From: Chiloscyllium plagiosum
Taxonomy: Eukaryota
Direction of reading: 5' to 3'
DNA length: 64,000 nt
Assembly: GCF_004010195.1 (NCBI RefSeq)
Contig: NC_057757.1
Location: 6,035,980 to 6,099,979, forward strand
The notes under the pieces were generated by a model. It did not search any database, was not told where the DNA came from, and was given only the letters and a program-made list of their open reading frames with translations. Positions 1-64,000 of this stretch are shown here, one piece after another; position 1 is the stretch's first letter, and every line of letters begins with the position of its first letter. The position numbers were made by a program, and so were the translations under genes.

Positions 1-155
1 ACCACCCTCCACCCCAGACACCACACCCACCACCCCAGACACTACACCCACCACCCCAGACACTACACCCACCACTCCAGTCACTACTCCCACCACCCCA
101 GACACTACACCCTCCACCCCAGACACTACAACACCTACCACCGGGACAATCTCAG
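1..155 (+). CDS. Exon 1 in window (5' truncated): Pro/Thr mucin heptad repeats
   Basis: Frame from base 2 reads PPSTPDTTPTTPDTTPTTPDTTPTTPVTTPTTPDTTPSTPDTTTPTTGTIS; 21-bp repeat unit; donor G|GTCAGG at 155/156, phase 1, matching the next exon. Confidence 0.8.
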
Positions 156-875
156 GTCAGGATAATTTATACTTTATCAATTGTGGTCATTACAAAATGA
201 TTAGTGTTTTATGATGGTAATTTTTTTTTTAGTCATTTAAGGTCAGTCATTTGAATGGTCAACAATGTTTAGAACTCTTTTTGCGAACATCACAATACCA
301 TGTAGAAACAACAGAGAGCCATTGACCAGGAGAGATCTCCCTTGTCTGACACATTATCAGCATTTGGCCAAGTCACCATATCCACTGCATCCCTTTCAAG
401 GGCTCAGTGAAATGCCTAGTAATCTGTTTAAATTGGTGGTTCATCATGCTTCAAGGGTGTAATTAAATTCTATGGGAATGGGTGATGGAGAAATGTTAAA
501 GGAATTTTCACTTTTGGTGGTCCCTCAGTGACTAGTTGAAGATTCAGGACAACTAGAGAGAGACTTGGGCCACTGAACGATCAAAGAGATTGTCTTTGCG
601 TTGAATCTCAGGAAATGAGAAAGATATTAAATGAATATTGTGCGTCAGTTTTTACTGTGGAAAACGAAATGGAGGCTGGGGAGCTCAGGGAAATAAAGAT
701 CGATGTTTTGAGAACAGTTGACTTTCAGAAAAGTAAGCGGGGGAGGTCTTAGAAAATATAAAGGTGCTTACATCTCCAGGATCTGATCTCGTGTATTCCA
801 GGACTTTGTGGGAAGTTAGGGAGGAAATTGTTGGGCCTCTTACAGAAATATTTGTATCGTTGCTTTTTAGAAAGA

Positions 876-1186
876 TAGAATCCCGACAATGTGGAAACAG
901 GCCCTTCAGCCCAACAAGTCCATACCAACCCTCCGAAGAGTAACCCACCCAGACCCATTCCCCTACTGTCCTATATTTACCCCTGATCCATGCACCTAAC
1001 CTACACATCCCTGAGCACTGTGGGTAATTTACTGTGGCCAACTCACCCTGACCTGCACGTCTTTGGAGTGTGGGAGGAAACCCACGCAGACACGGGGGAG
1101 AACGTGTAAACTCTACACAGACAGTCACCCGAGACTGGGCCCCTGGCGCTGTGAGGCAGCAGTGCTAACCACTGAGCCACCGTGCC
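876..1186 (-). mobile_element. HE1-type tRNA-derived V-SINE nested in LINE
   Basis: Reverse complement has GGCACGGTGGCTCAGTGGTTAGCAC head, V-domain core and CCTGTTTCCACA tail. Confidence 0.88.
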
Positions 1187-1626
1187 TATTAATACGGGTG
1201 AGGTGCCAAATGACTGGAGAGTGGCTAACGTTGTGCTTTTATATAAGAAGGATGGAAGGAGACATCTGGGAACAATGGACCCGTGACTCTGACTTCAGTC
1301 GTGGGGGTGTTGTTGGACGTGATTCTGAAAAATCGGATTTTGCTGTACATCTCTAGACTCTATATGCTTTCGGAGAGGCAGTGACTGATTAGGGATGGTT
1401 TTGTGCGAGGGAAATCATGTCTCGAAAACTTGATTGAAGTAACCAAGACGATTGATGAGGACAGAGTGGTCGACATTGTCTACTTGGGACTTTAGTAAAG
1501 CCTTTGACGAAGTTCTGCATGGTAGACTAGTTCGATCACATGGGATTCCGAAGATTCAGGCTGGTGGTGGAGGATTGTTTTTCAGACTGGAGGCCTGTGA
1601 CCACGGATTGGTGCTGGGTCCACTTT

Positions 1627-1920
1627 TAGATTAGATTACTTACAGTGTGGAAACAGGCCCTTCGGCCCAACAAGTCCACACCGACCCTCCAAAGAGCAAC
1701 CCTACATTTACCCTTTCACCTAACACTACAGGTGCTTTAGCGCGGCCAATTCACCCTAACCTGCACATCTTTGAAAGTGTGGGAGGAAACGGGAGCACCC
1801 GGAGGAAACCCACGCAGACACGGGGAGAACGTGCAAACTCCACACAGTCAGTCGCCCGAGGCGGGAATTGAACCCGCGTCCCTGGCGCTGTGAGGCAGCA
1901 GTGCTAACCACTGAGCCACC
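1627..1920 (-). mobile_element. HE1-type V-SINE nested in LINE
   Basis: Head, core and (ATCTA)n tail on the minus strand. Confidence 0.88.
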
Positions 1921-2889
1921 ATATTTGTCATTTATATTAATGATTTAGATGAGAATGAAGGAGGCTTGGTTCGTAAGTTTGTGGATGGCACCAAGATTGG
2001 TGGTATCGTGGAGGGTGAGAAAGGTTATCTGGGAACACAGCGAGTTTGGGCCAGTGGGCTGAGGAATGGCAGATGGAGTTTAATTGAGATAAATGCAAGG
2101 TGTCGTATTTTGATGAGGCAAACCAGGGCAGGACTTACGCAGTTAATGATAAGACCCTGGGGAGTGTTATAGAACAAAGAGGTCCAGGGGTACAGGTTCA
2201 TAGCTTCTTGAAAGTGAAGTTACAGGTAGACAGGGCGGTGAAGAAAGCTTTCAGTATGCTTGCTTTCATTGGTCAGAGCATTGAATATAAGAGTTGGGAC
2301 ATGTTGTTGCAGCTGTATAAGACATTGATGAGGCCACATTTAGTCTGGCCTCCCTATTATAGAAAGAATATTATTAAACTGGAAAGAGTGCAGAAAAGAT
2401 TTACCAGAATGCTACCTCGACTGGAAGGTTTGAGTTATAATGAGAGGTTGGATAGGCTGGGACCTTTTTCCTTGGAGCACAGGATACTGAGGGGTGTCCT
2501 TATAGAGGTCAATAAACTCATGGGAGATATAGATAAAGTAAATAGCCATTTTCCATTGTAGGGGAATCTAAAATGAGTGGGCATAGGTTTAAGGTGAGAG
2601 GGGAGAGATACAAAAGGATTTTCACATAGAGGGCGGTGAGTGTCTGGAACAGGCTGCCAGAGGTAGTGGTGGAAGGGAGTACGTGCTGTCATTTACGAAA
2701 TATTTCGACAGTTACATGGATAGGATAGGTCTGGAGGGATATGGGCCAAATGCAGCCACATGGGGCTAGTTTAATTGTGAAAACTGGGCGGCATGGATGA
2801 GTTGGGCCGAAGGGCCTGGTTTCCATGCTGTAGACCTCCACGACTCCAACTGAGCAACTAATTTTCCTCTAACCTGTTTCCTCTGTCAG

Positions 2890-3003
2890 ATGGCGTTTGT
2901 ATCGTGTCAGGAGATCCTCACTACATAACCTTCGACCAAAGGAAGTTTACCTTCCTGGGGACCTGCACCTACACTCTTGCCAGAAGTTGCGAGAATAAGA
3001 CAG
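2890..3003 (+). CDS. Exon 2: start of VWD1
   Basis: cag|ATGGC...ACAG|gtatgt; [38 protein letters not shown]. Confidence 0.93.
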
Positions 3004-3574
3004 GTATGTGTAAAAGAGAGATAATGATCCTGATACACAACCTCTCTGAGAGGGAGAGCCGAGTTATGTTAAAAAAAGCTTGACCTAAGACGTCTCTCTT
3101 TTCATAGCCATTGGGCCTCTGAGTGGCTGCTGTATTCATCGTGATAATCCTCTCTTGAACAACAGTTCAAGTCTCACTCCTTGAATTCTAAGTCCAAATC
3201 AACACTCCATGTGGCTGTACTGAGTTAGTGCTGCATTGTCAGAGGCCTTTGGATGAAATGTTAATTCCCTCAGGCAGGAGTGAGCAAGGCCGCAGGGGGA
3301 GAAGAGTTTAGGAGTTCTGTCTGGTCTGCTGAGCCAGTGTTCGTCTTCCTTGTTCAACAGCAAAAACAGCAGATCTGGTGGGCTTTGGGATCACAAAAGA
3401 TGCTAAGCAAACATCACACTGTTATTTTTAAAAATAAACACAGTATGTGCTGGAGAAATACAACAGGTTTGGCAGAGAGAGAGAAACAGCATTCACATTT
3501 CCAGCCCACCGTGACTCTGTCTTTGGAACTCTACCCCATTGTTGGCCACGTTTGTATGAGATGTACTCCTTGCA

Positions 3575-4182
3575 CGTGTGTGTGTGTGTGTGCTTGCATT
3601 CAGTGTGTTAATGTGCATATTTCTGTATTTGTGTGAATATTTCATTGCCCTATGCGTGTGTGTATGGTTCTATCAGTGTGCTGTTTGTATCTGTATGTCT
3701 ACCTCTTTATGCACGTGTGTGTATCTTCCTGTCTGTGCATGTCTGTGTAGGTGTATCTATCACTCTGTCTGTCTGTGTATTAGTCCATTTGTGATTGTAT
3801 GTGTATCTCGATGTACATGTGTCTGTCTGTATGTGTGTGTGTGTCAGTGTGCTTATGTTACTGTGTGTCCACCTGTACAGTTTGTCTATGTCAGTATACA
3901 TGTTTGTGTGCCTATATTTCTGCGTGTGAAAAGGTTGTCTCTCATAAACTTTCTCTGTTGATCTCGCTCTCTGTGCACCTTCTCTGATGCCATGTATCTA
4001 TTTGTGTGTCTGTGTGTTTATGTGAGTGTGTGTATGCATGTGTGTGTGTCTGTGTCTGTGAGCATTTGTGTGAGTGTATGTGCGTTTCTGAGTGTGTGTG
4101 TGTGTGTTTGTGAGCATTTCTGTGAGTGTGTGAGTGTGTGTGTGCGTTTGTGTGTCTGTGTGTGTGAGAGAGAGAGAGAGAG
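3575..4182. repeat. Degenerate (TG)n/(AG)n microsatellite tract
   Basis: Seen directly; source of the C/V-rich spurious ORFs. Confidence 0.9.
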
Positions 4183-4246
4183 TTTGTCAGTGCTTATTTG
4201 ACAGTCAATATGCTTCTCTCCTTTAATGTTATTCAATGATTTCCAG

Positions 4247-4371
4247 GACCCTGGTTCAGCATCGAAGGCAAGAATGAGGAGAGGGGATTACCTGGAGCCA
4301 CTTACCTCAGAAAACTTTACATCACCGTTGACGACATCACCATTACTCTGATGAAAAACAGGCGAATCCTG
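4247..4371 (+). CDS. Exon 3: VWD1
   Basis: ttccag|GACCC...CTG|gttagt; GPWFSIEGKNEERGLPGATYLRKLYITVDDITITLMKNRRIL. Confidence 0.93.
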
Positions 4372-5505
4372 GTTAGTCTCCCCACAGTTTCACCAATCAT
4401 TTTGATTGAGAGTTTCACTGAGTTCAGTCAGTCAGAATGACTTTTTTTTTTTCTCTTTATTTATTCATAGGATGGGGGCCTCGCTGGTCAGGCCAGCTTT
4501 TTATTGCCCATCCTTAATTGTTAAGGGTCTTGGGTCTGGAGTCACATGTAGGCCGTAAGGACAGCAGTTTCCTTCCTTAAAGGGCATTAGTGAGCAAGAT
4601 GGGCTTCTCCTGAGCATTGAGTCTTAATTCTTTTTTAACACTTAATTCAAACTTCCACGATGGCAGGATTCGGACTTTGGTCCCCAGAACATCACCTGAG
4701 TCTGTGGATTATCAGTCCAGCATTAATACCACCCGACCATTGCTGCCCCAATGAAAACTGTTAGATTGCAATTAAAACCAATGGCTTCCTCAATGTCATT
4801 CAGGGAGGGATCACTGCTATCCTTACCCAGTCTGGGCTAGGAGCAGGCAGGTGGGTGGGGTTTAGTTTGGGATTAAGGACTGGTTGACCCAAAGGGGTCT
4901 GTTTCTGTGCTGGATGACTGTATTAAATTTAAAATTTGAGAGGTTCATTCTAGAGTCCAGTAACAGCGGGGAAGAAGCTGTTCTTGGTACGTGTGTTTAA
5001 GCTTTCGTATCTTCTGGAAGAGATTATAACCGGGGTGGGAGGAGTCTTTGATGATGCCGGCTGCCTACCTGAGGCAGCGGGATGTACAGGTGGAGTCAGT
5101 CAGCGGGAGGTTGGTTTATGTGATGGACTGGGCTGTGTTCACAACTCTCTCTGCAGTTTCTCACGGTGCTGGGCAGAGCAGATGCCATATCAAGCAGTGA
5201 TGCACCCTGATCGAATGCTTTCTCTGATAGTTAAAGCACTTTAAATGTCAGCTCAGACGCATATCCTCATCAACAGCAATTTGCCCCAATTGCCAAAGGA
5301 GATTCGAAGAAAGGAGAAAACATAGATTCTCCCCTTCTCCCTATCACTGCCAAACTGCGTGTGGCCTCTTTTCTACCTTCCTCTCACCCCTCTGAGTCCT
5401 TTATTGACCAAAGACTATTTGTTTAACTTGCCCTTGACTATCCATGTGACCCAGTCTAGGGCAAAGAATTCTCCACATTTCTTTCCCTCATTACCCATCT
5501 CGCTA

Positions 5506-6794
5506 TCATTGCCCAGACTCAGTTCCTGTATTGATTGGGACAAACCACATGGATTTTCTGATTTCAGATCTCTACTGAAATGGTTCCCTTTGGGAGATGG
5601 ATGGGGGGGGGGGGGGAATTAAATCAGGTTGCGCTACCTAGTCTTCAGAACAAAACCAACCAAATCTTTCCACTGTGGAAACAGGCCTTTCAGCCCATGC
5701 ACTGACAGGCAGCCCATCCTATCCCCATAACCCGGCATTTCCCACCTGACCTGCAGGCTACGGGGACAATGTAGCACGGGCCAATCCATCCTAACCTGCA
5801 CGTCTTTGGACTGTGGGAGGAAACCGGAGCACCCGGAGGAAACCCACGCAGACACGGGGAGAATGTGCAAACCTTCACACAGACAGTCACCCGAGGCTGG
5901 AATCGAACCCTGGTCCCTAGCGTCGTGAGGCAGTCGTGCTAACCACTGAGCCAGCGTACCACCAACAAGCATGGTGTAATTTGAGTCATCAGATTGACCA
6001 AAGAACCAGGCTATGGAGTGGGGTAGCACACACCTTCTACAAAGTCAGCACAGGAGACCAGACAGGAAAATACGGCTGAAGGGCATGCCTATTTATTTTT
6101 AAAGTAATATTAGATTATTCACTACCAACTAGGAATCCAGAGGCAACACTGTTCACAGGGATTTAATTCCAACTTTTCCATTCATTGAAATTAATGCTGC
6201 TAAAGTGGAATTTGAATTCAGAGCATTAGCCTGGGCTGTTAATCCAGGGATATCACCAGTATATTACCCTGTCCACCTGACCTAGAGCTATCCGGTCAAA
6301 ACTGCCATTGCTGGTCTAATTCTACCCACAATACACAGCTACGGAGTTGAAGTTAGATAGTTTGAGTAGCATGGTGGTTCAGTGGTTAGCACTGCTGCCT
6401 TGCAGTGCCAGGGACCTGGGTTCAATTCCCACCTCAGGCGACTGTCTGTGTGGGTTTCCTCCAGGTACTTATGTTTCCTCCCACAGTCCAAAGATGTGCA
6501 GGTTGGGATGGATTGGCCATGCCACATTGTCTCCATAGTCTACAGGTCAGATGGGGAATGCAGGGTTATGGGGATAGGATGGGCTGTGGACTCAATGGGC
6601 TGATAGGCCTGTTTCCACAGTTGAAGAGATTTGGTTGGTTTTGTTCTCCCCAGATTAGGGACTAGGTATCGTAACCTGATTTATCTACCCCCCTCCCATC
6701 CATTTCCCAAAGGGAACCTTTTCACCAGAGGTCCGAAATCAGAAAATCCATATGGTTTGTTCCAATCAATACAGGAACTGAGTCTGGGCAATGA
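5506..6794. repeat. Inverted repeat: arms 5506-~5960 and ~6369-6794, each a SINE plus ~165 bp of shared 3' flank
   Basis: Arms are reverse complements; ORF track shows SLPRLSSCIDW(D/N)KP(H/Y)GFSDF on opposite strands. Confidence 0.88.
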
Positions 6795-7662
6795 AATAAA
6801 GGTGTGTATGTGTGTGGAGTTTGCACATTCTCCCCTTGTGTCTGCGTGGGTTTCCTCCCACAGTCCAAAGATACCCAGATTACGGTGGATTGGTCCTGAT
6901 AAATTGCCCATTGTGTCCAGGGATGTGCAGGATAGGTGGGTTAGCCAATGGGAAATGCAGGGTTACAGGGATAGGGTAGGGGGTTGAGTATTGATGAGAT
7001 GCCCTTCAGAGGGTTGGTATGGGCTGAATGGCCTGCTTCCACACTGTAGGGATTCGATGATCATTTTGGTAGAACTCTAAACAGAATCCATACCTATCGG
7101 ATACAAACCAGTCACAGCCAGGCTCTCTCCCACTTCAGGACAAACATGAGACAGAATCCCTTAAACAAGCCATTTCTCACTGTGACAGAGCAGTTGTATT
7201 TTACAAGTAGTATTTCTGATTAATACAGTGTTCCCATTAATCTGGGAAGCTTATCTCCTTCACAACCAAGCTATTGTTGTGTATCAATTTCAGCCTTGGT
7301 TACCAGGCAGTTACATAGACCATCCATCCCAGTGACAGCCTGATTGAATCAAACAGCCTGCTCACCCAACTGTTCAAAACAACTTGGAAAACATTTGCAA
7401 AAACCCAACACAAAATGTCTACCGTTAGGCGTGATTACATGATTGGGTCGCACTTGCTGAACAATCCCAACTGCGATAATAACCACCCCAGCAAAGCAAT
7501 TTCAGGTAATTACGGGAGCAAGAGTAGGCCATTCAGCCCATCAAGCTTGCTCCACCATTCAATATGATAATTGAATTAGATCCACGGGGAGCACCCTTTA
7601 TTTACATGTAGGGAGGCCTTGATGCTGACCCAGCTCCCTCAGAGCCAGCTCTCAGAGTGAAC

Positions 7663-7868
7663 AGCTGAAAATGTGTTGCTGGAAAAGCGCAGCAGGTCAG
7701 GCAGCATCCAAGGAGCAGGAGAATCGACGTTTCGGTCATGAGCCCTTCTTCAGGAATGATGCCCGAAACGTCGATTCTCCCGCTCCCTGGATGCTGCCTG
7801 ACCTGCTGCGCTTTTCCAGCAACACATTTTCAGCTCTGATCTCCAGCATCTGCAGTCCTCACTTTCTC
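7663..7868. mobile_element. Palindromic Penelope-like fragment (family A) with minimal hammerhead core on - strand
   Basis: Inverted arms; - strand CTGAAGA-agggctcatgacc-GAAACGTC; flanking direct repeat CTCAGAGTGAACAG. Confidence 0.75.
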
Positions 7869-8414
7869 CTCAGAGTGAACAGAACCTCTGGCCCTCCTGT
7901 TTATTTTTTTTTCTATTACCCCGACACTACCACCTAACTGTGGTCATGCTTATTTTTTTCCCCAGCACCCATATTGTGTGTGTGTGTGTGCAGGTGTGAG
8001 ACACAGTGAAAGACACAAGGTGCACGAATCTTTATTCAGTTTCCACCACCAGGAAGAAAAGAAACACTCAAATGGCCAGCAAAATCTGTCCTAGCCCTTG
8101 TGAATTACCCAGAAACTTTCTCCATGGCAACGTCTTGTCTATCACAGTTGATTTGCCAACCAATCAGCACCATTGACCCCTGCAGTATAAACTGTTAAAA
8201 TTATTTGGCATGCTTGCATTTGTCCTGATGTGTGCACGATGATTGATATTCAGCGACGGCTGGGTTCCTTCCAATCAAGGGACGATTGATAAAGTACATC
8301 TGATTTGGTAGCACTGCGACGAGGCGATCCTCTGCAGGCCTTTCAGTCAGGCTTTCTGAGCTCTACCCAAGAGAGGCGAAATATTGATGTCGTGTCTGAT
8401 CCTTGTAATTACAG

Positions 8415-8557
8415 GTGGGCCAAACAAGGGTGAGGCTGCCAAAGCAAGTGGGCAGAGTCCATCTCTCTCAGTCCGGCCAATACGTCATGGTCCAGACAGA
8501 TTTTGGCCTGCAGCTACAATACGACGGGAACCATTTTGTGAAGATAACTGTACCGGG
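8415..8557 (+). CDS. Exon 4: VWD1
   Basis: acag|GTG...CCGGG|gtgagt; VGQTRVRLPKQVGRVHLSQSGQYVMVQTDFGLQLQYDGNHFVKITVP. Confidence 0.92.
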
Positions 8558-9095
8558 GTGAGTCCCATGGCTTTTGAGCTCAAGCGTGCCACTCTTGACC
8601 TCAAAGAAATGCTCATCATCTCTGAGTCCAGAGCGTGAAAGAATGCTCTTCACTTGACTGGATGAGGGCATCTCAATACCATCCAGGGTGAAGCAGCCCG
8701 TTTGACTGGCACCCCATCCAACTCTTCCAGCATTCACTCCCTTCATCAATGATGCTCAGGGGCAGCGGTGTGTACCATCTACAAGGTGCACTGAAAGGTT
8801 CCTGTGGCAGCACCTACCCCCTCCACTGTCAAGGCAGTAGACACATAGGGACACCAGCATCTGCAAGTTCCCCTCCGAGTCACTCCTAAACTGGAAATAT
8901 ATTGGCTGTTCGTCCAGTGTTATTGGGTCAAAATCCTGGAACTGTCTCCCTGTGAGGAGGGGGGGGGTTCCCTACACCACATGGGACTGCAGCAGTTTCA
9001 GATCATCACCACCTTCTCAAGGTTGCAATTAGGGATGGGCTCTTGATCCCAACAGGCCCCAGGTCTATTTGTTAAAGGGTCTCTTTCTCTCCTAG

Positions 9096-9239
9096 CAACT
9101 ATTACCAACAGATGTGCGGATTCTGTGGTGACTTTAACGGTCATTCTGTTGATGATTACCGGATGCCAGATGGGTCCTTGGCGGTGAATGACACCATATT
9201 TGGAGAGAGCTGGAAGACGAAAGATGACGAGGATGAGAG
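9096..9239 (+). CDS. Exon 5: end of VWD1
   Basis: ctag|C...AG|gtaagt; NYYQQMCGFCGDFNGHSVDDYRMPDGSLAVNDTIFGESWKTKDDEDE. Confidence 0.93.
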
Positions 9240-9869
9240 GTAAGTGCTGCTTATGCGCCGCGTTACATCAACCTCTTCACCTCCTGCGCTTAGACTGAGA
9301 CGTGATTATTCAGAGTCTCTCAATGGTCCGATGAGTGAAGACCATGTGATAACAAGCCATAGAGGATGGGTTTGGTTGAAGATGTAGATCTTTAAGCAAT
9401 GCAGCAAAGTGGCCCAGAGACAAGAAAACATCTGTCACGATGTTGAAATGAATGAGGTGGAACGCCATTTTGAACTATACAAGACGAGTCGGTCCACAAT
9501 ACACCATTCGCACAATTCCCTCTGGAGAGGTTTGGGCAGGGAATTCTGGACCAGAAGGCATGGCCACCAATGGTGCAGCGATAGAAATCAGGAACTTGTA
9601 AACCAGCTCTCCTTTCCTCCTCAACTCCTGTGTCGACGCTATTTGCAGGAGATGGAAATGGTTTCAAGATGGCGTCCACTTGTCATCCAAATGGCTCGAG
9701 GTACAGCTCTGAGCCAATCTAAGACCTTTCCACTGGGGTCCACGCTGACTGCATGTCCCCACTGATGCACATTCCCCCCCCCCCCCACATCAACCATGGC
9801 CAATATTTTTGAAGGGATCTCATAGTTATTTCTGGCAAAGACCCATTGAGCCATGTTGCTGTGTTCCAG

Positions 9870-9971
9870 GTGTAAGACTATTGTCCCAGCTCCATGCGAG
9901 AAAGAAATCCTTGACAAAGTGATCAGCGATGACCAGTGTGGACTCATCATTGATGCGACAGGACCGTTCAG
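9870..9971 (+). CDS. Exon 6: linker/C8-1 N-terminal part
   Basis: ccag|G...AG|gtaaga; CKTIVPAPCEKEILDKVISDDQCGLIIDATGPFR. Confidence 0.9.
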
Positions 9972-10124
9972 GTAAGAGAAACAGGTTGCAGCAGTAGGTT
10001 ATTACAGGTAGCGGAAATCGGAAATACAAGCAGAGAATGGTGGAGAAGTGAAGGAGAGGAACACAGTTAACAAGCTAGGTTGGTGCATTGTCTTCAGAAC
10101 TGGGTCAAGGGAAGGCGCGAAGGA

Positions 10125-11285
10125 GAGGGCAAGGATACAACGTTTTGAAAAGAATTCTGAGGGATAGGATTTATGACCATTTGGCAAGGCATAGTGTGAT
10201 TAAAGGCAGTCAGCATGTCTTTGTGAGGGGCAGGTCATGCCTCACAAATCTTATTGAGTTCTTCGAGGAGGTGTCAAGACAGGTCGACAATGGTCGAGCA
10301 GTGGATGTGGTGTATATGGACTTCAGCAAGGCATTTGATAGGGTTCCCCAGGGTAGGCTCATTCATAAAGTCAGGAAATATGGGATACAGGGAGATTTGG
10401 CTATCTGGATTCAGAATTGGCTGGCTGACAGACGGCAGAGAGTGGTTGTAGATGGAATGTATTCTGCCTGGAGGACAGTGTTGAGTGGTGTCCCGCAGGG
10501 CTCTGTTCTTGGGCCNNNNNNNNNNNNNNNNNNNNNNNNNNNNNNNNNNNNNNNNNNNNNNNNNNNNNNNNNNNNNNNNNNNNNNNNNNNNNNNNNNNNN
10601 NNNNNNNNNNNNNNNNNNNNNNNNNNNNNNNNNNNNNNNNNNNNNNNNNNNNNNNNNNNNNNNNNNNNNNNNNNNNNNNNNNNNNNNNNNNNNNNNNNNN
10701 NNNNNNNNNNNNNNNNNNNNNNNNNNNNNNNNNNNNNNNNNNNNNNNNNNNNNNNNNNNNNNNNNNNNNNNNNNNNNNNNNNNNNNNNNNNNNNNNNNNN
10801 NNNNNNNNNNNNNNNNNNNNNNNNNNNNNNNNNNNNNNNNNNNNNNNNNNNNNNNNNNNNNNNNNNNNNNNNNNNNNNNNNNNNNNNNNNNNNNNNNNNN
10901 NNNNNNNNNNNNNNNNNNNNNNNNNNNNNNNNNNNNNNNNNNNNNNNNNNNNNNNNNNNNNNNNNNNNNNNNNNNNNNNNNNNNNNNNNNNNNNNNNNNN
11001 NNNNNNNNNNNNNNNNNNNNNNNNNNNNNNNNNNNNNNNNNNNNNNNNNNNNNNNNNNNNNNNNNNNNNNNNNNNAGAGTTGTGAAGAATGCATGGAATG
11101 TGTTGCCAGTGGTGGTGGAAGCAGAGTCATTGGGGACATTTAAGTGACTGCTGGACATGCATATGGATAGCAGTGAGTTGAGGGGTGTGTAGGTTAAGTT
11201 ACTATATTTTACACTAGGATTAAATCTCGGCACAACATCGTGGGCCAAAGGGCCTGTTCTGTGCTGTACTTTCCTATGTTCTATG
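10125..11285 (+). mobile_element. CR1-clade LINE fragment spanning an assembly gap
   Basis: SQHVFVRGRSCLTNLIEFFEEV...VDVVYMDFSKAFD...SGVPQGSVLG, then a 3' tail after the gap. Confidence 0.92.
10516..11075. other. Assembly gap (N run); other gaps at 22455-22505, 26289-26962, 40549-40550
   Basis: N runs seen directly; exon phases and domain sequence are continuous across all gaps. Confidence 0.98.
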
Positions 11286-11584
11286 ATACATCATGATAAG
11301 GCGGAAGACAGAAGCAGCTCACGTGAATCTGTTATTGCAGTTCAGCCTAAGGCCTAAGCGAGGTGAGTAAAGAAACAAAAGATGTCACTCGAGCCAGTCC
11401 AGATGTCCAGGAGCAAAACAACAGCATAAACCAGGAGGAGGAGGAAGAGGAGGCTCCACAAATATTCCCATCAAGACTGGGGGAGCCGAGCGCCATCAGT
11501 GTGAAAGGCAAAACTGAAACATTTGCAACCACCTGCAGCCAAAGTTCTAAATCAAAATGGGAGTGGGGATGACAGTCTGAAATA

Positions 11585-11776
11585 AGATTCGGAGATGTCG
11601 GTGTTGGACTGGGGTGTACAAAGTTAAAAATCACACAACACCAGGTTATAGTCCAACAGGTTTAATTGAAAGCACTAGCTTTCGGAGCCACCTGATGAAG
11701 GAGCGTCGCTCCGAAAGCTAGTGCTTCCAATTAAACCTGTTGGACTATAACCTGGTGTTGTGTGATTTTTAACTAA
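11585..11776. mobile_element. Palindromic Penelope-like fragment (family B) with minimal hammerhead core on + strand
   Basis: Arms 11622-11688 / 11708-11774; cac-CTGATGA-a-ggagc-gtc-gctcc-GAAAGCTA-gtg; TSD AGTCTGAAATA. Confidence 0.75.
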
Positions 11777-12084
11777 AGTCTGAAATATGTTCTTGTTCAT
11801 TCTTTTACGTGATGTGGACCTTGCTCGTGTTTATTGCCCCCCCCATGGACCTTGAGAAGATGGCAAGCCACCATCTTGAACCTTTGCAAAGAGTTTCTGG
11901 GCCGTGGGACGGGAAGGAGAGAAAGGCCAAGTGTGTGAAACCTCCTGCCCGTGCATGCACACATTTTCAGGATTGGAGCACAATATCATTGATCTGTCCC
12001 CAGTATTTATTGGAATCAATCTTCACGTTGTATTTGGTCGCTGTCTGGGTGAGACGTCAAAACTCCAAGCAGTTCCAAGGCAAG

Positions 12085-12385
12085 CCAGTGGCTCAGTGGT
12101 TAGCACTGCTGCCTCACGGCGCCAGGGGCCCCGGTTCGATTCCACCCTCGGGCGACTGTCTGTGTGGAGTTTGCACCTGGTCTGCGTGGGTTTCCTCCGG
12201 GTGCTCTGGTATCCTCCCACAGTCCAAAGGTGTGCAGATTAGCGTGAATTGGCCATGCTGAAGTGTTCAGGGATGTGTAGGTTGGGTGCATTAGTCAGGG
12301 GTTAAATGGAGGGGAATAGGTCTGGGTGGGTTACTCTTCAGAGTGGATTTGTTGGGCCGAAGGGCCTACACCCACACTGAAGTGG
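12085..12385 (+). mobile_element. HE1-type V-SINE
   Basis: A box TGGCTCAGTGG, B box GGTTCGATTCC, V core. Confidence 0.87.
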
Positions 12386-12834
12386 ACCAAGGGAAAACAA
12401 AATGACGCTCAACCTTAAAGTCAGAAGAAATAGTGATAATGACACTGGACTAATAGTCTGGAGCACCCAGTTAATGGGAGCTGGTGGAAGAGAAATTGAA
12501 TTAATTAAATTTACATTGAAAGCAAAATCTAACATTGAAAGCAAGTGAATGAAAACCTATCATTGCTTGTTTTTTAAATAAAAATTCAGCTGGTTCCCTC
12601 TCCTTTTTGGAGAGACAAAGAAAGAAGTAGCTGGGAAAACTCAGCAGCTCCGGCAACATCTGTGGAGAGAAAGCAGAGTTAACGTTCCGGGTCGAGTGAC
12701 CCTTGTTTTGAACTACGGCTGTGGAAATGAGATTTAGCAAACACCTTGTGTCCTTATCTGTTATGACCAAGATGTGACCAATAATGCCCTAATACCCCTT
12801 TTCCCTTCCTGGATGAACTTCCACAATCTGTGCA

Positions 12835-13370
12835 TAGGATTCCTACAGTAAGGAAACAGGCCATTCAGCCCACTGAGTCCACACCACCCCTCCGAACAGC
12901 ATCCCACTCAGACCTGCTCTATCCCTGTACTTTCCATGGCTGATCCACCCTAACCTGCACATCCCTGGGTGCTATGGGTAATTTAGCACGGCCAATCCAC
13001 CCTAATCTGTACATCCCTGGGCACTATGGGTAATTTAGCATGGCCAATCCACCCTAACCTGCACATCCCTGGGCACTATGGGTAATTTAGCACGGCCAAT
13101 CCACCCTAACCTGCACATCCCTGAGCACTATGGGTAATTTAGCACGGCCAATCCATCTAACCTGTACATCCCTGGACACTATGGGTAATTTAGCACGGCC
13201 AATCCACCCTAACATGCACATCCCTGGGCACTATGGGACCATATACTGCAGCCAATCTACTCATCTTTGGACGATGGGAGGAAATCGGAGCATTGGGAGA
13301 AAAACAAACACAGACACGAGGAGAATATCACTGATGCTGGGAGGCAGCAGCGTTAGCCACTGAGCCACTC
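12835..13370 (-). mobile_element. HE1-type SINE with internal 52-bp tandem expansion (~12943-13235)
   Basis: GCCAATCC recurs at 12991, 13043, 13095, 13147 and 13198. Confidence 0.85.
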
Positions 13371-13779
13371 GTGGTAGAGGTCACAGTGAATGTTACATGT
13401 AACAAACTCCACAGTATTGTTCTTTGGTCTTGACTCCCCTCTGAATTAGCCTGAAGCACACTCAGGAATAGGTGATACACCTTGGTCTTGCCACTGACAC
13501 CTCTATCTCACGACTGAGTGGAAAACACATCGACGTGACACATCAGCATGACATTCCGACATGCTGGAATTACAGTCAGCTGTTTATGGTTGGTTTCTGC
13601 TCTTGGCCATTCACCAATACAGAGCCCTCTCATTCATTTGTTTGGCACTCTCCCTGAAGCTGTGTTGACTGTGAATGGAGCCCTATAATTCGGGGCGCTG
13701 ATCCACCACCTCCATATTAACCAAAGGTATCATGACCTACAGCCCCGTGTTGAAGAGTAACCTCTGTTTTACTTAACAG

Positions 13780-13949
13780 GGACTGTGTTAAGATTGTGGA
13801 CCCCATGCCTTACTTCAACAACTGCGTGTATGACATGTGTCAGTTCCAGGGTTTCCAACCACCTCTGTGTGACCAGCTTCAGGCCTACACTGATATCTGT
13901 CTATCTGCCGGAGCCACTGTGCACAACTGGAGGACTCCAGATTTTTGCA
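13780..13949 (+). CDS. Exon 7: C8-1
   Basis: acag|G...TGCA|gtaagt; DCVKIVDPMPYFNNCVYDMCQFQGFQPPLCDQLQAYTDICLSAGATVHNWRTPDFC. Confidence 0.94.
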
Positions 13950-14319
13950 GTAAGTCAGCAGTCATTTTTGTTCCTGGCCGTGAGGAGAGTGTTTCCTGTG
14001 GGTGCTACATCAAAAGGTTACGCAGTGATGTCTTTCCACTTGGGGTGGGGGGGGGGGCGGGGGTTTGGATATTGGCTGATCCCCTGACGTGACTGCAGGG
14101 GAGCCTCAGAACACCGACTTGTGCACTTTCCTAATTACGGAGAGCTGAAACATCCAAAAAGGGCTGCAGCTCCTCCCCCATGTCCTTACTCTGGGGCTTC
14201 CGGTGGGGTGGGGGGGGGAGGGTGCAAGGGTGGGGATGAAGGATTTGTGCAAACGTCCCACAACTCACACCATCTCCAGAATCCGAAACGGGTCTTGTGA
14301 AAGATTCTGAAATGTTGTG

Positions 14320-15385
14320 AAACTTGAAAGGGTTCCAAAACAAATTTACAAGGGTGTCGCTAGGGTTGGAGGGTTTGAGTTAGGGGGGAGAGGGTGAATA
14401 GGCCAAAGTCTTTGCCCCAGGGTCGGGGAGCCCACAACTAGAGGGCGTAGGTTATAGGTGAGAGGGGGAAAGATTTAAAAGGGAGCTAAAGGGGCAACAT
14501 TTTCACGCAGAGGGTGGTGCGTGTATGGAATGTGCTGCCAGAGGAAGTGTTGGAGGCTGGTACAGTTACAACATTTAAAAGGCACCTGGACGGGTGTATG
14601 AATAGCTGAAAAATGTGTTGCTGGAAAAGTGCAGCAGGTCAGGCAGCATCCAAGGAGCAGGAGAATCAACGTTTCGGGCATAAGCCCTTCAACTTTGGGC
14701 TTATACCCGAAACGTCGATTCTCCTGCTCCTTGGATGCTGCCTGACCTGCTGCGCTTTTCCAGCAACGCATTTTTCAGCTCTGATCTCCAGCATCTGCAG
14801 TCCTCACTTTCTCCTGGGTGTATGAATAGGAAGGGTTTGGAGGGATATGGGCCAAGTACTGACAAATGCGACTAGATTAATTTAGGATGTCTGGTTGGCT
14901 TGGATGAGTTGCACCAAAGGGTTTAATTCTGTGCTGTTCATCTGTACGACTGTTATAAGGAGGAGGCTGGATGGACTGGCATCTTTTTTTTTAACTGCAG
15001 CATAGGATGTTGAGGGGTGACCTTATGGAGGTTTATAAAATCATGGGGGACATAGATAAGGTGAATGACAGGATCTTTTCCCTAGGATGGGGGAGTTCAG
15101 AACTTGGGCACCTATATTGAAGGCGAGAGGAGAAACATATAAAAGGGACCTGAGGAGCAACGTCTTCATGCAGAGGGTGGTACGTGTATGGAATGAGCTG
15201 CCAGAGGGAGTGGTAGATGTTGGTGCAGTTACAACATTTAAAAGATCTTTGACCAGGTACATGGATAGGAAGGGTTTATGGGCCAAATGCAGGCAAATGG
15301 GACGAGTTTAGTGTGGGGGATTTGATCGGCACAGACGAGTCGGAGCAGAGGGTCTGTTTCCATGCTGTATGACTCTGTGACTGTT
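14320..15385 (+). mobile_element. Two CR1 3' fragments, the first interrupted by a family A palindrome (14606-14815)
   Basis: FMQRVVRVWNELPEGVV motif; the insert is flanked by TSD GGGTGTATGAATAG. Confidence 0.82.
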
Positions 15386-15741
15386 ATCTTTGCATTTCAA
15401 CCACACCACACTTCGTCCCTGTAAACCTTGGTTAAAAACCCTGTTGCTGGCAGTTTTGAAGATGGTAATAAGTGGCTCAATACCCCCCCCTCATGATGGG
15501 ATAAAATGTTCCTCTGGCAGGTTGAATGTTATGGGATCTCTCCTGTAACTAGAGCCCAGAATCTGTTCTGTAATCTGGGCAGTGTGAGTTCTTGCATACC
15601 ATCACCTATGTGTCTCTTATTAGAGTCATAGAGATGTACAGCACGGAAACAGACCCTTCGGTCCAACCCGTCCATGCCGACCAGATATCCCAACCCAATC
15701 TAGTAAAACAAAAGCTAAACAATATCCACTTTGCTCCGCAG

Positions 15742-15941
15742 CTCCACTCTGCCCGTCAAACTCCCACTACAACGTATGTGCCAGCATTTGCCCAGAGACA
15801 TGTAGCCAACTCAACAGTTCTGACTGTTCAAAGAAATGCATTGAAGGATGTAGCTGTGACCCTGGGTATGTTCTCAGTGACAGTCAGTGTGTCCCCCGCT
15901 CTGACTGTGGATGCTCTGACGATGAAGGCAATTATCACCTG
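15742..15941 (+). CDS. Exon 8: TIL-1
   Basis: gcag|CT...CTG|gtaagt; PLCPSNSHYNVCASICPETCSQLNSSDCSKKCIEGCSCDPGYVLSDSQCVPRSDCGCSDDEGNYHL. Confidence 0.94.
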
Positions 15942-16400
15942 GTAAGTAATCTCTGCTTATAACCAATATCTCACCAATCTCCACTGTCAACAACGACAGA
16001 TCCAGCTTTGGTGACCACCCTGGTAGAATAGCCTGCTCCACTCACTAGCCAGACTTGGGCACAAGTCCGGTTTTGGCACAGAACCACACATAGTAGGTGG
16101 GCAGAGCACAAATCAAAGTGAGGCCAAGGGCCTGAAAGGGTCAACGTTAGAGTGGTGCTGGAAAAGCACAGCAGCATTCGAGGAGCAGGAAAATCGACAT
16201 TTCGGGGGTCAATCTTTTATTTATCCATTGGCTGGGCCCAACGTTTATTGCCCGTCCCTAGTTGCCCCTTGAGAAGGTGGTGGTCAGTTGCCTCTTGAAC
16301 CGCTGCAGTCCGCTTGCTATGGGGTTGACCCACAATTCACTGGGGGGAGGCGCGGGTTCCAGGACTGTGACCCAGCGACCACTAAAGGAACAGCAGTGTA

Positions 16401-16878
16401 CAGGTACACAATCCTTCACCCGAAATCCTTGAGGCCAGTTGTTCTTCGGAATTCGGACTTCTTCGGATTTCGGAATAAATGACATTTTCACAGTGAAATA
16501 ACAAAGAATGACCAAACAGCAGACCCACGTGCGACCAATACCAGTGCTGAGACACAACTGATGCCACGTCTGCGTGATGTGGGTCGAGTGGGTGTGGAGT
16601 TGGGTCACCTGTTCGCACATGGAGAAAGTGAGGACTGCAGATGCTGGAGATCAGAGCTGAAAAATGTGTCGCTGGAAAAGCGCAGCAGGTCAAGGGCTCA
16701 TGCCCGAAACGTCGATTTTCCTGCTCCTTGGAAGCTGCCTGACCTGCTGCGCTTTTCCAGCAACACATTTTTCACCTGTTCGCACGCCAAACAACCCTGT
16801 TATGCAGAAAACCACTTCGCAAGAAAAGCCTCAGATTTCGGAGCTTTTTGGAATTTCGGATAAAGGATTGTGTACCTG
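16401..16878. mobile_element. Tc1/mariner-superfamily (Tigger/pogo-like) MITE containing a family A insert (16619-16771)
   Basis: ~26-bp TIR CAGGTACACAATCCTT..., TA on both sides; inner insert flanked by TCACCTGTTCGCAC. Confidence 0.85.
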
Positions 16879-17510
16879 TATTTCCAAATCGGGATGAAGA
16901 GTGGCTTGGAGGAGATCTTGAAGGTGGTGTTCCCATGTATCTGCTGCCCTTGTCCTTCTAGATGGAAGTAGTTGGGGGTTTGGAAGGTGCTGTCTGAGGA
17001 CCTTTGGTGACCGTTGGTAAAGTGTGATCTAGTGTCTATAGCAAGAGATCTGGGTTCGAAACCCACCCTCCCCATAGAGTGCGACATAATATGTTAGCCA
17101 AAATTAATTACAAATTTATGTATGCAAAGGAATTACTTTTGCAAAACAGTAGGATGCACTCACACGAACAGCCAACTGTTAGAAGGGGGCCCCATAATAA
17201 AAATAATAGAAACACTGAAAGAAAACCCAAAATTAAACTGAAATATTATTTCCGAGGCTACACAGGAACAAAGGTAGATCATTCTTGCGCCTGTTCCACC
17301 ATTTGATGAGATCATAGCCTTAACTCGACGTACTCCATGAATCCCTAATAGTTACACTTCCCAAAAAAAAGTCTATCTCAGATTTAAAACTAACAACGCT
17401 GTGTTGCGAGTGCTCATATAGAGGTCACTATAACTCCAATGGGCCAAATGGCCTCCTTCCGCACTTTAGTAAGTTCTGTGGCTAATGTCGGAGCGTCTGT
17501 CCACTTGCAG

Positions 17511-17652
17511 ATCAATGAGTCTTGGTACTTATCAGGCTGCGGCAAGAAATGTACCTGCGCCAGTCCAAAGAACGTCTTCTGTCAGGATGCGGGTTGCTCG
17601 CCATCGGAGGTGTGCAAGCTGCTGGGCGGAGTTTATGGCTGCCACTCAAAGG
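17511..17652 (+). CDS. Exon 9: TILa-1
   Basis: gcag|ATC...AAGG|gtaaga; INESWYLSGCGKKCTCASPKNVFCQDAGCSPSEVCKLLGGVYGCHSK. Confidence 0.93.
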
Positions 17653-18830
17653 GTAAGACTTTCCACGTTCATTCTGGGGGGCATCAGCCTCGCTGGTAGG
17701 CCGGGATTCATCGCCCAGTCACGACCACATTGGTGTGGAGGACTGTGAAGGCTGAGGCTGGGTAATGATGGGAATTTCCTCCCAAGGATACCCGTCGAGC
17801 TGTTGGAGTTCTGAGTACAGACCAATAGCTTTACACTTACAAACATTTTTCTTCTGAAAGAAGCCGCATTCAAGTTCTCAGTTTTCCAGGGTAACTCCCA
17901 TTCTCAGCAACCCCAAATCTACAGTTACTGCGCCGTTATTTTCATTCTTTGAAGGCATCGCATCTCTTACTCACGGCGAATCGCCCTTTCTCAGCACGTG
18001 GCTCTGGGTCTGGAGTCACGTGTAGGCCAGACTGGGTAAGGATGTCAGATTTCATTCCCTAAAGGGCGTGAGTGGACTAGATGGTTTTTGACATCGTTGC
18101 AGTGGTCACCATCACCGAGACTCTAGATTGAAACGTGGCGCCAAGTTAACTCTTAATAATTGGAGCCTGCTACCAGGGTGAGATTTGAACTCATGTTCCC
18201 AGGGTATTAACCTGGATTTACCAATCCAGTGACAGTAGAACTATCAATCATTGGAGAACATCACGCCTGGGATCAATCTTAGATGAGAGCAGAACAGCAA
18301 CGATCCCTTTGTCTGTTGATTCCAGTTTACAAGCCATACTCCTCAGGTTTCAGGCCTGGGGCTGACTGGTACTTAGCTGATCAGCCCCTTGTTGACGCTG
18401 GCAGTCCTTGATGGGTGCTCTTGAAGCATCTTTACCAGGGTATTCTGCCGTGTCATTGCTCATGGCGACCTTGTGTGACAGGAAGTGGGCGTGGCATTCA
18501 CAGGAAGTTGGATTGCCAACTATCCAGGCCTCACCCTGGAGGGCTCCAGGATGAATTGTGAAACTCTCCCACGCTGGTGTTGGCAATTCAGGACAGGAAT
18601 GCTAGAAGATAACGATATTTCAACCTCCTTCCAATTCTCTCTGAGCAGTTCAGCAGGAAGTGGGGTGCAATGCAACAGGAAGTGACATAAAGGCCTCCTA
18701 CATATTAAGTGACTGTCCAACCACAGGGAAACCCACCCCATCCTTTGACTCACTACAATTGCCATCTGTAACAGAAGACTGACCAAACCCCCCCTCCCCC
18801 TCCCCCGTTGTCTGTGCTGTTTTCCAACAG

Positions 18831-19078
18831 GCCATGAAACATGCAGCGCCTCAGGGGACCCCCACTACAAGACGTTCGACAAGCTCTCGTACAACTTCAT
18901 GGGGAACTGCACTTACACCTTCTCCAAGCTCTGCAACGCCTCGTCCGACCTGCCCAACTTCAACGTGGAGACCACAAACGAGCACCGAGGCAAGAACACG
19001 CGGGTCTCCTACGTCAAGGCCGTTCACGTTGACGTCCACGGTCTCAACGTGACCATAATGAAGAACCGAAAAGTCATT
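18831..19078 (+). CDS. Exon 10: start of VWD2
   Basis: acag|GC...ATT|gtgagt; HETCSASGDPHYKTFDKLSYNFMGNCTYTFSKLC...MKNRKVI. Confidence 0.94.
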
Positions 19079-19322
19079 GTGAGTACCTCGGGGGTCCTTG
19101 CTGCTTGCTCAGTTCCCTGCTGTTGGTTGCCGTCCAGTCTGATCCATTCTCACACACGTGAGATCACCTCTGTCACCCGACACTTTACGAGAGAGAATGT
19201 GGGAAATGTGGCCTCAATTTGCACACAGCAAGTCCCCACACACAGTAATGAGCAGACAGTCCTTCTTTTTGAAGGGACATTGATTGAAAATTAAGTATTG
19301 TTCAGCCACACAGGAGAGAATT

Positions 19323-19660
19323 CGGCACGGTGGCTAAGTGGTCAGCACTGCTGCCTCACACCGCCAGGGACCCGGGTTCGATTCTGCCCTCGGATGACTG
19401 GCTGGGTGGAGTTTGCACATTCTCCCCTGTGTCTGCGTGGGTTTGCTCCGGTTTCCTCCCACAATCTAAAGATGTGCAGGTTAGGGTGGATTGGCCGTGC
19501 CAAATTTCCATTAATGTCCAGGGATGTGCAAGCCTGGTGGGTTAGTCATGGGAAATGCGGGGAGAAGGGAGGATCTGGGTGGGATGCTCTTCAGAGGGTC
19601 GGTGTGGACTCAATGGGCAGAATGGCCTGCCTCTACACTATAGGGGTTCTATGATTCTAA
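19323..19660 (+). mobile_element. HE1-type V-SINE
   Basis: Head, V core and tail present. Confidence 0.87.
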
Positions 19661-20026
19661 CTCTTCTGGTCTTAGAAGAGTTATAGCACAGAAGGAGACC
19701 ATTCAGCCCATCATGTGTGCACGTGCACTCCTTGTAGAGCAACACATCTCATCCATTTGGGTTTCAGAAGTTACTCATCAGATGATGACCCACTTGGAAA
19801 CCTGCCTCTGCCTCACTCTGGAGGCGAACCACTCACTGGAACCAAAACCTCTTCCTCATGTCGCCATTGTTTCTATTTGCCAATCGCCTCAGAATCTGTG
19901 TCGCTCTGGTTTTCAGACTCTCTGCCCAAGGGAACAGTTTCTCCCTCTCTAATGTGTGCCCAGGGGATGAGGAAGTGGGCCCTCTGATCACCTTCCTTAC
20001 GGCGTCTCCCCTCCTCTCTCTTGCAG

Positions 20027-20204
20027 CTAAACGGACGGCTGGTCAACACGCCCATCCTCTTTGATGACAAGCTGGAGATCCGCATCAGCGGCCGTTACGT
20101 CTCCCTGGAGACGGACTTCGGCCTGAGGGTGCGCTACGACGGGAACCATCATGTTGACGTCACCGTCCCCTCTTCCTATGAAGGAGAGCTGTGCGGCCTC
20201 TGTG
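20027..20204 (+). CDS. Exon 11: VWD2
   Basis: gcag|CTA...TGTG|gtaaga; LNGRLVNTP...TDFGLRVRYDGNHHVDVTVPSSYEGELCGLC. Confidence 0.94.
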
Positions 20205-20539
20205 GTAAGAGATAAACGGGAGGTTCCACCTGCTCTGACGCAGGGCTGAGCGGTGAGGACTTGTCTCAAGAGAAGCCGGTTAAGGTGGTTAAAGGATTAC
20301 ATGGGATGCGTAGAGAGAGAATATCTCTGTTTGGACGGATGGACCTAGAACAAGGTCGGGTCTTAGGGTCAGGCTGTTTGGATGGGGAGAGAGTCATTCC
20401 TTCACCCCAAGGAGTGTGGCAATCCCAAACCCCCTCGCCCATAAACGTAGAGGCCAAGAGAAAATGCCAAAACCAAGAGGGCTGGAGTTACGTGTGACAT
20501 GGGATATAGAATGAAGGTGGCTGGATCATTATAATACAG

Positions 20540-20750
20540 GCGAAAGTGAGGGCTGCAGATGCTGGAGATCAGAGTCGAGAGTGTGGTGCTGGAAAAGCGC
20601 AGCAGGTCAGGCAGCAGCCGAGGAGCAGGAGAGTCGACGTTTCAGGCATAATTCCTGATGAAGGGCTCGAGCCCGAAACGTCGATTCTCCTGCTCCTGGG
20701 ATGCTGCCTGACCTGCTGTGCTTTTCCAGCACCACTCTCTCGACTCTGAT
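20540..20750. mobile_element. Family A palindrome with hammerhead core on + strand (20655-20682)
   Basis: CTGATGA-a-gggc-tcga-gccc-GAAACGTC. Confidence 0.75.
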
Positions 20751-20767
20751 CGTGAACAAAGTGCAGC

Positions 20768-21606
20768 TGTTATGGACCAGCCCTTCAATACATTTTAAGA
20801 AGGTGGCCAAGGTAGGTGTGAATTGTGTGTTGCAGATATATTGCGACTGGTCAAACTACTCAATGTTAAGCAAAACACCATTTATTTAAATGCTGTAGTT
20901 AAAATGTAAACAAAAGATAGATGAACTTAGAACAACCTAACTTCTGGAAGACTTAACTGAATAATAGACACAGCACCTTTTACTAATTAACTGCTCCAAC
21001 ACATCCCACAAACACACCACTTGGCAAAAAGGCAAATTCAGATATAGATTCTTGCATGCAGTTCTCCAATTCAGGAGGAAACAGCATCAAGAGAGATTCC
21101 AGACAAAATAGCAGCTAGGAATCATTCAGTGAAGGTCCCAATACTTCTGGGATCCCAAGTAGCTTCTGACTGAGCGAGTTTTGAGAAGATGTGTAGCTCA
21201 GGTTGAGGTTCTGGATGTGGGTTTGCTCACTGAGATGGAAGGTTCATTTCCAGACATTTAAATAGAAAGCAGGAACTATCAGCAATGCTTCGCCTGAGGC
21301 CCACTGAAGATGTTACCTAATAGGGTGACGAAACGTCTGGAAATGAACCTTCCAGCTCAGCAAACAAACCTACATCCAGAGCATCTGACTGTTACAGCTA
21401 AAACAAAAAAACAAGAAAACCTGTTCTGTGAGAGCTGTCCACACCCATTAAAGCTGTTTCTATTGTTTAAACTTTTTTTAAAAAACTGAAAGGCCTCTTA
21501 TGTTGTTTACTTAAGACTTCTTCAGCAGCTAGTTCAGCCTTTAATTACTCTCCGAAAAAAGACACCCAGGGCAAAATAACCTTCTTAAAGTGACAGCCTC
21601 ATCACA
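20768..21606. mobile_element. Solo LTR carrying a Penelope family C insert (21173-21379)
   Basis: TGT...ACA termini, 4-bp TSD CAGC, similar to 38959-39603; the insert has cca-CTGAAGA-t-gttacc-taatag-ggtgac-GAAACGTC-tgg. Confidence 0.82.
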
Positions 21607-22744
21607 CAGCCATTGGTGTGAGCACTAGTGGACGAAACTCTGCCATTCAATCGATGGGACATGTTATGAGGAAGCTACTGGTCACCTCCTTTCACCCTCT
21701 GGGTGACCTTCCTGTGGATGGTGGGATTATTTTCATAGAATCCCTAGAGTTTGGAAACAGGCCATTCGGCCCACCAAGTCCACACCGACCCTCTGAAGAG
21801 TAACCCACCTTATCCATTCCCCTCCCCAATGGACGGGTTGGACCAAAGGGTCTGTTTCTGTGCTGTTCATCTCGATGACTCTCTGGGCAAAGACATTTCT
21901 CTTGTGCTGATGTCCTTCAGAGAAGGAACTCTGGTCTCCTTACCCTGTCTGGCCTACACGTGACGTTAGACCCACATCGATGCGGTTGCCTCGTAACCGG
22001 TCTCGGAAATGGCCCGAGCAAGGCTCTCAGCTCAAAGGGCTGTGAGGGATTGACTACAAGTTGTGGCCTTGCCCAGCAGGGCCTCCATCACACAGAAGAC
22101 TATAAAAGGAAGATTCTCTACTTTTGCTCTTCCTCACATCCTCTCTCCAACCATCCCTCCGAGAGGAAAGGGCCCTAGTCACTTGCTGGTAGTCACAACA
22201 ATTCAGCTCAGGCATCACCTTTGTAAATTCTTTCTCTGCCCCTTCTCCACTGCCATGAGAAGTTGCACTAAGGAAGATTCTTTTGTCAGACGTCAGACAG
22301 CCAAATCCCAAGACAGAACCAACCAATTGAAATGGGGCTCCTCTTTTAACTAGGCCTCTATCTCTTGTAGGCCTTGATCTGAACATCACTTTTATGGCAG
22401 GTTGTGGGGCGGTCGGGGGTGGGGGGGTGGGGGGGGGGGGGGGGGGGGGTGGGGNNNNNNNNNNNNNNNNNNNNNNNNNNNNNNNNNNNNNNNNNNNNNN
22501 NNNNNAGGTGAGTGTTCCCTCACCCCCGCTCGATGACCCCAGCAATGCAAGCTCCGTCCAGTGGAACCTACACCTGGTGGTGCCCCGTCCAATGGCTCTG
22601 GCCTCTGCCGGGGCATCAAGGCGAGAAACGTCGGCCCATTTACACCTCTCCCAGTAACTGCATCCTGGCCGGTCCTTCCTCGGTTGCGCCTCGCTGCCTA
22701 CGGGCCCAGTGACTAACACTAGGCCCTGCTGTTCCCGAATGCAG

Positions 22745-22853
22745 GTAACTACAACGGAGACCATTCTGATGACAAACGCAAGCCCAACGGTGACATCACC
22801 AGCAGCTCTACTGAATTTGGGGCCAGTTGGCTGGTATCAGACCCGGACACTGA
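22745..22853 (+). CDS. Exon 12: end of VWD2
   Basis: gcag|GT...GA|gtaagt; GNYNGDHSDDKRKPNGDITSSSTEFGASWLVSDPDTE. Confidence 0.92.
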
Positions 22854-23400
22854 GTAAGTGCACTTTTTAATTTACTTATTGGATAACAGCCTGGCTAACG
22901 CTGCATTTTTCCCTTTGCTGATGCTTCTCAATTTCCAGTTAATACATCTCATTTTTAGACATGGCTCACCCCTCCCCCCACCAGATCCGACAGTTAGTCC
23001 ATGACCCAACGTATGAATCTAGTTAATGTCTACTCTTGCTAATCAGTAAGTTTGACTCAGCGACCCGTTAAGAAATGCAATATCAGCTGATCTCCTGTGT
23101 CCCACACTGAAGCCCCACACAACTATGTTACACATATAGAACCCTGCAGAGCAGAAGGAGGCCATTTGACCCATCCTGCCCGTACTGGCTCTCGGGACCC
23201 CTCTGATTATCCCCTCTCTGTGTTCTTTCTCCAAGTCCCTGCAGTTTCTTTTGCAAGTACTCCCCGCAGAGAGCTCCTCACAAATCTACTTCCCATGCTC
23301 TTACTGTTCTGCATTTTAAAATCCCGTCAAGTGTTTTTCGAAAGAAAATTAATCTCCTCAGGGACCGACTGTTGAGGACTGGGATGAGGAGAATCTTTAG

Positions 23401-24110
23401 GAGAAAGTCAGAACTGCAGATGCTGGAGACCAGAGTTGAAAAGTGTGGTGCTGGAAAAGCGAAGCAGGCCAGGCAGCATCCGAGGAGCAGGAGAATCGAT
23501 CGGGTGCAGTGGATACAGTAAATGGTGTGTGTGGAGGTGCAGGTGAATTTGCGACAGATATGGAAGGATCCATTGGGGCCTTGGAAGGAGCTGAGGTGGG
23601 TTCTCCTGCTCCTCGGATGCTGCCTGGCCTACTGCACTTTTCCAGCACCACACTTTTCAACTGAGGGGAATCTTTAGACAGAAGTGGGTCTGCTGCAGAT
23701 GCTGGAGATCAGAGTCAAGATTAGAGTGTGGTGTGCTGGAAAAGCACAGCAGGTCAGGCAGCATCCGAGGAGCAGGAAAATCGACGTTTCGGGCAAAAGC
23801 CCTTCATCAGGAATTTTGCCCGAAACGTCGATTTTCCTGCTCCTCGGATGCTGCCTGACCTGCTGTGCTTTTCCAGCACCACTCTCATCTTGAAGAGAAT
23901 CTTTGCAATTCTCTCCACAAGAGGACTGTAGATGCTCCATCTTTGAATATGTTTAAGACTGGCTTTTGCCCGAAACGTCGATTTTCCTGCTCCTCGGATG
24001 CTGCCTGACCTGCTGTGCTTTTCCAGCACCGCTCTCATCTTGAAGAGAACCTTTGCAATTCTCTCCACAAGAGGACTGTAGATGCTCCATCTTTGAATAT
24101 GTTTAAGACT
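23401..24110. mobile_element. Cluster of family A palindromes including a 150-bp tandem duplication
   Basis: Inverted arms; - strand hammerhead core at 23781-23811; CGAAACGTCG repeated at 23821 and 23971. Confidence 0.75.
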
Positions 24111-24330
24111 GGGATTGGCAGAGTTTTGGTCTCTCGAGGTATTGAGGAAGTATAGGGAGCAGGGAGGAGAGGGGAGTTGAACCCAACATCAGCAAATTGA
24201 ATGGTACAGCATGCTTGATGGGCCAACTAGTCCATTCTAGCGCCTACTTCCTAGACCAAAATGGTCCACTCTGTCTCTATTTCTTGTGATCTTGAATTCC
24301 TCTTCAATCTTTGGCCAATTAGCTTATATC

Positions 24331-24762
24331 AAGCTTTGAGAAGATTTGTAGCTCAGGTTGAGGTTCTGGATGTAGGTTTGCTCGCTGAGCTGGAAGGTTC
24401 ATTTCCAGACGTTTCGCCACCCTACTAGTGGGCCTCCAGACGAAGCTGATTCCTGCTTTCTATTTATATGTTTGGGTTTCTTTGGGCTGGTGAGGTCATT
24501 TCCTGCTGCAATGTCATTTCCTGTGGTGATGTCATTTCCTCTTCTTCTTCTCAGGGGGTGGTAGATGGGGTCTAACTCGATGCGTTTGTTGATAGAGTTC
24601 CGGATGGAATGCTATGCTTCTAGGAATTCTCGTGCGTGTCTCTGTTTGGCTTGTCCTAGGATGGATGTGTTGTCCCAGTCGAAGTGGTGTCCTTCCTCAT
24701 CCATATGTGAGGACTAGTGAGAGAGGGTCATGTTGTTTGGTGGTTAGTTGGTGTTCATGTAT
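24331..24762 (-). mobile_element. Penelope (Poseidon-like) 3' fragment: GIY-YIG C-terminus plus terminal repeat (family C)
   Basis: - strand IHEHQLTTKQHDPLSLV/SHMDEEGHHFDWDNTSILGQAKQRHAREFLEA*HSIRNSINKRIELDPIY; 16-bp TSD CCAATTAGCTTATATC. Confidence 0.85.
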
Positions 24763-26005
24763 CCAATTAGCTTATATCTGTGAACCTCCGGCAGTGCAGC
24801 ACTCACCCAGCACTGCACTGGAGTGTCAGCCTTGAGTGTTGCGCTCCTACCATTGAACAGAGAACCTTACTCTAAGGCACAGCTATAAGGCTGCTACCAA
24901 CTGGGCCAAAGTGTTTTGGAAGAGGTTTAAGAAATGGGTGCAGGATGAGGCCATTCAGACTCCTTGAGCCTGCTCTATCCTTCAAAACAATCATAGCTGA
25001 CCCCTACCTCAATTCCGCCTACCTGGCCTATCCCCATACGCCTTATTCCCTTACAGTCTAAAAACAAATCCATCAAACATAGTCCTGATTTTTAAAAAAA
25101 ATTGTTCATGGGATGTGGGCCCAGCATTTAACGCCCCATCCCTAATTACCCCTTGAGAAGATTGGGGTGGGCTGCCTTCTTGAACAGCTGCAGTCCCGTG
25201 TGGTGTACAGACACCCACCCAGTGCCCTCAGGAAGGGAGTTCCAGGATTCAGACCCAACAACGCTGAGGGAACGGCCGATATATTCCCAAGTCAGGACTG
25301 TGAGGGGTGGTGTTCCCACGCACCTGCTGGCCTTGACCTATGAGATGGAAGAGGTCAAGGGTCTCCAAGGTGGTGTTGTCGGGGTCTTGGTGGGTTACAG
25401 CAGTGCTGAAGGGAACAAACATTGAAAGTGATGCCAGTCACTCGGGCTGCTCTGTCCTGAATGGAGTTGAGCTCCTCGTGTGTTGTTGGAGCTGCACACA
25501 TTCAGGCAAATGGAGAGAGTGTCCCATGCCTGACATCCCTTGTACACGATGGACAGGTTTTGGGGAGACAGGAGGTGGGTTACTCAATGCAGTATTCCTA
25601 GCCTCTGACCTGCCGTAGTGGGTCCAGGCATAGTGTACCACACCAGAATGGGGTCAACGTCCTGAGGAGGAGGCAAGTGGGGTGAGGAGACAGACAATGG
25701 TATTTACCAGGAATCAATCAATGAGTGCCATTTGCTGAACTGTGTCCCCTTCATGAACTGAATTGTACTGTCTTCATGCACCAAACAACATTCATCTTAT
25801 GAAACGAAAGCTGCACATGTTGCAACTTTAACCGCTTAAGGACACTTCACCCAATGCAGTGCCTCTGAAATGTAGTCATGCAAGGAACAGTCAGCAAGTC
25901 AAGATCCAGATGACCAGATATGTTTTCGTCGTGTAGATTGGGCGAGAGAAAGTTAGGACCCAAAGCTCTGTGTATAGCCTCCTCTGCTACAAAGTAGCTC
26001 TGCAG

Positions 26006-26288
26006 GATCCACCCTAACCTGCACATCCCTGGGCACTATGGGTAATTTAGCATGGCCAATCCACCCTAACCTGCACATCCCCGGGCACTATGGGTAATTT
26101 AGCACGGCCAATCCACCCTAACCTGAACACCCCGGGCACTATGGGTAATTTAGCACGGCCAATCCACCCTAACCTACACATCCCTGGGCACTATGGGTAA
26201 TTGAACATGGCCAATCCACCCTAACCTGCACATTTCTGGGCACTATGGGTAATTTAGCACGGCCAATCCACCCTAACCTGCACATCCC
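26006..26288 (-). repeat. SINE-derived 52-bp tandem array running into a gap
   Basis: Same unit as 12943-13235. Confidence 0.88.
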
Positions 26289-26994
26289 NNNNNNNNNNNN
26301 NNNNNNNNNNNNNNNNNNNNNNNNNNNNNNNNNNNNNNNNNNNNNNNNNNNNNNNNNNNNNNNNNNNNNNNNNNNNNNNNNNNNNNNNNNNNNNNNNNNN
26401 NNNNNNNNNNNNNNNNNNNNNNNNNNNNNNNNNNNNNNNNNNNNNNNNNNNNNNNNNNNNNNNNNNNNNNNNNNNNNNNNNNNNNNNNNNNNNNNNNNNN
26501 NNNNNNNNNNNNNNNNNNNNNNNNNNNNNNNNNNNNNNNNNNNNNNNNNNNNNNNNNNNNNNNNNNNNNNNNNNNNNNNNNNNNNNNNNNNNNNNNNNNN
26601 NNNNNNNNNNNNNNNNNNNNNNNNNNNNNNNNNNNNNNNNNNNNNNNNNNNNNNNNNNNNNNNNNNNNNNNNNNNNNNNNNNNNNNNNNNNNNNNNNNNN
26701 NNNNNNNNNNNNNNNNNNNNNNNNNNNNNNNNNNNNNNNNNNNNNNNNNNNNNNNNNNNNNNNNNNNNNNNNNNNNNNNNNNNNNNNNNNNNNNNNNNNN
26801 NNNNNNNNNNNNNNNNNNNNNNNNNNNNNNNNNNNNNNNNNNNNNNNNNNNNNNNNNNNNNNNNNNNNNNNNNNNNNNNNNNNNNNNNNNNNNNNNNNNN
26901 NNNNNNNNNNNNNNNNNNNNNNNNNNNNNNNNNNNNNNNNNNNNNNNNNNNNNNNNNNNNNNCTCTTTCCTGGGGCCATTCTTGCAAATTGCTC

Positions 26995-27090
26995 CTGCTC
27001 TCTCTCTCTGTCTCTCTGTCTGTCTCTCTCTCTCTCTCTCTCTGTCTCTCTGTGTCTCTCTCTCTCTCTCTGTCTCGCTCTCTCTGTCTG

Positions 27091-27121
<31 letters not shown>

Positions 27122-27143
27122 GTCTCTCTGTCTCTCTCTCTCT
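26995..27143. repeat. (CT)n/(CTGT)n microsatellite upstream of exon 13
   Basis: Seen directly. Confidence 0.92.
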
Positions 27144-27188
27144 CCGGTGTGTTCACACATTTGATTGCTCGATCTGCTGTGTTCGCAG

Positions 27189-27274
27189 GTGCACCCACGA
27201 TGACACTCCCAGGGACTGTGATAAGGATGAATTTAAGAAACCCGAGAGTTGTGGATTTATGAAAGACCCGAAGG
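27189..27274 (+). CDS. Exon 13: linker/C8-2 N-terminal part
   Basis: gcag|G...AAGG|gtaagt; CTHDDTPRDCDKDEFKKPESCGFMKDPK. Confidence 0.9.
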
Positions 27275-27439
27275 GTAAGTGTCCCCCCGAGCAGCCGTCA
27301 CTAGCAGAGGGGGAGGTTATCGTCGGGGACAAGCCATTTAAACCACAGTCGGGTTCATAAGAGCGAGGATGAGTTGTTTTGACAATTCAGAAGCACTAGT
27401 TTAAGTCAAACACAGGGGTTATATGCAAATGAATTCTAT

Positions 27440-28290
27440 AACAAACATGCAACGCAGGAACTTTGGCCCACTAATTCTGCGCCAATTCTAATCCTTAATT
27501 AGATGTATTGCCCAGGCGTGGTTTCTACTCCTCTGTTTGTCTCCTGTTCTTAAACGTTGCTAACGTGCCTGTTTCCACCACCAGCTCCACTGGCAGTGCA
27601 TTCCAGACACCCACCACCCTCTGTGTGAAACATTTTCCCTGCACTCCCCCCCCCCCACTAACTTTCCCCCTCTCCCCCTTGTGTTCTCTTATGGTCGATA
27701 TTTCCACCCTGGGGGAAAAAAAAAACCTCTGACCATCCGCCTTTCGTAATTTTGTCGCTCTCTGTCAGGTCGTCGGCCTTCCGGCGAAAGCTATCCAAGT
27801 TTATCCAACCACTCCTCATAACTAAAACCCCCCCCCCAGACCAGGCACCATCCCGGTAAACCTTCTCTGCACCCTCTCCAAAGCATCTATGTCCTTCTAG
27901 TAGCCTGCCAGAACTGCACGCAATATTCCAAATGTGGCCGAACTAAAGTTTTGTACAGCGGTAACATAACTTGTCAACTTTTATGTTCGATGTCCAGAAG
28001 GTAAGCATGCTGTACGCCTTCTTGACCACTCGTGTTGCCCTCTCGGGGATCTGTGGACCTGTTTGCTGAGATCAATGCTCTTACATGTTCTGCTGCTTAT
28101 TGCAAAGTTCATACCTAAATGCAAAATGCATTGCCTCGCGTTTGGCCGGATTAAACTCCATCTGTCATTTCTCTGTCCAAATCTGCAATCCATCGATATG
28201 CCGCCGTATCTTCTGACAATCCTCAATATCTGTAACTCGGCCAATTTTGGTGTCATCAGCAAACTTACTAACCAGACCACCCACCCAGAT
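27440..28290 (-). mobile_element. Decayed CR1 LINE fragment
   Basis: FTQRVVGVWNALP motif; reverse complement of TTGGTGTCATCAGCAAA encodes FADDTK. Confidence 0.8.
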
Positions 28291-29837
28291 CGTTCATATG
28301 CTCTGTGCATACTTAAGTAAAAGTTGATCTTGTATAAAAGACGGCTCCCTATTTTTGCTCAAAAGTTCTGGAATTTTCCATATATCTCGTGTAAGAGTCG
28401 ACCTTCATTCCTCACAGATAACAGATCAACATTTGTGGGTCAAGGTAATATCTTGTCCATAAATGTTACATCTACAGAGATTGTTGAGACTGTATGAGAG
28501 TCAAATGTCTGATGACTTGTTTATCAGAAATGAAAGCTTAAGTATTAATCTAATAAACTAAAACATCAGTAGACAAGATAAAATGGAGGGAAATGGAAGA
28601 ATTTGGCACAGAGGTTTCAGACGCATCAGGTCAGAATGAAGTGACAACCTCCCTTTGTCCGCAGCTCAGCTGAGCTCAGTTTCCCGTACAACCCGTATTT
28701 TGGACAGTAACATGAATTTCAGTCCGTCAAAAGTCGTATCCCCGTAATAGTGGACCCCTTAGATTTAACCTTAAAAAAAATACAACTTTTACTCTACAAA
28801 TATAACAGTACTACCAACAAGAAAGGCCTCAGCACTGATCCCTGCTGAACACAACTAGTTACTGGTCACCGCTACTTTCTGTGAGTTCGATGGCCTACAG
28901 TTTGGATCCACCTATCGAGCTCACCCTGGTTCCCGTGGGACACTTAGATCCACACAGTCCAACGAGAAATATACACAAACGATTGCCTCAGACACGCACA
29001 GTCCCAAAGACGGATCCCCTCATGGCTTTACAACAGGATGTGGGTGAGTGAGTGAGGGGCCATGGTATTATGTCCTCTTGGTGCCCACCTACTCTACAAG
29101 CCCCTTATCCCTGCTCCAGGCTGGGGCGACACCCTCATGGTGAAGACACAGTTGGGCCCCCCCCCCACAGCCGCGGGCACTAGGTGCCCTGGGCTCCACC
29201 ATGATGAGCATCAATGCTCCCTCTGGGCCACCCAGTGGAAAAAGAGAAGGGAGGGAAAGTGTTGGTGAGCCCCTGAGATTGGCGATGCTTTGTGCCAAGG
29301 GAGGGCTGGCACAGAGTCCACTGGCATCAAAGCCAGTTCACACCACGATCAGTCCGGTTAAAGTCCGTGACAAGCAATCTACCATACCCTGGCACACCAC
29401 CAGTGCCAACCTAATTGTCCAATGATTATAAATATATCAAAAATATAGATACGTGGATGGTTTTACTGCGTGATCTCATACCTATTGCGAAAGTACAAAG
29501 CCTCCTTGAGGAAAATAAAATCTTCTCAACTTTCTTCATTGCTGCATCCGGCAGGTGTCAGTGAGACCCCCTGGTCAAATGTCCGTCTGGGTTCAGTTCT
29601 TGGCCCCCTACCTCAGGAAGAATGGACCAAGCTCGGAGGGCTCTGGATTCAGAGAGGCCTATGTCCATTCTTTCACTTCGGAGAACTCTGGGGGGGGTGG
29701 GGGCGAGGGAGGGGAGAGGTGTCACCTTCAGAGTGGGTTCTGAGTGAGCTAGTGCAGAAATTCACACCAGGTCTATCCAAGGCAACTCTGAGGTTGGGAG
29801 GTAGGATCAAACCCTTCCCTGATCTTGCCTCCCCCGC

Positions 29838-29870
<33 letters not shown>

Positions 29871-30057
29871 ACCCCGCACTCTCCCTCCCTCCTCCTTACA
29901 TCTTCTCCCATCCTAGAATTCCCCAAGGTCCCTCTGTGTTCCTCCAACCATTACCTGGTCCACACTGGTTTCCCTGTTAAAAGCGCCAGGTAAATGCGTG
30001 CTGTTGTTGAGGCTAGTCCAGCGAGTTATCAGATTGCTTCTGTTCTGTCTGCTGAAG

Positions 30058-30234
30058 GTCCCTTCCGAGAGTGCAACAAGCACATCCCACCAGACAGCTA
30101 CTTTGAGGACTGTGTGTACGACATGTCCTGTGGGACTGGTGACATGGCATCGCTCTGCTTCGCCCTGGGATCCTATGCCACACTCTGCGCCAAAGCCGGA
30201 TTCCCCGTCAGCTGGAGAAACCAGACCTTCTGCC
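30058..30234 (+). CDS. Exon 14: C8-2
   Basis: gaag|GT...TGCC|gtaagt; GPFRECNKHIPPDSYFEDCVYDMSCGTGDMASLCFALGSYATLCAKAGFPVSWRNQTFC. Confidence 0.92.
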
Positions 30235-30450
30235 GTAAGTTAATCCTGTGTCTGGTCAATGTGACTTTCCGGTGGACTCACTCAGGAGTGCAGGAGAGAC
30301 TCTTAATGCAGCAACAATGCATTTTGTCCGAGTTCTCAGAAGCAGAACTCTGATTTGATTTATTATTGTTCCATGTACCTAGGGACAGTGAAAAGTTTTG
30401 TTTTGTGCACAGGATAAGCAGATCATACAAGACAAAGTGCATTAGGGAAG

Positions 30451-30900
30451 AGGGTGGCTCAGTGGTCAGCACTGCTGCCCCACAGCGCCAAGGGCCTGCG
30501 TTCGATTCACCACCTCAGGCAACTGTCTGTGTGGAGTTTGCACATTCTCCCCGTGTCTGCGTGGGTTTCCTCCAGATGCTCCGGTTTCCTCCCACAGTCC
30601 AAAGATCTGCAGGTCGGGTGAATTGGCCGTGCTAAATTGCCCTTAGTATGAGGCCAATTAGTCAGAGGGAAATGGGTCTGGGTGGGTTACGCTTCTCCCC
30701 GTGGGTTTCCTCCGGGTGCTCCGGTTTCCTCCCACAGTCCAAAGATCTGCAGGTCGGGTGAATCGGCCGTGCTAAATTGCCCTTAGTATGAGGCCAATTA
30801 GTCAGAGGGAAATGGGTCTGGGTGGGTTACGCTTCGGAGGGTCGGTGTGGACTGGTTGGGCCAAAGGGCCTGTTTCCACGCTGAAGGGAATCTAATCTTA
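30451..30900 (+). mobile_element. HE1-type SINE with internal 140-bp duplication
   Basis: GCTAAATTGC at 30631 and 30771. Confidence 0.87.
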
Positions 30901-32119
30901 TCGAACAAAGCGAGGGATACAATGATATGGTTGCAGTGAGAGAGCAGGATAAGCATTACATTTGGAATTTGAGAGGCCCATTCAGAAGTCTGATAACAGT
31001 GGGGAAGAATGTGTTGGTCCATGCGTACCTTCTGCCTGATGGAAGAGATTGTAACCTGGGTGGGAAAGGTCTTTGATTATGCAGCTTAGAGGTTCAAAGG
31101 GAGCTCGGGCTGTGTCTCCACACATCACTGAAGGTGTCCAGTCAGATAGATAAAGTTGTCAAGAAGGCATTCCAAGTATTTGGTCTTTAACGCCCAAACT
31201 CTACAAGCTAAGGGGATGCTGGAACTGTATAAAACACGAGACCTAGTTATAATCAAAGATGTATAACACATATTACTGTATTTTTGGATTTAGATTTTTA
31301 AAATAGAGGCAGATGTGTGGTTCCAGTTCTGTGAGGGGATGTTTTTAAATGAGATTAGAAAGTCACTTGGAACAGTGAACTAGTGTTATCATTTCCAGGG
31401 AGGTATGAGACAGAGTGAAGGCCATCTGTGGTGTTAATAGACAAAAGATAAATGTACAGGACAGACACAGAAAGACAGATCAGAGGCCACTTGGTTTAGT
31501 TTTGACTTCAGTTCAGCTCGGAGAACAGTTTCCTCTTCGCAGGACAGTCACGTGGTCAGATCAGGGGCAACCGGTCACCTGAGCAGAAGTGGGGGTGTGT
31601 AGACATCTTCAAGTTGTTGGGACTGAAACGCGGCTTGAAAGAAAGACCCTTTCCAACACTCTCGGAGAGTCAAAAATTATCTTGGCTTTCCTAGAAGGAA
31701 AAATGGGAAAAGTCCATTAAATGAGAATTGAGTTAGGAGTGAAAGTTCTTTGAGATTGAGTATCTGTAAAGGATAATGTTGGTTTTCTGCTTATGTTAGA
31801 TCTTTCTAAACTGTCATTTATACTTTTTTTCTACTGTGTCATAAACTTGTGATCTTTTGTTAAAAAATATTTGCAACCTTGCACACATGTTCAGTGATAC
31901 AAGTTCAAGGCATGCAGCCCTTCTTCATACAGCAGGGAGTGGGTTTTTGTAACCCCCTCCCTATTGAGGCTGGTGGGTAGCTGAGAGAGTGGCAATCGAA
32001 AAACCTTCAAACTGAAACCAGGATGATTTGTTTTAGGCAAGAGGATTAAGGGAATTAGAACTAAGTGAGTGAAGTTAAAATGCAGGTTAGTCATGATCTC
32101 AGGCTTGGGGGCTGAGTGG

Positions 32120-32325
32120 CCTGTCTATGTGTGTCTATGTGTGTGTGTCTATACGTGTATGTGTGTCTCTATATGAATGTGTATCTATATGTCTGTGTCT
32201 GTGCCTGTGTGTGTGTGTCTATGTGTGCATGCCTGTGTGTGTATGTGTGTTTGTCTGTGTGTCTGTGTGTGTGTGGATGTGTGTGTGTGTGTGTCTGTGT
32301 GTGTGTGTGGATATGTGTGGGTGTG
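32120..32325. repeat. Degenerate (TG)n microsatellite
   Basis: Seen directly. Confidence 0.9.
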
Positions 32326-32363
32326 CCCTGTAGCCCAGTATTTATTCTCTCTCTCCTCGCCAG

Positions 32364-32566
32364 CTCTGAATTGCCCGGCCAATAGTCACTATGAGCCCTG
32401 TGCCAGTGCCTGCCCTGCGTCCTGTACTGACCTATCAGCCCCCAGCGACTGCAGTGGACCGTGTGTGGAGGACTGTGTCTGTGATGTGCGCCACATCTTG
32501 AGTGGGGACCAGTGCGTCCCCTTCACTCAGTGCGGCTGTGTGGACCCTGACAGGAACTACCGGCTG
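32364..32566 (+). CDS. Exon 15: TIL-2
   Basis: ccag|CT...CTG|gtaagt; LNCPANSHYEPCASACPASCTDLSAPSDCSGPCVEDCVCDVRHILSGDQCVPFTQCGCVDPDRNYRL. Confidence 0.94.
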
Positions 32567-32737
32567 GTAAGTAACTCAGCAGTCACTCCCCAAACACCTG
32601 GGTTATTCACTTCTCATTAACTAGGTGCAGAGAGTGGGGGTGGAGAGATTGTATGAGGGTGAGCAGATTTGCAGTGACAGAATCCAGAAGGGTGAGAGTC
32701 ATACTTTTATTGTCGATATTTTCTGTTGTTTCTGATC

Positions 32738-33052
32738 ATAGAATGAATCTTACAATGGCCCTACAGTGTGGAAGCGGGCCATTCAGCCCATACTGGCCCT
32801 CTAAAGTGTATCCCGCCCAGACCCTCCCCCCTCTATTCCTGCATTTCCCATGGCTGACCCATCTAGCCTGCTCATTCCTGCACACTACGGGGCAATGCAG
32901 CTGATCCGCCCTAACCTGGGCATCTTTGGACTGTAGGAGGAAACCCACGCAGACACAGGGGAGAATGTGCAAACTCCACACAGACAGTCGCCTGTGGCGG
33001 GAATCGAACCCGGGTCCAATGAGGCAGCAGCGCTAACCACTGAGCCACCGTG
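32738..33052 (-). mobile_element. HE1-type V-SINE
   Basis: Head and core on the minus strand. Confidence 0.85.
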
Positions 33053-33954
33053 ATACTGGGCTGTAACTCCACCTTCCAGTCCATTCCCTCTATCCGTGCA
33101 ATTCCTTGAGACAGTAAAGATCTGGCAATCCCAGCTTTCAATGATAAGAGCATCCCCCATGCGGGAGAAAATTCCGGAGAATTCCTGCCCTCTGACTGAA
33201 GGAATTTCTCCACATCTCAGTCCGAAAAGATCAAGCCCACATCCTCAGACCGGCCTCCCCTGCGTCGATTTTGTGACCAGGGGAAACAGTCTACCCTGTC
33301 AAACCCCTACAGATTTCAACAGGAGCATCTCTCATTCTTCTAAGCTCCAGAGAATTTTGACTCAGTTTACTCATCATCAATCTAGCCAACCTCTGCTGTA
33401 TCACCTCAATATGGAGACTAAAATTTCACACCATACCCCAAAACAACGCAGAATTAATTGGAAAGCTCTTTCTACTGTTAAAGATGGGCCAAAAGGCCTG
33501 CAACTATACTCTATGATCATCTCCTTAACAATATAAATCCCAATGGCCACTGGTAATTCCTCCAGCCCATGACTCGGAATCTTGGGATAGGGGTTTGGGG
33601 GTTTTACCCAGGAGACATCGGTTCCCAGTCTACAGTAGCTGATCGAGTCGGCCTTGTCACTCCTCAGCCTGCGAGGGGGGAAAACCTGTTCAGGACGTCC
33701 ACTCGGCACTGCGGTCTGACCGGAATTGGGGTGTGCGATTCCGAGGTGAATCACTCGGTCAATCGGTCCCTCAATACGTACACGTCTAACGTTAGGACAC
33801 ACAAGCAGACCACAAACTGGGTTGCTAATCGAGTTCAGGGAGCATCCTATAGGAGGAGGGAGAGAATTTAAAAATGAGGGAGTTCTAGCTCTCAGCCTCC
33901 GCCCCAGGAAGATGAAGACGTTATCACCAATGGTGGAGCGACGGGAATGAGGAG

Positions 33955-34436
33955 ATTTAGATTAGATTCTGTACTGGAAACAGGCCCTTCAGCCCTACAA
34001 GTCCACACAGACCCTCCGAAGAGTAACCCACCCAGACTCATTCCTCGATATTTACCCCTGACTAATGCACCTAGCTTACACATCCCTGGGCACTATGGGT
34101 TATTTAGCACAGCCAATCCACGCTAACCTGCATATCCCTGGACACTATGAGTAATTTAGCACAGCCAATCCACCCTAACCTGCACATCCCTGGACACTAT
34201 GAGTAATTTAGCACGGCCAATCCACCCTAACCTGCACATCCCTGGAGACTATGGGTAATTTAGCATGGCCAATCCACCATAACCTGCACCTGTTTGGACT
34301 GTGGGAGGAAACCGGAGCACCCGGAGGAAACCTATGCAGACACGGAGAGAATGTGCAAACTCCACACAGTCAGTCGCCTGAGTCGGGAATCGAACTTGAC
34401 GCAGTGAGGCTGTAGTGCTCACCACTGAGCCACCAT
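33955..34436 (-). mobile_element. HE1-type SINE with 52-bp internal repeats
   Basis: Head at ~34436, about 4 internal units, tail at ~33955. Confidence 0.85.
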
Positions 34437-34708
34437 GTCACCATGCTGCCAACTCTCCCCCCCCACCCCGGCATAGAAATAGCCATCTTCAGACGGTCAC
34501 ACTGTTGTCAGAGAGCTTGGGGCCGGAGGACATAACAACTGAATGTGGGTTGAGGATTGTAAAACCAATTTGCTGCCAGTCAGGGAGCCAGCCTAGGTCA
34601 GTGAGCACAGCCTCCACTGGGGATCGAGGTACTGCACAGAGCAGCAGAAAATGGCACATGGAGAGGGAGTAATTAAAATCACTGATATCCCTGTCAATGT
34701 CTCGACAG

Positions 34709-34853
34709 CTGGGAGAGTCCTGGATGGCAAATGAAGACTGTACCAAACGCTGCACCTGCTCCAGCCCCAGCAACATCACGTGTGAGGAGTGGCAGTGTGG
34801 GCCCCTGGACAAGTGCAAGGTGTTGGACGGTGACCTGGGCTGTATCACATCAG
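34709..34853 (+). CDS. Exon 16 (copy a): TILa-2
   Basis: acag|CTG...TCAG|gtcagt; LGESWMANEDCTKRCTCSSPSNITCEEWQCGPLDKCKVLDGDLGCITS. Confidence 0.88.
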
Positions 34854-34954
34854 GTCAGTGAGCAAGCAAGATACCGGCCGCAATGAATTCTGCACTTTAT
34901 CTACCTTAGTGTCAGTGTGGCTTTATCGTGCACTTGAATTAATACAGTGACTGG

Positions 34955-35905
34955 CAGTGTTTGACGGGGGATAGTGTAGAGGCAGTTTTACTCTGTATCT
35001 AACCCCGTGCTGTCCCTGTCCTGAGAGTGTTTGATGGGGGGACAGTGTAGAGGCAGTTTTACTCTGTATCTAACCCCGTGCTGTCCCTGTCCTGAGAGTG
35101 TTTGATGGGGGGATAGTGTAGAGGGGGGATCGAGGTACTGCACAGAGCAGCAGAAAATGGCACATGGAGAGGGAGTAATTAAAATCACTGATATCCCTGT
35201 CAATGTCTCGACAGCTGGGAGAGTCCTGGATGGCAAATGAAGACTGTACCAAACGCTGCACCTGCTCCAGCCCCAGCAACATCACGTGTGAGGAGTGGCA
35301 GTGTGGGCCCCTGGACAAGTGCAAGGTGTTGGACGGTGACCTGGGCTGTATCACATCAGGTCAGTGAGCAAGCAAGATACCGGCCGCAATGAATTCTGCA
35401 CTTTATCTACCTTAGTGTCAGTGTGGCTTTATCGTGCACTTGAATTAATACAGTGACTGGGAATGTTTGACGGGAGATAGTGTAGAGGCAGTTTTACTCT
35501 GTATCTAACCCCGTGCTGTCCCTGTCCTGGGGAGTGTTTGATGGGGGGATAGTGTAGAGGGAGCTTTACTCTGTATCTAACCCCGTGCTGTCCCTGTCCT
35601 AGGAGTGTTTGATGGGGGGATAGTGTAGAGGGAGCTTTACTCTGTATCTAACCCCGTGCTGTCCCTGTCCTGGGAGTGTTTGATGGGGGGACAGTGTAGA
35701 GAGAGCTTTACTCTGTATCTGACCCTATGCTGTCCCTGTCCTGAAAGTGTTTGATGGGGGGATAGTTAGAGGGAGCTTTACTCTGTATCTAACCCCGTGC
35801 TGTCCCTGTCCTGGGAGTGTTTGATGGAGACAGTGTAGAGGGAGCTTTACGCTGTATCTAACCCCGTGCTGTCCCTGTCCTGAGAGTGTTTAATGGGTGG
35901 ATAGT
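34955..35905. repeat. 71-bp minisatellite (34955-35124 and 35461-35905)
   Basis: AGTGTAGA recurs at 34973, 35044, 35115 and at 35551, 35622, 35693. Confidence 0.92.
35215..35359 (+). CDS. Exon 16 (copy b): identical duplicate of TILa-2 exon
   Basis: Same sequence and splice sites as 34709-34853, offset 506 bp; may be an assembly duplicate. Confidence 0.55.
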
Positions 35906-36895
35906 TTTATCTAACTCAATGATAACACTGTGTCCAAATTAGAAGCTGACTTTATAAGTATCACCCTTCCTCACGATCTAACCTGTCTACCCATCCCACC
36001 CGGGTAGCCCTCACAAACCCACTCAACTCCTCCATGAGCCATTTTCCCTGCAGCCACATAGCCAGCTCACCTACAACCTACCTCACCCACTCCCCACTCG
36101 ATCTTGTCCCTGACGTTCAAACTGGGCGTGTAACCACGACACAGAACACCTCTCGGCATGAAAACGGGCCACGTCCTGTCTCTCCTGCCTCTGACTCCAC
36201 CCTCCGTTCTAACAACAATTCCCTAACCCTTGAACATTAGATTCAATCACTGCTCTTCAGCAGGTCCCAGGAATGGGATATCTCTGGTCGAAACTTTGAG
36301 AGGCTCCAGTTGGCACATGGCGCAACAGTGCCATGCGGTGGCGGGACATGCACATTACAGGATCCCTGCGTTCGGCTTGATCCAAGAGTCCCCTACACAT
36401 GCCCCCGAAGCAAGGGGAACGGATTATTCTGCACTCCGGACAATTCACCAACTCTGCGATTCACCTCACAGTCCTGAACGCAAATCCTCCATCTTCCAGG
36501 ATGTCTCAAAGCTTGTCCTGAACAGCACCCAATCCAGCACACAGGAAGATCCCAGAAATGGCCACCCGACTTCTTTCTCGTGTTGATCGTGCGAGGGGTG
36601 CTGGGGGTGGGAGGACGTTGGTGCTCAGGGTTGACCGGAGGTTCCTTACGGATGTGTCAATATTTAAAGGGAGTAAAGCTTCCTGCTGCTCCCTGAAGCT
36701 GGGAGTCCCCAGGGAGAGAGTCAGTATTTACAGAGAGTCTGGGGGTGGCGGAGGTCTGTTGGTATTTATAAGGGGTCCCCAAGGGAGTCTCCTCTGTCCA
36801 TTTCTCAAAGCTCTTGGATGAGAATGCTCTGTACTCAAGGAGGGGCACAGATTCAACGTGATGTCTCCTTTATGTGTGTCCTCACCCTCCCACAG

Positions 36896-37137
36896 GCACT
36901 GCCTCCTGTCACATTGCCGGTGACCCCCACTACTACACCTTTGACAACGTCATGCACACCTTCCTGGGTACCTGCACCTACACCTTGGTCACCGTCTGCA
37001 ACGCCACCATGGTCACGCCGTTCACCGTCAGCGGCAAGAACGAGGAGCGGGGCATGCCGTACGCCTCCTACCTCAGCGAGGTGCACGTCAAGGTCGAAGG
37101 CCTGAACATCGCCATGCAGAAGAGCAGGAGGTTGCTG
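36896..37137 (+). CDS. Exon 17: start of VWD3
   Basis: acag|GC...CTG|gtgggt; [34 protein letters not shown]...MQKSRRLL. Confidence 0.94.
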
Positions 37138-37296
37138 GTGGGTCCCTGCAGAATGACATAGCTGTTGTGGGGGGGGTGGGGGGGAAACTGGTTTGGTTCC
37201 TGCGGCAAGGTCTCACGGGTCTTTACAAAGACCAGTTTGGATTTCCGTGGCTGAATCTTGTAACCTGAGCAGATTAATTAGGTTAACCCCTTTAGG

Positions 37297-37485
37297 GTGT
37301 AGGTTTGCTCGCTGAGCTGTAGGTTTGATATCCAGACGTTTCATTACCTGGCTCGATAACATCATCAGTGGCGACCTCCAAGTGAAGCGAAGCTGTTGTC
37401 TCCTGCTTTCTATTTATATCTTTCTCCTGGATGGGGTTCCCGGGGTTTGTGGTGATGTCATTTCCTGTTCGTTTTCTGAGGGGTT
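37297..37485 (-). mobile_element. Penelope family C terminal fragment with degenerate hammerhead core
   Basis: - strand cca-CTGATGA-tgttatcgagccaggtaat-GAAACGTC-tgg. Confidence 0.7.
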
Positions 37486-38958
37486 GACCCCTACCAGGGC
37501 AGTGTCTGCCACTCGGTGTAAAGGATCATTTCAAATAATTAGAATCAGGCGACCAATCAAAGCAATTATTCAAAGGGCGTCACTTTCTATGAGGTAACGA
37601 CTTCGCTCAGGGGACCGATACAAAAATAATTCTTCTCTTAAAGTTCATTCTTTTAAAAATTCTAATTGGTTCATTAATCATACTAATCCCTGGGCTGTTT
37701 TATGAGGAGAAATTGAAAAGACCAAGTCTGTTGTGTAGAGAAATGAGGGGTCGTTTTCTCCAAAACTGCAAAATCGAGTTAGTGCAGAAAGCACATTTCC
37801 CCTGTCTGGGGTCCAGAGGGGTCGAGACCCAAGGGACACAGTCTCTGAATAAGGGGCAGGCCTTTTAAGGTGGGGGTGAGGAGGGGGGGTTCCTTCACTC
37901 AGAGACTGATGACTCTTTGTAACTCTCTCTCGCAGACAGCTGTGAGATTACTCGGTTTCTGCGTACCAATCACAGCAAGGGACATGGGGATAGTTCTGGT
38001 AGAACATCCTTTATCCGAACATCCAAAATCCAAAAAGCTCCGAAATCCGAAGTTTTTTTTAATTATTAACAAGGTTGTTTGGCGAACAAACAGTTAACCC
38101 AAGTCGACACTTGGTCGATGCGTGTCACTCAGACGCGACGATGGGGTGGGGGGGCCCGTGGCCAAGCTTAGGAGTCTGCTCCTCCGGTAAGATTTTTAAA
38201 AAATTTCACCGTTACACCCTCACTTATTCTGAAAACCGAAAAATTCCGAATTCCGAGAAACAGCTGGTCCCGAGCATTTTGGATAAATGATCTTCTACCT
38301 GTACAAGTCAGTGGAATTGCAGTCATGCGGGCTCGAGGGGCCGAGTGGCCTCCTCCTGTTCCAATCCCAGCTGCAGACTAGACCGCTGTACAAGGGGCTG
38401 ATTTTCCACATTTTGTCAATCAGATTGTCACTGTCCTTCACTAACAGCATTACTCAATAATCCTGTATGTGTCTTCCAGGAGATATTGCTGTCGTTTGTA
38501 AGATAGAAGGACGCCGGGGAAGCAATATTAATTCTGCATTGATATTTGGGTGCCCCAATATTCTAAAGTATTTCTAAAGTGAAGCAGTACTGTGAATGAC
38601 AACGCAGGAAACATGCCAGCCAGTTGGTGCACAGCAAGATTCCAGAAGTATTAACTCCAGTGGCATTTGCTGAGGGATAAATATTAGCCCAGTTGGTCGA
38701 AGAGAGCTCCCTTGGGACAGAGATATGAGGTGTCTTAGTCCCACTTTGAGAGGGCAGACACTACAACCTGTTCTTAAATGAAAAGACTATGTGCTTGGGC
38801 AGGGTTCGAAGCTTCTGACTGGACCTGATCCACCAACTGCTCTCAGGAGAGGTGGTAATGGGTTGTGGGGTTTGGAAACTGGGCTCCTTCAGCCATGAGC
38901 TGAGGAAGGGACTCTGTTCCAGATTGGGGGCCTACAAGGCACAGTCTCTCCTCACATC

Positions 38959-39603
38959 TGTTATGGACCAGAGTAGACCCCCTTCAAAATATATGAAGAA
39001 GGTAGCCGAGACCCTAACGTTTTCCTATTTTAAAAGGTAAATGTGAGGTGCTCTGCTTCAGATACAATGCAAATGGTCAAACTACTCAACGTTTAACAAA
39101 ACATAATTTATTCAAACACTATAGTTAAAATACAACAAAAGAAAGAGAACTTGGAATAGCTTAACTCTATTGGAAAACTTAACAGAATAATAGATTATCT
39201 TATTGCTAAACAGTAACAGCCCATAAATACACTCTTGCCAAAAAGGCAAATTCAGAAAACAAATTGTCTCACATACACTTCTGCAATCTGAAAGGAAAGA
39301 ACATCAAAAGACAATTCTGGGAGAGACAGTATAGCAGTTGGGAGAGATTCACTGCTTTCCAATCCTGCTGAGACCCCAGCAACAACTGCTGAAGGCTAAC
39401 CGTAAACTCCCCGGTTCATGGGGGTCGGAACTTGACCACACCCAGTCAGGCTGCTTCTATTGTTCCAGCTTTTTTAAAAAATCCTAAGGCTAGGCAAGCT
39501 GTTTATTGGTTTTTCAACTAGACAACTTAGTGCATCTGTCTTCAAACCTCTCTTTAGAAACAACCCAAACAAAATAACCTCTTAAAACCACAGCATCGTC
39601 ACA
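38959..39603. mobile_element. Solo LTR (Gypsy/ERV-type)
   Basis: TGT...ACA termini, 4-bp TSD CATC; a degraded third copy lies at ~53526-54500. Confidence 0.85.
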
Positions 39604-40329
39604 CATCATTGTAAACATGGTCGGGATTCGGCGTTGAATTTCCCACAGTCACTCACACTTGGAAAACCCGCGAGCACAGGCACACTCTCATATTCTTGTA
39701 TATTCCGAATGCAACAGGTACCCAGATTCCCAGTGGTCAATGGGAAAAGTAAAATAGATGACATACCTGCAGCCCTTAGCGATGGGGATCAATGTCCGAC
39801 ACATCTTAAGCATCACAGAAAGCTAATGGCAGGGAAAGAGACCACTCTACCCATCGTTACCATGCTAATCTGCCTAATCCCTCTTCCCAGCATTCAGTTT
39901 GTAGCTCTTCTGGTTGCAACATTTGGCGTGCATGTCCAGATGAGTTGGGCGTGTCTGCCTCTCTGATCCACTCATGCCAGGCACCAATCAACCTCTAAAT
40001 CTATGCCCCCTTTAGTCAGACCCTTCTGCTGAGAGCAATAGACTATGTTCCCTCTCATGTCTATGCAAGGCTTATGCCCAAAACGTCTATTCTCCTGCTC
40101 CTCAGACGCTGCCTGACCTGCTGTGCTTTTCCAGCACCACACTCTCAACTCTGATCTCCAGCTCCTGCAGTCCTTACTTTCTCCCACTGGGAGATCAGTC
40201 TAGTATTGCCCTCACAGCGAGCTCTGCACAGTTTTCACGCGCTGAATTGTCGACGGCGGCTTTCCTGAAAGCGACCCACACTTGCCAGTTTAGTAATTGT
40301 AGCTGTCCCTTGTCGTTCCTCCTTTGCAG

Positions 40330-40494
40330 CTCAATGATAAACTGATCAGGACACCATTTGAGGACAACGTAGCCGGAGTCAACATCTACTCCAGTGGCAT
40401 CTACAACGTCCTCGAGACCAGGTTTGGGCTGATGGTCAGGTTCGACGGCAACCATCACCTGGAGATTAAACTGCCAAACACGTACTTTGGAAAG
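40330..40494 (+). CDS. Exon 18: VWD3
   Basis: gcag|CTC...AAG|gtgaga; LNDKLIRTPFEDNVAGVNIYSSGIYNVLETRFGLMVRFDGNHHLEIKLPNTYFGK. Confidence 0.94.
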
Positions 40495-40502
40495 GTGAGA
40501 TT

Positions 40503-40550
40503 TCACACACACACACACACACAGACACACACACACAGACACACACANNN

Positions 40551-40583
<33 letters not shown>

Positions 40584-40642
40584 TACAGACACACACACAC
40601 ACACACAGATACAGACACACACACACAGACACACACACACAC
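40503..40642. repeat. (CA)n microsatellite just after the exon 18 donor
   Basis: Seen directly. Confidence 0.95.
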
Positions 40643-40909
40643 GAGGGAATGTGTGGACAATGTTGATGAGCCTGAAGGGAAACTGAATAGACACGAGGGA
40701 GAAATAAAGATAGACTGGAGGTCCGGTGAAAGCAGGAGGAGGCTTGTATAGGACTGAAACACCACGACAGAGCAGATGGGTCAAATGGCCTGTCTCTGTG
40801 TCGTTAATATTATGTTATTCTTTTCTTTAATTCATTCTTAGGACATGTGAGGGCTAGCATTTGCTTCCATTAACTGCCCTGGAAACAGTGGTGGTGGTGA
40901 GTGAGTGAG

Positions 40910-41335
40910 GGTGGCATGGTGGCTCAGCAGTTAGCACTGCTGCCTCACGGCGCCAGGGACCTGGGTTCGATTCCAGCCTCGGGCGACTGTCTGTGTGGGG
41001 TTTACACATTCTCCCCGTGTCTGCGTGGGTTTCCTCCAGATGCTCCAGTTTCCTCCCACAATCCAAAAGTGTGCAGGTTTGGGTGGATTGGCCGTGCTAA
41101 ATTACCCATAGTGCTCAGGGATGTGCAGGTTAGGGTGGATTGGCCGTGCTAAATTACCCATAGTGCCCAGGGATGTGCAGGTTAGGGTGGATTGGCCGTG
41201 CTAAATTACCCATAGTGTTCAGGGATGTGCAGGTTAGGGTGGATTAACCATGGGAAGTGCAGGAGTAGGGGTGGGTGTGGGTGCGATGCTCTTGAGTGTG
41301 GACTCAAATGGCCTGCTTCCGTGATGTTGGGATTC
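40910..41335 (+). mobile_element. HE1-type SINE with 52-bp internal repeats
   Basis: A/B boxes, V core, about 3 internal units. Confidence 0.87.
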
Positions 41336-41999
41336 TCGAACAGCTACAGTTCAGGGGACATCCAGACACAGTACAAGGTAAGGAGTTCCAGGATTTTGGC
41401 CGCAGCAATACTGAAGCAAAAGTGATATGTTTTCAAGTCAGGATGGTGTGGGACTCAGAGGGGAACTTGCAGGGGGTGGTGTCCCCCTGTATCTGCTTCC
41501 CTTGAGGTGTTGGTGATCATGGGTTTGGAAGGTGCTGTCTGAGGATTTTTTGATGAATTTCTACAGTGCATCTTGTAGATCGTACACATTGCTGCTGCTG
41601 ACCGTCGGTGGGGGAGGGAGTGGACCCTGGATGATGTCAAGCTTCTTGACATCACTACTAAGGGTCATTATTTGAAAATAAAGGGATGCCCTTTGAGGAC
41701 AGAGATGAGGAGAATTTTTTTTCTCTCACTTGAAGTTCATGAATCTTTGAAACTGTCAAACTGAAAAAGGCGCTGAAGGCAGAGTCTTTGAATATTTTTT
41801 AAGGTGTCCTTAAAACCTTTCACCTAACGAGGGAGCAGCGCTCCAAAAGCTTGTGATTTCAAATAAACCTATTAGTCTAGTAGAGTAGTATTTTATTTGT
41901 CATTTGTACAACTGATACAGTAAAAACGAGACAGTGTTCCTCCAGGAGGGGAGCTACATGGACAGCACAAACTACACAATAATACGCACTGGTAGCTCA

Positions 42000-42445
42000 G
42001 TGGCTCAGTGGTTAGCACTGCTGCCTCGCAGCACCAGGGTCCCAGGTTCGATTCCAGCCTCGGGTGACTGAATGCGTGGAGTTTGCACCTTCTCCCCGTG
42101 TCTGCGTGGGTTTCCTCCGGGTGCTCTGGTTTCCTCCCACAATGTGCAGGTCAGGGTGAATTGGCCGTGCTTAAATTCCCCATAGCGTTATGGTGCATTA
42201 GTCAGAGGGAAATGGGTCTGGGTGGGTTAGTTCTCCCCGTGTCTGCGTGGGTTTCCTCTGGGTGCTCTGGTTTCCTCCCACAATGTGCAGGTCAGGTGAA
42301 TTGGCCGTGCTTAAATTCCCCATAGCGTTATGGTGCATTAGTCAGAGGGAAATGGGTCTGGGTGGGTTAGTCTTCGGAGGGTCGGTGTGGACTTGTTGGG
42401 CTGAAGGGCCTGTTTCCACACTGTAGGGAATCTAATCTAATCTAA
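42000..42445 (+). mobile_element. HE1-type SINE with internal 140-bp duplication
   Basis: TTGGCCGTGC at 42161 and 42301; (ATCTA)n tail. Confidence 0.87.
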
Positions 42446-42559
42446 AGTGAATAAGAAGTGCGAAACACACAAGTTACAGTGTAATACAAGAATAATAAAT
42501 AATAGACATTTTTCCAGCAGCAATTGAAGTCAAGCAAAGAATTTCAGATGGGAAAGAGT

Positions 42560-43000
42560 CCGATCATACAGTGTTAAGGAGCCTGATGACTTGGGGGAAG
42601 AAACTGTTGCACAGTCTGGCCGTGAGAGACCGAATGCTCCAGTATCTTCTGCCAGATGGCAGGAGGGAGGAGAGTTTGAGTGAAGGATGTGTGGGCTCTT
42701 CCACAATGCTCTTAGCCTTTCGGATGCAGCGTGTGGTGTAAATGTCTGTAATGGAGGGGGGAGAGACCCCGATGATCCTCTCAGCCGTCCTCACTATCCA
42801 TCGTAGGGTCTTACCATCCGAGAACCAGGCAGTGATGCAGCACCTCAGGATGGACCCTCTTGTAGAATGTGGTGAGGAGGGGTTTGGGGTAGGGGGGTGG
42901 GAGATGGGCTTTCCTCGCCCTACACAGAAAGTAGAGACGGTGCTGAACTTTCTTGGCCATGGAGCTGGGGTTGAGGGTCCAGGTGAGATTCTCCACCAGG
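42560..43000 (-). mobile_element. Rex1/Babar-type non-LTR retrotransposon 3' fragment
   Basis: ILRCCITAWF...TAERIIGVSPPSITDIYTTRCIRKAKSIVEEPTHPS...LLPSGRRYWSI...NSFFPQVIRLLN, typical of the Rex1 C-terminus. Confidence 0.78.
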
Positions 43001-44246
43001 TGGCTGCCAATTTAGCCCCATTTCTCCAGCCCTTCCCCACAAGCCTCCAATTCCCCAGCCACCTCTGGGAATGAAACCAAGTTATCCTCAGCAAGCTGTC
43101 AGGATTTGGAGTGCGCTGCCTCGGAGAGTGTTGGAGGTGGATTCCATCTGAGGTTGCAAAAGACAGCTGGATGTAAATTTGGAAGTGATGAATTTAGCAG
43201 GCTATAGAAATAAGGCCGGAGAATGGGACTAGCTGGGTAGCACTTTTGAGAGCCGGTACAGATGCGATGGGTCGAATGGCCTCCTTCGATTGTGCAATTC
43301 CTGAACCAGGCAATAATGCAGCAGCTCTGTATGATGTGGTGAGGATGGGGTGGTTGGGGGGGGTTGGCTTTCCTCAGCCTGCACAGTGAGTAGAGACCCT
43401 ATTGGACCAATACCTGGTGTCGTGTGACTTCTGAATACTTTTAAGGGAAAAGTAGGCAGATTTTTGAAAGGCTGTCAGGGCTAGGCGAGCAAGTGGAGTT
43501 ATCAGATCAGCTGTGGTCTTATTTGTTGGTGGAGAAGGCTCATGGTTGACCTACTCCTGTATACATCCATGCACATGTTTGTGAGGTAATCCCTCTGAGC
43601 TAAAGAGTTTAGTCCTGGGGCTCTTAACCATCAGATCAGGGGTCGACTGTTTAAGTCTGAGAATGAAGAGAAATCTCTTCAGAGGTTTTTTTTGCAGTTA
43701 TTTGGAATACTTTACCGCAGAAAAGCCCCGCTGTTGAGTACATTCAAGACAGAGTTTTGAGATAGAGGCCAGGTTTAGATATGAAGGATGACGAATGATT
43801 TTGCAGTTAAACTGGACAGGTACTTGAGGGAATTAAACTTGCAGGGACAGAGCGGACTGAATGGAATGGGCTGATTGCCCTACAACAAGCTAACAGTGAT
43901 TTAATGGGCTGATTGCCCTACAACAAGCTAACAGTGATTTAATGGGCTGAATGGCCTCCCTAGTTCCCTCAAGTGCCTGTCCAGTTCCGTTTTGAAACCG
44001 TCCATCGTCCTTCACATCTAAACCTGGCCTCTGTCTCAAACGTCTGTTTTGAATACATGATGTGGAGTTGCCGGTGTTGGACTGGGGTGGACCAAGTTAA
44101 AAACCACACAGCGCCAGGTTATAGTCCAACAGGTTTATTTGGAAGCACTAGCTTTTGGAGCTTCGTCAGGTGGCTGTGGAGCAGGATCCATACAATACAG
44201 AATTTATAGCCACAGTGTCCATGACACTGGTTTCCATGACATTGTG

Positions 44247-44669
44247 TTATCCGAACATTCGATTATCCGAACATTTGATTATGCGAACATTCGGTTAGCC
44301 GAAACATTCAGTTATCCGAACATTCGGTTATCCGAACATTCGATTATCCAAACATTCGGTTAGCCGAACATTCAGTTATCCGAACATTCGATTATCCAAA
44401 CATTCGATTATTCGAACATTCGGTTATCGGAACATTTGGTTATCTGAACATTCAGTTATCCGAACAATCGATTATCCGAACAATCGATTATCCGAACATT
44501 CGGTTATCCGAACATTCGGTTATCCGAACATTCGATTATCTGAACATTCAGTTGTCCGAACATTCTGTTGTCTGAACATTCGATTATCCGAACATTCGAT
44601 TATCCGAACATTCGATTATCCGAACATTCGATTATCTGATCATTTGGTTATCCGAACATTTGATTATCC
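44247..44669. repeat. 16-bp tandem array (CGATTATCCGAACATT), about 26 units
   Basis: Seen directly. Confidence 0.93.
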
Positions 44670-44917
44670 TGTGTCATTCGGGTTTACCCTGTATACTGAA
44701 TGACAGAGTCTTTCTGGGGAAAAGGATGGCCTCCTTCTGTGCTGTCGACTCTGAATTCCAAAGGGGACCTGGAGATCAGCTGGAGCTCAGGTTGACCAGC
44801 AGTTGTGATTGTGTTAGACGGCCGGTCTGAAATGGGGCCCTGCTGCTCTTTATGAGGTTGTCAAAGTGAAAACAGCCATTCAGAGTCACGTCAGTAATTG
44901 TCTGTTCTCCTCTCTAG

Positions 44918-45045
44918 GTGTGCGGTATGTGCGGAAACTTTAACAATGACCCAGCTGACGAGCTCCTGATGTCCAACGGTCTCCAGGGTAAAAACGTCAC
45001 CCAGTTTGGCAACAGTTGGCAGATCCAGGGTGACAAGGACCCACG
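44918..45045 (+). CDS. Exon 19: end of VWD3
   Basis: ctag|GTG...CG|gtaaga; VCGMCGNFNNDPADELLMSNGLQGKNVTQFGNSWQIQGDKDP. Confidence 0.94.
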
Positions 45046-45769
45046 GTAAGAGACTCACGGAGAGCGGAGGGGTTCGGCGGGCTGGTTGATTTTCTTGCGT
45101 GCGTTTTGTCTCCCTCCTGGGCGACATCTCCAGCATTGTGTGACCTTGCAAGGCAATCTACCAGCTCGGCCGAACCGACCAACACCTTCAACCACAACCC
45201 GGGCTATAGATCTTCACTGAAACTTTAAAAAACACAAGGTGCGTTTGTACAGCCTCTTTTTGCCAATCTCTGGTGTACCCAAAGCTCTTTGCAGCCAATG
45301 GGAGGTCATAGAATGTTAGAAAGAAACCGCTGTGCCTGGACTGGCCATACAGTGAATTAGCGCTGAAAATGTGTTGCTGGAAAAGCGCAGCAGGTCAGGC
45401 AGCATCCAGGGAACAGGGGAATCGACGTTTCGGGCATAAGCCCTTCTTCAGGAATTACCCCGGAATACAGTGAATTACCCAGCCTATTCCCTCTTCTCAA
45501 TACTCTGTCTATAACCCTCCAGGTTACAGTACCACAGGTATTAATCCAGACATCTTTTCAATGAACTGGACAATTTCTGCCGATCCGACCCTCCCGGGCA
45601 CTGGGTTCTAGACTCCTGACCGTCTCAGTGTTCGGGTTTGTCAGAACCCGTCCGCTCAAGGCATCCTTTCCTCTGTGTACTTTTCGTCTTTTTCTTTTCT
45701 TTCTTTACCTTCGAGGCCTGGGCGGTGGCTGCAGCGTCGGCAGTGTGGATCGGTGGAGCCCAGAGCGAG

Positions 45770-46290
45770 GATTTCCTAGGGGGCAATAGGCCTGGACTCC
45801 TGGCAGCGGCGGTGCCTAGAGCGGAGAGTTCAAGGGAGCAATAGGCCCGGAGTCTGGACTCTTGGCAGCGGTGGTGCCCGGAGTGGGGACTCCTGGCAGT
45901 GCCAGACTCAGAGTCTGGACTCCTGGAGGTTGTAGGCCTGGAGCCTGGACTCTTGGTGGTGGTGGTGCCCAGAGAAAGGACTCCTGGTGGCACTAGGCCT
46001 GGAGCCTGGACTCTTGGTGGTTGTAGGCCCAGAGCCTGGACTCTTAGTGGTGATGATGCCCGGAGCAGGCACCCCTGTGGTGGTAGGCCCAGAGCCTGCA
46101 CTTTTGCTGGTGCTGGTGCCTGGAGCAGAGACTCCTGGTGGTGCTAGGCCTGGAGCCTGGACTCTTGGTGGTTGTAGGCCTGGAGCAGACACTCCTATGG
46201 TGGTAGGCCCAGAGTCTGCACTCTTGGTGGTGCTGGTATCTGGAGCAGGGACTCCTGGTGGTGGTAGGCCCAGAGCATGGCCACCTTGTT
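45770..46290. repeat. Degenerate ~29-30-bp GC-rich minisatellite
   Basis: Recurring GGAGCCTGGACTCTTGGTGG-like units. Confidence 0.8.
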
Positions 46291-47802
46291 GGTGTCAGAC
46301 AGCAGCAGAGTGAGATTCCCCTGGGTCATCACTGTCATCATTGCTGTTTCCAGAACGGGACTCTTACAGGACCAGAACACCTTACAGAAGCCCAAGACCC
46401 AGTTTGAACAGAAGATGAACTCTTATTTAAATAATTTCATTTTATCCTGATTATGCCTCAAAATGGCACCAGACTGTGGAGACACAACATTTTCCACTGA
46501 ATCTTCAAGAGACATATGACAACAAAACCATTCATCCATTCACTTTGTGTCTGTGCCCCTTAGTCACTGGCCCCTCTGCTGTAGTAAACAGGCCCTTCCT
46601 ATCCACACTATCTCGGCCCCCTCAGTCTCCTCTGCTCCCAGAAAAAAAACGTTCCCAACCTTTCAAACCTTTCCTCGTGGCTGGAATATTTTCTCAAGCC
46701 CAAGCAAAGTTGCATTGTAAGGAATGAGGCAGCTCCTATGAACACAGCAAGCTCCCACACATCGCAATCCTCACTAGGCGATCCGAATCGGTGATGTCGA
46801 TTGAGGGATTAATATTGACTGCAGGACACTGGGGGGGGGGGGAGTCTCCCCCATCCCTAGAGCCACCCCATATCCCTTCAAACGTTTCTCCCCAATTGTG
46901 GCTGCAGGGTCTTCTCCATCTCCAACCAAGTAAAACATCTCACCCAGTAACTCAATGAGGTGTTTCTTCCCCCTTTGCCCTCTTCTGTGGGATGTGTGTG
47001 TTACAGGCAAGGGTACCATTTATTGCCCATTCCCAATTGCCCCTTAGGCTTGCTCGGTCATTTCAGAGGACCGTCCGGAGTCAACCATGTTGCTTTGGGC
47101 CTGGAGTTACGTTGCAGTGATTGGAACAAGGGCCAGGTGGATTGCATTAACAATGAGATCCCTGGTTGGGGCCAAACAGGGAGCCCTGGCTGACAGCACC
47201 AGGGACCCGGGATTGATTGAACTCTCGGGCGACTGCCTGTGTGGCGTTTCTCCCCTGTGTTCCCTCTGCATGCTCCAGTTTCCTCCCACAATCCAAAGAT
47301 GTACAGGTTAGGTTGGCTGGCCATGCTAACTTTCCCATAGTGCCCAGAGATGCGTCAGGTGGATGAATTAGCCATGGTGAATGCAGGGTTGTAGGGAAAG
47401 GGTAGGGTGTGAGTGAAATGCACTTTGGAGGATTGTTGTGGAGTGGATGGGCTGAGTGGCTTGCTTCCATGCTGTAGGGATTCAATGATAACCAGGTGTC
47501 TCAAAGAGACTCCTAAGTCTAGGGACGGGCTGTGAGCTGGATGGTCAGAGCCCATCTACAGTGCACATGTTAATAAAGGGTGAGTTGATGATGGGAGACC
47601 GGCCGGTATGGAGTTATTTCACAGGTGTAGGCCAGACCGTGTACGCACGGCAGATTTGCCTCCCCAAAGGACATTAGTGAACAAGATGGAGTTTGCCAAC
47701 AGTTAGATCAGAGAACAGTACAGCACAGGATCAGGCCCTTCGGCCCTCCAAGCCTGCGCTAACACATTTTGCCCATCCGTACTAAAAGTCTTCACTTACA
47801 GG

Positions 47803-48160
47803 CCCCTCGAGCCTATTACACAGGAAGAGGCCATTCAGCCCCTTGACCCTGTTACACAGGAAGAGGCCATTCAGCCCCTCGAGCCTATTACACAGGAAGA
47901 AGCCACTCAGCCCCTTGACCCTGTTACGCGGGAAGAGGCCATTGAGCCCCTTGAGCCTGTTACATAGGAAGAGGCCATTCAGTCCCTCGAGCCTGTTACA
48001 CAGGAAGAGGCCACTCAGCCCCTTGATCCTGTTGCACAGGAAGAGGCCATTCAGCCCCTTCAGCCTGTTACACAGGAAGAGGCCATTCAGCCTCTCAAGC
48101 CTATTACCCAGGAAGAGGCCATTCAGCCCCTTGAGCCTGTTACACAGGAAGAGCCCATTC
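47803..48160. repeat. 36-bp minisatellite array 1
   Basis: Unit GAGCCTGTTACACAGGAAGAGGCCATTCAGCCCCTT, about 10 copies. Confidence 0.92.
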
Positions 48161-48541
48161 AGGATCCATACCCCTCTATACCCTTCCTATTCATGTATTT
48201 GTCCAGCTGCTTCCTGAATGCTGCCATAGTGTGTCCTCCCACTACCTCCTCTGACAGCATGTTCCAGGCACTCACCTCCCTTTGTGTGAAAAACCTGCCT
48301 CGCACATCTCTTTCAAATATACCCCCTCACACCTTGAACCTGTGTCCCGTCGTAATTGACCCCTCCACCCCTGGGGAAAAGCCTCATGCTTCTCACTCTA
48401 TCCACGCTGTTCATAGTCCCATATACTTTTATCAGGCCACCGCTCAACCTCCTGCATTGCAGGTGAAAACAAACCCCAGTCTACCCAACCTTTTCTCATC
48501 GCTAAAATCCATCATAGCAGGCAACGCCCTGCCAAACCTGG

Positions 48542-48822
48542 GGTGGCACGGTGGTTAGCGCTGCTGCCTCACAGTCCCAGGGTCGATGCCAGCCTCAGGC
48601 GACTGTCTGCGTGGAGTTTGCATGTTCTCCCCGTGTCTGTGTGGGGTTTCCTCCACCAATCCAAAGGTGTGCAGGTTCGGGTTAAATTGGCCGGGTTAAA
48701 TTGCCCCATAAGTGCCAGGGACATCAGTCAGAGGGAAATGGGTCTGGGTGGGTTACGCTTCGGCGGGTCGGTGTGGACTTGTTGGGCCGAAGGGCCTGTT
48801 TCCACACTGTAGGGAATCTAAT
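48542..48822 (+). mobile_element. HE1-type V-SINE nested in a minus-strand CR1 fragment
   Basis: Head, core and tail; CAAACCT on both sides. Confidence 0.83.
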
Positions 48823-49214
48823 CAAACCTTTTCTACACCCTGTCCAAAGTATCCACATCCTTTTGGTAGGGTGGTGACCAGAATTGTACGCAATTAACAG
48901 TAGAGCCATAGAGATGTACAGCATGGAAACAGACCCCCGTCCATGCCGACCAGGTATCCCAACCCAATCGAGTCCCACCTGCCAGCACCCGGCCCGTATC
49001 CCTCCAAACCCCTTCCTATAGTTTCATTTACAGAGGCCAGCTCCATCATCCAGATTTTATCGGATTTAATTTAAATTCCAGCCTTTGTCATTCTGGGACG
49101 TGAATCTCTGCGCCCTCCCCCCAGGAACGTTGGCATCGGGGCCCCTGAGATGACACTGTCCTGTGAAGCAGACGGAGCTGTCTCGCTGACTCATGCCATG
49201 TTTTTGTCATTCAG

Positions 49215-49483
49215 CTGCCAGTCCGATGACAGGGAGGATCTGGACCCGATGTGTACGGCCGAAGATAAGAAGGTGTGGACAGCCCAGTGCCAGGAGCTGT
49301 TAACAGCCAAGTACCAGCGGTGTCACAGCACCGTGAAGCCAGCTTCATTCATTGAGAACTGCGTGTTTGACATGTGCATGTACTCTGGCATGATCTCCAC
49401 TCTCTGCGACAATATCCAGTCCTACATTGAAGCCTGCAAGAGCGAGGGCATTGACATTAAGTGGAGGAACAGCACCTTCTGTC
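49215..49483 (+). CDS. Exon 20: linker + C8-3
   Basis: tcag|C...TGTC|gtaagt; CQSDDREDLDPMC...CVFDMCMYSGMISTLCDNIQSYIEACKSEGIDIKWRNSTFC. Confidence 0.94.
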
Positions 49484-49647
49484 GTAAGTGACCCGACCTC
49501 CATGTGGCTTTAGAAGCTCCCTGCTCCCCTCACACCAACACACGCGCACCACCCTCTCCTCCAGCAGGCTGCAAATCGCAGGAGTCATGACGGCGAACAG
49601 GCCATTGAACTCAGGGAGGCATCGCAAATCTGACTCTGCTGATACCC

Positions 49648-49947
49648 GCCATTCAGCCCCTTGAGCCTGTTACACAGGAAGAGGCCATTCAGCCCCTTGA
49701 GCCTGTTACACAGGAAGAGGCCATTCAGCCCCTCGGGCCTGTTACACAGGAAGAGGCTATTCAGCCTCTTGAGCCTGTTACACAGGAAGAGGCCATTCAG
49801 CCCCTTGAGCCTGTTACACAGGAAGATGCCATTCAGCCCCTTGGGCCTGTTACACAGGAAGATGCCATTCAGCCCCTTGGGCCCATTGCACAGGAAGAGG
49901 CCATTCAGCCCCTCGAGCCTGTTACACAGGAGGAGGCCATTCAGCCT
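49648..49947. repeat. 36-bp minisatellite array 2 (same unit)
   Basis: About 8 copies of the same unit. Confidence 0.92.
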
Positions 49948-50120
49948 ACTTGGAAATAGCAAGGTCCCTCAGAGCACAATGTGCTGCTTGGCCTGTTGAA
50001 TGGTGCCCCCAGGAGATCTCGAGGAACTCTTGTGATTCTTGCGGCAGACAGTTCTAACAGAGTGTGTTGTAAAGGCAGCAGCTGGCCCATCTCTCACTGC
50101 TGTCTGCTTTCACTGTCCAG

Positions 50121-50329
50121 CCCTGCCCTGCCAGAAGAACAGCCACTACACCGAGTGTGCCACACCCTGCCCAGCTACCTGCACGGACATCTACGCCCCC
50201 TCGACCTGTGAGAACCACCGGCCGTGCGTGGAGGGCTGCGAGTGTGATGAGAACTTTGTGCTGAGCGATGACCGATGCGTGGCCTTGGCTGACTGTGGCT
50301 GCATTGACTACAACGGTGACTACCATGAG
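50121..50329 (+). CDS. Exon 21: TIL-3
   Basis: ccag|CC...GAG|gtaatg; LPCQKNSHYTECATPCPATC...CVEGCECDENFVLSDDRCVALADCGCIDYNGDYHE. Confidence 0.94.
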
Positions 50330-51012
50330 GTAATGGCTGGCCTCCCGTGGCGGCCTCAGCTGTGGAGGTTGGTACGCCCGGTGGGCACGGGTGGCGTTTC
50401 CTGCCTTTTTGGGTCATTGCCCTTGACCTTCAGCCCTTCACAGTTTAACCAAATCACTTACGAGCAAGGGGCAGGAGGTTGCCACTCAGTCCCTCAAGCC
50501 TGATCCACCATCCGTGGCTAGTCTGATTGTCACCTCAAATCCATATTCTATCTCCGCCCCCCTTAACCTTTGAACCCCTTTCTGAGAACCCTTCTAATTC
50601 CACCTTTCGCTGCCACTACTTTTCAGGAAGCCTTCCAAACGTCATCCACCCACTGAAAGGAAACGCAAATGTACGATTTCTGTTTTAAATGGGCAGCCCC
50701 TGATTTTTAAACAGTGACCCCCACTGCCGGGTTCTCCATGCCCACCCAGTCTCGACCCCTCAGTGAGCTCCCCTGTTTCAGTCAGGTTGCCTATCACTCT
50801 TCAGTGGATACAACTCTAGTGTGTCTAACCTTTCCTCAGAATTACCATCTCCGATCCAGGGATTAGTCTGGTAAATCTCCTCTGAGCTGCCTCCAACACG
50901 TTCACTTCCGGTCTCTCTGCTATTGGTAAGCTTGAAAGGGGTGCGGAAAAGATTTGCAAGGATCTTGCCACAGTTGGAGGGTTTCAGGAGAGGAAGAGGC
51001 TACGTGTGTTTT

Positions 51013-51252
51013 GAGTCAAGATTAGAGTGTGGTGCTGGAAAAGCACAGCAGGTCAGGCAGCATCCGAGGAGCAGGAGAATCGATGTTTCGGGCAAAAGCC
51101 CTTCATCAGGAATTCCTGATTCCTGATGAAGGGCTTTTGCCCGAAACATCGATTCTCCTGCTCCTCGGGTGCTGCCTGACCTGCTGTGCTTTTCCAGCAC
51201 CACACTCTAATCTTGACTCTAATCTCCAGCATCTGCACTACCCACTTTCGCC
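51013..51252. mobile_element. Family A palindrome with back-to-back hammerhead-like cores
   Basis: - strand core 51081-51110 and + strand core 51123-51150; flanking TGTGTTTTGAG repeat. Confidence 0.75.
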
Positions 51253-51319
51253 AAGCATGTGTTTTGAGCCAATGAGGTCCTTTCACGTTTGGAGAATAAG
51301 CCCATCCTGTGCAGTTATG

Positions 51320-52445
51320 GAGTCATACAGCACAGAAACAGACCCTCTTTGGTCCAACCAAGTCCACGCTAACTAGGTTCCTGATGAAGAGCTTATGCCT
51401 GAAACGTCGATTCTCCTGCTCCTCGGATGCTGCCTGACCTGCTGTGCTTTTCCAGCCCAACACTCTCTCGACTCTGATCTCCAACATCTGCAGACTTTCT
51501 CTAAACCAGGGATCCCCCCCAAGACTAAACTGCCTGCGCTTGGCCCCTACCCTTTTCTTACTCATGTCCTTATCCAAATGGCTTTTAAACTGTACCTGCA
51601 TCCACCACTTCCTCTGGCAGTTCATTCCACACATGAACCACCCTCTGTGTAAGTAAATTTGCCCCTCTCTCTCCTCTCACCTTAAAAATATGTCCCTCCC
51701 TAGTCTTCAAATCCCCCAAGGAACAGCCCTTGGCTATTCACCCTATCCATGCCCCTCAAAATTTATAAACCTCTATAAGGTCTGCCTTCAATCTCCAATG
51801 CTCCAGGGAAAGACGTCCCAGCCTATCAACTTTTCCTCATCACTTCAAACCCTCCACTCCCAGTAAATCATTTCTGAACAGTCTCCATTTTAATAACATC
51901 CTTCCTATAACTGGGCAACCAGAAATACTTACCGCACTCCTGAAGTGGCCTCACCAATGTCTGGAACAACCTCAACACGACGTCTCGACTCCTATGATCG
52001 AAAGGTCTGAGCAATGAAGGCAACTGTGCTAAATCCCTTCTTGACCACCCTGACACAAACTTCAAAGATTATGTACCTGAACCCCTAGGTCTCTCTGTTC
52101 TGCAACGCTGCCCAGGGCCCCACCATCAATTGTAAAAAAAAAAATGTCCTGTCGTTGTTCATTTTACCAAAATACACTCCTTCACATTTATCCAAATTAA
52201 ACTCCATCTGCCACTCCTCAGCCCATTATCCCAGCTGGTCAAGATCTCTTTGTAATCTTAGATAACCTTCTTCACTGATGAAGGGCTTATGCCTGAAACG
52301 TCGATTCTCCTGCTCCTCGGATGCTGCCTGACTGGCTGTGCTTTTCCAGCACCACACTCTCTCGACTCTGATCTGCAGTCCTCACTTTCTCCTAACCTTC
52401 TTCACTGTCCACTATACCATCAATTTCAGTGTTATCCACAAAATT
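51320..52445 (-). mobile_element. CR1 LINE 3' fragment with two family A inserts (~51377-51495, ~52275-52392)
   Basis: LRLFQTLVRPLQEC...WLPSYRKDVIKMETVQK; the second insert is flanked by TAACCTTCTTCACTG. Confidence 0.8.
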
Positions 52446-52762
52446 CCCATCCAACTCGATTACATGAATGACAGTGGAGCCAGCAGATGTTCAGGTCAGG
52501 GTGAATTGACCACGCTAAATTGCCCAGAGTGTTAGGTGCATTGGTCAGAGGGAAATGGGTCTGGGTGGGTTACTCTTCGGAGGGTCGGTGTGGACTTGTT
52601 GGGCTGAAGGGCCTGTTTCCACACTGTAGGGAATCTAAACCACTGGTCCAGTCCGGCAATCAACCTTCCGTCACGGTCGGGGCTGTTGTGGTTTTAAACG
52701 AGGAGAGAGCCTGACTCGCTTTTAACGTTTTCTGATGTGTGTGTGTGTCTGTTTTTACACAG

Positions 52763-52904
52763 TCGGGCGATACCTGGCTGAACAAGCACTGTGACACAAA
52801 GTGTACCTGCAAGAAAGGACACCTACGCTGCAAGAAACACAAGTGTGTGGAGAACTCAGTGTGTGCCTTGAAGAAGAACGGAAAATACAAGTGTACACCG
52901 GTCG
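52763..52904 (+). CDS. Exon 22: TILa-3 (Lys-rich)
   Basis: acag|TCG...GTCG|gtaagt; SGDTWLNKHCDTKCTCKKGHLRCKKHKCVENSVCALKKNGKYKCTPV. Confidence 0.93.
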
Positions 52905-53134
52905 GTAAGTCACCGTCGCACTCTCTCCCAAACCCTCCCCCCCCGCCATCCTCCTCACTTTCTTGCTCAGCTCCCTGCTGACATGGGTCAAACATTGAAC
53001 CTCAGTGACAGGACTGCACTGCACAACACTCACACTGTGATCAGTGTTTGGTTCAAAGCCACTTTGAAGTCAGGATACTATTAAAGAAGTAGGATGTCCA
53101 CTGACACAACACCCTCTCTCGCTCGGGTGAAATT

Positions 53135-53437
53135 TTAGATTCCCTACAGTGTGGAAACAGGCCCTTCGGCCCAACCAGTCCACACCGACCCTCCAAAGAG
53201 CAACCCACCCAGATCCATCTCCCTCTGACTAACGCACCTAACACTATGGGGCAATTTAGCATGGCCAATCCACCCTAACCTGCACATCTTTGGACTGTGG
53301 GTGGAAACCGGAGCAAACCCACACAGACACGGGGAGAACTTGCAAACTCCACACAGACAGTCACCCGAGGCTGGAATCGAACCTGGGACCCTGGTGCTAT
53401 GAGGCAGCAGTGCTAACCACTGAGTCACTATGCCGCC
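53135..53437 (-). mobile_element. HE1-type V-SINE
   Basis: Full head, core and tail on the minus strand. Confidence 0.88.
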
Positions 53438-55393
53438 CCTAAAGGGGGTTAAAATAAAGGGGGTTAGAGGCTGAAAATCACTGCAGCAACTCATCATGCC
53501 TCCACCTTCCAAACCAGTGACATCTATTACAGAGCAGACCCCATCGAGATATTTTAAGAAGGTAGCCTAGACCCTAATCTTTTCTTATTTTAAGAGCAAA
53601 TGTGAAGCACCGTGCTCCAGATGCAATTCAATGGGTTAGTCAACGTTAAGAAGAGATTTACCAAGATGGAAGGTTTGAGTTAGAAGGAGAAGCTGGATAA
53701 GGGTGGGACTGTTTCCACTAGAACGTCAGAGGTTGAGAGGCGATCTGCTAGAAGTTTATAAAATAATGAGGGGTATAGATAAAGTTAACAGTAGGTGTCT
53801 TTTCCCTGGGGTGGGGGATTTCAAGACAAGGGGCACATTTTTTAAGGTGAGAGGCAAAAGATATTTTTTTATGTGAGTATTATGTATCTGGAATGAACTT
53901 CCTGAGGAAGTGGTGGCTGTAGGTATAATTGCAATGTTTAAAAGACACTTGGATAAGTACATGAATAGGAAAGGTCTGGAGGGATATGGGTCAGGAGCAG
54001 GCAGGTAGTTTGGAATTATGTTCAGCATGGATTGGGTGGACTGAAAGGTCTGTTTCCTTGCTGTATGGTTCTATGACTGTAGTTAAAATACAACCAAAGA
54101 AAGAGAAGTCTATAATAACTTAAATCCATTGGAAAACTTAACTGAATAATAGATTCAGTACCTATTACTAATTAACTGTTGCAATACAGTAACATTCCAT
54201 AAACACACCCCTTGGCAAAAAGGAAAATTGAGATACATGCAATTCTCCAATCCAGGAGGGAAAGAAAATATCAAGAGAAAATTCAGAGAGAGGAACAGCT
54301 AGGAGACATTCGCTGAAGCTCCTAACTCTTTTGAGACCCCACTAGCTACTGAGAAACCAAAACCTGATTTGTGAGAGCTGGCCACATCCCATTCAGGCTG
54401 TATTAAACAAAAAAACCAAGGCCTCCCAAGCTGTTTACCCCAGTACCTCAGCCTTAAAATCTCTCAACAAAAAAAGGATGAAATAATGTCTTAAGATGGC
54501 TGCACTGACTGACTCAGACTGACAAGGGCAGCAGATGCATAGGAACACCATGGGGCCACCATTTGGCATTTTGCAGAATACAATTCACTATGTAAAGAAA
54601 TTCTCCCTGTCTTGCCCTTTTACCAATCTCTTCTTGCCACTCTTTCACATGGCAACCGTTGCCAAGGCCAACCTGTCCCTAATTGCTGGGGACATTTCAA
54701 AGGACAATTAAGAGTCAACTCCATTGGTTTGCATCTGGAGTCACATGTAGTCCTCATCCTGTTGTAGATTTCCCTTCACTAAAGAGACGATGATGTATCA
54801 ACCAACATGACAATAGTTTTGCTGTCTCCGTCAATGAGACAAGTTTTATATTTCCACATTTACAACTGCGTTTAGATTCCACCAGCTGCCGTGGTGGGAC
54901 TTGAACCCCTCTCTGTAAAATATTAGCCTGGGACTCCAGATTCCTAGCCCACTGACATTACTACCTAACCAAGAGATGGACGCTACCAAGTCAAAAGATT
55001 GTAGGTGGGAACAAAGCACAAAGAACAAAGCATTACTGCCTCACAGCACCAGGGACCTCAGGTGACTGACTGTGTGGTGTTTGTACATTCTCCCTGTATC
55101 TGTGAGGGTTTCCTCCCACAGTCCAAAGATGTGCTGGTTAGATGGATTGGCCATGGGAAATGCAGGGATAGGGCAGGATGGAGCACCTGGGTGGGTTGGT
55201 CTTCAGAAGGACTGTGTGGATTTGATGGGCTGAATGGCCTGCTTCCGCACTGTAGGGATTCTCTAAATGACTGGAACTCCTCAATTTACTCTGTCAGAAC
55301 CTTCATGATTTTGAACACGCTCCCCTAACAATCTCAGTTCCTCTTCAGTTAAATAACGATGGTCGTAATTCTAATCTGTTTGCCTCTGACCAG

Positions 55394-55641
55394 CTTTCGA
55401 GACGTGCCTGATCTCGGGCGACCCTCACTATCTGACCTTCGATGGCCTCGCCCACCACTTCCAAGGCAAGGGCACTTACACCCTGGTCACCACCCACAAC
55501 ATTTCCGAGGCCCTGCAGCCGTTCAACATCGAAGGCAAGAATGAAGTGAGGAACAGGAACACAAAGGTCTCCTACCTGTCTGCAGTTTACATCAACGTTT
55601 ACGGCCACTCCATCGAATTCCACAAGAAGAAACGTTTCTTG
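55394..55641 (+). CDS. Exon 23: start of VWD4
   Basis: ccag|CT...TTG|gtgagg; FETCLISGDPHYLTFDGLAHHFQGKGTYTLVTTHNISEALQPFNIEGKNE...HKKKRFL. Confidence 0.93.
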
Positions 55642-56089
55642 GTGAGGGCATCTTTTTACTATTTCTCTGGCGTAGGAACATGATGCCATTTGGCCCATCG
55701 AGCCTGTACTAGCATTCATTATGATCAAGGCTGATCGAACACTCCAATCCCTTTTACCCACCACATCCCCATAACCCTGTGCAACTGGTAATCATAAATC
55801 TATTGACCTCTACCTCAAAAATACCCACAGACTGAATTTCCAGTGATACAGAATTCCAAAGATTTCTCCTCATCTTGAACGTAAGTGGCATTCCCCTTAT
55901 TTTGTAAAACTGTACTCCCTGGTTCCAAACTCCCCAGCCACGGGATAGTCCTTATCTGCATCTTGCTGTTTAATTGTTTTAGAAGTTTCAATGGGCGCTC
56001 ACCTCCGACTCTTCAAAACTCTAGAGAGTACAGGACAATGTTTTTTTATAGGACTGATCCACCATCCCTGGGAACACGTTTGGTCGCAG

Positions 56090-56775
56090 AGTCATCGAGT
56101 CATACAGCACGGAAACAGACCCTTCAGTCCTGCTTGTCCATGCCGACCAGATATCCCAACCTAATCTAGTCCCATTTGCCAGCACTTGACCCATATCCCT
56201 CTAAACCCCTCCTATTCATATACCCATCCAGATGCCTTTTAAATGTTGCAATTGTACCACCACTTCCTCTGGCAGCTCATTCCATACACGCACCACCCTC
56301 TGCGTGAAAAAGCTGCCCCTCAGGTCCCTTTTAAATCATTCCCCTCTTACATTAAACCCTGCCCTCTAGTTATGGACTCCCCTATTCTGGGGTAAAAAAG
56401 ATCTTGGCTATCCGTGCTCTTCATGATTTTATAAGGTCACCCCTCAGCCTTCGACACTCCAGGGAAAACAGCCCCAGCCTGTTCAGCCTCTCCCTATAGC
56501 TCAAACCCTCCAATCCTGGCAACATCCTTGTAAATCTTTTCTGGGCTCTTTTAAGTTTAACAACTTCCTTCCTACAGCAGGGAGACCAGAATTGCACGCA
56601 ATATTTCGAAAGTGGTCTAACCAATGTCCTGTACAGCCACAACATGAACCCCACCCCCCCCCAACTCCTCTATCCAATGCACTGACCAATAAAGGAAAGC
56701 ATACCACACGCCTTCTTCACTATCCTGTCTACCTGTGACCCTCGCCTTCAAGGAACTCCATACCTGCACCCCAGA
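56090..56775 (-). mobile_element. CR1 LINE 3' fragment
   Basis: LYRTLVRPLSKYCVQFWSP...QKRFTRMLPGLEGLSYRERLNRLGLFSLECRRLRGDLI. Confidence 0.9.
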
Positions 56776-57239
56776 ACTCCATCATGAACCTTCACTACAA
56801 TCTCTTGACGGCAATAATATCTCTCCTGACACCAAAGGAGACCAAAACTGCATACAGGTGTGGTCCAACCAAACTGCTGTACCGTGGTATCATAATGTTA
56901 TATTGCATTAGCAGCTCTCTGTGGAGAACTTTGCTGAAGGTAGGCCAATCACAACAGATAATGATGTGGAGGTGCCAGGGTTGGTCTGGGGTGGACAAAG
57001 TCAGAAGTCACATGACCCCAGGTTATAGTCCAACGGGTTTATATGAAATCACAAGTTTTCAGAATGCTGCTCCTTCATCACTTATGACTCTATAAGGTGT
57101 AATCATGGAGACAATCATTAGGTTGCAGGATGGAAAGAAATGGCTATGTGGGATCAGTTAAACAGACTCGTTGGATGTTTGTTTCCAAAATACTATCCTG
57201 TCTTATTATTATTAAGTGGACAATTATATGGTAACACAG

Positions 57240-57545
57240 AGGCTCAGTGGTTAGCACTTCTGCCTCACAGCACCAGGGTCCCAGGTTCGATTCCAGCCTC
57301 GGGTGACTGTCTGTGTGGAGTTTCACATTCTCCCCGAGTCTGCTTGGGTTTCCTCTGGGTGCACTGGTTTCCTCCCACAGTCCAAGGATGTGTGGGTCAG
57401 GAGAATTGGCCGTGCTAAATTGCCCTAAGTGTTAGGTGCATTAGTCAGAGGGAAATGGGTCTGGGTAAGTTACTCTTCGGAGGGTCAGTGTGGACTGGTT
57501 GGGCCAAAGGACCTGTTTCCACACTGTAGGGAATCTAATCTAATA
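57240..57545 (+). mobile_element. HE1-type V-SINE
   Basis: A/B boxes, V core, (ATCTA)n tail. Confidence 0.88.
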
Positions 57546-57839
57546 ACATTTTGAATCTTCATAGATGCAGGTACTGGCTAGGCCTGCATTGACTGTCCAT
57601 CCCTAAATTCCAACTGTTCAAGTGAGTAATCTATGATGGTTAAAAGACCAGGAAGTTTAATAGCACAGACATTTGATTTCTGGTTTCTCTGGTGATCTTG
57701 GACTGTTCAGTCAGGTCTCAGTTCTCAATCCAACCAAGGCTTCGGCCTTAGCTCTGCTGCCCTGGTATTTCCAGTCAGGTTGTTTTCTCACTCTGGCTGC
57801 GTTTTGGAATAAACCTCTTCACTTTCCTTTTTGACACAG

Positions 57840-57969
57840 TTGGATGATGAAAGGGTGATCCCACCTTACAAGTCGCGCGAAGGTTTCCATGTCTACCAGA
57901 GAGCCAGGACCCTCTACCTGGAGACGGACTTTGGCGTCTCAGTCAACTTTGACGGGAGAGAAAATGCAG
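57840..57969 (+). CDS. Exon 24: VWD4
   Basis: acag|TTG...GCAG|gtgagg; LDDERVIPPYKSREGFHVYQRARTLYLETDFGVSVNFDGRENA. Confidence 0.93.
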
Positions 57970-59107
57970 GTGAGGGAGCTTTTCAAAATGGCCACTGCGG
58001 CGGAATCCAGCTGGTGTAGTGTGGCCTATCATGTACTGGTGTGGTGGACCAAAGGGAGCCTGATTTTTTTCTTCAACCAGTGAAATTGTGGGTTCAAAAC
58101 CCACCATGGCCAGATATGGAATTGTTTCCAACAACCCTAGAGCAAGCTGATAGTTGTTGAACTGCTATTTTGTTTATTTGAATCCCCAGTTGAACCCATC
58201 TCCTCACGACCAACTCCTGAAGTGACCCAGCCCAATTGAAAACCCAGGAGGAGAAAGCAGTAAAACTGGCGAATGACTTATGGTGATCTGACCAGCTTCG
58301 AAGTGGGGGTCTAGTTCAACCAGTACATTTATTTCCCACTACTGCTGTTGTCTAAACATTATTTATCTCCTCTGGGGAAGTCCTGATACATTTTCCCCAA
58401 GATAAATAAGTGAGAGAGAAAATACCTTGGGAATTTTACAGATAGTGATACTAACCTGTGGCCAAGTCACTGTCTGGATCTCAAATATTGAAATGCTCTT
58501 GCAAAATGTAAGATGGGGACATGTGTCCGGTGCTGGTGGGACAGCACTGTGGGGTCAACGTATCCGAACAGCATCCTGCCCAGCCAGCTCCCTATCCTAT
58601 CCCTGTAATCTAGCACTTCTCACAGCTAACCCACCTGCCTTGCACATTCCTGGGCACTACGGGGTAATTTACTAATGCCAATCCACCTAATGTGAACATG
58701 CAATCATAGAGATGTACAGCACAGACACAGACCCTTGGTCCAACTCCCCCATGCCGACCAGATATCCTAACCTAATCGAGTCCCATTTGCCAGCACTTGG
58801 TCCATATCCCTCTAAACCCTTCCTATTCATATACCCATCCAGATGCCTTTTAAATGTTGTAACTGTACCAGCCTCCACCACTTCCTCTGGCAGCTCATTC
58901 CCTACATCTTTGGACTGTGGGAGGAATCCGGAGCACCCTGGAGGAAACCCACGCAGACACGGGGAGAACATGCAAGCTCCACATAGACGGTTGCCCAAGG
59001 GTGGGATCGAACTTGGCGCTGTAAGGCCTTAATACCCTGGCAATAATACTCGCATCTCTTCGACAAATGTATGCCCTGCCTCATCCAACCCTTTTATCTT
59101 CCTCCAG

Positions 59108-59369
59108 ATATTATTATCCCGAGCCTGTACAAGAGAAAGGTCCGAGGGCTGTGTGGCACATACGACGGTAGGTACAGGAATGACTTTACATTGCCCGACG
59201 GAACACGTGTTTCCAGTCTGAATGTGTTCGGGAACAGCTGGAAGGTAGAGGATAGGGACGATGATGACTACGACTGGGAGGGAGATGACGATGACGACGA
59301 CAATGAGGATGACAACGAAGATAGCCGGATGAGACAGAAGCCGCAGGAATCCAACAGGCAGAGGTACAG
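59108..59369 (+). CDS. Exon 25: end of VWD4 + acidic insert
   Basis: ccag|AT...AG|gtgagt; DIIIPSLYKRKVRGLCGTYDG...FGNSWKVEDRDDDDYDWEGDDDDDDNEDDNEDSRMRQKPQESNRQRYR. Confidence 0.9.
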
Positions 59370-59680
59370 GTGAGTAGGAGCGAAGGTGAAACATCAGATT
59401 CAGGGCTCCGGTAAGTTTGGTAAGTGCGCAGGGAAGAGAGATTTGCGCTCATCTTGAGACTTTTCACAACCTCAGCACCTCCTGAAGAGACTCACGACCA
59501 ATTAAGTCCCATTGTGACGTCGGAAATTCAGCCTCATGTTGTTGCACAACAAGATCCCACAAGCGGCATCAGTGATGATAGTGGTGGCGAGAGCAGAAAC
59601 TCATCTGGTTCACTCAGGCCCATTGGGGAATCCCTACTGGCCTGGCCTGCATGTGACTGTACACCCGAGGCACCAACGGC

Positions 59681-60290
59681 AGGGCGGCACGGTGGCTCAA
59701 TGTTTGGAGCTACTGCATCACCGTGCCAGGGACCTGGGTTCGATCCCACCCTTGGGTGACTGTGTGGAGTTTGCACATTCTCCCCGTGTCTGTGTGGGTT
59801 TCCTCCAGGTGCTCCGGTTTCCTCCCACAGTCCAAAGATGTGTAAGTCAGGTGAATTGGCCATGTTAAATTGCCCACTGTGTCCAGGGATGTGTAGGTTA
59901 TGGTGAATTGGCCATGTTAAATTGCCCACAGTGTTCAGGGATGTATAGGTTAGGGTGAATTGGCCGTGCTAAATTACCCATAGTGTTCAGGGATGTATAG
60001 GTTAGGGTGAATTGGCCATGGTAAATTGCCCATAGTGTTTAGGGATGTGTGGGTTAGGGGTGATTTGGCCATGGTAAATTGCCCATATAGTTTAGGGATG
60101 TGTGGGTTAGGGGTGATTTGGCCATGCTAAATTGCCCATAGTGCTCAGAGATGTGTGGGTTAGGTGCATTAGTCAGACGTAAATGTAGAGTAATAAGATA
60201 GGGGTAATGGATCTGGGTGGGTTACTATTCGGTGGGTCAGTGTAGACTTGTTAGGCCAAATGGCCTGTTTCCACACTATAGGGAATCCAT
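59681..60290 (+). mobile_element. HE1-type SINE with ~6 internal 52-53-bp repeats
   Basis: Recurring TTGGCCATG.TAAATTGCCCA units. Confidence 0.87.
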
Positions 60291-61651
60291 CAGTCCAATG
60301 TGGTTGACTCTTAACTGCCATCTAAAATGGCTGAACATACCAGTCAGTGCAAGAGTAATTAGGGATGGGAACTAAATGTTGGCCATTGCCAGTGATGCCC
60401 ACATTCCAAGAAAGGATAAAGAAAACAAAAAATTAGGTCTTTTAACTAAATGTTTGTCATGGACACCAGTGAAAATAATCTGGTTCCTTTTAGAAGATAT
60501 TACAGTCAACCAAGTAGACTGTGGTTTTTATTTTGTTCATTCACAGGATAAGGGTCTCACTGGCTAGGCCCAGCATTTATTGCCCATCCCTAATTGCCTA
60601 GAGGGTAGTTAAGGGTGGGCCTAGAGTCATGTGTAGGCCAAACCAGATAAGATAGCAGTTTCCTTCCCTAAAGGATATCAGTAAACCAGATGGGTTTTTC
60701 CAACAACGGATACATGGTCATCATTAGACTCTTAATTCCAGATTTGCTTTTTTTATTGAATTCAAGTTCCACCATCTTCTGTGGCTGGATTCAACCTTGG
60801 ATCCCCAGAATATTACCTGGGTCTCTGGATTAACAATACCATTAGGCCATCACTCCCCTTGGGTGTCTCAAGTTGTGCTTCCCTATCTACAGTCTGAGTT
60901 GAGAGTGAGGGGAGCACCACCATCTTTCTGTAGTGTCACCATGACACACTGGGTTTCACCCTTTCTGAGTCAAAATGTTGTGATCCAATTTCCATTCCAA
61001 AAGCTTGAGGTCAAAATCCACGGTTGGCATTCCCAGAGGGTTATGAAATAGTGTCAGAGATGCTACCTTTGCGATCTGCCTCCAACAGTGTGTGTGAAAG
61101 AATCTGTAGCACTCTTTTGAAGACAAATGGGGGTATGATTTGGAGAGGGAACATCTCCCCGACATCACGACCAGTACTTATCTTGTGATCAGCGTTGCCA
61201 GAAGAGACGATCTGGCCACAATTATGTGGTAAAGCCTTGGCTGGATCAATCAGAGTCAACCCCACCTGATTTAAACATAAACAAAGCTCGGCAGTTAACT
61301 GTCAGTCATCGTCTAATTGGGTTCATTCTCCCTGGCAGTGCCTCAACTGATCAAAGTCCAGTTGCTACCACAGTTAGGCAGTAGTGTGGGGGTAAAAACA
61401 TAAACTAGAAAGAGAAAAAAAAGAAAAAAAAAATTTAAAAAAAGGAAAAAAAATCAAAGTCCAGTTGCCAACTAATCCTCACTGTCTTTGCATGCAGTAT
61501 GAACGTGTTGCCCCTCCCCTCTTATGTTGGTATTCTTGCGAATTATCCTGACCAAGAAACTTCAACAACATGTGTCTTTTACTAGCAATAGGGTTGGTAT
61601 GGACTTGTTGGGCCAAATGGCCTGTTTCCACACTGTAGGGAATCTAATCTT

Positions 61652-61965
61652 GGGGCGGCGTGGTGGCTCAGTGCTTAGCACTGCTGCCTCACAGCACCAG
61701 GGACCTGGGTTCAATTCCAGCCTCGGGCGACTGTCTGTGTGGAGTTTGCACATTCTCCCCGTGTCTGTGTGGGTTTCCTCTGGTTTCCTCCCACAGTCCA
61801 AAGATGTGCAGGTTAGGGTGAATTGGCCATGCTAAATTGCCCATAGTGTTAGATGCATTAGTCAGACGGAAATGGGTCTGGGTGGGTTACTCTTCGGAGG
61901 GTCGGTATGGACTGGTTGGGCCGAAGGGCCTGTTTCCACACTGGAGGGAATCTAATCTAATCTAT
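61652..61965 (+). mobile_element. HE1-type V-SINE
   Basis: Full-length head, core and tail. Confidence 0.88.
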
Positions 61966-62495
61966 AGAGTCTGGGATTCCTGAGGTTATGACAGGTGCCT
62001 TCAAGTTATTTGAGTAAACCGTTTGATTAATCTTTTGCCTACAGTTACTCCTAGCAACTTTGCTTTTTTTAATTCACTTTAAGAATGTGGGTGTCGCTGG
62101 CTGTTCCAGCATTAATTGCCTATCCCTAACAGCCTCTGAGAAGCGTGGTAATGGGCTGCATTTCTACAAGCGAACACACTTGTGAGACAGTTTTTTTGTC
62201 AACTGAAGCCTGATCATTTTAACCCTCAATTTTAACAATTGATACAAAATTGTCAAAGCTCTCATCCAACTTGAGTGTGCTGTTAAGGGGAAAGCAGGGA
62301 GGGAGGTGCCATTGGTGAGATTTTTAAAGAACCAGCAACAGGCACATTGGACCAGACGTCCAGCCTCTGTGCGTGTACAACTGTGAGATATCAGGGTCTC
62401 TTCCAGCCTGCTGTAGGGTGTAAGCTGCCAGGCTGAAGGTAGTCTGTCCTTCATTGTGGGATCTTTCTTTCAGTTGCAATTTCTGTGTGTTACAG

Positions 62496-62669
62496 GCGTG
62501 AACTCGTCGGCGAGGACACTGGTCCCGAGCCAGAGACAGGTTTTACAGCAGCGTGTAGCCCTGACCAGCTGGCTGTGATGAACAGCACGGCTTACTGCTG
62601 GGCGATTGCAGACCCTCAGGGGCCATTCCGAGACTGCCATCACAATGTTGATCCGGAGCAATATTACCA
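62496..62669 (+). CDS. Exon 26: linker/C8-4 N-terminal part (gene continues beyond window)
   Basis: acag|G...CA|gtaagc; RELVGEDTGPEPETGFTAACSPDQLAVMNSTAYCWAIADPQGPFRDCHHNVDPEQYY. Confidence 0.9.
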
Positions 62670-62804
62670 GTAAGCAAAATCCAACATCATTAGCTCCGAT
62701 GGGGTTTTATCCATGCGCTGAGAGGGAGGTTGGATTTTAGATTTTTCAGACATGTGGAACGATTTCCCTTCCTTGCTGTCACTGCCTGTGACACTGATAC
62801 CGGC

Positions 62805-63030
62805 TCTGGATGTGGGTTTGCTCGCTGAGCTGGAAGGTTTGTTTTCAGATGTTTCGTCACCATATTAGGACACATCTTCAGTGAGCATCCGAATGAAGCA
62901 CTGGTGGTGTAGCCTGCATTCTATTTACATGTTTGAGTTTCCTTGGGTTGGTGATGTCATTTCCCTGTGGTGACATCATTTCCTATGGTGATGTCATTTC
63001 CTGTTTTTTTTCTCTCAGGGGTGGCAAATG
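62805..63030 (-). mobile_element. Penelope family C terminal fragment
   Basis: - strand tca-CTGAAGA-tgtgtcctaatatggtgac-GAAACATC-tga; similar to 24331-24560. Confidence 0.7.
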
Positions 63031-64000
63031 GGCTGTTAAAGGCCATAAGCAGTGACAGACTGGGCTGCGTGCATAGATGTGATTAATTTTGTTAGTCTCC
63101 CTGCTTAAGGAAGAATTAATCTGCATTGGAGCCAATTCAACAAAGGTTCAGTAAATTGGCCAAGACAAATATTGACTTGATCACCATCTAGGGACCTGCT
63201 CTTGGAGGTACCACTGAATTAATGGTGGCAGGAGGTAGTGTTTCTACTGCGCCACAAGAACCCCTAAAAAACTGAATGCTTCACAAATCTTAATTTTGTT
63301 AGTAATAAGTTGGAGTGACTGCCACTAGTCCTTTCCTGTAGTTTTCAGAGTTTCCTAAACCAAAGCCAGCAATTAGCCTGCCCTGATAATATTTCACATG
63401 CCAGGGCAACTCTCCCCTTAGAATCCCTTAGAAGGTTCCAGAATGCATCTCCTCAGATACCATTCCCTTCTCTCCTTCATCTGGCTGTACATTGTAAGGC
63501 CAAACAGCCTCTCCCCTCTGCTGACCACCTAGAATGGCTGTCTGTGAGATACATTCATTTGTAGGGAAGCCTGTAACCTGATCTCAAAATTGGCTTCCGG
63601 TGCCCTCTTTCCCCGTGGCAATATGAAACACATCGGCTTTGCATTCAGGTAGAAATGTTGATCATAGAATTATTATAGCAGTCAGCCATTCAGCCCATCA
63701 CCCCAAACTTGTGATAGAACAAATCACCCAATGCCATTCCTCCACCTTCTCCCTATACATTCTCCCTTTTCAGACAATAATCAAGCTCCTCTTGAAAGCC
63801 TCGATTGAACCCGCCTCCACCACCCTTTCAGACAGTCCATTCCAAACCCTAAGCATTTGCATGAAAAAAATTTCTCATGTCGCCATTGGCTAATTCTCTT
63901 CAACCTGTGTCCTTCCATTCTCAATCCTTCCACCAATGGGAACTGTCTCTCCCTTTCTACTCTACCCAGAGCTTTCATGATTTTGAACACTGTAGTCAAA

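What the first reader, a model, noticed from the sequence alone, without database searches (positions are those of the whole stretch)
1..62669. A shark gene that matches zonadhesin D1-D4 domain by domain
Seen: an intact 26-exon frame encoding mucin plus four VWD assemblies. Recalled knowledge: each unit resembles the corresponding mammalian ZAN unit (D1 SWKTKDDEDERC and DMCQFQG; D3 LEIKLPNTYFGKVCGMCGNFN; D4 QGKGTY, FDGRENA, CSPDQL). Mammalian ZAN is a sperm acrosomal protein that binds the zona pellucida. Inference: this is a chondrichthyan ZAN orthologue or co-orthologue showing the pre-mammalian state of the gene, with unknown (mucosal or gamete) function.
Basis: partly seen in the sequence, partly recalled or inferred. 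Interest (0 to 1): 0.7.

Follow-up and report, generated by a model that had tools for sequence, protein, structure and literature searches.

The report
Sharks' second, older zonadhesin-family gene
This is an intact shark gene of the zonadhesin family, already annotated as zonadhesin-like, but it is likely an old side copy kept in sharks and rays rather than the true counterpart of the mammalian sperm protein, and it likely makes a membrane-anchored, mucin-like surface protein whose tissue is untested.

Summary
Observation confirmed. There are 26 exons, 25 of 25 introns are GT-AG, and the 1469-aa frame has no stop. It matches RefSeq Chiloscyllium plagiosum 'zonadhesin-like, partial' at 1445/1445. 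Each VWD assembly falls in the ZAN D1, D2, D3 or D4 clade (100/99), not with FCGBP or TECTA. MAM domains lie upstream in relatives; EGF and a transmembrane helix lie downstream.

Orthology is the weak part. Sharks have another gene (NCBI 'zonadhesin, like', with a partial D0 and extra Dx units) that groups with bony-vertebrate ZanL/ZAN (99/99). A shark-only duplication is rejected on MAM1+MAM2+D3+D4 (AU p=0.0006; 0.0012 with a mixture model). D2 points the other way and shows signs of gene conversion. So this is probably a third jawed-vertebrate paralogue, found here only in elasmobranchs, and not the pre-mammalian template. A contig from a related organism fits an exon 17-18 splice; tissue is unknown. 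A basic motif in the D4 linker, with no bridging cysteine, predicts ectodomain release. Synteny and OTOG were not tested. Modest interest.

The parts
2..62669 (+). Zonadhesin-family gene, 26 exons in the window, open at both ends
   Evidence: Exons 2-155, 2890-3003, 4247-4371, 8415-8557, 9096-9239, 9870-9971, 13780-13949, 15742-15941, 17511-17652, 18831-19078, 20027-20204, 22745-22853, 27189-27274, 30058-30234, 32364-32566, 34709-34853, 36896-37137, 40330-40494, 44918-45045, 49215-49483, 50121-50329, 52763-52904, 55394-55641, 57840-57969, 59108-59369, 62496-62669; identical to P0002 over 1445 aa
2..155 (+). End of the PTS mucin exon, spliced straight to D1 with no D0
   Evidence: 21-bp repeat x6.1; no D0-like or Dx-like hit in intron 1; same mucin-to-D1 junction in Mobula and Stegostoma models
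2892..18835 (+). D1 assembly (VWD-C8-TIL-TILa), GDPH at 2910-2921
   Evidence: In the ZAN D1 clade, 100/99
18836..36900 (+). D2 assembly, GDPH at 18854-18865; the unit with conversion signal
   Evidence: ZAN D2 clade, 100/99; nests with shark zanl
36901..55398 (+). D3 assembly, GDPH at 36919-36930
   Evidence: ZAN D3 clade, 100/99; GDPH absent at this position in 5 of 5 eutherian ZANs shown
55399..62667 (+). D4 assembly (VWD, linker, start of C8), GDPH at 55417-55428
   Evidence: ZAN D4 clade, 100/99; continues past the window in P0002
59257..59322 (+). Acidic run in the D4 linker, seen in the six window-type genes listed
59356..62499 (+). Basic RQRYRR motif across the exon 25/26 junction; predicted furin-type cleavage site
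   Evidence: R-x-x-R or H-K/R-R in 30 of 36 D4 linkers; D4 VWD has only 2 Cys in 34 of 34 jawed-vertebrate rows
35215..35359 (+). Exact second copy of exon 16 inside a 508-bp, 98% identical tandem duplication
   Evidence: 145 nt, so using both copies would shift the frame

Best explanation
This intact gene encodes a zonadhesin-family protein (mucin stalk, D1-D4; MAM domains in relatives, EGF and a transmembrane helix past the window) that is likely an out-paralogue of ZAN, split off before sharks and bony vertebrates diverged, and likely works as a membrane-tethered mucin-like coat on an epithelial surface such as gut. Shown: exon structure, domain order, ZAN-clade membership of each unit, a second shark gene closer to ZAN. 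Inferred steps: (1) a duplication in the jawed-vertebrate stem gave the ZAN/zanl line and this line; the ZLG ('MAM-FCGBP-like') family is a third line. (2) This copy was kept in sharks and rays, lacks D0 and Dx, and has exchanged D2 sequence with zanl by gene conversion. (3) Each VWD would self-cleave at GDPH and stay disulfide-tethered, as shown for FCGBP. (4) A furin-type cut in the D4 linker, which no cysteine bridges, would free or loosen the MAM-mucin-D1-D3-VWD4 ectodomain from the membrane stub. (5) A mucosal site is borrowed from zebrafish zan and salmon zlg, which are expressed in gut and not testis.
For: Unit tree of 84 units from 18 proteins. D3+D4 rooted on lamprey: shark zanl + bony ZanL/ZAN 99/99, window type outside. 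Species-tree-constrained AU: the shark-duplicate tree is worse in MAM1 (p=0.097), MAM2 (0.048), D1 (0.117), D3 (0.112), D4 (0.0055); concatenated p=0.0006, 0.0012 under LG+C20. Distances: window to horn shark zanl 60/66/63/51%, to coelacanth ZanL 59/59/61/50%; horn shark to coelacanth 70/65/64/59%. Pristiophorus, Carcharodon and Cetorhinus hold both genes. NCBI names the other gene 'zonadhesin, like' in Callorhinchus, Heterodontus and Pristiophorus. Lamniform zanl D2 VWD is 84-88% identical to lamniform window-type D2 and groups with the window type, 100/99. GDPH and the bridging disulfide: PMC10880436 passages; Cys pattern. Gut expression in teleosts: PMC1325057 abstract and results. A contig in run X2 covers exon 17 and its depth matches exon 18 (predicted 2.08/0.97, seen 2.11/0.97).
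Against: D2 prefers the shark-duplicate tree (out-paralogue p=0.035), and adding D2 weakens the rejection to p=0.044. Free-tree tests do not reject a shark duplicate for D3 (p=0.15) or D3+D4 with lamprey (p=0.074). The window type has a long stem, and the D1 tree puts ray-finned fish outside shark+coelacanth, so pull towards the root is in play. Hypotheses were named after trees were seen, and lamniform zanl was left out. Absence from bony vertebrates rests on capped hit lists. There are no tissue data; unlike teleosts, sharks have internal fertilisation and acrosome-bearing sperm (recalled). A review passage places D4 within pig p105, which does not confirm a D4-linker cut.
Confidence: 0.6

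Rival explanations
1. Co-orthologue: a duplicate of shark zanl made in the chondrichthyan or elasmobranch stem that lost D0/Dx and evolved fast, so trees pull it to the root.
For: D2 nests in shark zanl (100/99; best tree). Carcharodon holds both genes on a sequence of the same length with near accession numbers. No Callorhinchus or bony-vertebrate copy was seen. D3 and D3+D4 free-tree tests do not reject it.
Against: Rejected for D4 (p=0.014, 0.028, 0.0055) and for the concatenation under two models. D1 and D4 are no closer to shark zanl than to coelacanth ZanL.
Confidence: 0.22
2. Sister or chimera of the ZLG ('MAM-FCGBP-like') family: the D4 end, perhaps the whole gene, comes from the ZLG line, with D2 overwritten by zanl.
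For: Unrooted D4 joins window type and ZLG at 100/99; 97/85 in the unit tree; MAM1 groups with ZLG MAM1 at 89/71; not rejected (p=0.10, 0.20, 0.24).
Against: Rooted on lamprey, D4 is a three-way split and D3+D4 puts the window type with ZAN at 95/92. ZLG genes have MAM-DDD triplets and no D1.
Confidence: 0.13
3. Whatever its ancestry, the protein acts in shark sperm or the reproductive tract, not in mucosa.
For: Same D1-D4 module set that binds the zona in mammals. Roberts 2022 could not exclude a sperm role for non-teleost ZanL.
Against: The fish family members tested in Hunt 2005 are expressed in gut and not testis. All four GDPH sites are kept, as in FCGBP.
Confidence: 0.15

Closest known systems
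Eutherian zonadhesin (ZAN)
   Same: MAM-mucin-D1-D4-EGF-TM order; each unit in the matching clade; 39-49% identity per unit to elephant ZAN
   Different: No partial D0; 2-4 MAMs as pairs; GDPH kept in D3; likely not the 1:1 orthologue; no sperm data
Non-mammalian ZanL / zanl (Hunt 2005; Roberts 2022), including shark 'zonadhesin, like'
   Same: MAM pair, mucin, D1-D4, EGF, TM; 50-66% identity per unit to horn shark and coelacanth
   Different: zanl has a partial D0 and 1-5 Dx units; it groups with ZAN while this gene does not, except in D2
ZLG / chicken 'FCGBP-like' MAM-VWD family (Hunt 2005)
   Same: Ends in D2-D3-D4-EGF-TM; D4 and MAM1 lean towards it
   Different: Repeated MAM-DDD triplets, no D1; it has its own shark and ray members
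FCGBP
   Same: Tandem GDPH-bearing D assemblies; closest solved structures (8rde, 8r0t)
   Different: Separate unit clades; IgGFc_binding N-domain; no transmembrane helix
Alpha-tectorin (TECTA)
   Same: Four VWD units
   Different: NIDO and ZP domains; units outside the ZAN clades

Membership tests
Zonadhesin family (broad) | VWD units cluster with ZAN D1-D4 in order | tested here: met
   Four clades at 100/99
Zonadhesin family (broad) | MAM, mucin, tandem VWD in that order | tested here: met
   Mucin and VWD in the window; MAMs upstream in 5 full-length relatives; a signal-peptide+MAM model two accessions away in the same species (XP_043539578.1). MAM exons are not in the window.
Zonadhesin family (broad) | C-terminal EGF, transmembrane helix, short tail | tested here: met
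   In P0002 beyond the window
Authentic Zan (Roberts 2022) | [quoted passage not shown] | not testable with these tools
   No genome held; no neighbouring gene in the window
Authentic Zan (Roberts 2022) | Partial D0 before D1 | tested here: not met
   No D0-like hit in intron 1; none in 5 full-length relatives
Authentic Zan | Sperm acrosome expression and zona binding | not testable with these tools
   Runs carry no tissue label
ZanL/zanl orthogroup | Groups with shark zanl inside the ZAN species tree | tested here: not met
   Rejected on the concatenation; met for D2 only
ZLG / MAM-FCGBP-like | MAM-DDD triplet repeats, no D1 | tested here: not met
ZLG / MAM-FCGBP-like | D3-D4 sister to ZLG | tested here: inconclusive
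FCGBP | IgGFc_binding domain, secreted, FCGBP unit clades | tested here: not met
TECTA | NIDO and ZP domains, TECTA unit clades | tested here: not met
   (2 TECTA proteins)
OTOG | AbfB domain, otogelin unit clades | not tested
   No otogelin was identified among the proteins fetched; Pfam shows no AbfB in P0002

The most novel reading that the evidence does not exclude
The jawed-vertebrate ancestor had three zonadhesin-family genes. Sharks and rays alone kept the third, beside the true ZAN orthologue, and the two still swap their D2 domain by gene conversion. A conserved furin-type site in D4, present from lamprey to placental mammals, sheds the adhesive ectodomain. If this shark copy is testis-expressed, it would be an independent recruitment of a zonadhesin to fertilisation.
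Probability: 0.12. Interest if true: 0.7.

Novelty: new member of a known kind. Interest (0 to 1): 0.38.

Why it matters
Published accounts of how ZAN became a sperm protein (Hunt 2005; Roberts 2022) treat non-mammalian 'zonadhesin-like' genes as one line plus ZLG, and my term searches found no shark in the Roberts paper. Taking this gene as the ancestral state would use the wrong copy. The better outgroup is shark zanl, which suggests eutherian ZAN lost a full Dx unit and the D3 GDPH site. The predicted D4 cleavage site is a testable idea for the whole family. The gene is already in RefSeq and the family is known, so the gain is a correction of family history, not a new system.

Tried and rejected
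No whole genome is held, so synteny and a zanl copy in this species could not be checked. Run search: no RNA holder listed. Single-cell run X7 showed no reads on exons 17-18 in about 2% of the run read; this is no evidence either way. X3 behaves as DNA (intron-spanning contigs). The exon 17-18 joint was not among the 15 joints printed (164 hidden), so the splice is inferred from contig ends and depth; X1 fits one of two bins. FCGBP and TECTA identity rejected. 'Sister to ZLG' looked firm unrooted but fell apart when rooted on lamprey. The free-tree D1 rejection (p=0.003) shrank to p=0.117 under species-tree constraints; the ZLG-sister row for D1 is not meaningful because those rows were D3 outgroups. 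The minus-strand PTS-like array at 45842-46309 has stops in all three frames. Ten paper searches listed nothing on shark zonadhesin paralogues or a furin site in ZAN; most were seen as listings only. Earlier scan findings: none. No structure prediction was run.
Full report
1. Observation. Paralogous exon matches among + strand frames and splice-site reading gave a 26-exon model from 2 to 62669: 4409 nt, 1469 aa, no stop, 25 of 25 introns GT-AG. A search with exon 17 returned RefSeq Chiloscyllium plagiosum 'zonadhesin-like, partial' (P0002, XP_043539580.1), identical to my model over 1445 of 1445 residues. It has 4 VWD, 4 C8, 4 TIL, 4 TILa and EGF domains and a C-terminal hydrophobic helix. The gene is real, intact within the window and already annotated.

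2. Ends of the gene. No MAM exon lies in the window. Five full-length relatives of the same type (C. punctatum, Hemiscyllium, Stegostoma, Pristiophorus, Mobula) have 2 or 4 MAM domains before D1; Stegostoma and Mobula show the PTS stalk running straight into D1. A 278-aa signal-peptide+MAM model in C. plagiosum lies on a sequence of the same length, two accessions away, and is 87% identical to the C. punctatum N-terminus. It is probably the split-off front of this gene (inference). No partial D0 or extra unit lies in intron 1.

3. Family test. References came from three homologue searches (28 of 40 candidates; best 120 of 1939; best 120 of 1038) and one representative search (best 150 of 6050). 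Pfam on 21 of those 150 found two TECTA proteins (skate named alpha-tectorin). In a tree of 84 units from 18 proteins, window units 1-4 fall in four clades with eutherian D1-D4, each 100/99. The 18 FCGBP units and 6 of 8 TECTA units form a separate 98/96 group; the two partial TECTA fourth units lie apart. OTOG was not sampled. The quoted motifs are the shark's own sequences and mostly match ZLG proteins about as well as ZAN.

4. Orthology. Three gene types appear in cartilaginous fish. (a) zanl: MAM pair, mucin, partial D0, one or more Dx units, D1-D4, as in gar, reedfish, teleosts, turtle and echidna. (b) ZLG / 'MAM-FCGBP-like': MAM-DDD triplets ending in D2-D4. (c) The window type. Pristiophorus, Carcharodon and Cetorhinus hold both (a) and (c). 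My coelacanth ZanL (XP_014346149.1) is the accession in Roberts 2022's supplementary table. On D3+D4 rooted on lamprey zonadhesin-like proteins, shark zanl joins bony ZanL/ZAN at 99/99 and the window type is outside. With species relationships fixed, a shark-only duplication scores worse in MAM1, MAM2, D1, D3 and D4 (p=0.097, 0.048, 0.117, 0.112, 0.0055). It is rejected on MAM1+MAM2+D3+D4 (p=0.0006; p=0.0012 under LG+C20 with parameters fitted on the rival tree). Window D1 and D4 are as far from horn shark zanl (60, 51%) as from coelacanth (59, 50%), while those two share 70 and 59%. Of 167 proteins with a D4-like unit among 374 held, 8 matched the window type best, all elasmobranch; the lists are capped, so loss in bony vertebrates is not shown.

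5. Results against. D2 prefers the shark-duplicate tree (p=0.035 against my reading), and including D2 weakens the rejection to p=0.044. Free-tree tests on D3 (p=0.15) and D3+D4 (p=0.074) do not reject it. Lamniform zanl was left out, hypotheses were set after trees were seen, and the window type has a long stem. Whether it is sister to ZAN or to ZLG is open.

6. D2 exchange. The D2 VWD of great white and basking shark zanl is 84-88% identical to their window-type D2 and groups with all eight window-type rows at 100/99, away from horn shark and sawshark zanl. The two great white genes share a serine-rich insert there and lie on a sequence of the same length. This reads as gene conversion from the window-type gene into zanl in lamniforms, with a weaker older signal in D2 (inference; gene-model errors are not excluded).

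7. Mechanism. All four units keep GDPH; the five eutherian ZANs shown lack it in D3, and echidna keeps it. In FCGBP, GDPH self-cleaves and the pieces stay disulfide-linked, and C4097-C4255 bridges the VWD to the linker behind it (PMC10880436, passages). C4097 is 17 residues after the GDPH Asp. That position is Cys in D1-D3 here (C53, C434, C816 of P0002), with linker Cys at 204, 587 and 969; D4 has neither. D4 VWD has only 2 Cys in 34 of 34 jawed-vertebrate rows. Its linker carries R-x-x-R or H-K/R-R in 30 of 36 proteins, against 1 of 30, 0 of 34 and 3 of 33 in D1-D3 (45-residue windows there, so lengths differ). A furin-type cut (consensus recalled) would leave no covalent tie to the membrane stub. 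This is a prediction. Zebrafish zan and salmon zlg are expressed in gut, not testis (PMC1325057, abstract and results parts 2-3), so a mucosal coat role is the likeliest, by analogy only.

8. Expression. Laying four runs on 36800-40500: in X2 (RNA by guess, another organism) a 356-nt contig covers exon 17 at 96% and stops at its 3' edge; its remaining 93 nt predict depths of 2.08 and 0.97 on exon 18, against 2.11 and 0.97 seen. X1 fits one of two bins. The joint itself was not printed. Tissue is unknown.

9. Literature. Roberts 2022 (PMC9275260; passages and a term search of 4 supplements) has no hit for shark, chondrichth- or cartilaginous in the main text, and none for shark, Callorhinchus, Chiloscyllium or Rhincodon in the supplements. 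Lang 2016 (PMC4948705, passages) filtered zonadhesins out. PMC4492047 was seen as passages. Ten searches listed no paper on shark paralogues; subscription papers and bioRxiv supplements are not covered.

10. Verdict. A real, annotated zonadhesin-family gene; likely an old paralogue rather than the ZAN orthologue; function inferred. New member of a known kind, interest 0.38.

Noticed in passing
window 34619-35632: 508-bp tandem duplication (98%) holding an exact second copy of exon 16 with intact splice sites; using both copies would shift the frame. Real or an assembly artefact is unknown.
   Followed up: partly
P0164 (Geotrypetes seraphini): A caecilian gene has the full zanl layout and groups with ZanL/ZAN, against Roberts 2022's proposed loss in amphibians. 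Synteny not checked.
   Followed up: partly
P0190, P0116, P0022, P0043, P0248: Frog, finch, python, Microcaecilia and newt proteins named 'zonadhesin' belong to the ZLG family by their last units.
   Followed up: partly
P0375, P0317: Lamprey zonadhesin-like proteins have D3- and D4-type units, EGF, a transmembrane helix and the basic D4 linker motif; the Lampetra model also has a MAM domain.
   Followed up: partly
P0191 (Sigmodon): The ZAN model carries Pfam PF00758 (recalled as the EPO family), which fits ZAN lying next to EPO.
   Followed up: no
P0096 and P0083 (Pelodiscus): Zonadhesin and an FCGBP-like gene are listed on contigs of the same length, 25,597,082.
   Followed up: no
window 45842-46309, - strand: Degenerate 30-bp array that reads like a PTS mucin repeat but has stops in all three frames.
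   Followed up: partly
window 47802-48162 and 49648-49946: Two arrays of the same 36-bp unit flank exon 20 and give open frames of 196 and 116 aa.
   Followed up: no
window 44247-44669: 16-bp tandem array, 26 copies.
   Followed up: no
window 10079-10516: Reverse-transcriptase-like fragment (LINE class recalled) running into an N gap; other gaps at 22455, 26289 and 40548.
   Followed up: no
window 30055-30057: Exon 14 uses an AAG acceptor, the only one of 25 that is not CAG or TAG.
   Followed up: no
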